Source: a virus
Lineage: Duplodnaviria; Heunggongvirae; Uroviricota; Caudoviricetes
Strand: one strand, 5' to 3'
DNA length: 64,000 bases
Virus record (IMG/VR): IMGVR_UViG_3300027708_003081
Below, in pieces: positions 1 through 64,000 of the stretch. The notes beneath the pieces were generated by a model. It was not told the origin of the DNA. It saw only the letters and a list, made by a program, of their open reading frames with translations, and made no database searches. A program made the translations under genes and the position numbers. Position 1 is the first letter of the stretch. The number at the start of each line of letters is the position of its first letter.

Positions 1-2
1 GA

Positions 3-743
3 AAAAAAATTGAATTAAGTATCGAATCGGACAACTCTCTTTTGGCGAAAACATTAGATGAACTTTTTAGAAATGAAGCGAGTAATATGATTGATTATTT
101 TCATACATATCTTAATGAAGAAATTAGAATAACCGCCAAAGAGTCAATCAGTACAGAATTAAACGACTTTTTAAATAAAATTGGTTTTAAATTATACAGG
201 AATTTTGATATGCTCATATCAACCCCCGCAAATCTTTTAATGTGGTATTTGAGACTTAATGAGAAAGATTTAGATTTTGAAGATTTATTTACCAAAATTT
301 GTGAATTTACAATGAGTGATTCAAGAGGAAGAGAAAGACTTGGTGGATGGAATGAAAACCAATATGAGTTTAGAGACTCCGACAATTTTGATGATGTTGC
401 ATTTAATAGAGGAATTGAAACCCAACTTGATAGAATAATTGAAAAACTTGAGGAAGATGAAGATACTCTTAGAGTTAGTCAGATTTATAAGCAAATATTT
501 GAGATGGGGTATGATTTACAAAGGTGGGAAGAACTACCGAAAGATAATAAATATAAATTTAGAATTGAAAGCGTTGATAGAGACACATTAAAAATAAGAG
601 TTAAGTTGTCTCAAACTCCTTATGATTGGAATGATGAGGGAACACTTAGGAGCGTTGATATTGAAGGATTAAAATTACTATTAAATCACCCCGAATTATT
701 CAAATTGCAAGAAAATATAATTAAAAAATTAAGAAAGTTTTAA
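3..743 (+). CDS. Hypothetical protein, probably 5'-truncated by the window edge
   Basis: The frame of ORF 42..743 stays open back to the window start; no recognisable motif. Confidence 0.6.
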   Translation, partial: KKIELSIESDNSLLAKTLDELFRNEASNMIDYFHTYLNEEIRITAKESISTELNDFLNKIGFKLYRNFDMLISTPANLLMWYLRLNEKDLDFEDLFTKICEFTMSDSRGRERLGGWNENQYEFRDSDNFDDVAFNRGIETQLDRIIEKLEEDEDTLRVSQIYKQIFEMGYDLQRWEELPKDNKYKFRIESVDRDTLKIRVKLSQTPYDWNDEGTLRSVDIEGLKLLLNHPELFKLQENIIKKLRKF

Positions 744-761
744 TTATTCACATTTTTTACC

Positions 762-769
762 TATCTTTG
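762..769 (+). promoter_or_regulatory. Bacteroidota housekeeping-sigma -7 element (TAnnTTTG)
   Basis: TATCTTTG, 17 nt upstream of the peptidase ATG. Confidence 0.55.
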
Positions 770-786
770 TATCAAACAAATATTAA

Positions 787-1626
787 ATGATACAAAATTT
801 AGAATTATTAAAAGAGGTTCTTTCAGTTCCCACCAAAACATATAAAGAAGAAAAGATGATTATCTATCTGTTAAATTGGTTAACGGAAAATAACATCAAC
901 CATTATATGGATGATTATGGTAATGTTTATGCGACCAAGAAGGAACAAGAAGTTTCAGATGACTTTTATTTTCCTTGTGTAATTTCCCACACAGATACTG
1001 TTCACAATCTTGATACAATAAATGTTAGAGAAGAGATGTTAAAAAATGCTCAAGGTGAATTAAAACCATCTTTTAAGGCGTATAATGATAATAATGTTCC
1101 AACAGGAATTGGTGGTGATGATAAATGTGGTGTATTTGCCTGTCTAACACTTTTACAAGAATTACCATATGTGAAAGCAGCGTTTTTTGTTTCAGAAGAA
1201 ACGGGATGTCACGGCTCACGAATGGCAGACCCAACTTTTTTTGAAAATGTTGGATATGGTATTCAATTTGATGCACCTGAAAATTGGATGATTACTGAAC
1301 AGTGTTTTGGAAATGTCCTTTTTGATAGAGATTCTGACTTTTTTGAGAAATGTGATAAGGTATTAACCGAAGGAATGGATAATGATAGAATGAGATATAT
1401 GGTTCATCCTTATACTGATGTTTATGCTTTATCAGACAAATTTGATTTTGCTTGTATCAACTTCTCAATTGGATATTATGACTATCATACAAGAAATGAA
1501 TATGTGGTGATTGAGGATGTTTATAACGGAATTGAGATAGGTAAACAGATGATTGAATCTCTCGGATATGTTAAACACAAAAAACGACAGGACGAGAAGA
1601 AAAGAACTTACAGTTCAATATTTTAA
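787..1626 (+). CDS. Zn-dependent peptidase, M28/M20/M42-like clan
   Basis: Metal-ligand motifs SHTDTV, GGDDKCG, SEETG and C-terminal YHT. Confidence 0.8.
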   Translation: MIQNLELLKEVLSVPTKTYKEEKMIIYLLNWLTENNINHYMDDYGNVYATKKEQEVSDDFYFPCVISHTDTVHNLDTINVREEMLKNAQGELKPSFKAYNDNNVPTGIGGDDKCGVFACLTLLQELPYVKAAFFVSEETGCHGSRMADPTFFENVGYGIQFDAPENWMITEQCFGNVLFDRDSDFFEKCDKVLTEGMDNDRMRYMVHPYTDVYALSDKFDFACINFSIGYYDYHTRNEYVVIEDVYNGIEIGKQMIESLGYVKHKKRQDEKKRTYSSIF

Positions 1627-1632
1627 TTTAAA

Positions 1633-1662
1633 TCCCCACTCTTATTAGAAGGTGGGGTTTTT
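1633..1662. terminator. Intrinsic terminator between convergent genes
   Basis: CCCCAC...GTGGGG stem followed by a T-tract. Confidence 0.55.
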
Positions 1663-2061
1663 TATTTCTTTCAAAAGATTTAAAAGATTATCGTCACCAT
1701 ATTTTATTATTAATTTTTTAAAAAGCTTGTAAGATTTAGTATTTATTATCTTTTTTTTAGATAAATTATCAAATTTAGTCACCCATTCTAAATTTTCTAA
1801 TCTATTGTCGGCAACATTCCAGTTAATATGATTAACCTCCATATTTTTAATATCTTCAATTTCATTAAAACAGGATAATACTAATCTGTGTAACTCAAAA
1901 TAATACATATTTTTTTTATATGTTATTGTTATTCTCATATAACCTGTTTTTTTATGTAGTCTTGGTTTTAAAATTCTACCGGTTTTATTATTTTTAACTC
2001 TGCCCAAATTTGATACCGAATAGAGATTATCTAATTTTTTTATTTCAATCCATTTTTCCAT
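1645..2061 (-). CDS. NUMOD4 + HNH homing endonuclease
   Basis: N-terminal W...YSVSNLGRVK (NUMOD4); HRLV...VNHINWNVADNRLENLEWVT (HNH_3). Confidence 0.88.
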   Translation of the reverse strand: MEKWIEIKKLDNLYSVSNLGRVKNNKTGRILKPRLHKKTGYMRITITYKKNMYYFELHRLVLSCFNEIEDIKNMEVNHINWNVADNRLENLEWVTKFDNLSKKKIINTKSYKLFKKLIIKYGDDNLLNLLKEIKNPTF

Positions 2062-2083
2062 ATTTATAAATATCTTAAAATAT

Positions 2084-2109
2084 AAAAAAAGGGGAACATT
2101 TGTTCCCCT
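2084..2109 (-). terminator. Intrinsic terminator of the ClpC gene
   Basis: AGGGGAACA/TGTTCCCCT hairpin with an A-tract on its left (U-tract on the minus strand). Confidence 0.75.
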
Positions 2110-2119
2110 GATAAAAAAA

Positions 2120-4177
2120 TTAATCTACTTTCTTTTTTCTACTAACTCTTTTTGGTTTTTCCTCAACAACCAACTCTTCATTTATATTGACTTGTTCTTC
2201 TGAAACACTCAACATATAAGTTTTGTCCTCAAATACTTTACCAAGTAACACCTCCTCTGATAAGAAATCCTCAACTTTGTCTTGGATTGCTCTTTTGAGT
2301 GGTCTTGCACCAAATGCCTCATCATAACCAACCTTGGTGAGATAATCAACAAGCGTATCGTCATATTTGATAACATATTTCATATCCAACAAACGAGTCA
2401 TCAGTTTATCCAACTCAATTCGGGTGATTTTCTTAATGTCGTCAGGAGACAACGTGTTGAAGACAATCGTGTCATCAATCCTGTTGATAAATTCAGGTGC
2501 GAAAAACGCTTTCATTTCTTTCATCAACATTTGTTTTTTGGCTTCTTCGTTGCTATAAGCATTTGAACTAAAACCAATACCTGTTCCGAAGTCCTGAAGT
2601 TTTTTAACCCCAAGGTTTGATGTAAGGATAATCAAGGTGTTTTTGAAGTTGATTTTTCTACCCAAACTATCTGTTACGTGTCCATCATCAAGTATTTGAA
2701 GTAGAACCGTAAACACGTCCTTATGAGCTTTCTCAACTTCATCAAACAAGATTACCGAATATGGTTTATTTTTAACTTTTTCGGTTAAAAGTCCACCTTC
2801 TTCATATCCAACATAACCCGGAGGTGCTCCTACTAATTTAGATACAGTATGTTTCTCTTGGTATTCAGACATATCAACTCTGATAAGTGAATCCTCACTA
2901 CCAAAAATCTCTTTTGCCAGTTGCTTTGCCAGATAGGTCTTACCAACACCTGTTGAACCAAGAAATACAAATGAACCAATTGGACGATTTGGGTCTTTGA
3001 TACCTAATCTGTTTCTTTTGATAGATTTCGCAATCTTAATAACCGCATTATTCTGTCCAATAACCTTATCAATTAAGGATTTATCAAGATTTATAAGTGC
3101 CTTGTTATCGTCAACATTCATTTTACTCACAGGAATATTAGTCATAGTCGATACAACAGAATAGACATCTTCAACAGATATTTTTTGTTTATCTTTTTGC
3201 ATTTGTTCTTCAAACTTCTTTTTTTCGGCGTCTAACTTGGTTATAAGTTTTTTCTCTTTGTCTCTTAACTCTGCAGCTTTCTCGTATTGTTGTCTTTTAA
3301 CAACGTCAACTTTTAATTGTTTCAATTCCGCAGCTTGTTTTTTCAATACCTCAATTTCTTCAGGAACTTTTAGTTCGGTTTGCATTCTCGCCCCAACTTC
3401 ATCCAAAATATCAAATGCTTTATCAGGAAAACCTCTATCCGTGATATATCTATCGGCAAGTTTAACACAAGCTTCAATTACTTCATCACTATAATTCACC
3501 TTGTGATAGGTTTCATATTTTTCTCTTATGTTTTTGAGAATCTCAATTGTTTCCTTAACTGATGAAGGTTCAACAATTATTTTTTGGAATCTGCGCTCTA
3601 ATGCACCATCTTTTTCAATATTCTTTCTGAACTCATTTAATGTGGTTGCACCGATGCATTGGAGCTCACCACGAGCAAGAGCAGGTTTAAAGATGTTGGA
3701 GCCGTCCATAGAACCTGAAGAGTTTCCAGAACCAACCAAAGTATGAATCTCGTCAATAAAGACAATAATGTTTGGATTGTTGTGGAGTTCTTCCATAATA
3801 ACTTTCAATCTTTCCTCAAATTGTCCTCTGTATTTTGTACCAGCAACAACGGAAGTCAAATCAAGTTCAACAATTCTTTTATCAACCAAATTTCTCGGGC
3901 AATCACCATTATAGATTTTAATTGCCAATCCCTCAACAATTGCAGTCTTACCACAACCTGGGTCACCAATAATAATCGGGTTATTTTTCTTTCTGCGAGA
4001 TAAAATCTGTGCGATACGTAGGATTTCTTTTTCTCTACCAATAACAGGGTCTAATTTACCTTGTTCGGCAAGTTTAATTAAATCTCTACTGAAATTATCT
4101 AACACAGGTGTATCACTTTCTGATGAGGTTTTTTTCTTACTCATCATTTTTTCGTCATCATCCATTAGTTCATTCAT
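2120..4177 (-). CDS. clpC: ClpC-type AAA+ chaperone/protease ATPase lacking the N-terminal domain
   Basis: Two AAA+ modules ([15 protein letters not shown]; [16 protein letters not shown]), GYVG pore loop, UVR-like middle domain [15 protein letters not shown] ClpP-docking loop. Confidence 0.92.
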
Positions 4178-4229
4178 AATTTATAATTTTTACAAAGGTT
4201 CATCAAATTTTGGACATTACCAAACTTTT

Positions 4230-4300
4230 TGTCAAATTGTCCTGAAAATTTTCTATGTATGTCATTTTGTCATAATATGTTCTGTTGGCACATAACTTGA
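4230..4300 (+). promoter_or_regulatory. Sigma54-like -24/-12 promoter with two upstream TGTCA-N3-TGTC(A/C) boxes
   Basis: TGGCAC-ATAAC-TTGA at 4286-4300 (GG-N10-GA); TGTCAAATTGTCC at 4230-4242 and TGTCATTTTGTCA at 4260-4272. Confidence 0.55.
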
Positions 4301-4347
4301 CTAATCAAAGATAATTAAATAAATTTAAAAAACAAAACAAAAAAATT

Positions 4348-4734
4348 ATGATTTACTTGAATTCACATTTCGACAAATTTTTTGATGGGTTTTTCGCACA
4401 ACCTACTTATAGTAATATGGTTGTTAAAAATTCAGATAAAGAACCTTATGAGGTAAACTACACCAAAGACGGAGCTTACTTATTCTTTGATGTTCCTGGC
4501 TTTAATAAGTCAAATTTAAAAGTAGAAATGGAAGGGGGAGTTCTTTACCTTGATGGTAAAAGAACATATAAATTAAATGGTGAAGACACAGAAAAAGTTA
4601 TTTCACAAAAATTTAGAATCGGACAAGAATATAACCCCGACAACATCGAAGCAACAATTGAAGATGGTATACTTACCGTATTTGTTGCAAACTACAAGAA
4701 AACGGAAAAGAAAAAAAGAATAAGTTTGTTGTAA
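4348..4734 (+). CDS. Small heat-shock protein (Hsp20/alpha-crystallin)
   Basis: DVPGFNKSNLKV...IEATIEDGILTV and a C-terminal IxI-like motif; 128 aa. Confidence 0.88.
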   Translation: MIYLNSHFDKFFDGFFAQPTYSNMVVKNSDKEPYEVNYTKDGAYLFFDVPGFNKSNLKVEMEGGVLYLDGKRTYKLNGEDTEKVISQKFRIGQEYNPDNIEATIEDGILTVFVANYKKTEKKKRISLL

Positions 4735-4739
4735 TCATT

Positions 4740-4762
4740 AACCCCCTTAAATGGGGGTTTTT
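4740..4762 (+). terminator. Intrinsic terminator after hsp20
   Basis: AACCCCC-TTAAAT-GGGGGTT followed by Ts. Confidence 0.75.
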
Positions 4763-4794
4763 AATTTTATGGGGTATTTATTATAAAAAATGTT

Positions 4795-5298
4795 ATGGCA
4801 AGGATAATAAGAATAACAGAAAATGATTTAGTAAAAATTGTTAAAAGAGTAATAAAAGAACAACCTGGTCTTTTTGATGTTGCTTCAGACCCAGCTTTAG
4901 CGGGTGTTATCTTTACTCCAGGAATAGAGAAAGGAGGATGTAAAAAAGAAAATCCTGCAAAAAATAAATTAAGTCAACTTCTTACTTATTGCGGTAAAAT
5001 TCAACCTGATTCAAATACTACTAAAATAAAGGCGTGGAATGACAGATTATACAAGTCTATGAAAGGGAGAGGAACAAATGAAGATTTTATTAAAGTATTA
5101 GATGAAATTAAAACGGTTAATGAATTATCAGCAATTTGGAAAACATTTAAATATGATAATCAAAATCTTTGGCGATGGATGGAAGGTGAGATGAAGTATA
5201 ATTGGGATGACACTTGGAATCGATTAAAAAAATTCCAAACAATTGCTAAAATACCAACTTGTTTAGAATATAATAAAAATACGACAACAAACTCATAA
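4795..5298 (+). CDS. Putative head-internal protein: conserved N-terminal leader plus annexin-like repeat
   Basis: Leader RIIRITENDLVKIVKRVIKEQ; LYKSMKGRGTNEDFIKVL resembles the annexin LxKAMKGxGTDE motif. Confidence 0.55.
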   Translation: MARIIRITENDLVKIVKRVIKEQPGLFDVASDPALAGVIFTPGIEKGGCKKENPAKNKLSQLLTYCGKIQPDSNTTKIKAWNDRLYKSMKGRGTNEDFIKVLDEIKTVNELSAIWKTFKYDNQNLWRWMEGEMKYNWDDTWNRLKKFQTIAKIPTCLEYNKNTTTNS

Positions 5299-5307
5299 TA
5301 TAGTAAG

Positions 5308-5643
5308 ATGAAACTAAAACCATTTGAGAAATTTTTAAAGTATAGTGATTTTGATAAAAAATTCCTCTCAATTTACAAAGAGTTAAGGGAATTATTTCAA
5401 AGATACGAATGGAGTGAAAAAGATTTGGAGAAACCTCCATTTTATACAGAAGAATTGATGAGGTTGCATCACACTATGCAAAATGAAAAATTGACTTTAT
5501 TTAACGACTTAAAATCTTATTTTGATATTACTTGGGAAGAATTTGAAGAATATATGATTCCAAAGTTAAAACAAATAAACGAATTAACACCTTTAAAAGA
5601 TGGCAGTAAAAAGAGAGATGATAGATGGGACGAAGATTATTAA
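5308..5643 (+). CDS. Hypothetical protein
   Basis: 111-aa ORF in tight operon spacing. Confidence 0.6.
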   Translation: MKLKPFEKFLKYSDFDKKFLSIYKELRELFQRYEWSEKDLEKPPFYTEELMRLHHTMQNEKLTLFNDLKSYFDITWEEFEEYMIPKLKQINELTPLKDGSKKRDDRWDEDY

Positions 5644-5842
5644 TGAAATTGAGTCCTCAAACATTAAAAAAACAACATTTGATACAGAGACAAAATCACT
5701 TATTACAGAATTTAATAACGGGTTAGTTTATGAGTATGAAAATGTCCCCCACCAAATCTACACAAAATTTAGAACCGCAGAATCTCAAGGAAAATTTTTT
5801 ATGGCTGAAATAGCAAAAAAATACAAATATAAAAAACTCTAA
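5600..5842 (+). CDS. KTSC-domain protein
   Basis: ESSNI...FD...L..EFNNG.VYEYENVP..IY..F..AESQGKFF pattern. Confidence 0.85.
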   Translation: MAVKREMIDGTKIINEIESSNIKKTTFDTETKSLITEFNNGLVYEYENVPHQIYTKFRTAESQGKFFMAEIAKKYKYKKL

Positions 5843-5863
5843 TTATCCAACTATTTATTATTA

Positions 5864-6604
5864 ATGAAAGATTTTCAAAAAATATTGAATAGTTTTGAAG
5901 TTAGGGATACTCTAAATCCCAAAGTTTGGGAAAATTCCGCAGAACCAAAAAAAGCAAAACTTAAAAATAATATTAGAACAAAATTATTAAAAATTGCTGA
6001 TGAATTTTCTGATGAATTGGGTGAAGATGTATTCATAGTAGATATTCATTTAATGGGTTCATTAGCCAATTTTAATTGGTCGGAATATTCAGATTTTGAC
6101 TTACACCTTTTAGTTGATTTTGAAGGTTTAGATAATCCTGAGCTTTATAAAGAAATGTTTGATTTGAAAAAAGATGCATTTAATGATAAACATGATATAA
6201 AAATTTATGGTTTTGATGTTGAGGTTTACGCCCAAGATGCAAAAGATGAAAAATTTAGTGAAGGTATATATTCTGTAATGTATGATGAGTGGGTTAATGT
6301 TCCGCCAAAAAAACATAAGAATATTGATATGGAATTATTAAAAACCAAAATTAAAACTTGGACATCAAAGATAGATAAGGCTCTTGAAGAAGCCAAAGAG
6401 GGAAATGATGGGAAAAAATTAAAAGACTTAAAAGAAAAGATTAAAGAATATAGACAATCAGGTTTAGAAAAAGAAGGGGAACTTTCTTATGAAAATTTGG
6501 TTTTTAAGTATTTGAGACGTTCAGGGTATATCGGTAGGTTATTTGAACTTAAAACAAAACTTAAAGATAAAGAATTATCTATTGAAAGAAAAACGATAGA
6601 ATAA
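5864..6604 (+). CDS. Pol-beta-superfamily nucleotidyltransferase
   Basis: GS...SDFDLH motif (MGSLANFNWSEYSDFDLH), third acidic residue in DVEVY, helical C-terminal domain. Confidence 0.75.
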   Translation: MKDFQKILNSFEVRDTLNPKVWENSAEPKKAKLKNNIRTKLLKIADEFSDELGEDVFIVDIHLMGSLANFNWSEYSDFDLHLLVDFEGLDNPELYKEMFDLKKDAFNDKHDIKIYGFDVEVYAQDAKDEKFSEGIYSVMYDEWVNVPPKKHKNIDMELLKTKIKTWTSKIDKALEEAKEGNDGKKLKDLKEKIKEYRQSGLEKEGELSYENLVFKYLRRSGYIGRLFELKTKLKDKELSIERKTIE

Positions 6605-6665
6605 AATATTTACTATTTATTGTATATTTATAAAGAAAAATTAAAATAATTTAAAAACTCAAAAT

Positions 6666-7895
6666 ATGGGAGACTTAAAACCGCTCGGAAGTGAAAAATT
6701 GGAAGGGCAAGAAAAAATCAAGAGAATAATTGAACTCTCAAGATATAATGAAAATAGACCATCCAACATCAACGAAACATCTAGGTCAGAATATGGGATT
6801 AGTTTAGCAGATGGAAATAACTATGAAATTGTAAAAGAAAAACAGGGTTATATCATCAAAAAAACAATTTCTGAATCTGCGACTGATTATATTGAACCTA
6901 TGAAAAACAGAAAGTATTATTCTTCGTATTCTCAGGCTCTAAAAAGATTAAATCTTTTAACAAAAGAAGTTAATAGATTGACTGAGAATGAAGAAGGTAC
7001 TTCTTTATTTGGAGAACAAAAAAAGTTTGTTTTAAAAACTCCAAAATCTGCTCCGGCAGGAGATGAACCTATTGCGGAACTTCCTCCACCATCAGAACCA
7101 CCAGCAGTACCAACACCTGAATTACCAGCTTCACCTGATGCAACACCTCCTTCACCTGAAGGGGCTGAAATACCAACAGGAGATATGGAAGGAGGAGATA
7201 TGCCTGATATGGGTGATATGGGAGGCGATGAAGGAATGCCTGATATGGGTGAAAAAGAAGAAGAAGTTACATTCAAATCAATTCAAAAACTTACAGGTAA
7301 ATTAACCCAGAAAATGAGAGAATTTGATAATGAAAAAGGATTAACATCTGAGAATATTAAGTACGTTATTAATATGGTTTTATCTGCCGCTGATTTGAAA
7401 AATTTATCAGAAGAAGATAAGGAAGATATTATTTCAAAATTTGACGAAGAAGAAGGGATGGAAGATATGGGCGGAGAAGAAGAAATACCTGATATTCCTG
7501 ATATGGGCGGAGAAGATACGGGAGGTGAAATGCCTGATATGGGTACAGAACCTGAAGGAGAGATGGGTGAAATGTATCATTCAATAATTGATAGCATTTT
7601 TGGTGAGTCAAAAATTGATAAAGTTATTTCAAAATATTTCCAAGTTTCAGATAAAGAACAAAGAATGATTAAAGAAAGTCAACAAAAAAGAAAATTAGTT
7701 ACTAAATCTGATGCAAAAAGAAAAATGAAAGACGTTATCAAATTAAGTGAAACTATTGAACAAGAACTTGCATCACAAAAATTTTTAGAAGAAAATCGTA
7801 CCTTTGTTTTTGTTGGTAAAACAAATAAGAAAAATTTGGTTTTTGAAAATAAAGATAAACAAATTAAAATTTCACCTGAAGGACTTGTTCTATGA
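6666..7895 (+). CDS. Acidic, Pro/Gly-rich low-complexity protein, probably head-associated
   Basis: 409 aa with MPDMG repeats and a Pro-rich linker; lies upstream of the terminase. Confidence 0.55.
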   Translation: MGDLKPLGSEKLEGQEKIKRIIELSRYNENRPSNINETSRSEYGISLADGNNYEIVKEKQGYIIKKTISESATDYIEPMKNRKYYSSYSQALKRLNLLTKEVNRLTENEEGTSLFGEQKKFVLKTPKSAPAGDEPIAELPPPSEPPAVPTPELPASPDATPPSPEGAEIPTGDMEGGDMPDMGDMGGDEGMPDMGEKEEEVTFKSIQKLTGKLTQKMREFDNEKGLTSENIKYVINMVLSAADLKNLSEEDKEDIISKFDEEEGMEDMGGEEEIPDIPDMGGEDTGGEMPDMGTEPEGEMGEMYHSIIDSIFGESKIDKVISKYFQVSDKEQRMIKESQQKRKLVTKSDAKRKMKDVIKLSETIEQELASQKFLEENRTFVFVGKTNKKNLVFENKDKQIKISPEGLVL

Positions 7896-8287
7896 GTTAT
7901 CTAATTTATGTTAATGGTTTGGGACCAAACTTTAAAGGTGATAACATTTATGAATTTATTTTTTCGGATGAACAAGAAGTTTGGGGAGATGGATGGGATA
8001 GTAAACCTTGTAATGGTTACCCTTTACCACCTGAACTAAAATATATTACAAAAGTAGGAGTTTTGAGGGACACTAACATAAAGTTGGAGTTAATTCAAAA
8101 CTCCGATTATTTTTCGATGATTGATGCTGTTGATGGGGTTGTCGCTTTAGCGTGGGAAGAGGATGATACGGTTAAACAACCGAGAATGGTTTTTAGGTTT
8201 AATGATACAGAACAAAAAATAAAAGATTTATTATACGAAAAGGATTTAATCCTTGAGTTTGAAAAAAAAGTTGTATATGAAAAATAA
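7892..8287 (+). CDS. Hypothetical protein
   Basis: 131-aa ORF with an ATGA overlap to the upstream gene. Confidence 0.65.
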   Translation: MSYLIYVNGLGPNFKGDNIYEFIFSDEQEVWGDGWDSKPCNGYPLPPELKYITKVGVLRDTNIKLELIQNSDYFSMIDAVDGVVALAWEEDDTVKQPRMVFRFNDTEQKIKDLLYEKDLILEFEKKVVYEK

Positions 8288-9050
8288 TATAAAGGCACTT
8301 CAACTGATAAAATCAGGATTATCATCCAAGACTGTTTCAAAGTTAACAGAATCTCAAATTGATGAGTTACATAGTAAAATGATTGGTGAACAAATTACCA
8401 CATTACCATCTCAACCGTCTTATAAAGTTGGAGATAAAGGGGGGACACTACCTGCTAGTGATAAAGGTTACGCAATTAAAAAAAATCCTTTAGATAACTC
8501 CATAACCGCAACAAAAATGGAAGGAGAAATGGAGGAGGGTAAAAATAAAGTTAAAAAATCTGAACCTAATCCTTGGGCAATATGTCACTCTCAAGTTGGA
8601 CCTAAAAAAACAAGAAAATTTGAAAGATGCGTTCAAGCAGTAAAAAAAAGTTTGAAAGAAGGAAAAAATCCTGTATCTTTGTTTTTAGAAAACGAAATTA
8701 TGAGAATAGTAGAAAAACATATACCACCAAGAATCAGTAAAGGTGATTTATTACAATATCTTTCAGAAGATACAACAACCGCACCTACAAAACCGGTGAC
8801 AAAACCTACAACTAGACCAAGACCAATAAGTCCCGGTCAAAATCCAAATCCTGGTGAGAAAGAAGCTCCAAGGGCGAATACAACAACTGCACCAACAAAA
8901 CCAATAACAAAACCTACAACTAGACCAAGACCAATAAGTCCCGGTCAAAATCCAAATCCTGGTGAGAAAGAAGCTCCAAGAGCAATTTCACCTGAAAGAG
9001 CAAAAACTGAAGTAATTAACGCAATAATGAAAATTTTAGACAATGAATAA
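8277..9050 (+). CDS. Hypothetical protein with an NPWAIC..C motif and a duplicated Pro/Thr-rich segment
   Basis: ORF track gives 8253..9050; ATG at 8277 is the more likely start. Confidence 0.6.
   Translation: MKNNIKALQLIKSGLSSKTVSKLTESQIDELHSKMIGEQITTLPSQPSYKVGDKGGTLPASDKGYAIKKNPLDNSITATKMEGEMEEGKNKVKKSEPNPWAICHSQVGPKKTRKFERCVQAVKKSLKEGKNPVSLFLENEIMRIVEKHIPPRISKGDLLQYLSEDTTTAPTKPVTKPTTRPRPISPGQNPNPGEKEAPRANTTTAPTKPITKPTTRPRPISPGQNPNPGEKEAPRAISPERAKTEVINAIMKILDNE
8772..8983 (+). repeat. 108-bp tandem direct repeat, 2 copies, in frame (36 aa)
   Basis: TTTAPTKP(V/I)TKPTTRPRPISPGQNPNPGEKEAPRA twice; copies start at 8772 and 8880. Confidence 0.95.
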
Positions 9051-10383
9051 AAAAAGAATAAAAGAACAGATTGATTACGGCGGTAGACCTGAAAGAATGG
9101 ACCCAAATTTGGAAAGAAAATTGGGTGACCCCGAAAGTTTATACGCTAAAAATCCGGCTTTAAAAGGTGGAGTACAAGACGTACAAAAACTTGTTTCATC
9201 AAGATTTGGAAAAGTTGTTGATAAACTAAAAGAAGTTACAGGTATTCAAGATTTAAGTGCTGGACAAGTTAAGCAAATGCTTATGGGTGAAATGATGAGA
9301 AAAGCCCAAGAAGTTATGAATTTAGAATCAAGAGTAAAAGAACCTCTTAAAGATTTGGCTGTTGAAATTTGTTTAGATGAAACTGAAGCTGACCCAAGTT
9401 GGTATATTATTGACCCTCGTTTAGGGGAACAAATCGACGTTTCAAATTTTAGATACTCTCCCGAAGAACCAAAAGATGATGATGAAGAGGATGAAGAAGA
9501 AGGCGATAAAAAACCAAAGTTAGAAATACCATCTTTTGATATTGAAGATTTAACACCTGAAGAAGAATTTGAGTTAGAAAAACACAAAAGAAATATTATA
9601 AACGCACTTATTCAAGGTGCCGCAAAAAAAGGACACTACGTATTTCAAAAACCTGAAGTTAAAAGAAGATTAGACGCAATCAATCCAAGATTATATCCTA
9701 ATTATTTAACAATAATGGCTATTAATGATTTCTTCTATTTTAGTATGGAACAAATGATTGAAATGATGTCTGAAACAGGACAAGGTGTTGCCGGTAAAGT
9801 AGAATTAGACGAACCTGACGAGGAAGATTTAGATAATTTTGAAGAACAAGGTGGAGATAGAGAAGAGGCACCCGATACAAAAATTGTTGCTACAGGAGCA
9901 TTTTTCCCAATCTTATGTCACGAAATTATTAAAGGAATTGAAGCGTCTAAAGGTAGGCACGGATTACCAAAAGAACCAAGTATGAGAGCAAATGTGATGG
10001 GACAAACTGATACTTTGGCAAATGAGCCGATGCAATTGAGAATTGGACCTGAAATTTATGAAAAATTAAGATTTACATTACCTGATGAAATGTTTGATGA
10101 AGACAATAAAGGTTTAATAAATTGGTTCCATATTCAACTTTACCAAATTCCAGCTCAAGAGTTTTTGCAGATAATGGGTGATGTAATTTCAACTGATGAG
10201 AAAAAAAATAAGAAAGCAACCTCAAGATTTGAAGAAATTATGCGTGAAGCTCAAGATTTAAAATCTGAATATGATAATTGGAAAAAAGAAGAAAAAGGTG
10301 AAGAACCTTCTAATGATGGTGAAGATGACGACGATGATTTGGATGATTTTTTAAGTGGTTTAGGTATATCGATGCCAAAATAA
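9043..10383 (+). CDS. Hypothetical acidic protein (446 aa) preceding the terminase
   Basis: Long ORF with D/E tracts; no recognised catalytic motif. Confidence 0.65.
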   Translation: MNKKRIKEQIDYGGRPERMDPNLERKLGDPESLYAKNPALKGGVQDVQKLVSSRFGKVVDKLKEVTGIQDLSAGQVKQMLMGEMMRKAQEVMNLESRVKEPLKDLAVEICLDETEADPSWYIIDPRLGEQIDVSNFRYSPEEPKDDDEEDEEEGDKKPKLEIPSFDIEDLTPEEEFELEKHKRNIINALIQGAAKKGHYVFQKPEVKRRLDAINPRLYPNYLTIMAINDFFYFSMEQMIEMMSETGQGVAGKVELDEPDEEDLDNFEEQGGDREEAPDTKIVATGAFFPILCHEIIKGIEASKGRHGLPKEPSMRANVMGQTDTLANEPMQLRIGPEIYEKLRFTLPDEMFDEDNKGLINWFHIQLYQIPAQEFLQIMGDVISTDEKKNKKATSRFEEIMREAQDLKSEYDNWKKEEKGEEPSNDGEDDDDDLDDFLSGLGISMPK

Positions 10384-10400
10384 AATAACATAATAATATT

Positions 10401-10435
10401 AAAACCCTCCCTTAGGCGACTATTGGAGGGTTTTT
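10401..10435 (+). terminator. Intrinsic terminator
   Basis: AAAACCCTCC...GGAGGGTTTTT inverted repeat. Confidence 0.65.
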
Positions 10436-10450
10436 ACTATTTATAATAAT

Positions 10451-12214
10451 ATGACGAAAGAACAATTAATAATTGAAGTTACAAAGTGTATGAGAGATAC
10501 TCCATATGCGTTAAGAACGTATTTACAAACTTTTGATAATACAAAATCAAAGTATGTACCATTAGACCTATTTCCAGACCAAATTAGTCTTATTGAGGAC
10601 TACGAAAAATACAACGAGAATATCGCCCTAAAATACAGGCAGGCGGGTGTTTCTACGGTAACTGCGGCGTGGGCCTCAAAAAAACTTGCGTTTGCTAAAA
10701 AAAGCAAACCTGAAAAAGTTTTGATTATTGCAAACAAACTTGATACGTCAGTTGAGATGGCAAATAAAATAAGAGCCTTTACAGAACAATGGCCGTCTTG
10801 GGTTGGTATTGGATTTTCGGCCGAAAAGAACGCCGCAAGACATTTTAAGTTAAATAATGATTGTGAGGTAAAGGCGGTTGCAACATCAAAAGATGCTCTT
10901 CGTGGTTATACACCTACTATCCTTATTTTTGATGAAGCGGCGTTTATTGATGCGGATTCAGACTTTTGGGCGGCTTGTATGGCATCACTATCTACGGGTG
11001 GTAAGGTTATTGTAGTATCAACACCAAACGGACAGGACCCGATTTATTACGAGATTTACGACCAAGCATTAAGAAGTATGAATGACTTCAAGATTTCTGA
11101 AATGTTTTGGTATAAAGACCCGAGATATACAAAAGATTTGTATATGGTTAAAACAACCGATTTGGTTCATTTCTTACTTAATATAGAAGAATATCCAAAA
11201 GATGCAATTGTTGATTTAAGTGTTGATAATCCATATGAAAGAGACCACGAAATTACAAAAGATTATATTGAACAGGGATATAAACCTTGTTCTGATTGGT
11301 TTGAGAAAATGGTTAAAAAACTTAAATTTGATAGGAGAAAAGTGGCTCAGGAGTTGGAATGTAACTTTTTAAGTTCGGGTGATAACGTGTTTGACTCCGA
11401 AACATTACAAAGAATTAAAAATAATACAATACAGGAGCCTAAGGCAAAACTTATGGGTAATGCTTTATGGATTTTTGATGAACCTGAAGCGGGACATAAA
11501 TATGTTATGGGTATTGACGTTTCAAGGGGAGATTCTGAAGATTTCTCTTGTATTCAAATAATTGATTTTGATGAAAGAAAACAGGTATTAGAATATGTTG
11601 GAAAAGTACCACCCGATATTGTTGCAGAAATAGCCTATAAATGGGGTACGATGTATAATGCTTACTGTGTTACGGATTTAACAGGAGGAATGGGTGTTGC
11701 AACTGCAAGGAAGTTACAGGAGATGAATTATAAGGGTGGTATGTACGTAGATAACGTGGATACTCAAAATAAATGGAAATGGGACCCAAAAATGGCTGAA
11801 AAAATACCAGGAATTAATTTTAACTCCAAAAGAGTTCAAATTATTGCCTCTTTTGAAGAAGCAATTAGACATAATTTTGCGGTTCGTTCAAACCGACTCC
11901 ATAATGAAATGAATGGGTTTGTTTATATTAATGGAAGACCTGACCACCAAAAAAACGGACACGATGATTGTATTATGTCTATTTCTATGGCAATCTATGT
12001 TGGCGAAAAATCATTTCAACAATTAGAGAAAAATGTTAACCAAACAAAGGCTATGATTAATTCGTGGGCAACATCAGTTAATGAAGATAGAAACTCTTCA
12101 AACTTCTTTAACCCTTTAGTACCTCAAGCAGCACCAAAAATGGGACATTTCCCAAGTCAAGGACCTGGTATGGAAGACTATAAAAAATATGGTTGGTTAT
12201 TTGGTGGTAGATAA
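10451..12214 (+). CDS. Terminase large subunit (T4 gp17-like)
   Basis: KYRQAGVST Walker A region, ILIFDEAAF Walker B, VSTPNG motif C, nuclease motifs GIDVSRG and HDDCIMS. Confidence 0.93.
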   Translation: MTKEQLIIEVTKCMRDTPYALRTYLQTFDNTKSKYVPLDLFPDQISLIEDYEKYNENIALKYRQAGVSTVTAAWASKKLAFAKKSKPEKVLIIANKLDTSVEMANKIRAFTEQWPSWVGIGFSAEKNAARHFKLNNDCEVKAVATSKDALRGYTPTILIFDEAAFIDADSDFWAACMASLSTGGKVIVVSTPNGQDPIYYEIYDQALRSMNDFKISEMFWYKDPRYTKDLYMVKTTDLVHFLLNIEEYPKDAIVDLSVDNPYERDHEITKDYIEQGYKPCSDWFEKMVKKLKFDRRKVAQELECNFLSSGDNVFDSETLQRIKNNTIQEPKAKLMGNALWIFDEPEAGHKYVMGIDVSRGDSEDFSCIQIIDFDERKQVLEYVGKVPPDIVAEIAYKWGTMYNAYCVTDLTGGMGVATARKLQEMNYKGGMYVDNVDTQNKWKWDPKMAEKIPGINFNSKRVQIIASFEEAIRHNFAVRSNRLHNEMNGFVYINGRPDHQKNGHDDCIMSISMAIYVGEKSFQQLEKNVNQTKAMINSWATSVNEDRNSSNFFNPLVPQAAPKMGHFPSQGPGMEDYKKYGWLFGGR

Positions 12215-12252
12215 GTATTTATAATATTGATTACTTCAATTAAATTTATTAT

Positions 12253-14109
12253 ATGGCTGAAAATAACAATTTAACGGTATGGCAGAGGCTCGGTAAGACA
12301 TTCGGACCCAATTCTTTGCTAGGACAAGACTACCCCCAATTTAAACTTGATAAAACAGAATTATTAAGAACTAAAGATAAGGGAGAATACGAAAGAGAAA
12401 AACTACAGGCTCAACAAACATTTTATTTAGCACAACAGTGGGCTAAAGTAGAGAATAATTTATACTCTCAAGCAATTTATTACGAACCAACAAGATTATC
12501 TTCTGTTTATGATTATGAATCTATGGAGTACACTCCCGAAATTTCCGCAGCGTTAGACATATATGCAGAAGAATCTACAACAGTTAATGAAGATGGATTT
12601 ATGTTACAGATTTATTCCGAATCAAAAAGGATTAAGTCTGTATTGGCGGATTTGTTTAATAATGTTTTAGATATTAATACAAACTTACCGATGTGGACAA
12701 GAAATACTTGTAAATTTGGTGATAATTTTGTTTACTTAAAATTAGACCCTGAAAAGGGTGTTGTTGGTTGCCAACAGTTACCTAATATTGAAATTGAAAG
12801 ACACGAAGTTGGTATGGGTGATAAACACCCTGTAGATTTAGGTAAGACTGAAGCTAAAAAGGCGTTAACTTTTACTTGGAAACAAAAAGCAATTACATTC
12901 CAATCTTGGGAAATTGCTCACTTTAGATTATTAGGTGACGATAGAAAACTTCCTTATGGTACTTCTATGTTGGAAAAGGCTAGAAGAATTTGGAAACAAT
13001 TATTATTATCTGAAGATGCGATGTTAATTTATCGTACCTCAAGAGCACCTGAAAGAAGAATTTTTAAAGTGTTTGTTGGTAATATGAATGATGAAGATGT
13101 TGAACCTTACGTAAACCGTGTTGCCGATAAGTTTAAAAGACAACAAGTGGTGGATAAAAATACAGGTAATGTGGATATGAGATTTAATCAAATGGCGGTT
13201 GACCAAGATTATTTTGTACCTGTTCGTGACCCAGCCTCACCGAGTCCAATTGAGACATTACCGGGAGCAACAAACCTATCAGAAATTGCGGATATCGAAT
13301 ATATCCAAAAGAAATTATTAACGGCTCTTCGTGTTCCTAAAGCATTTTTGGGTTTTGAGGAAGTTGTAGGTGACGGTAAAAATTTATCATTACAGGATAT
13401 TCGTTTTGCAAGAACAATCAATAGAATTCAAAAAAGTATGATTCAAGAGTTAAATAAAGTTGCAATTGTGCATTTATTTTTACTTGGATTTGAAGATGAA
13501 TTATCAAATTTCACTTTAGGTTTAACTAACCCGTCTACTCAGGCGGACTTGCTTAAAATTGATGTTTATAAAGAAAAAATTCTTTTATATAAAGATTTGG
13601 TTTCAGACCCAGGAAATGGTATTCAAGCAGTTTCTTCCACTTGGGCTAAAAAACATATTTTTGGTTTTTCAGATGAAGAAATTAGAGTTGATTTATTACA
13701 ACAAAGATTTGAGAAGGCAGTGGGAGAAGAACTTAAATCAACAGCAACAGTTATTACTAAAACAGGTTTATTTGATACTATCGATAAGCTTTATGGTAAC
13801 AACGCAAGTGGTGGAACATCTACTGCAGGTGCTGAACCTGCGGGTGAAGAAACTTCAGCACCACCTGATTTAGGGGGAGGGGGAGCTCCACCACCTGAAG
13901 GAGGCGATTTAGGGGCACCGCCACCACCTCCACCAGGAGGAGAAGCACCACCTGAAGGAGGGGGAATAACTCCTGAATCAAGAAAGAATAACTTAAATAT
14001 TTTAGTTGAAAAAAGGTTTATAGAGGGTTCGGTAATACTAGATGTTGAAACCGGTATAGATTCACTTAATGAAATGGATATAGAATTAGATAAGTTATTA
14101 AATTCGTAA
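12253..14109 (+). CDS. Portal protein (T4 gp20-like) with a Pro/Gly-rich C-terminal tail
   Basis: EDAMLIYRTSRAPERRIFKV, IETLPG.NL, DIEYIQKKL..AL.VP, DIRFARTI. Confidence 0.92.
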   Translation: MAENNNLTVWQRLGKTFGPNSLLGQDYPQFKLDKTELLRTKDKGEYEREKLQAQQTFYLAQQWAKVENNLYSQAIYYEPTRLSSVYDYESMEYTPEISAALDIYAEESTTVNEDGFMLQIYSESKRIKSVLADLFNNVLDINTNLPMWTRNTCKFGDNFVYLKLDPEKGVVGCQQLPNIEIERHEVGMGDKHPVDLGKTEAKKALTFTWKQKAITFQSWEIAHFRLLGDDRKLPYGTSMLEKARRIWKQLLLSEDAMLIYRTSRAPERRIFKVFVGNMNDEDVEPYVNRVADKFKRQQVVDKNTGNVDMRFNQMAVDQDYFVPVRDPASPSPIETLPGATNLSEIADIEYIQKKLLTALRVPKAFLGFEEVVGDGKNLSLQDIRFARTINRIQKSMIQELNKVAIVHLFLLGFEDELSNFTLGLTNPSTQADLLKIDVYKEKILLYKDLVSDPGNGIQAVSSTWAKKHIFGFSDEEIRVDLLQQRFEKAVGEELKSTATVITKTGLFDTIDKLYGNNASGGTSTAGAEPAGEETSAPPDLGGGGAPPPEGGDLGAPPPPPPGGEAPPEGGGITPESRKNNLNILVEKRFIEGSVILDVETGIDSLNEMDIELDKLLNS

Positions 14110-14132
14110 TATTTATTATAAAATATATTAAA

Positions 14133-14825
14133 ATGACTTTTGGACAAATTAAAACATACGTAGATAATCAATTACTTGAATCTTATTCAGATAAGAAAAG
14201 TTTCAAAAAATCTTTACTTGGATTTAAAGAAGATGTTTTGGAAAATAAAAGTATCGCAAAGTTGTATTCTCTGTATGAGGAGTTATCTACACCTCAAGGA
14301 TTATCAGAACGTGATGCGGTTGAATTTGTAAACGAAGGGATTAATTTAATTCAAAAATTAATTGAAAATATAAGTTTGCCAAATGAAAAATTTGGTAATG
14401 ATAATAACTACAAGGTTATTGATAATTTAGTATATAATTCAACATCAATTAAAGAAAGAGTAGAGAGTAAAAAAGAATTAGTTAAAGTTTTAACTCTGGA
14501 AAAAACAAAAATTAAAGAATCTGTAAATATTCCTATTAGTTCGATGGTTAAAATTGCAAATCAAACTATTAAAAATTTTATTCAAACTTTAGACGAAACA
14601 TCTAAAAAAGAATTGGAAACTATTATAAGTGAAGATACAAAATCTTTAAAGATTAAGTTCAATTCATTAAAGGATGACGCAGCAATTAAATTAAATTCAT
14701 TAATTGAAAAAGAATCAGACCAAGAAACAAAGTCAAAAATTTCAGAAACAATACTTAAAATACAAAATGAAAAATTTGACCAATTAAGTTATTTTAAACT
14801 TAAAAAATTGGTGGAGTCTCTTTAA
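14133..14825 (+). CDS. Hypothetical helical protein in the head module
   Basis: 230-aa ORF after the portal with a TATTTAT upstream. Confidence 0.65.
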   Translation: MTFGQIKTYVDNQLLESYSDKKSFKKSLLGFKEDVLENKSIAKLYSLYEELSTPQGLSERDAVEFVNEGINLIQKLIENISLPNEKFGNDNNYKVIDNLVYNSTSIKERVESKKELVKVLTLEKTKIKESVNIPISSMVKIANQTIKNFIQTLDETSKKELETIISEDTKSLKIKFNSLKDDAAIKLNSLIEKESDQETKSKISETILKIQNEKFDQLSYFKLKKLVESL

Positions 14826-15007
14826 GATTTTTTTCTTTGTTCATTATATTTCGCCTTTAGTATTTCGGCTCTTCGGGACACAGATTTTTTCACATATTCC
14901 TTTCTTTTAGTAAGTGATTGATTTTGTTTAGTTTTAATCACTTTAGATTTCAAGGTTTTCAGCGCCTTCTCAATATTTTCTCCATTTTTTAGTTGTACTA
15001 TTAACAT
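14822..15007 (-). CDS. rpsU: Ribosomal protein bS21 (phage-encoded)
   Basis: MLIVQLKNGENIEKALK..K.K...R.EYVKKSV.RR; 61 aa, basic; Bacteroidota-like N-terminus and Tyr54. Confidence 0.9.
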   Translation of the reverse strand: MLIVQLKNGENIEKALKTLKSKVIKTKQNQSLTKRKEYVKKSVSRRAEILKAKYNEQRKKS

Positions 15008-15030
15008 ATTACCTAATATATATTAAAAAA

Positions 15031-15062
15031 TTTGATATTACACATAATTACTTCTATTTTTA
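15031..15062 (+). promoter_or_regulatory. Bacteroidota-type promoter variant TTTG-N20-TAnnTTTA
   Basis: TTTG at 15031-15034 and TATTTTTA at 15055-15062, upstream of ORF 15094. Confidence 0.35.
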
Positions 15063-15093
15063 TAAAAAATAAACAAATTAATTATGGAACTTA

Positions 15094-15522
15094 ATGAAAA
15101 AAGGGAAAAGTGTAAAATTGAATTTATCTAATTCATTTAAATCGGTCTATGGAACCGTGGATTCTAAAAATCTAAAATCTGTATATATAAACATTCAATC
15201 TTGGGTATCCCCAAAAGAAGAATTAGAAAATTGGAACAGAATAGTTTGTAATTTTAGTAGAGAACTTAAACATACGGTATTTGATTCAATTGATTCATCA
15301 CTATTCACACCAAAATCAATCGTTGATTTAGATTTAAGAACAAGTGGAATTTTCTTTGGAAAAAAATCTTTTTTAAATTTAGAAATTAACCTTTTTACAG
15401 AAAAAGAATTAGATTTTAAATCAAACGATTTAAAAAATTCAATAAAAAAGATTGTAAATAATATCCAAGATTATAACATTACCTCCAACAAATACTTTGA
15501 TTTTACCCTCACAAAAAAATAA
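15094..15522 (+). CDS. Hypothetical protein
   Basis: 142-aa ORF between bS21 and the prohead protease. Confidence 0.65.
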   Translation: MKKGKSVKLNLSNSFKSVYGTVDSKNLKSVYINIQSWVSPKEELENWNRIVCNFSRELKHTVFDSIDSSLFTPKSIVDLDLRTSGIFFGKKSFLNLEINLFTEKELDFKSNDLKNSIKKIVNNIQDYNITSNKYFDFTLTKK

Positions 15523-15557
15523 CTCATTATTTGCAATATTTATCTTAAAAGAAATAA

Positions 15558-16271
15558 ATGAAAGAATTAAGACTTTTAGAAGCAAACGAGTTAGGATTTG
15601 GTATTCTTGTTGAAATGGATGCGGGATACATATCACCAAGAGATAGTTTTAACGAAAAATTTTTACAAGAACAAAAACTTATGGATTATAGAAATCCATT
15701 TGAATTTTATGCCGTTCTACAAAAATACAACACACCAAATAGAAATGGTAGATTTTATCCTGAACCAATCTTAAAAAGAGAGGCAGATAAGTATAAAACA
15801 ACTATTCAAAAAGGTTTATCAACTTCAGAATTAAATCATCCAGAATCGTCTTTAATTGATTTGGATAGAGTGTCTCATTTGATTACCGATATTTGGTGGG
15901 ATAAGAATATCTTAATGGGTAAATTAAAACTATTAACATCACCAGGATTTCACGAAAGAGGTATAGTATCAACTAAAGGAGATATTGCGGCCAATCTTAT
16001 GAGACAAGGTGTTACTCTTGGTATATCATCAAGGGGTGTTGGTTCACTTAAAAAAGTTGGTGAAAGAAATGAAGTTCAAGATGATTTTGAATTGATTTGT
16101 TTTGATTTAGTTTCATCTCCATCTACACCAGGTGCTTATTTATTCTCTGATAAAAATGATAGAGAAAAGTATGAGGAGAATTTGGAAGAAGAAAAAAAAT
16201 TAAAATCTGGCGGAGATGTTGACCACTCTATTGATTTAATGAGAAAATTATCCGATTATTTAGGAAAATAA
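15558..16271 (+). CDS. Prohead core protease (T4 gp21-like)
   Basis: NRNGRFYP, ELNHP (catalytic His), GISSRGVGS (catalytic Ser), FDLVSSPSTPGAY. Confidence 0.93.
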   Translation: MKELRLLEANELGFGILVEMDAGYISPRDSFNEKFLQEQKLMDYRNPFEFYAVLQKYNTPNRNGRFYPEPILKREADKYKTTIQKGLSTSELNHPESSLIDLDRVSHLITDIWWDKNILMGKLKLLTSPGFHERGIVSTKGDIAANLMRQGVTLGISSRGVGSLKKVGERNEVQDDFELICFDLVSSPSTPGAYLFSDKNDREKYEENLEEEKKLKSGGDVDHSIDLMRKLSDYLGK

Positions 16272-16277
16272 ATAATT

Positions 16278-16496
16278 ATGGAAATGGATGAAAAGTATTT
16301 TGTAGCAAAAATTCAGTACGATTTACCTGATGACCAAACAGGTAAAATTAAAAAAATTAGAGAAGAAAAATTGGTAAAAGGGTTCTCAGTAACCGATGTT
16401 GAAGCTAAAGTAACAAAAAGATACGAAGGTTTCTCAAACGATTGGAGAATAACTTCAGTTTCAGAAAGTAAAATTGATGAAGTTATTGAAGACTAA
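16278..16496 (+). CDS. Small protein resembling Bacteroidota DUF4494
   Basis: YFVAKIQY...GKIKKIREEKLVKGFSVTDVEAKV parallels the F.CK..Y...G..KKV.E.YLV.A.SFTEAE pattern as recalled. Confidence 0.5.
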   Translation: MEMDEKYFVAKIQYDLPDDQTGKIKKIREEKLVKGFSVTDVEAKVTKRYEGFSNDWRITSVSESKIDEVIED

Positions 16497-16513
16497 ATTT
16501 ATTAGGTTTATTT

Positions 16514-16541
16514 AAAAGGTGAGTATTAACTCACCTTTTTT
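16514..16541 (+). terminator. Intrinsic terminator
   Basis: AAAAGGTGAGT-ATTA-ACTCACCTTTTTT. Confidence 0.8.
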
Positions 16542-16665
16542 GTTTTTATACACTATTTATTACTACGGAAGTCCTTTCCCATAAAAAAATAATCACTCAC
16601 AACTGAAAAAATTAAACTTTTTTCATTTTTGATACTATTTATTAGTTAAAATAAATAAATTTTCT

Positions 16666-18144
16666 ATGCAAGAAAACAAAAACTTAGTTGAAGAGGCACT
16701 TATTCAAATGAAAAATGTTGAAGAAGCTATAGCCGAAAATGCAAAAGGAATACTTGCTTCTACAATGAAGGAAGAAATCAATCAATTAGTAAAAGAATCC
16801 CTTTCTGAGCAAGATGACGAAGAAGAGGACGTTGTTGGCGCAGATGTTGATACAGACACAGATACTGACGTAGATGTAGATGTTGATACTGATAACGACG
16901 ATGAAGTTGATATGGACGTAGATACTGACACCGATATGGATGACGTAGATATGGACGTAAATATGGATTCTGATGAAACTCCAATTGATTTAACCGGTGC
17001 GTCTGATGAAGAAATCCTTAAAGTTTTTAAAGCTATGGGTGAAGAAGACGGAATTATTATCAAAAAAGATGGTTCTGATGTAACCCTTAAAGATAATAAC
17101 ACAGATTCTGAATATCTTATCAGATTAGGAGAATCAGTTGAGGAAGAATACGAAAACGAAATGTACGAAACAGAAATGGACGACACAGAAACTGACGACA
17201 TCATCGCACAAATTTTTGGTAACGAAGAAATGGAAGAAGATGTTATGTATGAAATCCAAATGGACGAAGAAATGGACGAAGAAATGGAAGAAGAAATGGA
17301 AGAAGAAATGGATGAATCTGAAATGGAAGAAACAATCTATGAAATCTCTATGGACGAAGAAATGGACGAAGAAATGGACGAAGAATTCACGGAATCTCGT
17401 CATCATGAAGATGATGAAGAAGAAGATGAATCTTGGCAAATGGATGAAGCATACAGTCACAAGAAAGCAAAAAAAGGTATGAAACCTAAAGGACTCGGAA
17501 TCGGTAAACCTAAATTCCAATACAAGAAAACTTCTGGCGGTTTTAAAGAAGACAAGAAAGAAGGACCAAAATCTGTTGGAACAGGTAAACCAAAATTTGA
17601 GTACAAAAAAGGTGAAAACATGGGCGGTAAAAACCAAATGGTTAAGAAAACCGAAACTAAAGAAGCTGCTAGAACGATGGGTATGGGCCCAAGAAAAGGC
17701 GGTGGACTTAGAAAAGGAATCACACCTAATAGAAACCTTAAAGAGGAAACTCTATCACAAGAAGTTGGTATGTTGAGAGAAAAAAATGAAGAATACAGAA
17801 AAGCTCTGAATACGTTCAGAGAAAAGTTAAATGAAGTTGCAATTTTCAACTCAAATTTAGCTTACGCTACAAGATTGTTCACAGAACACTCAACTACTAA
17901 GAAAGAAAAAATAAACATCCTCAGAAGATTCGACGATGTTGAGACTTTAAAAGAATCTAAAAATCTTTATAAGTCAATCAAAGACGAATTAGGAAAGGTT
18001 GAAAGTAAACCAATGAACGAATCAGTTGAAACTAAATTAAATAAAAATGTTTCTACAGGTTCTTCAACAACACTTATTGAATCAAAAACTTACGAAAATC
18101 CTCAATTTTTGAGAATCAAAGATTTGATGGGTAAGATGTTGTAA
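16666..18144 (+). CDS. Prohead core scaffold protein (T4 gp22-like)
   Basis: Position between protease and capsid genes; highly acidic low-complexity middle; coiled-coil C-terminus. Confidence 0.75.
   Translation: MQENKNLVEEALIQMKNVEEAIAENAKGILASTMKEEINQLVKESLSEQDDEEEDVVGADVDTDTDTDVDVDVDTDNDDEVDMDVDTDTDMDDVDMDVNMDSDETPIDLTGASDEEILKVFKAMGEEDGIIIKKDGSDVTLKDNNTDSEYLIRLGESVEEEYENEMYETEMDDTETDDIIAQIFGNEEMEEDVMYEIQMDEEMDEEMEEEMEEEMDESEMEETIYEISMDEEMDEEMDEEFTESRHHEDDEEEDESWQMDEAYSHKKAKKGMKPKGLGIGKPKFQYKKTSGGFKEDKKEGPKSVGTGKPKFEYKKGENMGGKNQMVKKTETKEAARTMGMGPRKGGGLRKGITPNRNLKEETLSQEVGMLREKNEEYRKALNTFREKLNEVAIFNSNLAYATRLFTEHSTTKKEKINILRRFDDVETLKESKNLYKSIKDELGKVESKPMNESVETKLNKNVSTGSSTTLIESKTYENPQFLRIKDLMGKML
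17261..17385 (+). repeat. 12-bp tandem microrepeats (GAAGAAATGGAC/A) encoding EEMD/EEME
   Basis: Two clusters, each following a YEI.MD motif in the scaffold gene. Confidence 0.8.
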
Positions 18145-18181
18145 ACAATAATAATAAACTAAAAACAAAAAACCAATAAAA

Positions 18182-19990
18182 ATGGGAGCATTATTAGAAT
18201 CAGGTCTCGTTGGTAACATCGGTCTTAAGCACCTTAAAGTTATCAAAGAAGATACTATTAGCAAATGGGACAAATTAGGGTTCCTTGAAGGTCTTAAAGG
18301 CCACCTAAAAGAAAATGTTGCACAGTTATATGAAAACCAAGCATCATTCTTGATAAACGAAGCATCATCAACATCTGATACAGGTGCATTTGAAACAGTT
18401 GTTTTCCCAATCGTACGTAGAGTATTCTCTAAGTTGTTGGCGAATGATATCGTTTCTGTACAAGCTATGAACTTACCAATTGGTAAATTGTTCTACTTTG
18501 TACCTAACATTCAGTCTTACGAAAGTGGAGACGGTATTGTAGGTGGTACACATTATTCACCTTATGGAGCACCAGGCGCAACTCAAGGTGTAAATGCAGG
18601 TTTTGATTTTAACACTGACAAGAGTTTGTATGACAGATTCTATGAAGGTAATGAACCAGCATTAGACCCTCCAGGTTTATTTGATTACTCAAAAGGACAA
18701 TTTTCTGCCGTTAGTGCTAGTGCGACTACTGTTTTATGGACAAATGGACAAATGTTACCAGGTGCATATACAATCGCAGCACAACCTGCTGAAGGTTATA
18801 GAAAAGCAATTGTTGTTTTATCAGGTTTCACAAATAACGGAGCGGGTAAATTAATTGGTCCTGATGGTCAAGTAATGGATAATGAAGCTTTCTTGTCTGA
18901 TTTGACAGTTAAATCTGTTAGTACAGGTGCTTTCTCAGGAACAGGTACGGGTAATTTATTATTCAGATTAGTAACTCAGAAATACGGTAGAGGTATTGTT
19001 CAATATGGTAATATTAATGCGACTACTTCATTCCCTTCAACAGGTAATGGTGGTACATACGATAACCTTTGTGATGCTGATGGTAAAATCTATATTGAAG
19101 TTGATTTACAAACACCTTGTACTGTAAATTCAAATTCACTTGATGGATATTCTGGTAGAACCATTACAGTTGATGGTACTGCAGCAGTAAACAGTCAATT
19201 TAGTGCAACTTACAGAGTTTACAAAACAATGGAGTTTGAAGATAAAATTGGTGAAGTTTCTTTTGACCTTCAATCTGTTACAGTTTCTGTTACTGAAAGA
19301 AAATTAAGAGCTCAATGGTCACCTGAAATGGCTCAAGACGTTGCAGCATTCCACAACATTGACGCTGAAGCTGAATTAACGGCTTTATTGTCTGAACAAG
19401 TTGCGGCTGAAATCGACCGTGAAATCCTTCGTGATTTACGTAAAGGTGCAGCTTGGAACTTACGTTGGGATTACAACGGTTGGAAGAGATTAGGAAGTCA
19501 AGCAGTTCCATACACTCAAAAAGATTGGAACCAAACTTTGATTACCGCAATCAACCAAATTTCTGCACAAATTCATAAGTCTACCTTAAGAGGTGGTGCT
19601 AACTGGATTGTTGTTTCTTCTGAAATCAGTGCAATTTTTGATGATTTGGAATATTTCCACGTATCAAACGCAGCTCCTGAGCAAGACCAATACAACATGG
19701 GTATTGAAAGAGTAGGTACTTTGGCTGGTCGTTACCAAGTTTATCGTGACCCTTACTTCCCAGCTAACCAAGTGTTGATGGGACACAAAGGAACGTCATT
19801 GTTAGATACAGGTTACATCTACGCACCGTACGTACCTCTACAATTAACTCCAACTATGTACAATCCGTTCAATTTTACTCCAATTAAGGGTATTATGACG
19901 AGATACGCGAAAAAAATGGTAAATAACAGGTTTTACGGAAGAATTACTGTAGATGGTGTTAGAACATTTGATTTGAAAGAATTGAGATAA
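18182..19990 (+). CDS. Major capsid protein (T4 gp23-like)
   Basis: IVRRVF..L.ANDIVSVQAM..P.G..FY, RKLRAQWSPEMAQD, IDAEAEL...EIDREI, YAPYVPL, F.P..GIMTRYA. Confidence 0.96.
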   Translation: MGALLESGLVGNIGLKHLKVIKEDTISKWDKLGFLEGLKGHLKENVAQLYENQASFLINEASSTSDTGAFETVVFPIVRRVFSKLLANDIVSVQAMNLPIGKLFYFVPNIQSYESGDGIVGGTHYSPYGAPGATQGVNAGFDFNTDKSLYDRFYEGNEPALDPPGLFDYSKGQFSAVSASATTVLWTNGQMLPGAYTIAAQPAEGYRKAIVVLSGFTNNGAGKLIGPDGQVMDNEAFLSDLTVKSVSTGAFSGTGTGNLLFRLVTQKYGRGIVQYGNINATTSFPSTGNGGTYDNLCDADGKIYIEVDLQTPCTVNSNSLDGYSGRTITVDGTAAVNSQFSATYRVYKTMEFEDKIGEVSFDLQSVTVSVTERKLRAQWSPEMAQDVAAFHNIDAEAELTALLSEQVAAEIDREILRDLRKGAAWNLRWDYNGWKRLGSQAVPYTQKDWNQTLITAINQISAQIHKSTLRGGANWIVVSSEISAIFDDLEYFHVSNAAPEQDQYNMGIERVGTLAGRYQVYRDPYFPANQVLMGHKGTSLLDTGYIYAPYVPLQLTPTMYNPFNFTPIKGIMTRYAKKMVNNRFYGRITVDGVRTFDLKELR

Positions 19991-20012
19991 TCAATCTTTT
20001 AAAAATACACTT

Positions 20013-20042
20013 AAGGAGACAAGAAATTGTCTCCTTTTTTTT
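20013..20042 (+). terminator. Intrinsic terminator after the capsid gene
   Basis: AAGGAGACAA-GAAA-TTGTCTCCTT followed by a long T-tract. Confidence 0.85.
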
Positions 20043-20094
20043 ATTAAAAATAATAATAGTTGATTTTTTGGACAAATTTATTATATTTATTATT

Positions 20095-20784
20095 ATGAGA
20101 AAGATAATATTAACAAAAGAACAAGTTGACGAAATTTTAAGATTGTATAATGATGAATTATTAGGTTCTCCGGCAATAAGTGAAAAACTAAAAATACACA
20201 AAACAATCGTATTAAATGCTTTAAGAGAAAATGGTGTTAAATTAGGTCCATCAGGTAGACGTTTTATTGGTGGTAGAACGGTTGCTATGAAGAAATACGA
20301 ATCAAAACCGGAAACAAAAGAGAGAAAAAAGAAAAATTATTATGAGTGGTACGAACAAAATAAAGACCACAGAAAAAAATATATGGATGAATACCGAGAA
20401 AATAACATCGATAAAATCCGAGAGGTTAAACGTAACTATGAAAGAAACCGGAAAGCGAACGACCCCCTCTATAAACTAGTTGCTAATTTTAGGACTGCGA
20501 TATATACCGTATTAAAAGAAAATAATATGAATAAATACGGACATTATTTTGAAATTTTACAGTATAGTCCTGAGGAACTTGCAATACACTTGGAAAATCA
20601 GTTTACAGAAGATATGACGTGGGAAAATTACGGGGAATGGCACGTTGACCATAGATTACCTATCACATCATTTAACTTCCAAGAAATCGGAGATAATGAA
20701 TTTATGAGGTGTTGGAGTTTGGATAATCTTCAACCGATGTGGGCGGACGAAAATATTAGAAAATCTAATAATATTTTAGTATAA
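20095..20784 (+). CDS. HNH-type endonuclease with a helical N-terminal region (probable homing endonuclease)
   Basis: WHVDHRLP...CWSLDNLQPMWADENIRKSN; ATG at 20095 preferred over TTG at 20068. Confidence 0.75.
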   Translation: MRKIILTKEQVDEILRLYNDELLGSPAISEKLKIHKTIVLNALRENGVKLGPSGRRFIGGRTVAMKKYESKPETKERKKKNYYEWYEQNKDHRKKYMDEYRENNIDKIREVKRNYERNRKANDPLYKLVANFRTAIYTVLKENNMNKYGHYFEILQYSPEELAIHLENQFTEDMTWENYGEWHVDHRLPITSFNFQEIGDNEFMRCWSLDNLQPMWADENIRKSNNILV

Positions 20785-20802
20785 ATTTATATCCCCAACA
20801 CA

Positions 20803-21039
20803 TTACTCAGTGGGGGTTTCTTCATTTTCGGGTTGGGTTAATATTCTTAACGCTTTTGAGAGTATTTCTGATTCTTGCATCGAGTATAAACTTTTAGTAT
20901 AAGCCATTTGAATTGCTTGTGTTAACACATAAAATGCTTGTTCGGGAGTCATTTTATCAATAAATTTTGGAACCGCTGATGGTTCATATATCGCAATACT
21001 TTCAAAAAGATATCCAATTGGTTCTGTTGTTCCTGTCAT
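20803..21039 (-). CDS. Hypothetical protein
   Basis: 78-aa ORF filling an intergenic gap. Confidence 0.55.
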   Translation of the reverse strand: MTGTTEPIGYLFESIAIYEPSAVPKFIDKMTPEQAFYVLTQAIQMAYTKSLYSMQESEILSKALRILTQPENEETPTE

Positions 21040-21076
21040 AATTAAAATTTAAGATATTTATAATATACGTAAATAT

Positions 21077-21763
21077 ATGAATAAAAAACAATTAAAAGAA
21101 TCAACGGGTTCGGGAAGTTCGGGAAGTTTTAAAACACCGATAAACTTTGCACCACTTGATTGGGGTAAAGAACCATTAGAACCTTTTAACATAAGGGTGT
21201 CTGACTATTTAAATCCAACTTTAGCTTACGATAGTTATGATGGTTCTTTAGATATTTCAAAAGAAAAGGCGGACAAAATAGAAAGACTTACAAAAAAGCT
21301 TTCAAGAAAGGCGTCAGAAGCATTTGGACAAAATGATGATGATGGAAATCCATTAAATGGTTTTATTCCTATGGGAGATACTACATCAGGGACGCCTGGC
21401 AAAGAATCTGATTTGGTTAAAGAAGATTTGGGTGTTTGGTTTGGAACAAAAAAGAAACCAAAAGGTAGTAGTCAACCAAAAGGTCCTTGGGTTAATATTT
21501 GTCGTAAAAAAGAAGGCGGTGGACATCCTCCTTGTGGTAGACCGGACGCATCAGATAAGGGGTACCCTAAATGTAGAGCGGCGGGAGTTGCATCCAAAAT
21601 GACGGATTCTCAAAAAAGAAGTGCGTGTCAACAAAAAAGAAAGGCTGAAAAATCACATTCAAAATCAGGTACGGGAAACAAACCAAAAATGACTCATTAC
21701 AAGCCAAAAAATGAATCTACAAGAGATTTAATTAGAAAAATATTAAGAGAAAATTTTAACTAA
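21077..21763 (+). CDS. Basic Cys-containing protein (WF...WVNIC...PCGR...YPKC motif)
   Basis: Basic C-terminal domain with 4 Cys; TATTTAT upstream. Confidence 0.6.
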   Translation: MNKKQLKESTGSGSSGSFKTPINFAPLDWGKEPLEPFNIRVSDYLNPTLAYDSYDGSLDISKEKADKIERLTKKLSRKASEAFGQNDDDGNPLNGFIPMGDTTSGTPGKESDLVKEDLGVWFGTKKKPKGSSQPKGPWVNICRKKEGGGHPPCGRPDASDKGYPKCRAAGVASKMTDSQKRSACQQKRKAEKSHSKSGTGNKPKMTHYKPKNESTRDLIRKILRENFN

Positions 21764-22157
21764 CTTTTTTAAGTATTTCTTTTAAAGAATGTTGGATATT
21801 ATTTTTTATTTCATCTTCAAGTTCTTGTCTTCTTTTTTCCATCTCATTATCAAATAATTCACAAATGTTTGAATAATATTCAAATGATTCAATAAAAACA
21901 TTATAACTATATACGTGATTTATTAGACTAATTGTCCTGCTATTAATAACAATAAACATATTGTTATCGTCGTTTTTTATAAATCTTTTAAAAGATATGG
22001 GGGCATTTGTTAATTTTGAATTAGGATTCATAATTAACTTTTGGCATATTTGAATTGCGTAAATTTCTTCTTCTTTAGGTTCAGGAGTGGGGTCAAATTT
22101 GTTTTTGAGATATAGATATAATCTATGTAATAGTCCGGATTTTTTTTCAGTATTCAT
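21756..22157 (-). CDS. Hypothetical protein
   Basis: 133-aa ORF; TAATTTTG (TAnnTTTG) at 22162-22169 on the minus strand. Confidence 0.6.
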   Translation of the reverse strand: MNTEKKSGLLHRLYLYLKNKFDPTPEPKEEEIYAIQICQKLIMNPNSKLTNAPISFKRFIKNDDNNMFIVINSRTISLINHVYSYNVFIESFEYYSNICELFDNEMEKRRQELEDEIKNNIQHSLKEILKKVS

Positions 22158-22223
22158 ACCACAAAATTAGTGTTTTTTATTGATTAAATAAACATAGTCA
22201 CCTATTTTTAAAAAAAAATAATA

Positions 22224-22649
22224 ATGAAAAAAGTACAAAACGGAAACACAGTAAGTGTAAATTACACAGGAAAATTTGAAGATGGACAAATTTTTGATAC
22301 TTCCTTAATTGAAGGAAGAGAACCTATTAAAGCGACTATTGGTGAAAAACAAGTAATTCCAGGATTTGAAAATGGACTTCTTGAAATGGAGATTGGAGAA
22401 AAGAAAACAATCGAAATTGAGGCGGTAGATGCTTATGGTGATTATAAAGAAGAAATGATATTCGATGTTCCAAAAGGTCAATTCCCTGAAGGAGTTAAAA
22501 CAGGTGATATTCTAAATGCTCAAAGCGCTATGGGACCTGTAAACGTAACAGTAGTTGAAGTTATGGAGGATATGATTAAGATTGATGCTAATCATCCTTT
22601 GGCAGGTAAAAAACTCATATTTGATTTGGAAGTGATGGATATTCAGTAA
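22224..22649 (+). CDS. FKBP-type peptidyl-prolyl isomerase (SlyD-like, no His-rich tail)
   Basis: VSVNYTGK.EDG.IFDTS, VIPGFENGL, AYG, IDANHPLAGKKLIFDLEV. Confidence 0.93.
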   Translation: MKKVQNGNTVSVNYTGKFEDGQIFDTSLIEGREPIKATIGEKQVIPGFENGLLEMEIGEKKTIEIEAVDAYGDYKEEMIFDVPKGQFPEGVKTGDILNAQSAMGPVNVTVVEVMEDMIKIDANHPLAGKKLIFDLEVMDIQ

Positions 22650-22656
22650 AAAATTT

Positions 22657-22681
22657 AACCCCTCTTTTGGAGGGGTTTTTT
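22657..22681. terminator. Intrinsic terminator between convergent genes
   Basis: AACCCCTC-TTTTG-GAGGGGTT followed by Ts. Confidence 0.75.
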
Positions 22682-22686
22682 ATTTC

Positions 22687-23154
22687 TTAACAATAAGGTG
22701 GAGAACATCTTTTTTTACCATCTGAACCAGGCATTTTACCTTTACATACTTGAACCGCGTAACCGTTCGCATATGCCGAGGGGTAAACCTTAAATTTAGA
22801 TTTTGCTGCGGATTTACCACGAGCACATAATTTAGTTCCTGATTTTTTACGTCCTTCTGACATCATATCCATTTCATCGTGAGGTATATTCTCTTCACGT
22901 TTTGTTTCATTCATCATAAAGTCAAATACTTGGTCGACATTCTCTTTTGCAGATGAGATATGGTCATCAGCCCAATCGTGCCCATTCATTAAAATCTCGT
23001 CCACCGTACGGGGGTCTAATTCCAATAATAATTCACATTGTCTTTTCATTTGTTCCAAATTACTGAAAAACATATAATTTGGTGATTCTTGTTCCTTAAG
23101 AACTTTTTTAACGAGACGATTTATGTCTGTTTCTGTTAATTTAATTGTTTTCAT
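22687..23154 (-). CDS. Putative head-internal protein: conserved leader plus basic Cys-rich C-domain (KFKVYPSAYA)
   Basis: Leader MKTIKLTETDINRLVKKVLKEQ; C-terminal LCARGK...KFKVYPSAYANGYAVQVCKG. Confidence 0.6.
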   Translation of the reverse strand: MKTIKLTETDINRLVKKVLKEQESPNYMFFSNLEQMKRQCELLLELDPRTVDEILMNGHDWADDHISSAKENVDQVFDFMMNETKREENIPHDEMDMMSEGRKKSGTKLCARGKSAAKSKFKVYPSAYANGYAVQVCKGKMPGSDGKKRCSPPYC

Positions 23155-23156
23155 AA

Positions 23157-23768
23157 TTATTGAATTTTATATCCTGTACTAGCAGTGTTTACGAATTTAT
23201 CTAATCCACCAAGATTATTTTTAAATAGATTAATAACATCAAGAGGTGTTATTTTTTGTTTATTAGGGAAATGGTGTTTATAAAAAGGAAAATATATATC
23301 TGCGCCTATAAACTTTGACATATCTTCAGGATTTTTAAAATTACCTGATGTGTCAAAATATTTTGTATATTCTGTATTAGAATTTTTTCTATTAAATCTA
23401 TCAGCATCTCTCCAAGCCGCAGTATAATAATCCATTTTATTTTTTTTACTTGGTGGTTGAACTTCATCAGGTAACGAAGCTCTATCATTTTTATATGATG
23501 TCATAATTAAATCTTTATCATTATCATCGTAAGATAAGAAATTACTAATTTCCGCAAAATTTGAACCACCACTAATTGTGTCTTCGTATGTACCATCTCC
23601 ACTTCCTGAATCATCAGTACCTAAACGAGAACCTATTTTTTTTATTCCATCGCCAGTCATTGTTGATGACGTTCCATGACATCCATATCCACCCTTAGAA
23701 CATCTTTGTTCTTTAATAGTTTGTCGTATTAAACTAATAAGTTCCGACTCAGTTAATCTTACTTTCAT
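23157..23768 (-). CDS. Putative head-internal protein with the conserved leader
   Basis: Leader MKVRLTESELISLIRQTIKEQ. Confidence 0.6.
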   Translation of the reverse strand: MKVRLTESELISLIRQTIKEQRCSKGGYGCHGTSSTMTGDGIKKIGSRLGTDDSGSGDGTYEDTISGGSNFAEISNFLSYDDNDKDLIMTSYKNDRASLPDEVQPPSKKNKMDYYTAAWRDADRFNRKNSNTEYTKYFDTSGNFKNPEDMSKFIGADIYFPFYKHHFPNKQKITPLDVINLFKNNLGGLDKFVNTASTGYKIQ

Positions 23769-23769
23769 A

Positions 23770-23967
23770 TTAGTTATTTAAACCGTTAAAACCACCAATT
23801 GTTATAGAAGAGTAATCAATCACAGTATCTCCTGTAGATGAATGGGCATATGTTATATTTTGTGGATGTGGAGCATTCCCCAAAGAAGAATCCCAAGTAC
23901 CCCCCGAAAAACTACCTAATATTTGATTAGAATATTGATAGAATGTATTTGCGCTATATGTTGCCAT
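23770..23967 (-). CDS. Small S/T/G-rich hypothetical protein, probably structural
   Basis: 65 aa; TATTTAT upstream; 1-nt gap to the next gene. Confidence 0.55.
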   Translation of the reverse strand: MATYSANTFYQYSNQILGSFSGGTWDSSLGNAPHPQNITYAHSSTGDTVIDYSSITIGGFNGLNN

Positions 23968-23994
23968 AATATTTTAATTTATAATAAATATCTT

Positions 23995-25527
23995 TTATTT
24001 CTTGTTTACTATCTGAAATGTTAATTGTTTTTTGTAAGTATCTTTTTGCCCACTAATATTTACCTTCATATCAACATAATATTGATTAGGTATTTTATCT
24101 GTTGTATCAAAAATAAAATAATACTCGTTAGGTGTTCTATTAATTTTAGTCCAATCTTGAACTTGAACTTCTGTAGTTCCTTCTCTTACATATATTCTAT
24201 AAAATGCGTCAACATCAGATAATAATGTTTGAGTTGAGTACGCTTTTTTAATTATAACACCAACTTTTCTAATGTCCGTGTTTAATATTTTTTCATCTTG
24301 TTTTATACCATAAAAATCAAATCCAAATACTTCAGGAGTATTTGATAATGAACCCATTTGAACTTTTGCTCCAACATTTTTTAATATAAATTGATTTGTT
24401 ACATTTGGAAGGTATTCTCCATTCAATATTAGATTACTCCATATATCATAAAACTCACAAGGAGTGTTATAAGTATTGAATACCGCAGGAACAAAAACTT
24501 CATACACACCCGTCGTTCTTGGACATCCTGTAAGATTTAAAACAACAGGTTCATCATTTCTATCTAATATTGTTGCAATTGGCGCTGAATCTAAATTAAC
24601 TAAATTACCATTTTGATAAACATACAGATATAGTTTATTTGTCTGATTTTTTACAAAATTATTTCTATCGTCTTGTATTAAATCATCATAAGTAGTTAAT
24701 AAATAAGGTTGGTAAAAAGTTTGTGTATGTCTTGTAAAGAACGCTACACTATAAGTCTCGGTTAATCCTGTAATATTTTCAACATCAGGAAGATACGCAA
24801 CACCCCAACCTGTCACACCAGTTAATGTACCATCAATAATACTATTGATTTCATCCGTCATATTAAAATTAATATCTTCATTTCCAAATTCAAAATGTTG
24901 CCTGTCTATTATTGTTAATCCGCTAAAATTAACAATACCATTATCTTTATTATCATAAATTCCTTGTTGAGACCAGTTAGTTATAGTTGTTGTTTTAAAC
25001 CAATTAGAAGGTCTATCAGAGTAAGACCTATCATCAACATATGTTAATGGAGAAGAACCCCCTTGATTGTTTACTGTTGCTAAATTAAACTCATTAAAAT
25101 CATATCCCACACCTTCATCCCAATACTGCGGATTTCCTATATTTTCTTGTGTTTTTGGAATTCTAAATAATATTAAATCAAATGAAGTTGCTCTTCTTCT
25201 ACCTGTAGTCATTTTTGTGTTTAATAACTCCTCTTGAAATGAAGAAGTATTTGTCATCTGTAGATAGTGAGTCATATTATCAGTACAGGCGGTTGTTATC
25301 AAATTATTTTTGATATTATTGATTAAACCATTTAAATCTAAATTGAAGATAAATCTTGTAAATCCACCGGAATAAACCTGAGAACCACTAAATGGTATTC
25401 TTAATGGACCCGATGGTATGTCCTGACCACCAAAATTTAATTCCATAACAGGGTTTCTTCCCGTGTTAGTGTAGGAATTAGAAATTATGGTATTATTTTT
25501 ATTTATGTAAGACCTGAATATTGACAT
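23995..25527 (-). CDS. Probable virion structural protein (tail/baseplate region)
   Basis: 510 aa, N/T/aromatic beta-rich composition; adjacent to the gp5-like gene. Confidence 0.5.
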   Translation of the reverse strand: MSIFRSYINKNNTIISNSYTNTGRNPVMELNFGGQDIPSGPLRIPFSGSQVYSGGFTRFIFNLDLNGLINNIKNNLITTACTDNMTHYLQMTNTSSFQEELLNTKMTTGRRRATSFDLILFRIPKTQENIGNPQYWDEGVGYDFNEFNLATVNNQGGSSPLTYVDDRSYSDRPSNWFKTTTITNWSQQGIYDNKDNGIVNFSGLTIIDRQHFEFGNEDINFNMTDEINSIIDGTLTGVTGWGVAYLPDVENITGLTETYSVAFFTRHTQTFYQPYLLTTYDDLIQDDRNNFVKNQTNKLYLYVYQNGNLVNLDSAPIATILDRNDEPVVLNLTGCPRTTGVYEVFVPAVFNTYNTPCEFYDIWSNLILNGEYLPNVTNQFILKNVGAKVQMGSLSNTPEVFGFDFYGIKQDEKILNTDIRKVGVIIKKAYSTQTLLSDVDAFYRIYVREGTTEVQVQDWTKINRTPNEYYFIFDTTDKIPNQYYVDMKVNISGQKDTYKKQLTFQIVNKK

Positions 25528-25550
25528 TTATATGTTTTATTATATAAATA

Positions 25551-27068
25551 TCAATTCAAACGAATATTCTTATTTAAAATCGTATTTATCGCATTTTGCA
25601 TTTGAGAAAGTAAATCTGCGGTGTTTGAACCATCCTGTGTGACAGATACTGGAGGTAATCCAGGATATGCGTGAGTATGAGTCGTTAAAAATCTAACAAT
25701 AACATTTAATAAATCTAAAAGTTCTTCGCCTCTTACCATACTTGAGGTTTTAGGTAAAATTTCATCTGTATATACATCATTTGAAATTCCATATAAAGTA
25801 CCATCAAAATTAATTTTTCCTTTTCCCGGTATTGACTCTCCGTGAGATAATAAACATATTTTGTCAGCGCCAAAGGCACCAAATGTTATGGGTGTATCGT
25901 TATATTGGTCTAAGGGAACTTGTTTAGATACCGTTGTATAAGGTTTTCCAACCGTATCTTCTTTCCAAATTAACCCGTATCCAGGTGTTAAAGTCGTATT
26001 GTTTAATTTTATTTTTGTGTATATACTATTAATATTTGATGGAACTTCAAGACCCGAAATTGAATTTGGAACCGAAGTCATCTTCTCGTAAGTTTGATTA
26101 TTTGGTCTGTAAAATATTGGATAAGGTTCATTAAAGAAAACTTTTTTACCGTTAATATTCCCTTTTTTATTACATACATTTATAAAGTCATTTATAAATT
26201 TGGCAGTATCAACTGAAGATAAAGATTGAAAGTCAGAAGATGAAACTAAAAATTTTAAATCGTCAATTTTTGAATCAACTTTAAGTTCTTTAGAATTACA
26301 TCTAATGTTTGGTTTTAACCTGTATAAATAAACAGTTCCCGTAAATTTTTGTTGTAAATTTTCAGGGTTATTTATCACCCATTCAATTAAATAATTTACC
26401 ATTATCACTCTCTCAAAATTTTCAACATAAGTAACATCTTTGTCAAAAATTTTAATCCTTTGAAATTTAGATAATTGTAAAAACGACCTTGTGTTGTTTG
26501 CCGCGGGAATTTCATTCGGTTGTATAGTTCCAATTGTTTTACCCGCCCTTAATAAAACTTCATCTTCTTTAACTATTAAATCAGCACTACCTCTACCCAA
26601 AATTGCATTATCACCTGGTTCAGGGAAAACCCCTTCATTTTTAGGACTTGCATATGTACCATCTTGATTTTTTAAAACCACCGCTTTTTTATACTGACCA
26701 CCAAGACCTGTTTCAGATTGAGCACCCACATAAAATTCTTCAGGTGAAGTTGTTGGAGATGAAAAAGAAGCCTGAATATAAAATTGGTTTTGGAATTTAT
26801 AATCATTATTATAGTAAAAAACAAAAATTAACTCTTTTTCTTTAGGTATTTGATATACAAAATATGGTAAAAAAGTGGTAAAAAGATATGGGTCTCTACT
26901 TGTCCATTTATCTTTAGCTTCATCAAATGGAGGATTAGTAAAACTATTTACGATATCATTAAAATTATCAACTTGAACTCTGGCCCTTACCCTACCTAAC
27001 ATAAGTGGGTCTTTATTGTCAATAACCTCCGCCTGATAGAAAAAATTTTTATGAATTTTGTGACTCAT
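25551..27068 (-). CDS. Baseplate hub/central spike protein (gp5 N-terminal OB-fold; C-terminal HxH)
   Basis: AEVIDNKDPLMLGRVRARV at the N-terminus; THTHAYPG near the C-terminus. Confidence 0.72.
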   Translation of the reverse strand: MSHKIHKNFFYQAEVIDNKDPLMLGRVRARVQVDNFNDIVNSFTNPPFDEAKDKWTSRDPYLFTTFLPYFVYQIPKEKELIFVFYYNNDYKFQNQFYIQASFSSPTTSPEEFYVGAQSETGLGGQYKKAVVLKNQDGTYASPKNEGVFPEPGDNAILGRGSADLIVKEDEVLLRAGKTIGTIQPNEIPAANNTRSFLQLSKFQRIKIFDKDVTYVENFERVIMVNYLIEWVINNPENLQQKFTGTVYLYRLKPNIRCNSKELKVDSKIDDLKFLVSSSDFQSLSSVDTAKFINDFINVCNKKGNINGKKVFFNEPYPIFYRPNNQTYEKMTSVPNSISGLEVPSNINSIYTKIKLNNTTLTPGYGLIWKEDTVGKPYTTVSKQVPLDQYNDTPITFGAFGADKICLLSHGESIPGKGKINFDGTLYGISNDVYTDEILPKTSSMVRGEELLDLLNVIVRFLTTHTHAYPGLPPVSVTQDGSNTADLLSQMQNAINTILNKNIRLN

Positions 27069-27270
27069 TACCTCTATTTTGATATTCTTTTAGTGTTAAG
27101 TTATAAAGCTCTTCAATTTTATCCAAATGTAAAGTCAACCCAATAATTTTTTCCTTGGTTAACTCAAACTCTAACGTTAATTTATCCATAAAATCAATTA
27201 ACACAGTATTTGGTAAATTTTTTAAATTACCTTGTTGGGATACGATATTTTCCAATTCTAATTTTGTCAT
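27049..27270 (-). CDS. Hypothetical protein
   Basis: ORF track gives 27049..27306; ATG at 27270 abuts the upstream stop. Confidence 0.55.
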   Translation of the reverse strand: MTKLELENIVSQQGNLKNLPNTVLIDFMDKLTLEFELTKEKIIGLTLHLDKIEELYNLTLKEYQNRGNESQNS

Positions 27271-27271
27271 A

Positions 27272-29389
27272 TTATCTTTTTTTACCAAAAACTTGTAACA
27301 ATCCACCGGTTAATGGGGGAACTAAAACCATAGCATCTATAGTACCATTTTCCGCCTCTTCTTTGTCTAAACCTTTGGAAATTGACATTATCAATTGATT
27401 CATCAAATTTGGCGACCCGTCTGGAAGAGGTCCTGTTGGCATACCAATACTTTGTAACACCTCAATCATATTCATCGTAGCCCTTTCAGGTGAAGTACCT
27501 GGTAATAAAGCGGTAAAAGGTAATAACGCCTTTGAAATTTTATTGTTTGAAAATGTATTATTTATTAATTTGAATAAATTTAAGATGTCGTCAATTAATG
27601 ACTTACATTTCCTATAATCAGAAATTAATTGTTGAACAATTAGACCTAATTCAATTAATCTTATATAAATTGTATATTTTTTTAGTGCTTGAGATTTTTG
27701 TAAATCTTGAATAATTGTATCTAATAAATTTAAAATATCTTTTTTTAAAATATCAAATAAAATTTTTAGAAACTCAGCATTAAGTTTAGAAATTGATTCA
27801 ATACAAAAGGTTTTAAATTTTTTTAAAAAATCTATTCCATCATCTATTAAATTATCAACTTCTTGACCTATCGTAGTACCTGACTGTAAAAAAGTATTTC
27901 CGGATTGTATTTGTGTATTAGCAGATTGAATTAAATTATTAACTTTATTTTTTGCATTTTTCTCAACAACCTGAAGTAAAGTAAATATTGGAAGTAAAAT
28001 CTTTGGTGTTAAAATTCCAGATGCAACCGCTTTTGGTAAATCTCTTATTATATTTTTATTTACTTCAATATCTGCATTAACACCTACAGGTATGATTGGT
28101 TTCCAAGATGGATTATCCAAAAAAGTATCAACAATTTTTTCCATCGCAGAAACGGTTTGTTGAGGAGTATTTCCTGAAACTGAATTTCTAAAATCCGCCA
28201 ACTCATTCATTATTGTGTCGACATTAACAGGTAATTCTATTTCACCACAACTTTGTAATGTTATAATTCCTTTTTGTACATTATTTAATTTAGTATCTAT
28301 ATATCTTAAATCCGCCTCATTAAACTCAAAAAAACTTTCATCAACACCATCTAATTCTGGAATTTTTGCGACTCCTGAAACATCAATTTCTCTTCTTGAA
28401 TCATTACATAAACCTAAAATTCTTGATATTATTTTTTCTATTTTTGTATTATCAGTTAATTGTTTTTTCTTTAAACTTAAATTAATATCAACACAGTTTG
28501 ATGCATAATTCATCAAAACACCTATAACATTAACAGGGTCTATTAATTTTATAGTACTGTAATAATCTTTCAAAAATTGTTTTATAGTATTACCACTTAA
28601 AGACATCGTATTACTTTGGGAACCATTCCTGTCAATTAGGTGCACTCTAAAAAAATCTCCACTAACTCCCAAATCATTCGAAGTTTCATAAGAAATATCT
28701 AATAAATTTTGTTCTGATACACCATTATAAAATGCGCTAAATTCTGTACCATAAGTTCTACCAACGTTAGTAGAATCCATTCTTAAATTTAACATTTTGT
28801 TAAAAGGAAAATTTTTAGGTCCACCATAAGGTTTAAAGATGGTGTCTTTTGCTGGAGTTTCTTTTTCGTAAAAAAATTTACCTGCTTGTGTTGTGGGGTC
28901 TATTTTAAGATTACCAAAAAAATCTATAGAATTTAAAGGGATATAAATTCCTTGACTCACAGGTAATGTCTGAATACTTTGAAAAGGGTTTAATGGACTT
29001 GGTGTGACACCATTATATGTTTGTTCTTGAGAACATCCTAAAGCCTTTAAAGTTTCACCAATTAAAATTTCTTGTGCTTTAGGTTCTAATTTAGTTAATG
29101 CTTCAAAAACTTTTTTTCTTATGTATTTAAAAGTTGATGAACTATTTCCTCTAGTTCCTCCGATAAAATCAACAAGATTTTCTAAAGAATTTGGAACGTT
29201 CCTTTGAAATCTTTTTTGTTGCTCTTGTATTTTATTTAATTGAGAGGATACACTACCAATAGATTCGGATAATAAATCTCCTTTACTTTTTTTTAATTGT
29301 TTTTCAGCTTGAGAGAGTTCATTATATGTTTGTAGTGAGGAAATTTTAGATTTTACATCACTAACATCTGAATTTAAATCAACTCCCAT
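27272..29389 (-). CDS. Large hypothetical protein (705 aa), baseplate-region candidate
   Basis: Long ORF co-oriented with the gp5-like gene. Confidence 0.6.
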   Translation of the reverse strand: MGVDLNSDVSDVKSKISSLQTYNELSQAEKQLKKSKGDLLSESIGSVSSQLNKIQEQQKRFQRNVPNSLENLVDFIGGTRGNSSSTFKYIRKKVFEALTKLEPKAQEILIGETLKALGCSQEQTYNGVTPSPLNPFQSIQTLPVSQGIYIPLNSIDFFGNLKIDPTTQAGKFFYEKETPAKDTIFKPYGGPKNFPFNKMLNLRMDSTNVGRTYGTEFSAFYNGVSEQNLLDISYETSNDLGVSGDFFRVHLIDRNGSQSNTMSLSGNTIKQFLKDYYSTIKLIDPVNVIGVLMNYASNCVDINLSLKKKQLTDNTKIEKIISRILGLCNDSRREIDVSGVAKIPELDGVDESFFEFNEADLRYIDTKLNNVQKGIITLQSCGEIELPVNVDTIMNELADFRNSVSGNTPQQTVSAMEKIVDTFLDNPSWKPIIPVGVNADIEVNKNIIRDLPKAVASGILTPKILLPIFTLLQVVEKNAKNKVNNLIQSANTQIQSGNTFLQSGTTIGQEVDNLIDDGIDFLKKFKTFCIESISKLNAEFLKILFDILKKDILNLLDTIIQDLQKSQALKKYTIYIRLIELGLIVQQLISDYRKCKSLIDDILNLFKLINNTFSNNKISKALLPFTALLPGTSPERATMNMIEVLQSIGMPTGPLPDGSPNLMNQLIMSISKGLDKEEAENGTIDAMVLVPPLTGGLLQVFGKKR

Positions 29390-29391
29390 AA

Positions 29392-29757
29392 TTATTTCAT
29401 TTTGTAATTCTGTTCATCATTAGATACGTCCTTCTCAATTAAATTTTGAATTAGGTCATCATCCAAATCTGCCAAAGAAAAATTATCTGTGTTATTATTG
29501 GATTTTTCCCAAATTGTGGATTGAAGTTTAGAAAGATTTATTTTTTTCTCGACGCAATCATTAACTATTTTTTGTTGTTTTTCAATAACTGGACCAATAG
29601 TTATCATATCTTCAGCTTCTTTCATCATGGTCAACATTTTATTTTGAATTCTTATTGCGGTATTTCTTTGTTCTACAAGTTCATTATAGATTTCTTGCAT
29701 TAATGCAAGTATTGATTCTTTAGTAAAATTTATTTCTTTTCTTTGTGGTCTTGACAT
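29392..29757 (-). CDS. Hypothetical coiled-coil protein
   Basis: 121 aa; TATTTAT 4 nt upstream of the ATG. Confidence 0.6.
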   Translation of the reverse strand: MSRPQRKEINFTKESILALMQEIYNELVEQRNTAIRIQNKMLTMMKEAEDMITIGPVIEKQQKIVNDCVEKKINLSKLQSTIWEKSNNNTDNFSLADLDDDLIQNLIEKDVSNDEQNYKMK

Positions 29758-29775
29758 ATAGATAAATATTATATT

Positions 29776-30522
29776 TTAATTTTTCAATTTAGAATGAACA
29801 ATTAAATATAATTTTTTAAATCTTTTAATTGATGTTCTAATTTCTTTAGTATTTAAATTTGTCATTTCTCTGAGTGAAAGTAAAATTACATTTTTGTTAA
29901 ACTTATTATTTTGTGAACCAAAAAATATTGTTTGGTAATTATCAAAAAGTTCAACTAATGCCATCCCTAATTTTTTTTCATTTTCACTTAATTCGTCAGT
30001 ATCAATATAATCTTTTAATTCTTTTAAGTATGTTGCAATAACAAAATCCATTTCTAAAACTTCATCATCAATTGTATAGGACAAATCTGCACGTTCTTCC
30101 AAAGCGGATGATATATCCTCGTAGGAAACTTTTCTATTTGTTTCTTTTTGGTCTTTAATAATTTGACCCATCAAGTAATTTTTACATATAGTCCCAAAAT
30201 AAGAATAAGCCTTTTTGTTCTTTGAAGGCTTAAACTTGTCCACTTTAGTCATTAAAAATGAATGGGTATCAGTATGAATTTCTGTAAAATCCATATCTTT
30301 CCTATATAATTTGTAACGTCTTATTATTGAAGAAATCATCTTATCTAAAGGATGCCTAAGAAATTGGTTATAAATCTTATTTTTTTCTTCTGATGTTGTA
30401 GCAATTAAAAATTCTCTAACCGCATTTTCTTCTCTAACATCAAAATAGTTTTCCTTTATTGCCTTTCTTCCTCTTTTTTTCGACGAAACTTCTTCAGAAA
30501 CACCTGATAAAGATTCTATCAT
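29776..30522 (-). CDS. Phage late-transcription sigma factor (T4 gp55-like)
   Basis: Sigma region-2-like KFKPSKNKKAYSYFGTICKNYL, preceded by basic NYF and helical segments as in gp55 homologues. Confidence 0.65.
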   Translation of the reverse strand: MIESLSGVSEEVSSKKRGRKAIKENYFDVREENAVREFLIATTSEEKNKIYNQFLRHPLDKMISSIIRRYKLYRKDMDFTEIHTDTHSFLMTKVDKFKPSKNKKAYSYFGTICKNYLMGQIIKDQKETNRKVSYEDISSALEERADLSYTIDDEVLEMDFVIATYLKELKDYIDTDELSENEKKLGMALVELFDNYQTIFFGSQNNKFNKNVILLSLREMTNLNTKEIRTSIKRFKKLYLIVHSKLKN

Positions 30523-31328
30523 TATGCGGTTTGAGGTTCATATTTTATGACTCTATCGTCAGCGAAGAAGTACTCTTTTTTTGCAGTTTGTACCCAAAAT
30601 TTAACTTCATCATCAGTCATTTTTGTGTTACCAAATTTGTAATCCCAAAATAAAGATTCTTCTCTCATATTAATATGTTTGTATCCAATTTTAGGGATAG
30701 ACATAATTGATACGGAATTATATGTTAATCTAAGTAAAAACTCATAAATAAATGTTAATTTCATAGACGGTTTAAATCCACCAAAATCTTCAACAATTTG
30801 TTTTTTAAATACCGCTCCCGCAGTTTGAAAGTTCTGATAATTATGTAATGTTTCGTTTGTAAGATATCCCATTTCCATAGTGAAATTCGCTGCAAATGTT
30901 GCTTCATTAGTAAATCCAGCAAAAACATTTTTATTATCGGTATCCACAACTACAGGTAAAAACCCTTGTACTTCAGGATAAGCATCCATATATTTTTTAA
31001 CATTTTTAAACCAAATTGCCGAGTATTCATCGTCAAATTCAAATAAAGAAAACCAATTTCCTTTAGAATTTTTAATTCCATAATTTACTTGTTCACAATA
31101 GTTAGGTTCTTTATCCCACAACAATTTGTTAACCGTTAATGTTCCAAAATCATATTTGTTTAAATGTTCAATTAAAGTTTTTTCTGATGTATGAACAACA
31201 ACTAATTCAAGTGGTTGTGCTGATTGATTTTGAATTGATTTAATTGCTTTATCAAAATACTCAGAAAAATCCTTTTCTAATGATGTTTTGATAGGTAAAA
31301 TGATAGATATTGATAAATTATTTTCCAT
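30522..31328 (-). CDS. Glycosyltransferase family 2 (GT-A)
   Basis: ISIILP...AIKSIQNQ...N.GI...FEFDDEY; ATG at 31328 preferred. Confidence 0.8.
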   Translation of the reverse strand: MENNLSISIILPIKTSLEKDFSEYFDKAIKSIQNQSAQPLELVVVHTSEKTLIEHLNKYDFGTLTVNKLLWDKEPNYCEQVNYGIKNSKGNWFSLFEFDDEYSAIWFKNVKKYMDAYPEVQGFLPVVVDTDNKNVFAGFTNEATFAANFTMEMGYLTNETLHNYQNFQTAGAVFKKQIVEDFGGFKPSMKLTFIYEFLLRLTYNSVSIMSIPKIGYKHINMREESLFWDYKFGNTKMTDDEVKFWVQTAKKEYFFADDRVIKYEPQTA

Positions 31329-31329
31329 A

Positions 31330-32382
31330 TTATTGTTCAGTTTTAGATATTTGTTGTTCAAAAGAATCCGCTCTTAATTTTAAGTACCCATCAAATAAAG
31401 TAACAACAGTAGATTCGAATTCTTGTTTATTTTTATATTGTTCAGCGGTTTTTAATCCTTCTGACTGTAATTCAGGTTTAATGTTATCTTCCAACCAATT
31501 TTGAATAAAATCGGCAACAAAATCAGCCATTAATGTTTTGTCTGTAACCCACATACCGTTATTCTCATTCATCCATTCAGGTTGAATATCTGGTACTTTA
31601 GCCATAACAGGAACACCACAAGCCATAGATTCTAATGGAAATGTTCCAAAAGCGCTTTCGTTATCAATCCAAACACTTAAAAAACATTCTTTTAATGTTT
31701 CTGCAAATTCTTTTTCACTAAGGCCTCTCATATCTTTAAATGTAAACCATCTATATTGTGGGAATTTTAGATAAAAAGTTTTAATCAAATTAATTGTATC
31801 GCTTTGTTCTCTTGAATGAACCGCAACTATCGGCATCGGTGGTAATTTTCTTGGTTCAAAACTCTCACCTATTGTTGGTTTAATGATGTCAAACGTTGTT
31901 TGTCTCATCACTTTTTCCAAATATTGTTTTTGAATATCGGATGTTGTAATACATTTTAAAAACCCAAACTGAGCCCAGTTTTGACCTGGTTGAAGTGTCT
32001 CCAAAATATAAGCGTATGATTGAGATAATACAATTTTACCACAAGGTAAATTTTTAATTTGGTCCATTACAAATCCAAATATTTCAGGAACTACAATAAA
32101 GTCTTCGGGAGCAATTTGTAAATTCTGACCTTCAATTACTGTGTGAGGTAATTCGGACATATATTTTTCATCTAACCATTTTGAAACTCCTGAGTAGTCA
32201 TTTTTTTCGTGAAGAATTATCGGGTTAAAATTATTCTGCTTTAAAGCATATGCGATTTCATAAATAAATCTTACAGATGCCTTTGCATTATCTTTAGTAT
32301 CTTGTACTAAAAAATAAATACGAGATTTTCTATCTAAAAGACTCTGTATTGATTGTTTAACTTTTTCTGTCGTATTTTCCAT
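31330..32382 (-). CDS. GT-B glycosyltransferase (GT4-like)
   Basis: IVVPE and C-terminal FGTFPLESMACGVPV signature. Confidence 0.75.
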   Translation of the reverse strand: MENTTEKVKQSIQSLLDRKSRIYFLVQDTKDNAKASVRFIYEIAYALKQNNFNPIILHEKNDYSGVSKWLDEKYMSELPHTVIEGQNLQIAPEDFIVVPEIFGFVMDQIKNLPCGKIVLSQSYAYILETLQPGQNWAQFGFLKCITTSDIQKQYLEKVMRQTTFDIIKPTIGESFEPRKLPPMPIVAVHSREQSDTINLIKTFYLKFPQYRWFTFKDMRGLSEKEFAETLKECFLSVWIDNESAFGTFPLESMACGVPVMAKVPDIQPEWMNENNGMWVTDKTLMADFVADFIQNWLEDNIKPELQSEGLKTAEQYKNKQEFESTVVTLFDGYLKLRADSFEQQISKTEQ

Positions 32383-32385
32383 ATA

Positions 32386-32679
32386 TTAATAATGATTAAT
32401 TAAATTTTTATTAAGTAAACTATTAAAGGCAAGCTTAAAAGGAACACTAATTGCGTTAGAAGAACTCTTCAATCCTAGTTTATCATCTACTTCTAAATCT
32501 TCTGACAAAATGGTTTCTAACATCATTTTAATCATTTCATATTTTATGATATTAACTTTCATTTCTGATGTTCCAGACACCTCAGTTTCTGGTTCAATTT
32601 CAAGAGTGTCGGACATATCAATATATTTTTCTATTTCATCAAAATCAATAAAATAGTTTTCTCCTAATACATTAAGCAT
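32386..32679 (-). CDS. Hypothetical protein
   Basis: 97-aa ORF within the operon. Confidence 0.6.
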   Translation of the reverse strand: MLNVLGENYFIDFDEIEKYIDMSDTLEIEPETEVSGTSEMKVNIIKYEMIKMMLETILSEDLEVDDKLGLKSSSNAISVPFKLAFNSLLNKNLINHY

Positions 32680-33265
32680 AAATTTCTTGTATTTTATTTT
32701 TTAATTCCTTCAAGTTTTTTATTGAATATTGACAATTAACATCTGAATTATATGATGTTTCATATTTTATAACCAATTTATCCTGAGGTATATTCAATAA
32801 TAAGTTAGGATTCGCAGTAAGTAAAATGTCTATTGAGTCCCACATCGAATTTATTGTAATTTCACTATAAAATTTTACATTTTCAATTAGGCATCCAAAC
32901 TTTGAAAGAAAAAATAAAGACGCCGGCTTAGATTTACCTATTTCATCTGATACTATCAGAATGTCGTGAGAATCTCTCGCATCTAAATAGAAGTCATTTA
33001 AATCATTCATCGACGCCATCTCAACGGAACCGGAATGTCCGAATATTTCCATCGTATGTTCTTTATATAAAAAATCATATAACTCATCTTTATCTTTGAA
33101 TGATAAATGATTCATAATATCCAAAGTAGTCAATTCAGAAATAACTTTATATTCAAATTCAGTTTCTTCTTTAAATGGATTTTCTATATACCATTTTTCA
33201 TATTCTTGTTGAATTTTTTTTAATGTATCCCTTAAAACACCATTAATTTCAATTCCTATCCTCAT
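32672..33265 (-). CDS. HAD/5'(3')-nucleotidase-like protein with a degenerate active site
   Basis: RIGIEINGVLRD matches HAD motif I (IGIDIDGVL) but has E-x-N instead of D-x-D. Confidence 0.55.
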   Translation of the reverse strand: MRIGIEINGVLRDTLKKIQQEYEKWYIENPFKEETEFEYKVISELTTLDIMNHLSFKDKDELYDFLYKEHTMEIFGHSGSVEMASMNDLNDFYLDARDSHDILIVSDEIGKSKPASLFFLSKFGCLIENVKFYSEITINSMWDSIDILLTANPNLLLNIPQDKLVIKYETSYNSDVNCQYSIKNLKELKNKIQEIYA

Positions 33266-34004
33266 TATTTTCGTAATTCTTTAATAGTTTAGTTATAAGC
33301 GGATTTCTAACAATATCGTCTTGACCAAACTCAAAAACACCAATATCATCAGTTTTACTATGTCTACGCATCGCATCCCATAAACCTGTTTGTGTTTTAT
33401 CCTTGTGTCTATCAAATTGTTCTAAATCACCTGAAATTAAAAACTTACTATTAAAACCAATTCTTGTTAATAATAATTTCATTTGATTAGGTGTTGAGTT
33501 TTGAGCCTCCTCAAAAATTAAAATTGAATTATCAATATTCATACCTCTCATATAAGCAAGTGCGAATACTTCAATAACTTCCATATCTTTTAAGGTTTCT
33601 CTTGCCTCCTTACCAATAATTTTATTCATTAGATAATACGACGGGAAAATATATGGGTCTAATTTTTCTTCAACATTACCAGGTAATGAACCAAGTTTTT
33701 CTTCTGCTTCTACGGCCGGCCTAACAATAATAATTTTCTCGTAGGTATTTGAGGGGTCCGCCAATAAATCAAGAGCAGCCTTCATCGCAATATAACTTTT
33801 TCCGACACCCGCAGGTCCAACACAAATAGTAATTTGATTGTCTCTTAATATTTCATAATACTTTCTCTGATTTTCAGATAAAAATTTTTGTTTACTTGGT
33901 TTTTTTATTACTTGAAGTATTTGTTCTTTTTTAGAAAGTTGTGTCTTTTCTTCCGTAACTTTTGGTGTTTGATTTGTTGGTTTTTTTCTTGCTCTTTTTT
34001 CCAT
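33249..34004 (-). CDS. phoH: PhoH-family ATPase
   Basis: GPAGVGKS, RPAVEAEEKLGSLPG, YMRG, EEAQN, LLTRIG, GDLEQ, DIVRNPL. Confidence 0.95.
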   Translation of the reverse strand: MEKRARKKPTNQTPKVTEEKTQLSKKEQILQVIKKPSKQKFLSENQRKYYEILRDNQITICVGPAGVGKSYIAMKAALDLLADPSNTYEKIIIVRPAVEAEEKLGSLPGNVEEKLDPYIFPSYYLMNKIIGKEARETLKDMEVIEVFALAYMRGMNIDNSILIFEEAQNSTPNQMKLLLTRIGFNSKFLISGDLEQFDRHKDKTQTGLWDAMRRHSKTDDIGVFEFGQDDIVRNPLITKLLKNYENNEDRN

Positions 34005-34007
34005 TTT

Positions 34008-34979
34008 TTATTTTGAGTATAATTTAATCCAATATTCAATCATTTCATCTAACATAGATTCAAATGTGTATTTTGGTTTCCATCCTGTTATATTTTTTAA
34101 CTTTGAGCAATCACCTTTTAAATTGTGTAACTCCTCAGGTCTTAAAAATTTTTCATCTTGTTTTACATATTTTTTCCAATCAAGACCCAAATATGAAAAA
34201 ACGTAGTCACATAATTCACGAACTGAATGGGAAATACCTGTAGAACAAACAAAATCATCAGGATTTTCTTGTTGTAGAATCATCCACATAGCCTCGACAT
34301 AGTCTTTGGCGTGACCCCAATCTCTTGTTGCATCAAGATTACCTAATTTTAATGTATCACTTAAACCTAATTTTATTTTAACCGCCTCTTTACAAACTTT
34401 ATTTGTTACGAAGTTTGTACCTCTTCTTGGTGATTCGTGATTAAACAAAATACCATTTGATACAAACATATTATAAGAGTTTCTATAATTTTTACAAATA
34501 TTATAACTGAAAACTTTTGCACATCCATATGGCGACACAGGATTCATCGAGGTAGTTTCTCTTTGGAATCCGTCATAATCAATAGAATTACCAAACATTT
34601 CTGATGATGACGCTTGATATATTTTAATACTAGGTTTTATTAATTTAACAGCTTCCAATAAATTTAACGCACCTAATCCGGTTACGTTTGCCGTGTATAT
34701 TGGTTGGTCAAATGAAATTCTTACGTGAGATTGCGCGGCTAAATTATAAATTTCGCTTGGGTTTGTTTTTTGTATTACACTAATTAATGAAGATAGGTCA
34801 GTTAAATCTGCATAATGTAATATAACTTTATCATACACACTATCTAATCTTGCCGTTTGATTTTCAGATACTGAATTTCTTTTTAATGTTCCGTGTACTT
34901 CGTAACCTTTTTCTAATAAGAATTCCGAAAGATATGAACCATCTTGTCCGTTTATTCCTGTAATTAATGCAATTTTCAT
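34008..34979 (-). CDS. gmd: GDP-mannose 4,6-dehydratase
   Basis: ALITGINGQDGSYL, YNLAAQSHV.ISF, YQASSSEMFG, SPYGCAK, NHESPRRG.NFVT, RDWGHAKDYV; ATG at 34979 preferred. Confidence 0.96.
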   Translation of the reverse strand: MKIALITGINGQDGSYLSEFLLEKGYEVHGTLKRNSVSENQTARLDSVYDKVILHYADLTDLSSLISVIQKTNPSEIYNLAAQSHVRISFDQPIYTANVTGLGALNLLEAVKLIKPSIKIYQASSSEMFGNSIDYDGFQRETTSMNPVSPYGCAKVFSYNICKNYRNSYNMFVSNGILFNHESPRRGTNFVTNKVCKEAVKIKLGLSDTLKLGNLDATRDWGHAKDYVEAMWMILQQENPDDFVCSTGISHSVRELCDYVFSYLGLDWKKYVKQDEKFLRPEELHNLKGDCSKLKNITGWKPKYTFESMLDEMIEYWIKLYSK

Positions 34980-35767
34980 ATATTTTGTGATATTTTTTCT
35001 ATTATAAATTTTTCCCAATAGTCAATTTTTAATTTATCATAATTCCAAGTTTGACTATTTATTTCTTCATATTTATTGTTTAATAAGTCATATGTTATTT
35101 CATCCCAATCATTAATAAATAAAATTGGTAAGTCAGTAAATAACTGATGAGTATTTTCATAAATTACAATTGGTATACTACCCATATACAAAGATTCCCA
35201 TATTCTATGAGTATCAATACCGTTTCCTCTTGGACATAAAACAAATTTAGATGATTTTATGTCTCTCAAATATTTTTTACGACCATCAAGGGTGTGTTCG
35301 GGAGTACCAGTTTTTACCCAACTTTGTTTATTGAATTTATTATAAACAAAGTTTCTTACTGATGGGTAAGTATGAATACTAAAATTCAAATAAAGTAAGT
35401 TATCTTTTTCTATTTTTTCATTAATAACATCAATCATAATTGATTTATTACCATAAATTGGATGTATCGGAGTGTCATCACAATTACTAGTAATACCTAA
35501 AGGTAATCCAAATGTGTTTATGTAATTGGTATTCCTATTAATACAAAAAACAAGTTTAAACTCTTTTGAGATTTCATCCGTTACAGGATAATCTGAATGA
35601 CCCATAACTACAATGTCATTAATTTTAATCGGATGAGGAGACCCTCTCCACATTTGAACTTGTTTATTTAAACGAAAGTAGTCCGTTTTCAAAAAACATA
35701 TTTCGTTTTTTTTACAAAACTCTAAAAAACCATCTTGAGTTATTATATCTTTTTCTTCGTAATGCAT
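34976..35767 (-). CDS. Exostosin-like glycosyltransferase (GT47-like)
   Basis: SSKFVLCPRGNGIDTHRIWESLYMGSIPIV. Confidence 0.72.
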   Translation of the reverse strand: MHYEEKDIITQDGFLEFCKKNEICFLKTDYFRLNKQVQMWRGSPHPIKINDIVVMGHSDYPVTDEISKEFKLVFCINRNTNYINTFGLPLGITSNCDDTPIHPIYGNKSIMIDVINEKIEKDNLLYLNFSIHTYPSVRNFVYNKFNKQSWVKTGTPEHTLDGRKKYLRDIKSSKFVLCPRGNGIDTHRIWESLYMGSIPIVIYENTHQLFTDLPILFINDWDEITYDLLNNKYEEINSQTWNYDKLKIDYWEKFIIEKISQNI

Positions 35768-35775
35768 AAAAGTAT

Positions 35776-36531
35776 TTAATTTTTTTTTGGTTTATATTCT
35801 TTTAATTTATAGTTTTCAAATATTGTTTCAATTGTATAATCCCACGATAATTTTTTCCATCTATCTAAAAAGATATCTCCGTGCCAAAAAAAATCTCGTT
35901 TATTACAAATAATTGTTTCTGCTTGACTTAGAAATCCAATCCACCAAGAGAAGGTACCTTCCGATAATACAATGTTATTAAAATTTTTACCAAAATCAAT
36001 CACTTGTGACGGATTCATATTAATAGGTATTAAGTTATATTTTTTAATTAAGTGAATACAAAATTTATGATTAATTGAATCAGAAGAAATATACCCCCCA
36101 TTAAAATTCATATTACTTAATGCCTCCTCGTAGTACTCCACCGGTAACATTCTCCTATCATTTTGAATGTCTCCAATTCTATAATGTAAGAAAACTAAAT
36201 CTTTATTGATTTGGGTATGTCCTATATTCAGTAAACCTTTTATTTTGTTTTCATTATTTTGAAGAAATTCTTTTTTTTGGAAAAACCCATTAAAATAGTA
36301 ATGTTTATCCTCGACTTCTTTTTTTTCTAAAAAATCAATAAAGTTTGAATCATTTATTTCTAAAAAGTCACTTCCTATTCTACCTGAATTTATATTATTT
36401 TCTTTAAAAAAATTTCCCCACATTTCTGATGAGGAATTTAATTTTAAATTATGTTTTTTTGCAAAAAAAAATGCTGCAAGATATTGTATTAAATTATTAC
36501 CCAATCTACCATCATATTTTATACTAACCAT
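35776..36531 (-). CDS. GT11-like alpha-1,2-fucosyl/colitosyltransferase (divergent)
   Basis: GRLGNNLIQY, GFFQ, LHYRIGD, EYYEEAL, GTFSWWIGFL. Confidence 0.8.
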   Translation of the reverse strand: MVSIKYDGRLGNNLIQYLAAFFFAKKHNLKLNSSSEMWGNFFKENNINSGRIGSDFLEINDSNFIDFLEKKEVEDKHYYFNGFFQKKEFLQNNENKIKGLLNIGHTQINKDLVFLHYRIGDIQNDRRMLPVEYYEEALSNMNFNGGYISSDSINHKFCIHLIKKYNLIPINMNPSQVIDFGKNFNNIVLSEGTFSWWIGFLSQAETIICNKRDFFWHGDIFLDRWKKLSWDYTIETIFENYKLKEYKPKKN

Positions 36532-36560
36532 ATATTAAATCTTATTTTTAATTCAATAAT

Positions 36561-36653
36561 TTACACACTTATCTCTAAATAAACTCCATTTTTGTAATTA
36601 AATTATTTTTGATTAATCTTTTCATCCATACTATTTAGTCCAAAATATTGTAT
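36561..36653 (-). pseudogene. Remnant of an FkbM-family methyltransferase 5' end
   Basis: Reads IQYFGLNSMDEKINQK*FNYKNGVYLEISV*, matching recalled FkbM N-termini (Y.GLN.LD.K..KY.NYKNG.F.E.GA) with premature stops. Confidence 0.45.
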
Positions 36654-36656
36654 ATC

Positions 36657-37814
36657 TTATATATTTTTATTAACAATTTCAATTACTTTTGTTATTTCTT
36701 CATCTGTCATTTGATGATTATTTGGTATATATATTCCAAAATCATGTACTAGTTTAGAATTAGGTAATTCTTTCCTACCATACCTTTCATACCAAAAAGG
36801 ATGCTCATTAATTGAACCACAAATTAATGGTCTACATTCGATATTATTATTACTTAACTCCTCAGTTAGTTTTTTAATATTTTTAGATATAATCGGATAT
36901 GAAAAATTAGATATATATGAATTTTTAATTGGGTTTATTTTCCATAAATTATTTTTTATTTCGTTATGATATCTTAAGTAATTTTTATTTCTATTTTTTA
37001 TTATTTCATCTAATTTATCCATTTGATTTATACCAATAAATGCTTGTAAGTCCGTAGACCTAAGATTAAACCCCGGATAGTAAAAAGTATATAATGACCT
37101 GAATTTATCAATATTATATTCTTCTCTTAATTTTTCTTGTTTTTCTTTTGGAAGGTCTCTATCCCAACCATGTGACCTTATAGATAATAATATGTAATAT
37201 AAATCTTCGTCATTTGTCGATATCATACCTCCTTCAATTGTCGATATATGGTGACCAAAATAAAATGAAAAAGTAGACAGTTCGCCAAAAGTCCCTAACA
37301 TTTTTGAATCATATGTTGAACCCAAAGATTCACAAGTATCTTCAATAAGAAAAATATTATTTTCTTCACATAATTCCATAATTTCTTTCATATGATTAGG
37401 AAATCCTAATACGTGTACTAAAATAATAGCAGCAGGATTTTCATCATTTATTAATCTTTTCAAATGTTCAATATCTAATCCTAGATTTGACATATCACAC
37501 TCACACATTAAAGGTTCTAACCCTAACTGAATTGCCGGAGTTACTGTTGTCACCCAAGATACTGCAGGAACTATTATTTTATTATTTTTTAATTTACCTG
37601 ACAATATTAATGAGTAAATCGCTGCTAAATTGGCCGATGAACCCGAGTTAACAAATATAGAATATTTAACACCCAACCATTTAGACCAAATTTTTTCAAA
37701 TTCAATTGTTAAATCACCTTTAGTTAATCTTGGGTTAGTTTTTAACCAATCAATTAACATATTAATATCTTTACTATCAATAGTATCTTTTACTAAATCT
37801 ATTTTTTCATTCAT
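36657..37814 (-). CDS. colD: GDP-4-keto-6-deoxymannose 3-dehydratase (ColD-type, DegT/DnrJ fold)
   Basis: VNSGSSANL, IEDTCESLG, SFYFGHHISTIEGG with His at the PLP-Lys position; no Fe-S Cys cluster after SHGW. Confidence 0.75.
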   Translation of the reverse strand: MNEKIDLVKDTIDSKDINMLIDWLKTNPRLTKGDLTIEFEKIWSKWLGVKYSIFVNSGSSANLAAIYSLILSGKLKNNKIIVPAVSWVTTVTPAIQLGLEPLMCECDMSNLGLDIEHLKRLINDENPAAIILVHVLGFPNHMKEIMELCEENNIFLIEDTCESLGSTYDSKMLGTFGELSTFSFYFGHHISTIEGGMISTNDEDLYYILLSIRSHGWDRDLPKEKQEKLREEYNIDKFRSLYTFYYPGFNLRSTDLQAFIGINQMDKLDEIIKNRNKNYLRYHNEIKNNLWKINPIKNSYISNFSYPIISKNIKKLTEELSNNNIECRPLICGSINEHPFWYERYGRKELPNSKLVHDFGIYIPNNHQMTDEEITKVIEIVNKNI

Positions 37815-37832
37815 ATTTTATTTTATTTTTTT

Positions 37833-47433: not shown

Positions 47434-48021
47434 TTAGGATAATTTTTTAATTTTTGTTACCTTACCTTCAAAAATATGTTTTCCGACTTTAAATGAAAAA
47501 ACTTCATTAGCTTTTTCTGTTGATTCAACAAGTAGTCCGTTTTCTTTAAGAGCGTTATTAACGGCTTCTTCAATCATATCTTTAATTTGAGACATATTAA
47601 AACCTGAAGTTTTTTGAGGTGTTTCTTTTTTTGTTGGTTCTGAAACATAACCTGATTTGTTGTCTTTCATCAATCTTGCGGCTCTTTCAACTAAATCATT
47701 TGATAATGTTGTTGATTGTTGTTGTGGTTGTGCGATTGGATGTTCAATCATCAATCTTTTAATTTCATCAGGTAATTTTGAGTTCTTAATTGCATCTGCT
47801 GTCGGTACTCCAACAGGTTTTGTATTTGGTATAGATGATAGGTATGGTTGTTCTGTTTGTACTGCTTCATCTAATACCCCTTGTGGTATATTATATCTTG
47901 CGTTTGGAGCTGCAAACTCTTGTAAACTTGTTTGTGGTAATGAGCCGGGTTTTATTGACTCACTTTTATCCATTATTGCTTTTGATAAAGCTAATTTTTG
48001 CATTAATTCTTGTTCGTTCAT
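47434..48021 (-). CDS. Hypothetical protein
   Basis: 195-aa ORF in the operon. Confidence 0.6.
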   Translation of the reverse strand: MNEQELMQKLALSKAIMDKSESIKPGSLPQTSLQEFAAPNARYNIPQGVLDEAVQTEQPYLSSIPNTKPVGVPTADAIKNSKLPDEIKRLMIEHPIAQPQQQSTTLSNDLVERAARLMKDNKSGYVSEPTKKETPQKTSGFNMSQIKDMIEEAVNNALKENGLLVESTEKANEVFSFKVGKHIFEGKVTKIKKLS

Positions 48022-48025
48022 AAAT

Positions 48026-48406
48026 TTAAAATTGTGATATAATGATAATACTTTTCATAGATTTGTCACCATTTGGATTAAAATTTGGTCTTATTTCTGT
48101 AAAATTTTCTCCCGTCGGTCTAAAAACAAGTATTTTATCCAATCTAAACATTCTCCATCCAGGAAAAGGTCTTTTCTTTAGATACCCCCTATGAGAGGCA
48201 CCTTCATAGTCCCAAGCCCTTAAAACCTTATTACCTCTTTTACTTGAACCCAAACAAACAGGTTCAATCATACGAAGTCCTCTACCACCAGGTTCATCAC
48301 CATCATAGTAGATTATACACTTTTCTTTGTTTTTTATTGCGTTAATAACATTATCAAAGTGTGCAATTTCGCAAATTAAATCTTTTAATGTTTCGTTAAG
48401 TTTCAT
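48026..48406 (-). CDS. Stand-alone WYL-domain protein
   Basis: IYY...R.IEP..LG...VLRAW...GWRMFRLDKI. Confidence 0.75.
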   Translation of the reverse strand: MKLNETLKDLICEIAHFDNVINAIKNKEKCIIYYDGDEPGGRGLRMIEPVCLGSSKRGNKVLRAWDYEGASHRGYLKKRPFPGWRMFRLDKILVFRPTGENFTEIRPNFNPNGDKSMKSIIIISQF

Positions 48407-48705
48407 TAGTATGGGAAATCAGGATAAGTATTACTTGATTTATATTTATTAATTCTTATTTCACTTCTTCTTTCAAGAATGTCGTCACTCGTTCCTGCTG
48501 CGTCGTTATATACATCTAAAAATTGTCCTGTACCTCTACCCATATTATCACCATCCGCAATTGCATCAGGGTTTGTTACGGAGTATTCATCTGCGGTTGC
48601 AACATAATCATTTTTTGGGAATAATTTATGTCTCTCTTGGTCTGCAACTGCAGTCATTTGATTTGGAACGTTTTGACTTAAATCTGTTGGTAATTGACTT
48701 GGCAT
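48406..48705 (-). CDS. Hypothetical protein
   Basis: 99 aa; TAATG coupling to the WYL gene. Confidence 0.6.
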   Translation of the reverse strand: MPSQLPTDLSQNVPNQMTAVADQERHKLFPKNDYVATADEYSVTNPDAIADGDNMGRGTGQFLDVYNDAAGTSDDILERRSEIRINKYKSSNTYPDFPY

Positions 48706-48709
48706 ATTT

Positions 48710-49174
48710 TTATATTTTTGATATTAATTCGTTTATTCGTTTTAAACTTTCAGTAACCGCCGCATTATATTTGTCTACGGTTCTTGAATGTTCTTTTGAT
48801 GGTCTAACGTCTATACCATCTTTACTATGAGTTTGAATATGTTGGTTTTGCATACCCGTTTCTGATTTATTATGTTTTGTAGTATAAATACCTTCTCTCA
48901 TTCTTCTTAACTCGTTATTCACCCAGTTTTTCATCTTTGCTCCGCCATTTAATACAAATTCGTGGTCAACATCTTTACCTTGAAAATTATCAAAGAAGTT
49001 TTTAATTCTTTTTAATTGTTTATAGGTAATTGATTTTTGTCCTTGTAATTCTTGGTTTCTTTTGTGTCCTTCAGTATTTTCATCAGCGTCTTTAGCACTA
49101 TGATGTGAAACCCTCATATGCTCTCTCATTTCATCAGGAAATACTACCTTAATATCGTATAATTCTTTATTCAC
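48710..49174 (-). CDS. Hypothetical protein
   Basis: 154-aa ORF. Confidence 0.6.
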   Translation of the reverse strand: MNKELYDIKVVFPDEMREHMRVSHHSAKDADENTEGHKRNQELQGQKSITYKQLKRIKNFFDNFQGKDVDHEFVLNGGAKMKNWVNNELRRMREGIYTTKHNKSETGMQNQHIQTHSKDGIDVRPSKEHSRTVDKYNAAVTESLKRINELISKI

Positions 49175-49973
49175 CTTTTAACATTTTTATTAATTCTGAA
49201 ATTGAAAGTCCTTCTTTTTCCGCTTGTTTTTTTAATGTGGTTAAATTTTTCTTTACAATACTTGAAACTTTTTTTGGTTCTTTATCACTTATATCCGTAT
49301 CTTTATTTTTTTTATTAACCAAAATATCTTCTAAAACTTTAATCGCTTTTTGTTTTTGCATTTCAGGGATTATTTGTCTTGAGATAAAATTTTTATCGTG
49401 TCTATATTTTGATTTTTTATCTCTTTTACCTGATGGGTCTTTTCCTTGTTGTTTTGTTCTCTCTTTTGCGTCTTCCGGTTCCATATCTAATTCTTTAACA
49501 AAATACTTAAATGTTTCTTTACCGTTCAAATCTTTTGTTTCTTCAAATCCAAATGCGTCAGACATATCTTCTTCAGTCATTTCAGCTTCACCAAAATATG
49601 TTCTATAACCTCTTGTAATTGGGTCGTTAGTAATTCTTGCAGCCGCAATTGTTTGGTCCATAGTTTTTTTCGGGTGCATTTTTGGGTCAAGTATCGGTAT
49701 TCTTGAACTTGATAGACCCCCATCTGCATTAACTAATTCCTCCAACTCACCTTTAATGTCTTGAGTTGATTTTTTTTCTCCCCTTTTTAATATATTTTTT
49801 AAATAGGTTTTAACATTTTTTTCTTTGTCCTTATGGAATTGCACTAAACTATCTTTTTTTCTCGCTTCGGTTAAAGTTTCCTCAACAGAGAAATATAAAG
49901 AATATTTATCTTTAGTTTCTTTTAAAAAGAAATAATAAGGAGACGAATAAAATTCTTTATTATTAATAATCAT
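49167..49973 (-). CDS. Hypothetical charged protein
   Basis: 268-aa ORF; TATTTAT upstream. Confidence 0.6.
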   Translation of the reverse strand: MIINNKEFYSSPYYFFLKETKDKYSLYFSVEETLTEARKKDSLVQFHKDKEKNVKTYLKNILKRGEKKSTQDIKGELEELVNADGGLSSSRIPILDPKMHPKKTMDQTIAAARITNDPITRGYRTYFGEAEMTEEDMSDAFGFEETKDLNGKETFKYFVKELDMEPEDAKERTKQQGKDPSGKRDKKSKYRHDKNFISRQIIPEMQKQKAIKVLEDILVNKKNKDTDISDKEPKKVSSIVKKNLTTLKKQAEKEGLSISELIKMLKGE

Positions 49974-50022
49974 TTTTTTTCTTTTAATATAAATACCTGA
50001 AAAAAAAGTATTTATCTATATT

Positions 50023-52632
50023 ATGTCTTATCAAAATATAAATCAGTATGTATTTAATAAGTTTTATCTTAAACCATCGGGTGAGATAACCGATGTATCA
50101 TTAGCATCAGATGAAAATGACTATGATAAAGAAGTTCTTTTTTCTCCTTATATTATTGGATATGGGGATGGTAACAGGATGCCAATAAGTTTTGATTTTA
50201 ATAGCACTACCACTTCAAAATGTATTGGTTGCGGAGATTGGGAATCAGATGTTATTGTTTCTGAAAATTATTTTAATCCTAAAAATTTAGATTTAATTAC
50301 TTGTGGAAAATTAACCACATTATGTGATGTTGGTCTAACAGGTGTTGATAACGGATTGGTTCAAGGATTAACAGGCGAAACTATTGAAGTTAATAGTGGT
50401 TTGTATATCTACGATAGTCAAATTTATAATAGATATTTTTATGATAGAAGATTTAAAATGCATCCCGTTACAGGATTTACGAACACATCAAATAGATTAT
50501 TAAATGATAATTCTTACAATTATGATATAACAACGGGTTCAACAAGTGGTACAGGAACTTATGTAACATTTAAAGGAGGATTCTATCAAGGATTTTATAA
50601 ATTATCAGAGTATGATTATCAGGTTTTACCTGAAAGATACCATCAAGGATGGTCTACAGAATTTTTATTAAGACATAGATGGACAGGAAATACTAGTGTT
50701 GGTTTGAATGCGAGATATCCTCAAAACAAAGGTACGTTCTTTTATATGGGTGCCAGAGCAGAAAATAAGTTTTATCATTTTTCTAATGGAGCTCCAAAAA
50801 TAAATTATAACGGAACTTGGAAATTATATATTCAAGATTTTGTTGGTACCGATAGTGGGAGAACAGATTCAATTGTTTTATCAATTTGTAATTCAGGTAT
50901 TTGTTCTTCATTTAGTGATAACACATCTATTAAGATACCTGATTTAAGTGTTGCGTCAACCTATCCAATAAGATTTAATGTTACAGGGATTACGGAAAAT
51001 ATTGAAAATATATCAGTAAAATTTAATAATTTTTACCATCCCTATCCGGGTGATTTAGGTATACTTCTTGTTTCGCCTAATGGCGCATATACCTTATTAG
51101 ATGCTGGCGGATTTGCTCCTTTATTTTCATATAACCCTATAAATGTGACTTTAACAAATACGGGAACAACGTTATGGAACGATAGTATTAATTGGATTGG
51201 TGGCGAATATTTAAACGATTCTTTAACAAAACGTGATTTACCATTTTCATCTCCAAGCCCATATCAATTTTTTGGTAACTCTTCAAGAAATTTAACGGCA
51301 TTTACCGATGATAGTTATTTTAGAGTTACAGATGGATTAGATTGCTTAAAAACTTGCGCTTGTTCTGACTCCGCAATAACTCAATCAAATTGTGGTTTTG
51401 TATATCAACAATCAGCGGTAACATCAACAAATAACATATGTCCTTGTGGTTGTGGATTAACTATAACTGCAAGTACGGAACAATTAGACCCATTATTGGA
51501 TAGTGTTTCAAATGCGTTATCGATAAGATTAAGTGGTGATACAGGTAACCCAAAAGTTTGTATTAAAACGTTTAGAATAACGGGAGGATGTGAAACAACA
51601 GGTTCTTGCGAGACAACAGGTATTACATACACAACAGGAACATCTGTAAGTGAATGGTGCTCAAGTGCGGGTATATTCGATGATTGTGAATTTTCAACAT
51701 ATTCAGATAATGAGAATTGGGTTCAAATAAATGCAGTTTTTGTTAGAGATACATATCTTGATGATTGTGATTTAAAATATAAGGGTGGATTAGACTTGAT
51801 TGTAAAAAACGTTTTTACCGCAACAAGTGCGAATAATAGTGTTAGTTTGGTTAAACCACCATTAACTCACGATGTACCACATGACCCCGTAAAAGTTAAT
51901 GTCGTTAATTTAAATGAACAGTGGATTGATGAAACCAAATATAGAAAAGGTAAATTTAAAATTTATGTTAATGGTAAATTATTTATGTTGATTGAAGATT
52001 TTGAGGAGATAATACCTAGACCATTAAACACAGAAAAAGAAAAACAAATTGGTGTTCCGTTTAACATTTCGTTAGGTGGAGGAACTCAAGGACTTAAAGA
52101 TAATTTAACATTTTTAGGTTGTCCTGAAGACCCATACTTTTATTCGGTTCAACAAGACCCAGAATGTTTACCAACAAGTGTTTTAACCGCAACAACATTT
52201 GCGGGTTTAGAAACAAAAATACATTTGGAAGAATTATTTGGCGGTAGTTTTATTGGTGATATGAGCGCATTTAGATTTTATACTGAACCGTTAAATGCGT
52301 CACAAATCGCGCATAATTTTAGTATTTTAAAAGAAAAATATAATTTACTAGACCCAGATTGTGTTGATTGTGAGCCAAACAATAAATATTTACCAATTAT
52401 ATCATCATTTTCACCTGGAAGTGGTTTTGTTGGTGATACAATACAACTCATAGGTAAAAATTTTAATCAAATAACCACATTATTTTTAAATAATATACAA
52501 GTAACTAATTTCACAATTCAGAGTGATGCTGTAATGATATGTAAAATACCTACAGGTTCGATAACAGGTTACTTTATCGCAAATTCAAATTATGGTTATA
52601 GTTTAAGTAAAAATCAGTTTATTGTTATTTAA
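50023..52632 (+). CDS. Virion/adhesion protein: LamG-like domain, inserted permuted proprotein-convertase P-domain, Cys-rich segments, C-terminal IPT/TIG
   Basis: KIYVNGKL and FIGDMSAFRFYTEPLNASQI (LamG); HPYPGDLGILLVSPNG and NGTWKLYIQD (P-domain); PIISSFSPGSGFVGDTIQLIGKNF (IPT/TIG). Confidence 0.65.
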   Translation: MSYQNINQYVFNKFYLKPSGEITDVSLASDENDYDKEVLFSPYIIGYGDGNRMPISFDFNSTTTSKCIGCGDWESDVIVSENYFNPKNLDLITCGKLTTLCDVGLTGVDNGLVQGLTGETIEVNSGLYIYDSQIYNRYFYDRRFKMHPVTGFTNTSNRLLNDNSYNYDITTGSTSGTGTYVTFKGGFYQGFYKLSEYDYQVLPERYHQGWSTEFLLRHRWTGNTSVGLNARYPQNKGTFFYMGARAENKFYHFSNGAPKINYNGTWKLYIQDFVGTDSGRTDSIVLSICNSGICSSFSDNTSIKIPDLSVASTYPIRFNVTGITENIENISVKFNNFYHPYPGDLGILLVSPNGAYTLLDAGGFAPLFSYNPINVTLTNTGTTLWNDSINWIGGEYLNDSLTKRDLPFSSPSPYQFFGNSSRNLTAFTDDSYFRVTDGLDCLKTCACSDSAITQSNCGFVYQQSAVTSTNNICPCGCGLTITASTEQLDPLLDSVSNALSIRLSGDTGNPKVCIKTFRITGGCETTGSCETTGITYTTGTSVSEWCSSAGIFDDCEFSTYSDNENWVQINAVFVRDTYLDDCDLKYKGGLDLIVKNVFTATSANNSVSLVKPPLTHDVPHDPVKVNVVNLNEQWIDETKYRKGKFKIYVNGKLFMLIEDFEEIIPRPLNTEKEKQIGVPFNISLGGGTQGLKDNLTFLGCPEDPYFYSVQQDPECLPTSVLTATTFAGLETKIHLEELFGGSFIGDMSAFRFYTEPLNASQIAHNFSILKEKYNLLDPDCVDCEPNNKYLPIISSFSPGSGFVGDTIQLIGKNFNQITTLFLNNIQVTNFTIQSDAVMICKIPTGSITGYFIANSNYGYSLSKNQFIVI

Positions 52633-52653
52633 GTATAACAATAATATAAATTA

Positions 52654-52682
52654 AAAACCCACCATTTAGGTGGGATTTTTTT
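52654..52682. terminator. Bidirectional intrinsic terminator
   Basis: AAAAA-CCCACC-ATTTA-GGTGGG-ATTTTTTT between convergent genes. Confidence 0.75.
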
Positions 52683-53131
52683 TATCTATTAAATCTCTTG
52701 AGTAAGTCAGCTTTAGTCGTTTGGAAAGTTTTAGGTTTTTCGGTTGGTGAGGACTTTAAAACTGGTTTTTCTTCTTTTTGTTCAAATACTTGAACCTTTA
52801 ATTTAGGTTTGTCTTCAACCTGTTCGGTTACAACAACGTTTACTTTTTTATTTGTTTTAACGTTGAAATCAGAGTTCCAAGGTTCAAAATATACATCATC
52901 CGCAATTACTTCCAATCTCATATTACCTTTTGTACCTTCGGGAAGAAAATACTTTGTTTTTGGAATTATAACTTCACATATTCCGTTATTTTCAATAGTT
53001 CCGTTGAACATATAAGACATTTCGTCTGTTTCAACAACAACTCTTACTTTAGATTTTGCTAAAGAAGTTCCTTCAATTTCAATATTACAATTGAATTTAT
53101 TTGGTTTGTCTGTATATAAATTGTATGCCAT
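52682..53131 (-). CDS. Hypothetical protein (beta-rich N-terminus)
   Basis: 149 aa; TATTTAT 5 nt upstream. Confidence 0.6.
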   Translation of the reverse strand: MAYNLYTDKPNKFNCNIEIEGTSLAKSKVRVVVETDEMSYMFNGTIENNGICEVIIPKTKYFLPEGTKGNMRLEVIADDVYFEPWNSDFNVKTNKKVNVVVTEQVEDKPKLKVQVFEQKEEKPVLKSSPTEKPKTFQTTKADLLKRFNR

Positions 53132-53148
53132 ATGATATAAATATATCT

Positions 53149-53466
53149 TTATTCATTAAGTTTAACATTTACTTTAATTATTTTTTGTTCTTTCATTAAC
53201 ACCTCAATATCTTTTAATTTTATTTTAACTTTTTTATTTTTTTGTTTATTTTGTGTTGTTTCAAAAACTAATTCTTCAACATCAAGTCTAACAAATAATT
53301 TTATTAAAGTTTCTTTCTCGTCATCAGTTAATTTTTTTATTCTTTCTCTAACGGGCACAGTACCGTATCCAACCAATTTTTCTATGATACAACCCTCTTT
53401 CCAAGTGAAAGGGCACTCATTCCACGGAAACGGTGTATCATCCCATCTGTAACAAACTGAACTCAT
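53149..53466 (-). CDS. Hypothetical protein
   Basis: 105 aa; W..(T/C)PF.W repeats at the N-terminus. Confidence 0.55.
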   Translation of the reverse strand: MSSVCYRWDDTPFPWNECPFTWKEGCIIEKLVGYGTVPVRERIKKLTDDEKETLIKLFVRLDVEELVFETTQNKQKNKKVKIKLKDIEVLMKEQKIIKVNVKLNE

Positions 53467-53468
53467 AC

Positions 53469-53480
53469 TATTTATAAATA
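53469..53480. promoter_or_regulatory. Palindromic putative late promoter TATTTATAAATA serving divergent genes
   Basis: Perfect 12-bp palindrome carrying TATTTAT on both strands, between 53149..53466(-) and 53502..58379(+). Confidence 0.6.
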
Positions 53481-53501
53481 ACTAATTAATTGTAAAATTA
53501 A

Positions 53502-56500
53502 ATGAATAATCCTTTATTTAATAAGAATATGGCACCTCCGTTTGGAAAATCAGATATCTCAAACCAACTGATAAGAGACAGTTATCAATATGTCCTTCAG
53601 GCAAGTGATGAGGGTGTTATGTATAGAATAAATGGTGATTTTTTGGTAAATCCAATTTTCACTTCAGGTATCACCATATATACAGGTTTTACTTTTGTTG
53701 ATGGTAATCAACAATCTGGTTATGTTTTAACATCAGATGGAAGTGGTAATGCCACTTGGCAGCCGGCAAGTGCTGCAACTCCATCATCAGGTGTAACAAG
53801 TATTACGGTTGGCGAGGGTTTATCTGCGAATTCTTCAACAGGTGCAGTAACTATTGTTTTTACGGGCTCAACGGGAATTAACGGAGAATACCTACCATTA
53901 AGTGGGGGAACTGTAACTGGCGATACAGTATTTCAAAGTGGCTTAACTGCAAATACAATATCTGCAACAATTTATAAAAATTTTCCAGGTAGTTCATCAG
54001 ACAATTGTATAACAACATTATATGTATCAAATCTGAGTGGTTGTTCTCCCGTAACAATTTTAACACCGATTAATATTACTGATGGTGCAAATATTACAGG
54101 CGCAACACATTTTTATAATAGAGCATCATTTACCGGCGGTATTACTGTTACAGGTGATGTAACATCAGATTCGGTGGTTACAGGTAATTTATCTGCGGAT
54201 ACTATTTCCGCAACTACCTTAACTATTGTAAATTCTTCAAATATAACTTCAGGTAGTATTACCGCGGATACATATTCAGGCAATACAATTATTGTAAATA
54301 ATTTTACTGCGGTAACAGTTTCTGCAACAACATATTTAAATCTTCCTGAAAGTGCGGATACAAAAGTAACAGGTTTTAGTTTAACCGATAATGTAATAAC
54401 ATTATCTCAAAATAGAACGGATGAATATTCTGCGTTCACGATAAGTTTATCTGCGTATACGGGCTCATCATCTACATCAGGTGCGTATCTTCCATTAAGT
54501 GGTGGAACCGTAACGGGTAATACCATATTTCAATCAGGACTAACTACCAATACATTAACAATAACAGGGTTAACTTCATCAACAGATAGTAATGTAGTTA
54601 CAATAGATAATAGTGGTATTTTACACACGTATCCAATATCAGGATTAACAGGAAATACAACAAGTGGTAATGACGGTGCAAACTCAGGAAGATGGATACT
54701 TGATAATATAACAAGTCCCCCAAATCCAAATTATTTTTATACAACATCTACCGACTTTTCCGCATTAACATCTGTTGATATTAGTATTACCGCATCAACA
54801 AATGCCGACTATTATTATTGGTTTGCCTTGATGCAAAACTATAGAATCAATTTTCAAGACGGATTTTTACAAATTCAAGAGGTTGGAAATACAAATAATA
54901 CTGGTAACTATTTTATACAGACCGTAACAAATAATACAACATATTTTACAATAACTTTTATTTATGCGAGTTCTAACGGAACGTTTACTAATGGTAAAGA
55001 ATTCACAATATCTTATGTTTTTAATGGCCCAGCAGGTCCTCCTGGACCTACAGGTGTTAATTCGGTGACTGCGAGTTTGGGATTATCGGGTGATACGACA
55101 ACGGGTGATATTACAATAATTAATACCGCGCCTGATAAAGATGTTGTTATTACGGGTGGAACAAATATACAGATTGTCAGTGATTATCCAAACTTTGGAA
55201 TTAATTTTACGGGTACAACATCGTCGGCATTTACGGGGGGTACTGTAAGTGGTGCGACAAATTTTACTAATGGTTTAACTGCGAATACAATATCTGCAAC
55301 AACATATTACAATTACCCCGACACTTTTGTTACAGGATTTACATTATCATCTAATACAATAACTCTTACTCAAAATAGAACTGATGGATATTCTTCATTT
55401 ACCATTAGTTTATCTGCATATACAGGTAATACATCTACATCGGGAGCGTTCTTACCATTAAGTGGGGGAACTGTAACGGGCGGAACAATATTCCAAAGTG
55501 GTGTAACCGCAAATACAATATCTCAAACACAATATATAGATTTTACAACGGGTTCTACAAATCCGTCATCGGTTGCGGGTAGAGTGTTTTTTGATACTAC
55601 CCAAAAAGCATTATCATATTTTGATATTTCAAATAACCAAGTTCCAATTGCGATGGGACAATCTCTTTATACAAGAGTTTGGAATGCAACAGGAGTTCAA
55701 ATAGATAAAGGTAAGGTAATCGCAATCACCGGCACATCAAATAATTTACCAAGTGCAATACTTGCGGTTAATACACACTCAATTACATCTGCTCGTCCAA
55801 TAGGTTTGGCGGCAGAAAACATTCCAAATGGTACTGAAGGGTTGGTTTTAAATAATGGTATATTAAGTGGAATAACAATTAACGGATTTGCAAATGGTGA
55901 TACATTATATTTGTCTGATATAACACCTGGTGGTTATGTCGCATCAACAGCGTCATTAGCATTTACCGCAAGAACAAATGAAATAGGTTATGTTCTTCAA
56001 ACGGGTTCATCGGTAGGTAGAATATATGTTAATATCAATAATGAAGATAGTAATTTATCATTAACGGATAAAGAAAGAAATATTCTTGAGGGTAATGTTA
56101 TTTCGGGTGGCGTATATGAATATACGGGAATGACTCAAGGAACGGGTCAAACAATTAACGTTGCGTATGCAAGAGGTTGGATTGTTAAAAACACATACAC
56201 ATATGCAACACAACCTGATGTAACAAACATTTATTATACAGGTGGAACAAATATACCTTTAACTTATTTAACAAGTGCTGATGCCACATACATTTTAATT
56301 AATAGTGGTGCGACATTAGTTCAACAAACAACATTTCCAACACCACAACAAAGAAGAGAGAATATATTTTTGGGTAAGGTGGTTCATCCAAATAGAAGTA
56401 CAATAACAAGTATAAATAATACTGTTGATTTTGATGTAAGTCCTATGGCAGCACTTCGTGATTTGTGGACACCAATTAAACTTATTAATCAAGGTGTTGT

Positions 56501-58379
56501 TGTATCTTATTATAGTGCTAATACTATGAATATCCAAACATCGGCAGGATATTTATGGGGTAATGGTATTGGTTGGACAACAAATCAGTTAAATCCTGAT
56601 AGTGTTAGTATTTCAGGAACATCACCAACAACATTCCAATATCGTTCAAGAAATGGTTCAATAACGGGTTCTACATCAAATCCTGGTGACCCAGCAGCTC
56701 CAACAGGTAACACAACAACAATTGATTCACATCACTATGACGATAATGGTAGTATTGTCCCTGTCGGTGCTAATAATAGAGCAACAAATCAAAGGGTTTA
56801 TTTATTTCCAACGGGTTTAATAAGAATACAATACGGACAATATTCATATTCAACTATGGCAAACGCTATTGCTGGTATAGATACGGAAGTGTTTGTTGAG
56901 TTTTCAAATAATAGGGATAATGGTATATTAATAGGTATATTAACAGTTCGTGAGGATGCTAGTGATTTATCACTCACCACGGATGCTCAATTTAGATTTG
57001 TATCTAAATTTGGTGAATTATTAGGTGGAACGGGAGGTATATCAACAACAACTTTACAACAAGCATATGAAAACTCAACCAACCCTGAAATTGTTATTAA
57101 CTCAACATTAGACGGATTAAGTATTAAAAATGGAACGGGTAATGCCGATAACATAACGAATTTATTAGAGGGTATTCCATCTGCAACAACAGGTGCTACA
57201 TCATTTATTAGGGCGGACGGTTTAATATCAGGTAGTAGTGTATCTGCACCAACAATATCTGCAACAACATATTATGGATTACCAAAATACATAAGTGCAA
57301 CAACACAATCAAGTAATGTATTAACATCATATTATAGTACAGGCGGAACAACAACATACACACCAAATGCGGCAACAGGTGGAACATACTCAAATGGTGT
57401 TATCACATTAGCCGGTTCAGGTACATTAAGTACAATAACAGGACTTGGTGGTTCAGGTGGTGGAGGACAAGTTTATTTCTTAAACTTATCTAACACACAA
57501 ACACCATATAAAGAATTTAGTCCTGTTGCAACAACCGCCACACAACAAACAACAGGAACAAGTATAAGTAGCGGTGTGACATCAACACTCGCATCTTTTT
57601 TATCACCGGTAGGATATCCAAGTGTTAATTTATTACCAGCGGGTATATGGAGTTTTTATTTACATACATATAAAACAAATGTTGGTGATAGTTTTACCGC
57701 ATACGCTCAAGTATATAAGAAAACATCAGGTGGAACCGAAACATTATTATTTACAACCGACCCGGGAACTGTTGATGGAGTTAGTCCAACACCAAGAATG
57801 GTGTTAACGGATGTTTATTATAGTGGTACAAGTTTAGATTTAACTGATAGAATATTGGTTGTTATCAAAGGAACAAATGGAGGAACATCAACAAGTACAT
57901 TAACATTAGTTACCGAAGGTTCGTTATATTATTCATATGCAACAACAACATTTGGTGGAGGAACTCCAATCTATACAACGGGTGGAACTTATAATAACTC
58001 TACAGGTATTTTAACATTTACAAGAACGGACGGAAATACGTATACCGCAGGAACATTTACTTATCTAACAGGGGTTACATCTGATATACAAACACAATTA
58101 AATGGTAAGGTAGGTACAACAGGAAATGAAACAATCTCAGGACAAAAAACATTTACAAGTGGATTAACCGCAAATACTGTATTTGCTGGTTCAGGGTCAA
58201 TTAGTTCATCTGCTGTGATGGAATCGTCATCAACAACAAAAGGATTTTTACCGCCAAGAATGACGGAGGCACAAAGAATTGCAATAACAAGTCCTGCAAC
58301 AGGTCTAATGGTTTATCAAACAGATGGTGATGAAGGATTATATATAAATAAATCATTTGGCTGGATTCAAATAATATAA
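53502..58379 (+). CDS. Long Thr/Ser/Gly-rich tail-fibre-like protein
   Basis: 1625 aa; repeated YLPLSGGTVTG and TANTISATTY modules; short GPAGPPGPTG collagen-like stretch; C-terminal KGFLPPRMT...GLMVYQTD motif. Confidence 0.75.
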   Translation: MNNPLFNKNMAPPFGKSDISNQLIRDSYQYVLQASDEGVMYRINGDFLVNPIFTSGITIYTGFTFVDGNQQSGYVLTSDGSGNATWQPASAATPSSGVTSITVGEGLSANSSTGAVTIVFTGSTGINGEYLPLSGGTVTGDTVFQSGLTANTISATIYKNFPGSSSDNCITTLYVSNLSGCSPVTILTPINITDGANITGATHFYNRASFTGGITVTGDVTSDSVVTGNLSADTISATTLTIVNSSNITSGSITADTYSGNTIIVNNFTAVTVSATTYLNLPESADTKVTGFSLTDNVITLSQNRTDEYSAFTISLSAYTGSSSTSGAYLPLSGGTVTGNTIFQSGLTTNTLTITGLTSSTDSNVVTIDNSGILHTYPISGLTGNTTSGNDGANSGRWILDNITSPPNPNYFYTTSTDFSALTSVDISITASTNADYYYWFALMQNYRINFQDGFLQIQEVGNTNNTGNYFIQTVTNNTTYFTITFIYASSNGTFTNGKEFTISYVFNGPAGPPGPTGVNSVTASLGLSGDTTTGDITIINTAPDKDVVITGGTNIQIVSDYPNFGINFTGTTSSAFTGGTVSGATNFTNGLTANTISATTYYNYPDTFVTGFTLSSNTITLTQNRTDGYSSFTISLSAYTGNTSTSGAFLPLSGGTVTGGTIFQSGVTANTISQTQYIDFTTGSTNPSSVAGRVFFDTTQKALSYFDISNNQVPIAMGQSLYTRVWNATGVQIDKGKVIAITGTSNNLPSAILAVNTHSITSARPIGLAAENIPNGTEGLVLNNGILSGITINGFANGDTLYLSDITPGGYVASTASLAFTARTNEIGYVLQTGSSVGRIYVNINNEDSNLSLTDKERNILEGNVISGGVYEYTGMTQGTGQTINVAYARGWIVKNTYTYATQPDVTNIYYTGGTNIPLTYLTSADATYILINSGATLVQQTTFPTPQQRRENIFLGKVVHPNRSTITSINNTVDFDVSPMAALRDLWTPIKLINQGVVVSYYSANTMNIQTSAGYLWGNGIGWTTNQLNPDSVSISGTSPTTFQYRSRNGSITGSTSNPGDPAAPTGNTTTIDSHHYDDNGSIVPVGANNRATNQRVYLFPTGLIRIQYGQYSYSTMANAIAGIDTEVFVEFSNNRDNGILIGILTVREDASDLSLTTDAQFRFVSKFGELLGGTGGISTTTLQQAYENSTNPEIVINSTLDGLSIKNGTGNADNITNLLEGIPSATTGATSFIRADGLISGSSVSAPTISATTYYGLPKYISATTQSSNVLTSYYSTGGTTTYTPNAATGGTYSNGVITLAGSGTLSTITGLGGSGGGGQVYFLNLSNTQTPYKEFSPVATTATQQTTGTSISSGVTSTLASFLSPVGYPSVNLLPAGIWSFYLHTYKTNVGDSFTAYAQVYKKTSGGTETLLFTTDPGTVDGVSPTPRMVLTDVYYSGTSLDLTDRILVVIKGTNGGTSTSTLTLVTEGSLYYSYATTTFGGGTPIYTTGGTYNNSTGILTFTRTDGNTYTAGTFTYLTGVTSDIQTQLNGKVGTTGNETISGQKTFTSGLTANTVFAGSGSISSSAVMESSSTTKGFLPPRMTEAQRIAITSPATGLMVYQTDGDEGLYINKSFGWIQII

Positions 58380-58380
58380 A

Positions 58381-58926
58381 ATGAGTATAACAATCAAGTC
58401 AAATATTAAAATTAATTCTAAAACTAGTATTGGCGTGATGACGTTTATACCATCCCCAACTCCAACACCAACACAAACAATTACTCCAACACAAACAATT
58501 ACTCCAACACCAACTAGAACTTTAACTCCAACACCAACTAGAACTTTAACTCCAACACCAACTAGAACTTTAACTCCAACACCAACTAAAACACCGTCAA
58601 ATACTTTTTCTTTTAATTTCAATCAACTATGGAACGAACCAAGTGCAACAGTATCTAGTATAGGTGGTTTTACAAGTACACCTCCATTCACACCAACATC
58701 AGGTGGTTTTGGTTTTTCATCAGTTGGTTCTCCTATTGGGTCAATAACTTTTACTTTCTATATGTCGTCACCCGCTACCTCAACAATTGGTGCGGATTTA
58801 ATAATAAACGGGGTTACTGTTCAAACTATAGTACAAAATGTGGCTGGCGGTGCTTCATTTGTATATTCACCTGTTACAATATCGGGAAATGATGGTGTTA
58901 CAATACAAACTTACGTACCAGATTAA
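58381..58926 (+). CDS. Protein with a mucin-like (TPTPT)n stalk and a C-terminal beta domain
   Basis: PSPTPTPTQTITPT...(RTLTPTPT)x3. Confidence 0.7.
   Translation: MSITIKSNIKINSKTSIGVMTFIPSPTPTPTQTITPTQTITPTPTRTLTPTPTRTLTPTPTRTLTPTPTKTPSNTFSFNFNQLWNEPSATVSSIGGFTSTPPFTPTSGGFGFSSVGSPIGSITFTFYMSSPATSTIGADLIINGVTVQTIVQNVAGGASFVYSPVTISGNDGVTIQTYVPD
58456..58588 (+). repeat. Tandem repeats: 18-bp x2, then 24-bp x3.6
   Basis: CCAACACAAACAATTACT x2 (58468-58503); ACTCCAACACCAACTAGAACTTTA at 58501, 58525 and 58549, plus a partial copy. Confidence 0.92.
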
Positions 58927-58940
58927 AATATTTATAAAAA

Positions 58941-60458
58941 ATGGCAACAACAAACGGAATAAATTATAATCAAACAAGGGGTCTTCTTCTTTCCACAAAT
59001 GGGAAGAATAGAATTATAGTATCAACAGGTGGAACAACAACATTCACAGGTGATACTAATGGTAGTACAGTTTTATCTGTATCAGGTACAAATGGTAATT
59101 TATTATCAGTTGTTGATACTAATACGGGAACATTATTAGAAGTTTTAGATAATTCAAATAATTTTATATTCCAAGTTGGAACCGTAGATAAAATAAAAAT
59201 ATCAGGTCTTACTCAATCAACTGACCCAAATGTATTAACAATTGATTCATCGGGTATCGTTCATACGTATCCAATATCAAGTATTGGTTTTACAGGTGGA
59301 ACTGTTACAGGTGCAACTAATTTTACAGGAGGTGTAACCGCAAATACGATATCTGCAACAACATATCAAAACATTCCATCACAAAGTGGAACGGGTATAT
59401 CCGCATTTGCTTACAATAGTTCTACCGGTTTACTAACAATAACTAAAAATGATACAACAACATTAACCGCAGGAACATTTAGTTATATTACCGCAACAAC
59501 ATTATCTGCAGCAAACGTATTAAGTGTTGCATCAAATGGGGGAAGTCCTACAACTACAACAATAAATGCGGTAACGGGTGGAACATATTCATCAGGAACA
59601 ATAACGTTAAGTGGAACAGGTAATTTCCAATCAACAATAACAGGTTTAGATGCATTAACACCAACCACTTTTTATAGTGGAGATGGTTCTTTAAGTGGGA
59701 ATAGAGTAATTAATATATCATCAAATACATTAAACTTTAGTTCTTCAACACTTCCAGGTACTGTATTATTTTTAAGTTCCGGAACGGTTAATATTGGAAC
59801 ATCAACACCTGATGGTACAAAATTTTATGTAAACTCGTCAATAAGTGCTGCAAAATTTGTATCTACACAATCAACTGCTTTATCTGTAATTGGCGGTGCT
59901 AATGGTAACCCCATTGCGACTTTTTCAACAACTTCAGGTACCGTGGAGAAAGTTAGAGTATCGTCGGGAGGTTTTTTGGGTGTAGGGACAACAAGCCCAT
60001 CAAATGCGTTGCACGTTTCGGCAACAACAAACCCTGTTAGATTTGTTGGATTACAAAGTGCTTCAGACACATCATTATTAACCGTAGATGGAACGGGTGT
60101 TGTTCATACAGTATCAACATCATCAATAGGAGGTTTAACTTGGAACAACGCAACCGCAACTCAATCAGCAACGGCAAATAACGGATATGTTGGAACCGCA
60201 ACAACATTAACAACAATAACATTACCATCAACGGCGGCTTTTGGTTCCGTAATAGAAGTTGTTGGTACAGGTACAGGTTTATGGCAGATATCACAAAATG
60301 CAAATCAATTTATAAATTTTGGTATTGTTGGTACAACAACAGGTACAACCGGATATTTATCGGCAACATCACAATATGATTGTGTTAAACTATTGTGTAC
60401 AAGTGCAAATACCGCATTTGTTGTTACATCAGCAATAGGAAATATATTTTATAATTAA
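58941..60458 (+). CDS. Thr/Ser/Gly-rich tail-fibre-like protein
   Basis: Shares modules with 53502..58379; G.VNIGTSTP/GFLGVGTTSP repeats; C-terminal TITLP....G..IEV domain. Confidence 0.7.
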   Translation: MATTNGINYNQTRGLLLSTNGKNRIIVSTGGTTTFTGDTNGSTVLSVSGTNGNLLSVVDTNTGTLLEVLDNSNNFIFQVGTVDKIKISGLTQSTDPNVLTIDSSGIVHTYPISSIGFTGGTVTGATNFTGGVTANTISATTYQNIPSQSGTGISAFAYNSSTGLLTITKNDTTTLTAGTFSYITATTLSAANVLSVASNGGSPTTTTINAVTGGTYSSGTITLSGTGNFQSTITGLDALTPTTFYSGDGSLSGNRVINISSNTLNFSSSTLPGTVLFLSSGTVNIGTSTPDGTKFYVNSSISAAKFVSTQSTALSVIGGANGNPIATFSTTSGTVEKVRVSSGGFLGVGTTSPSNALHVSATTNPVRFVGLQSASDTSLLTVDGTGVVHTVSTSSIGGLTWNNATATQSATANNGYVGTATTLTTITLPSTAAFGSVIEVVGTGTGLWQISQNANQFINFGIVGTTTGTTGYLSATSQYDCVKLLCTSANTAFVVTSAIGNIFYN

Positions 60459-60461
60459 TTT

Positions 60462-61448
60462 ATGTCAGGGATTATTAATAGTATAAACGAAGTCACAGAC
60501 GTTCAGATATTTTCGGCGGCGGGAACAACAACTTGGGTAAAACCTACAAGTGTTAAATTCGTGTATGTTGTTTGTATTGGCGGAGGTGGTGGCGGAGGAG
60601 GTGGTGGGAGAAACACAAATCTTTTATTTAGAGCCGGAGGTACCGGTGGCGGAGGTGGTGCAATTGCAACTAAATTATTTTCCGCATCCGATTTACCATC
60701 ATCAGTTCAATTAACTGTTGCTTCAGGTGGAACTGCCGGAACGGGAGCAACGGTTAGTAATGGAGTTCAAGGGGGTGATGGAGGAACTTCAACATTTAGT
60801 TCAGGTACAACTTTATTATCCTCATTTGGTGGTGGTGGTGGTAGAGGTGGTACTTCCGCAGCCGGAACCTCAACAGGTGGTGGAGGAGGTGGGACTGCAA
60901 GTACGGGAGTATTTGGTAGTAGTGCAAGCGTTTTTGGTGGTGACCCAGCAGGTAATAATTCAACGGCTAATGCTATTGGTGGTCAAGGGGCGACGGGATT
61001 GGCAAATGCACCGGGAGGTAATGCTGAATATGGTGGTGCCGGTGGTGGTGGTAAAACTACAACAAATTTAACATATTCCGGTGGTTGTTCATTATATGGT
61101 GGTGGAGGTGGAGGTGCAGCATCAGTTCTTTCAGGCTCATCAATATTGGCAAATGCTACGGTAGGTGGTGCCAGCGGTGTATATAATAATACTGAAGATG
61201 GGACGGCAGGAACTTCAGGTGCTAGTCCAACATCAGGAGGTACAGGTACAAGTAGAATTGGGTACGGATGTGGAGGAGGAGGAGGTGGTGGAGGTACTTC
61301 CACTTTATCAAATACAACCGGTAGTGCCGGCGGAAATGGGGGTATTCCGGGTGGCGGTGGTGGTGGCGGTGGTGCTGGAACCACAACGGGAAATGGTGGA
61401 AATGGCGGTACCGGTGGTAGAGGTGAAATTAGAGTTTATTCTTGGTAA
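60462..61448 (+). CDS. Glycine-rich (polyglycine-II) fibre-tip/adhesin-like protein, paralogue 1
   Basis: VQIF...TTTWVKP...VVCIGGGGGGG ... GGRGEIRVYSW. Confidence 0.75.
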   Translation: MSGIINSINEVTDVQIFSAAGTTTWVKPTSVKFVYVVCIGGGGGGGGGGRNTNLLFRAGGTGGGGGAIATKLFSASDLPSSVQLTVASGGTAGTGATVSNGVQGGDGGTSTFSSGTTLLSSFGGGGGRGGTSAAGTSTGGGGGGTASTGVFGSSASVFGGDPAGNNSTANAIGGQGATGLANAPGGNAEYGGAGGGGKTTTNLTYSGGCSLYGGGGGGAASVLSGSSILANATVGGASGVYNNTEDGTAGTSGASPTSGGTGTSRIGYGCGGGGGGGGTSTLSNTTGSAGGNGGIPGGGGGGGGAGTTTGNGGNGGTGGRGEIRVYSW

Positions 61449-61460
61449 AAAAAATATTAT

Positions 61461-62456
61461 ATGGCAATAATTAATGCAATAAATGAGGTTACGGATGTTC
61501 AGATATTTTCCGCAGTAGGAACAACTACTTGGGTAAAACCAACGGGTTGTAAATTTGTGTATGTTGTATGTGTTGGAGGTGGGGGTGGCGGTGCCGGAGG
61601 ATACGCAGTACCGGCTGCAACAACAAGTGCTTGGGGAGGTACGGGAGGTGGAGGAGGTTCTATTATTTATAAGATGTTTACTGCGTCCGATTTACCATCA
61701 TCGGTTCCACTAACTGTTGCTTCAGGCGGAACGGGAGGAACAGGCGGAGGACAAACAGGTTTGGTAAACGCAGGTACTGGAGGTATTGGGGGTAGTTCAA
61801 CCTTTGGAACCGGCACAACAATTTATTTAAGTGCATTTGGAGGAGGGGGTGGATTACCCATTAATAATAATACACAATCCAATGCCTCAGGTGGTTCAGG
61901 TGGGGGAACAGGGTCGGCAGGTAATAATGGTGCTTCAGCGAGTCAATCAGGTGGTTTTCCCGGTGCAAGTGCGTTATTAGCAAATGCAGGACAAGGTGGG
62001 GCTTCATCAGTAGTGAACGTAGGAAGTCCCGCAGAATATGGTGGTGCTGCCGGTGGTGGTCATAACACATTAGGAACATTATATAATGGTGGAGGTTCAC
62101 TATATGGTGCCGGTGGTGGAGGGTGTGGTGGTAGTCAAACTTCAACAGGAACGTTATTCGCGCCTAGTGCCGGAGGAGCCTCAGGGATATATGCCGCAGG
62201 AACAGGTGGTGCAGCAGGTACCGGTGGTATATCACCAACATCAGGTGGAACGGGTAATAATGGTTCAAGTGGTATCTGTGGTAGTGGTGGTGGAGGTGGT
62301 GGAGGAACATTAACCGCAAATATTACCGGAGGTAACGGAGGAAATGGAGGTTCACCAGGAGGTGGTGGTGGAGGTGGAGGAAATGGTGCAAATACAAGTT
62401 TAGGTGGTAATGGCGGCACCGGCGGTAGAGGAGAAATAAGAGTTTATTCTTGGTAA
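61461..62456 (+). CDS. Glycine-rich adhesin-like protein, paralogue 2
   Basis: Same termini as paralogue 1. Confidence 0.75.
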   Translation: MAIINAINEVTDVQIFSAVGTTTWVKPTGCKFVYVVCVGGGGGGAGGYAVPAATTSAWGGTGGGGGSIIYKMFTASDLPSSVPLTVASGGTGGTGGGQTGLVNAGTGGIGGSSTFGTGTTIYLSAFGGGGGLPINNNTQSNASGGSGGGTGSAGNNGASASQSGGFPGASALLANAGQGGASSVVNVGSPAEYGGAAGGGHNTLGTLYNGGGSLYGAGGGGCGGSQTSTGTLFAPSAGGASGIYAAGTGGAAGTGGISPTSGGTGNNGSSGICGSGGGGGGGTLTANITGGNGGNGGSPGGGGGGGGNGANTSLGGNGGTGGRGEIRVYSW

Positions 62457-62467
62457 AAAATTAAAAT

Positions 62468-63484
62468 ATGGCAATTAATAATATTATAAATGAAGTTAGT
62501 AATGTTCAGGTTTTTACCGGAACAGGTGTAAATACTTGGACTAAACCTACGGGATGTAAATTTGTATATGTGGTTTGTGTAGGTGGTGGAGGTGGTGGAG
62601 GTGGCGGCTCTATGGCAAGTTTGAATGTTATTAGACACGGAGGATTAGGTGGTGGCGGAGGAGCGTACGCTCAACGATTATATATCGCATCACAACTTGG
62701 TGCAACAGAACAAGTTATTGTGGGTTCCGGGGGAACATCAGGTTCAGGTGCGACAATATCTTCAGGTGCGACAGGTAGTGGAACATCAGGAGGTGACTCA
62801 ACATTTAGTTCAGGTAACACTTTATTAACTGCGTATGGTGGTGGAGGAGGGGTTAGTGGGTCATCAGTGACGGGTGTTGCGGTGACAGGTGGAGGTGGAG
62901 GTGGAACCGGAAGTGCCGGTAGCTTTGTATTTGGAACTGCATTTGCCGGTGGTGGATTTCCGGGGGCATCATCTACGGCCGCAATTGGAGGACAAGGGGG
63001 TTCGTCTACTGGTTCCGCAACCGCAGCGGCTAGTGGTGAGTATGGTGGTGGTGGTGGTAGTGGTAAAGGTACTTCGGGTACTGGAGGTGCTGCCGGAAGT
63101 TCAATACACGGAGGAGGCGGAGGCGGTAAAGGTGGTGGTGGAGATTCCACCAACGCAACTTCACCGGCACTCTCAGGGGGTACATCAGGTGCGTATACTG
63201 CGGGTAATGGCGGCGTACCAGGTGCAACAAATAATTCTCCAACATCAGGTGGTACAGGTGCGAATGGAAGTTCTATAAAATGCGGACAAGGTGGTGGTGG
63301 AGGTGGTGGTGCAGCAAATGGTGTCGGAGTGGGAACAACAAACCCAAATGTGACCGGAGGTAATGGTGGAAATGGTGGAGTACCCGGTGGAGGCGGTGGA
63401 GGCGGTGGTGCAGGAACAAGTACAGGAACAGGTGGAAATGGAGGTTCAGGAGGTAGAGGTCAAGTGTGGGTTTATTCTTGGTAA
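62468..63484 (+). CDS. Glycine-rich adhesin-like protein, paralogue 3
   Basis: Same termini (ends GGRGQVWVYSW). Confidence 0.75.
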   Translation: MAINNIINEVSNVQVFTGTGVNTWTKPTGCKFVYVVCVGGGGGGGGGSMASLNVIRHGGLGGGGGAYAQRLYIASQLGATEQVIVGSGGTSGSGATISSGATGSGTSGGDSTFSSGNTLLTAYGGGGGVSGSSVTGVAVTGGGGGGTGSAGSFVFGTAFAGGGFPGASSTAAIGGQGGSSTGSATAAASGEYGGGGGSGKGTSGTGGAAGSSIHGGGGGGKGGGGDSTNATSPALSGGTSGAYTAGNGGVPGATNNSPTSGGTGANGSSIKCGQGGGGGGGAANGVGVGTTNPNVTGGNGGNGGVPGGGGGGGGAGTSTGTGGNGGSGGRGQVWVYSW

Positions 63485-63508
63485 TAAAATATTTATAAAA
63501 ATAAAATT

Positions 63509-63823
63509 ATGGCAAATTATTTAAAAATAAAACCGATATATTCTGTGGCGACAGATGTTTATCCATACGCAAATGCTATTATGTGGACTTGTAATGATTT
63601 ATATAGAAACGCGACTACCGCAAAATTAAATTGTGATTTAGTCAATATAACAGTAAAAACGGAAATAGATAATGAGGGTAATACAATAACTTATGATTAC
63701 ATATCACCATCATTATTAAGTTTTGAAATGGAAATTACTTACGATATTTTACAAGCGTGGGGACCTGATAGTGTTATTGATGATTTTGCATTATCATATT
63801 CTCCGGAGTTTGAAAGAGAATAA
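63509..63823 (+). CDS. Hypothetical protein (possible fibre assembly factor)
   Basis: 104-aa acidic ORF after the adhesin triplet; TATTTAT upstream. Confidence 0.55.
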   Translation: MANYLKIKPIYSVATDVYPYANAIMWTCNDLYRNATTAKLNCDLVNITVKTEIDNEGNTITYDYISPSLLSFEMEITYDILQAWGPDSVIDDFALSYSPEFERE

Positions 63824-63874
63824 ATTAAGATAGGATTTAGTATCTATAAAAATTAAGTATATTTAGTAAACGAT

Positions 63875-64000
63875 ATGTCAAAACAAATAACAATAACAAA
63901 TCTTACAGGTGCTGAACCATATAGTATTTCATTATGTGATAATACATTTACTAATTGTATTTATCTTGGTTTGATATATAATACCGATATACCGTATTCT
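63875..64000 (+). CDS. Hypothetical protein, 3'-truncated by the window edge
   Basis: ATG at 63875 opens MSKQITITNLTGAEPYSISLCDNTFTNCIY... through to the window end. Confidence 0.55.
   Translation, partial: MSKQITITNLTGAEPYSISLCDNTFTNCIYLGLIYNTDIPYS

What the first reader, a model, noticed from the sequence alone, without database searches (positions are those of the whole stretch)
4795..23768. Shared N-terminal leader on unrelated proteins: candidate capsid-targeting and protease-release signal
Seen: three proteins with unrelated bodies start with the same ~21-aa amphipathic motif: RIIRITENDLVKIVKRVIKEQ (4795), KTIKLTETDINRLVKKVLKEQ (22687-23154) and KVRLTESELISLIRQTIKEQ (23157-23768). Related segments occur in the scaffold (EEINQLVKESLSEQ), in 8277 (KLTESQIDELHSKMIGEQ), at the C-terminus of 21077 (ESTRDLIRKILRE), and as short N-termini (MNKKRIKEQ, MNKKQLKES). 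Established: T4 gp21-type proteases cleave after (L/I)-x-E, and T4 internal proteins carry a cleaved capsid-targeting peptide. Inference: this is a portable, scaffold-mimicking helix that loads diverse cargo into the prohead and is cut at (I/L)KE/Q, giving a modular protein packaging/injection system.
Basis: partly seen in the sequence, partly recalled or inferred. Interest (0 to 1): 0.8.

Follow-up and report, generated by a model that had tools for sequence, protein, structure and literature searches.

The report
Shared capsid-address tag on phage proteins
A giant T4-like water phage puts the same 22-residue helical tag, ending in the cutting motif of its own head protease, in front of many unrelated small proteins. 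The tag most likely loads them into the capsid for delivery into the host, as T4 does with a shorter tag, and it marks thousands of such proteins in metagenomes.

Summary
The core observation is real. Three genes (4795+, 23154-, 23768-) start with the leader, consensus MKKIIRLTESDLTRIVKRVIKEQ, and a fourth (8277+) carries it from residue 18. They score 31-44 bits on a leader profile, against at most 11 bits in shuffled controls.

The window is the head module of a distant T4-like jumbo phage: gp20 portal, S77/gp21 protease with the conserved catalytic motifs, an acidic scaffold, and a gp23 capsid protein with a conserved LINE|A site aligned to T4's LTE|A.

The leader is widespread and virus-specific:
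- 4-16 copies in each related 246-321 kb genome.
- At least 87 unrelated bodies among the sampled loci.
- 6,682 protein clusters in 1.84 billion proteins, almost always starting at residue 2.
- No genuine copy found in a scan of 596 Gb of cellular genomes.

Among copies not forced by my search pattern, [ILV]-x-E at the leader's end is kept in 50 of 51, while P2 and P1' vary. Conservation stops there, and AlphaFold places a disordered linker after it.

Best reading (about 0.6): a T4-CTS-like capsid-targeting propeptide removed by the prohead protease. Packaging and cleavage are inferred, not shown. Scaffold mimicry is unsupported. First-stage notes had flagged similar leaders in other genomes.

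The parts
4795..4860 (+). Leader (M1-E22, MARIIRITENDLVKIVKRVIKE) of gene 4795-5298. Putative cuts after E9 (ITE) and E22 (IKE).
   Evidence: HMM 44.1 bits. AF2 gives helix 9-22, then a linker at 23-46 with pLDDT below 50. E9, E22 and Q23 are invariant in 10 homologues.
4861..5298 (+). Cargo of gene 4795: a linker plus a confidently folded helical domain (residues about 47-162), weakly annexin-like.
   Evidence: AF2 pLDDT 82-93 over residues 51-160. Foldseek finds only weak annexin rows, best overall E 0.9. No Pfam or PHROG hit.
8328..8390 (+). Internal leader copy (KTVSKLTESQIDELHSKMIGE, residues 18-38) in gene 8277-9050. The same protein also holds a basic Cys module and two proline-rich repeats.
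   Evidence: HMM 33.1 and 30.9 bits. LTE and I-G-E are retained.
23092..23154 (-). Leader (M1-E21, MKTIKLTETDINRLVKKVLKE) of gene 22687-23154.
   Evidence: HMM 43.0 bits. AF2 helix 8-21 is the best-predicted segment, with a break at 22-28. Conserved in a 17-member family.
22855..22866 (-). Second junction in gene 22687-23154: M-M-S-E100 | G-R-K-K. It lies between the YMFFSNLEQ domain and the C-terminal basic Cys-rich PSAYANG module.
   Evidence: E100, K103 and K104 are invariant and P3 is I/L/M in 17 of 17 family members, inside an otherwise hypervariable linker.
23709..23768 (-). Leader (M1-E20, MKVRLTESELISLIRQTIKE) of gene 23157-23768.
   Evidence: HMM 34.2 bits. An 86% identical orthologue exists in an IMG/VR contig.
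23770..23967 (-). First gene of the three-gene operon 23967->23768->23154, with TATTTAT at -23.
   Evidence: The genes are 1-2 nt apart.
15558..16271 (+). Prohead serine protease, T4 gp21 type (Peptidase_S77): the proposed enzyme that removes the leader.
   Evidence: PF03420 4.9e-21 and phrog_207 6.8e-43. The ELNHP, SSRG and D-x-V motifs align with T4 gp21.
16666..18144 (+). Acidic scaffold-like protein (net charge -73): a candidate docking partner for the basic leader.
   Evidence: Its position between protease and capsid protein matches T4 gene order. Charge. No sequence similarity to the leader.
18182..18361 (+). Propeptide of the major capsid protein (residues 1-60), ending L-I-N-E|A. It contains six [LIVMF]-x-E motifs, including V-I-K-E.
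   Evidence: Aligned to T4 gp23 FLTE|AEIG. Conserved in 5 relatives. Motif density is 6 per 60 residues here against 5 per 543 in the mature part.
18362..19990 (+). Mature major capsid protein (gp23 family).
   Evidence: PF07068 2.8e-72.
12253..14109 (+). Portal protein (T4 gp20 family).
   Evidence: PF07230 7.9e-75.

Best explanation
The leader is a capsid-targeting propeptide of the T4 CTS kind, in a longer and far more widely used form.

Anatomy. It has a short basic N-terminal stretch (M-K-K-I-I-R). Then comes an invariant L-T-E, which also caps the helix. A 13-14 residue basic amphipathic helix follows and ends in [I/L/V]-x-E.

Proposed mechanism (inferred). During prohead assembly the helix docks the attached protein onto the assembling core, probably on the very acidic scaffold or core proteins. 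Once the shell closes, the gp21-type serine protease cuts after the terminal Glu (I-K-E|Q) and possibly also after L-T-E. The small leader fragments leave the head. The mature cargo, starting at about residue 23, stays with the DNA and is ejected into the host cell envelope or cytoplasm at infection.

Because targeting resides in the tag alone, any gene that acquires it becomes cargo. That would explain the many unrelated bodies, the tandem arrays of tagged genes, and the fused 'tag-cargo-tag-cargo' ORFs.

What is shown: the tag, its position, its conservation pattern, its distribution and its co-occurrence with the protease. What is inferred: docking, packaging, cleavage and ejection.
For: 1. 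T4-type head machinery. The window has a gp20 portal, an S77 protease and a gp23 capsid protein. The protease motifs align with T4 gp21, and the capsid protein's I-N-E|A aligns with T4 gp23's L-T-E|A. [LIVMF]-x-E is about ten-fold enriched in the capsid propeptide, and the site is conserved in 5 relatives.

2. Position. The distance from Met to the Leu of LTE is 6 residues in 114 of 166 unique copies. Most of the 150 best database hits begin at residue 2.

3. Portability. 139 N-terminally tagged proteins fall into 87 BLAST-unrelated body clusters. 6,682 clusters at 50% identity reach E<=1e-3 in 1.84 billion proteins. There are 4-16 copies per related genome.

4. Cleavage-site-like conservation. 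Among 51 variants not matching my search pattern, P3 is I/L/V in 51 of 51 and P1 is Glu in 48 of 51, with [ILVM]-x-E kept in 50 of 51. P2 takes 11 different residues and P1' takes 13. Conservation ends right after it.

5. Protein-level selection. All synonymous codons are used at the invariant L, T and E positions.

6. Modular structure. AF2 gives helix 9-22, then a low-confidence linker at 23-46, then a confident domain.

7. A further invariant [ILM]-x-E|G-(R/K)-K-K sits at a domain junction inside a hypervariable linker of the 22687 family.

8. Co-occurrence. S77 is present in 14 of 15 large leader-bearing contigs. No genuine N-terminal copy was found in 596 Gb of cellular genomes.

9. Co-regulation hint. 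TATTTAT lies upstream of the terminase, portal, protease and scaffold genes, and also of 4795 and of the 23967 operon.

10. Charge complementarity. The leader is +4 and amphipathic (muH 0.75); the scaffold is -73.

11. Precedent. T4 IPII and IPIII share an identical MKTYQEFIAE|A leader. T-even internal proteins are diverse with only the CTS conserved (PMC3012670). T4 Alt is cut at ITE-6 and LTE-619 (PMC5694885).

12. Some cargos carry LysM, PG_binding_1 or OmpA domains and begin with this charged leader where a secretion signal would sit. This fits delivery to the envelope through the virion.
Against: - There is no direct evidence of packaging or cleavage. No cultured phage in the INPHARED collection was found to carry the leader, so no virion proteome can be consulted.
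- All carriers examined belong to one lineage (capsid protein 70-82% identical). Co-occurrence with S77 may therefore reflect common descent only.
- The leader is longer and much more conserved than a cleavage site plus a T4-like CTS would need. T7 and D10 fit a helix N-capping box, so the 'second site' L-T-E may be structural.
- Gln at P1' is preferred (20 of 51 unbiased variants). I could not confirm whether gp21-type enzymes accept it.
- Internal and C-terminal copies exist. After a cut behind Glu, these would leave the tag attached to the upstream fragment.
- Both AF2 models give the helix only moderate confidence (pLDDT 59-70).
- There is no sequence similarity to the scaffold or to the T4 CTS.
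Confidence: 0.6

Rival explanations
1. An uncleaved virion-docking helix. The tag anchors diverse small domains to some other virion site, such as the capsid exterior as decoration or adhesin, the neck, the baseplate or the tail. It stays on the mature protein.
For: Some cargos carry wall- or membrane-binding domains (LysM, PG_binding_1, OmpA, annexin-like), which would make sense on a virion surface. The tag works at internal and C-terminal positions. Its strong conservation fits a fixed protein-protein interface. It shares a putative late promoter motif with structural genes.
Against: This reading does not explain why the only near-invariant feature at the tag-body boundary is [ILV]-x-E with free P2 and P1'. 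It does not explain why a further invariant [ILM]-x-E sits at another domain junction, or why conservation stops exactly there before a disordered linker.
Confidence: 0.13
2. A non-virion functional helix: a generic basic amphipathic helix used inside the infected cell. It could act in membrane binding, nucleic-acid binding or oligomerisation, as an adaptor or degron for the phage's own ClpC/ClpP, or as a timing signal.
For: The tag is amphipathic and net +4. First-stage notes report ClpC and ClpP in this genome (not checked here), and 4 of 5 relatives have ClpP. Most cargos have unknown function.
Against: G004 is 96% complete, has 9 tagged genes and has no ClpP, whereas S77 is present in all five relatives. 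The tag was not found in cellular genomes or in other T4-like or huge phages. Cargos with peptidoglycan-binding domains need a route out of the cytoplasm. Tagged genes flank the head module, and one heads from the same upstream motif as head genes.
Confidence: 0.12
3. Not a functional peptide. The shared 5' ends are a DNA- or RNA-level element (translation-initiation or recombination cassette), or simply the conserved N-terminus of one diverged paralogous family.
For: The tag is always at gene starts, and tagged genes occur in tandem arrays. Such arrays could arise by duplication.
Against: All six Leu codons, all four Thr codons and both Glu codons are used at the invariant positions, so selection acts on the peptide. 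Bodies fall into 87 clusters with no BLAST similarity and different Pfam domains. In-frame internal copies keep the peptide.
Confidence: 0.03

Closest known systems
Capsid targeting sequence (CTS) of phage T4 internal proteins IPI/IPII/IPIII, Alt and gp24 (Mullaney & Black 1996; reviewed in PMC3012670 and PMC5694885)
   Same: An N-terminal leader directly after Met, shared by otherwise unrelated and fast-evolving proteins. It ends in [L/I]-x-E, the phage encodes a gp21/S77 prohead protease, and the head gene order is T4-like. T4 IPII and IPIII share the identical leader MKTYQEFIAE|A.
   Different: - Length is 22 residues against 10-20, with two [IL]-x-E motifs.
- There is no sequence similarity to the T4 CTS.
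- It is a basic amphipathic helix.
- There are 4-16 tagged genes per genome, against about 4-5 tagged proteins (the IPs and Alt) in T4 (from the literature).
- Thousands of cargo families carry it in metagenomes.
- It also occurs internally and repeated in polyprotein-like ORFs.
- Function is untested here.
Long N-terminal propeptides of ejection and inner-body proteins in phiKZ-like giant phages (phiKZ, 201phi2-1, SPN3US; PMC5694885, PMC10052503)
   Same: Many head-internal proteins in jumbo phages are cut after Glu by a gp21-related protease. Paralogues have conserved N-termini that are thought to target them to the prohead.
   Different: In those phages the protease family is S80 and the motif is (A/S/G)-x-E. 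The propeptides are often longer than 100 residues and are not one shared sequence. Here P3 is I/L/V and one short tag is reused.
T4 prohead core proteins gp22, gp67 and gp68, which are processed into small internal peptides
   Same: Acidic core proteins are cut at many L/I-x-E sites. The window's tagged and neighbouring ORFs (22687, 8277, 21077) are chains of small modules with [ILMV]-x-E at the junctions, one of them invariant.
   Different: The modules here are basic, Cys-containing domains shared with pelagiphages and cyanopodoviruses, not scaffold fragments. Their processing is inferred.

Membership tests
T4-type capsid targeting sequence / gp21-removed propeptide | Located at the extreme N-terminus of the precursor | tested here: met
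   The Met-to-LTE distance is 6 residues in 114 of 166 unique copies, and 13 of 166 are clearly internal. Most of the 150 top database hits start at residue 2.
T4-type capsid targeting sequence / gp21-removed propeptide | Same leader on otherwise unrelated proteins | tested here: met
   87 BLAST-unrelated body clusters among 139 proteins, with different Pfam domains.
T4-type capsid targeting sequence / gp21-removed propeptide | Ends in the gp21 cleavage consensus (L/I)-x-E | tested here: met
   [ILVM]-x-E is kept in 50 of 51 variants not forced by the search pattern, while P2 and P1' are variable.
T4-type capsid targeting sequence / gp21-removed propeptide | Genome encodes a gp21-family (S77) prohead protease with catalytic His/Ser/Asp | tested here: met
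   PF03420 at 4.9e-21. The motifs align with T4 gp21. Present in 14 of 15 large carrier contigs.
T4-type capsid targeting sequence / gp21-removed propeptide | Length 10-20 residues and sequence related to T4 MKTYQEFIAE | tested here: not met
   The leader is 22 residues. Beyond M-K at the start and I-x-E at the end it has no similarity to the T4 leaders read.
T4-type capsid targeting sequence / gp21-removed propeptide | Leader is necessary and sufficient for incorporation into the prohead core | not testable with these tools
   This needs a reporter-packaging experiment. No cultured carrier was found.
T4-type capsid targeting sequence / gp21-removed propeptide | Leader removed by the prohead protease in vivo | not testable with these tools
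   This needs N-terminal sequencing or mass spectrometry. No proteome is available.
phiKZ/SPN3US-type propeptides (S80 protease) | Cleavage motif (A/S/G)-x-E and an S80 protease | tested here: not met
   P3 is I/L/V in 51 of 51 variants. The protease matches S77.
Sec/Tat/lipoprotein signal peptide | Uncharged hydrophobic core of about 10 or more residues after a basic n-region | tested here: not met
   Charged residues occur every 2-4 positions (E9, D11, R14, K17, R18, K21, E22). Mean hydrophobicity of the helix is -0.33.

The most novel reading that the evidence does not exclude
One 22-residue, doubly cleavable address tag defines the whole packaged and injected protein repertoire of a globally distributed, uncultured lineage of T4-like jumbo phages of aquatic Bacteroidota. 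It would mark more than 6,000 cargo families, nearly all of unknown function. New effectors would be recruited simply by acquiring the tag, including as tag-cargo-tag-cargo polyproteins. The tag would then be both a computational key to a very large reservoir of host-takeover and anti-defence proteins and a portable packaging signal.
Probability: 0.45. Interest if true: 0.8.

Novelty: new variant of a known kind. Interest (0 to 1): 0.65.

Why it matters
If the tag is a packaging and cleavage signal, a single short profile lists the proteins that these abundant but uncultured jumbo phages carry in their heads and deliver with their DNA. T4's internal proteins include defences against host restriction (PMC3012670), so this class of protein is of direct interest.

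The scale is the notable point. T4 is known for a handful of CTS-bearing proteins. Here there are 4-16 per genome and thousands of families overall, almost all without annotation.

It also gives a concrete, cheap experimental handle: protease plus tag-reporter fusions. And it would provide a natural example of modular cargo recruitment, of the kind already exploited in T4 protein-packaging work.

Tried and rejected
- tblastn of the 23-residue consensus against cultured phages found nothing. A query this short is uninformative, so I searched five related or huge phage records with the profile instead. All were negative.
- Searching 8.4 million papers for the motif strings gave only false word matches. 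A topic search found no description of the tag.
- ESM Atlas on the leader alone returned only unnamed viral clusters at chance-level scores.
I therefore could not count leaders in the window's own genome.
- A DNA-level element is rejected on codon usage.
- A Clp degron is weakened by the ClpP-less relative that has 9 tagged genes.
- Enrichment of [LIM]-x-E immediately upstream of internal copies was seen by eye in roughly a fifth of cases. I did not test this against a background, so I make no claim.
- Foldseek on the 4795 model found no significant match, only recurrent weak annexin rows.
- The AF2 model of the 22687 family was low confidence overall (pLDDT 52.6). I used it only for the helix boundary.


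Full report
**What the window is.** ORFs 10451-19990 form a T4-type head module:
- large terminase;
- gp20-family portal (PF07230, 7.9e-75);
- Peptidase_S77/gp21-type prohead protease (PF03420, 4.9e-21);
- a 492-residue, extremely acidic scaffold-like protein (net charge -73);
- gp23-family major capsid protein (PF07068, 2.8e-72).

The nearest cultured phages are distant. Flavobacterium phage immuto has 38% capsid-protein identity and Microcystis phage Mel-JY01 has 42%. Five IMG/VR genomes of 246-321 kb have capsid proteins 70-82% identical to the window's, so this is a jumbo T4-like lineage. No whole genome is held for the window.

**Is the protease T4-like in specificity?** Aligned with T4 gp21, which I read from NC_000866, the window protease keeps the ELNHP, SSRG and D-x-V motifs that I take to hold the catalytic His, Ser and Asp. 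The capsid protein's N-terminus aligns with T4 gp23 so that T4's maturation site FLTE|AEIG falls on FLINE|ASS at residue 60. This site is conserved in all five relatives. [LIVMF]-x-E occurs 6 times in the 60-residue propeptide and 5 times in the 543-residue mature part. T4-like (L/I)-x-E specificity is therefore a reasonable inference, not a demonstration.

**The observation.**
- Genes 4795(+), 23154(-) and 23768(-) begin with the quoted motif.
- A degenerate DNA pattern for it hits the window three times and hits 100 shuffles zero times.
- A 24-position profile scores four places at 33-44 bits: the three N-termini plus an internal copy at residues 18-39 of gene 8277. The next window hit is 7 bits. 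Shuffled window proteomes reach 3.8-11.3 bits.
These are the scaffold EEINQLVKESLSEQ, the 21077 C-terminus, MNKKRIKEQ and MNKKQLKES.

**Distribution.**
- Translation gives the consensus M-K-K-I-I-R-L-T-E-S-D-L-T-R-I-V-K-R-V-I-K-E-Q. The Met lies exactly 6 residues before the Leu of LTE in 114 of 166 unique copies.
- Scores over 1.19 Mb of fetched DNA are bimodal: 196 hits at 20 bits or more and very few between 8 and 20.
- Related complete genomes carry 4-16 copies each, partly in tandem arrays.
- The bodies of 139 N-terminally tagged proteins fall into 87 clusters with no BLAST similarity. Pfam recognises only LysM, PG_binding_1, OmpA, annexin and GNAT in single cases.
- A profile search of 1.84 billion representatives (50% identity clusters) found 6,682 proteins at E<=1e-3. 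The match begins at residue 2 in most of the 150 best hits.
- The same DNA pattern over 596 Gb of bacterial and archaeal genomes gave 75 hits. None had the Met-Lys-Lys N-terminal context and only 4 scored 20 bits or more, which fits chance.
- Immuto, Mel-JY01, RM378 and two huge uncultured phages have no copy.
- S77 is present in 14 of 15 large carrier contigs. The exception is a 60%-complete fragment.

**Where selection acts.**
- At the invariant Leu, Thr and Glu positions all synonymous codons are used (six, four and two), so the peptide is under selection and not the DNA.
- My search pattern fixed T-E and K-E-Q, so I analysed separately the 51 unique copies that the profile found but that fail the pattern. 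P3 is I/L/V in 51 of 51 and P1 is Glu in 48 of 51. The three exceptions have a shifted or one-residue-inserted site, and [ILVM]-x-E is kept in 50 of 51. P2 takes 11 different residues and P1' takes 13.
- The N-terminal L-T-E is also nearly invariant: E in 51 of 51 and T in 45 of 51.
- After position 22 come 3-4 polar or acidic residues, and then conservation disappears.
- In the ten homologues of the 4795 protein, E9, E22 and Q23 are invariant. One member with a four-residue deletion in the helix still keeps I-K-E and L-S-E.

**Structure.**
- AF2 of the 4795 family gives helix 9-22, a linker at 23-46 with pLDDT below 50, and then a confident helical domain (pLDDT 82-93).
- The 22687 family model is poor overall, but it also puts a helix at 8-21, its best-predicted segment, followed by a break.
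- The consensus helix is amphipathic (muH 0.75) and the leader is net +4.
- T7 and D10 fit a helix N-capping box. This is an alternative reason for the conservation of L-T-E.

**More junctions.** In the 17-member family of the 22687 protein, a hypervariable acidic linker ends in an invariant Glu with I/L/M at P3 in 17 of 17 members. It is followed by G-(R/K)-K-K and a basic Cys-rich module. That module occurs as a stand-alone 56-residue gene between the scaffold and capsid genes of Prochlorococcus podovirus P-SCSP2, and also in pelagiphages.

Metagenomic proteins with two or three leader copies are common: 52 of the 150 best hits. Long ORFs carry the leader after 70-260 residues of other small modules. 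These look like fusions or polyproteins with the leader as a repeated unit.

**Expression context.** TATTTAT lies 11-37 nt upstream of the terminase, portal, 14133, protease and scaffold genes. It also lies upstream of gene 4795 (-20) and of the first gene of the 23967->23768->23154 operon (-23). I did not test this motif against chance, so it is only a hint of co-expression.

**Comparison with what is known.**
- T4 IPII and IPIII start with the identical leader MKTYQEFIAE|A.
- T-even internal proteins are described as highly diverse, with only the capsid targeting sequence conserved (PMC3012670).
- T4 propeptides are 10-20 residues, and Alt is cut at ITE-6 and LTE-619 (PMC5694885).
- phiKZ-like phages use long, non-uniform propeptides and an (A/S/G)-x-E motif (PMC5694885).

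The element here works like a T4 CTS on every feature I could test. It is a different sequence, is longer, has two candidate sites, and is used on a far larger scale. I found no paper describing it.

**Verdict.**
- The capsid-targeting and protease-release reading is the best-supported one (about 0.6). It rests on comparative evidence only.
- An uncleaved docking helix (0.13) and a non-virion helix (0.12) are not excluded. A DNA-level or paralogy explanation is largely excluded (0.03).
- First-stage notes of this scan had flagged similar leaders in this genome and in other genomes. I treated them as leads only.

Noticed in passing
window 22687-23154 (-), residues 97-155: The family has an invariant [ILM]-x-E|G-(R/K)-K-K junction before a basic, Cys-rich 'YPSAYANG' module. 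The same module is a stand-alone 56-residue gene between the scaffold and capsid genes in Prochlorococcus podovirus P-SCSP2, and it occurs in pelagiphages HTVC023P and HTVC106P.
   Followed up: partly
window 4795-5298 (+), residues about 47-162: The cargo domain folds confidently in AF2 (pLDDT 82-93). Foldseek gives no significant match, but annexin chains recur among the weak rows (about 70-76 aligned columns, rmsd 3.3-3.9 A, 22-32% identity). It may contain a single annexin-like repeat.
   Followed up: partly
window 8277-9050 (+): Besides the internal leader, this protein holds a basic 'NPWAICHSQVG...' Cys module preceded by M-E-E|G-K-N-K. It also has two near-identical proline-rich repeats of about 38 residues (TTTAPTKP.TKPTTRPRPISPGQNPNPGEKEAPRA).
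   Followed up: no
window 21077-21763 (+) and 9043-10383 (+): Both proteins start MNKK-x-[LI]-K-E, a possible short T4-length leader that is not detectable with the long-leader profile. 21077 also has L-V-K-E|D-L-G-V-W-F before a Cys-rich basic module (phrog_23735).
   Followed up: partly
window 16666-18144 (+): The scaffold-like protein is extraordinarily acidic (28% D+E, net -73), with D-T/D-V and E-E-M repeat tracts. 6666-7895 (net -27) and 9043-10383 (net -40) are also strongly acidic.
   Followed up: partly
window 20068-20784 (+): An HNH / endonuclease VII-like gene (phrog_1035) sits directly after the major capsid gene. T4 likewise has a homing endonuclease (segD) after gene 23.
   Followed up: no
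window 60001-64000: GC content jumps to 0.446 with GC skew +0.33, against 0.25-0.35 in the rest of the window.
   Followed up: no
P0001-P0150 (metagenomic proteins); L045, L067, L043, L065: Many proteins carry two or three leader copies, N-terminal plus internal or C-terminal. Some long ORFs combine a variant N-terminal helix (for example MKKVKKIQLKESELIDLIEKLVKEN) with a canonical internal leader and small conserved modules (GNAF..AL..AKK.G..F.V.GKEY; KKGALHKALGIP).
   Followed up: partly
L144 (LR756502.1, 642 kb uncultured phage) 1237-1704: The YMFFSNL...GHGWA.DHI domain of the 22687 family occurs there without this leader. It sits behind a different N-terminal module (…HPGSLRRSL…) and an M-K-E|S junction, so the same cargo appears with a different front end in another lineage.
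   Followed up: no
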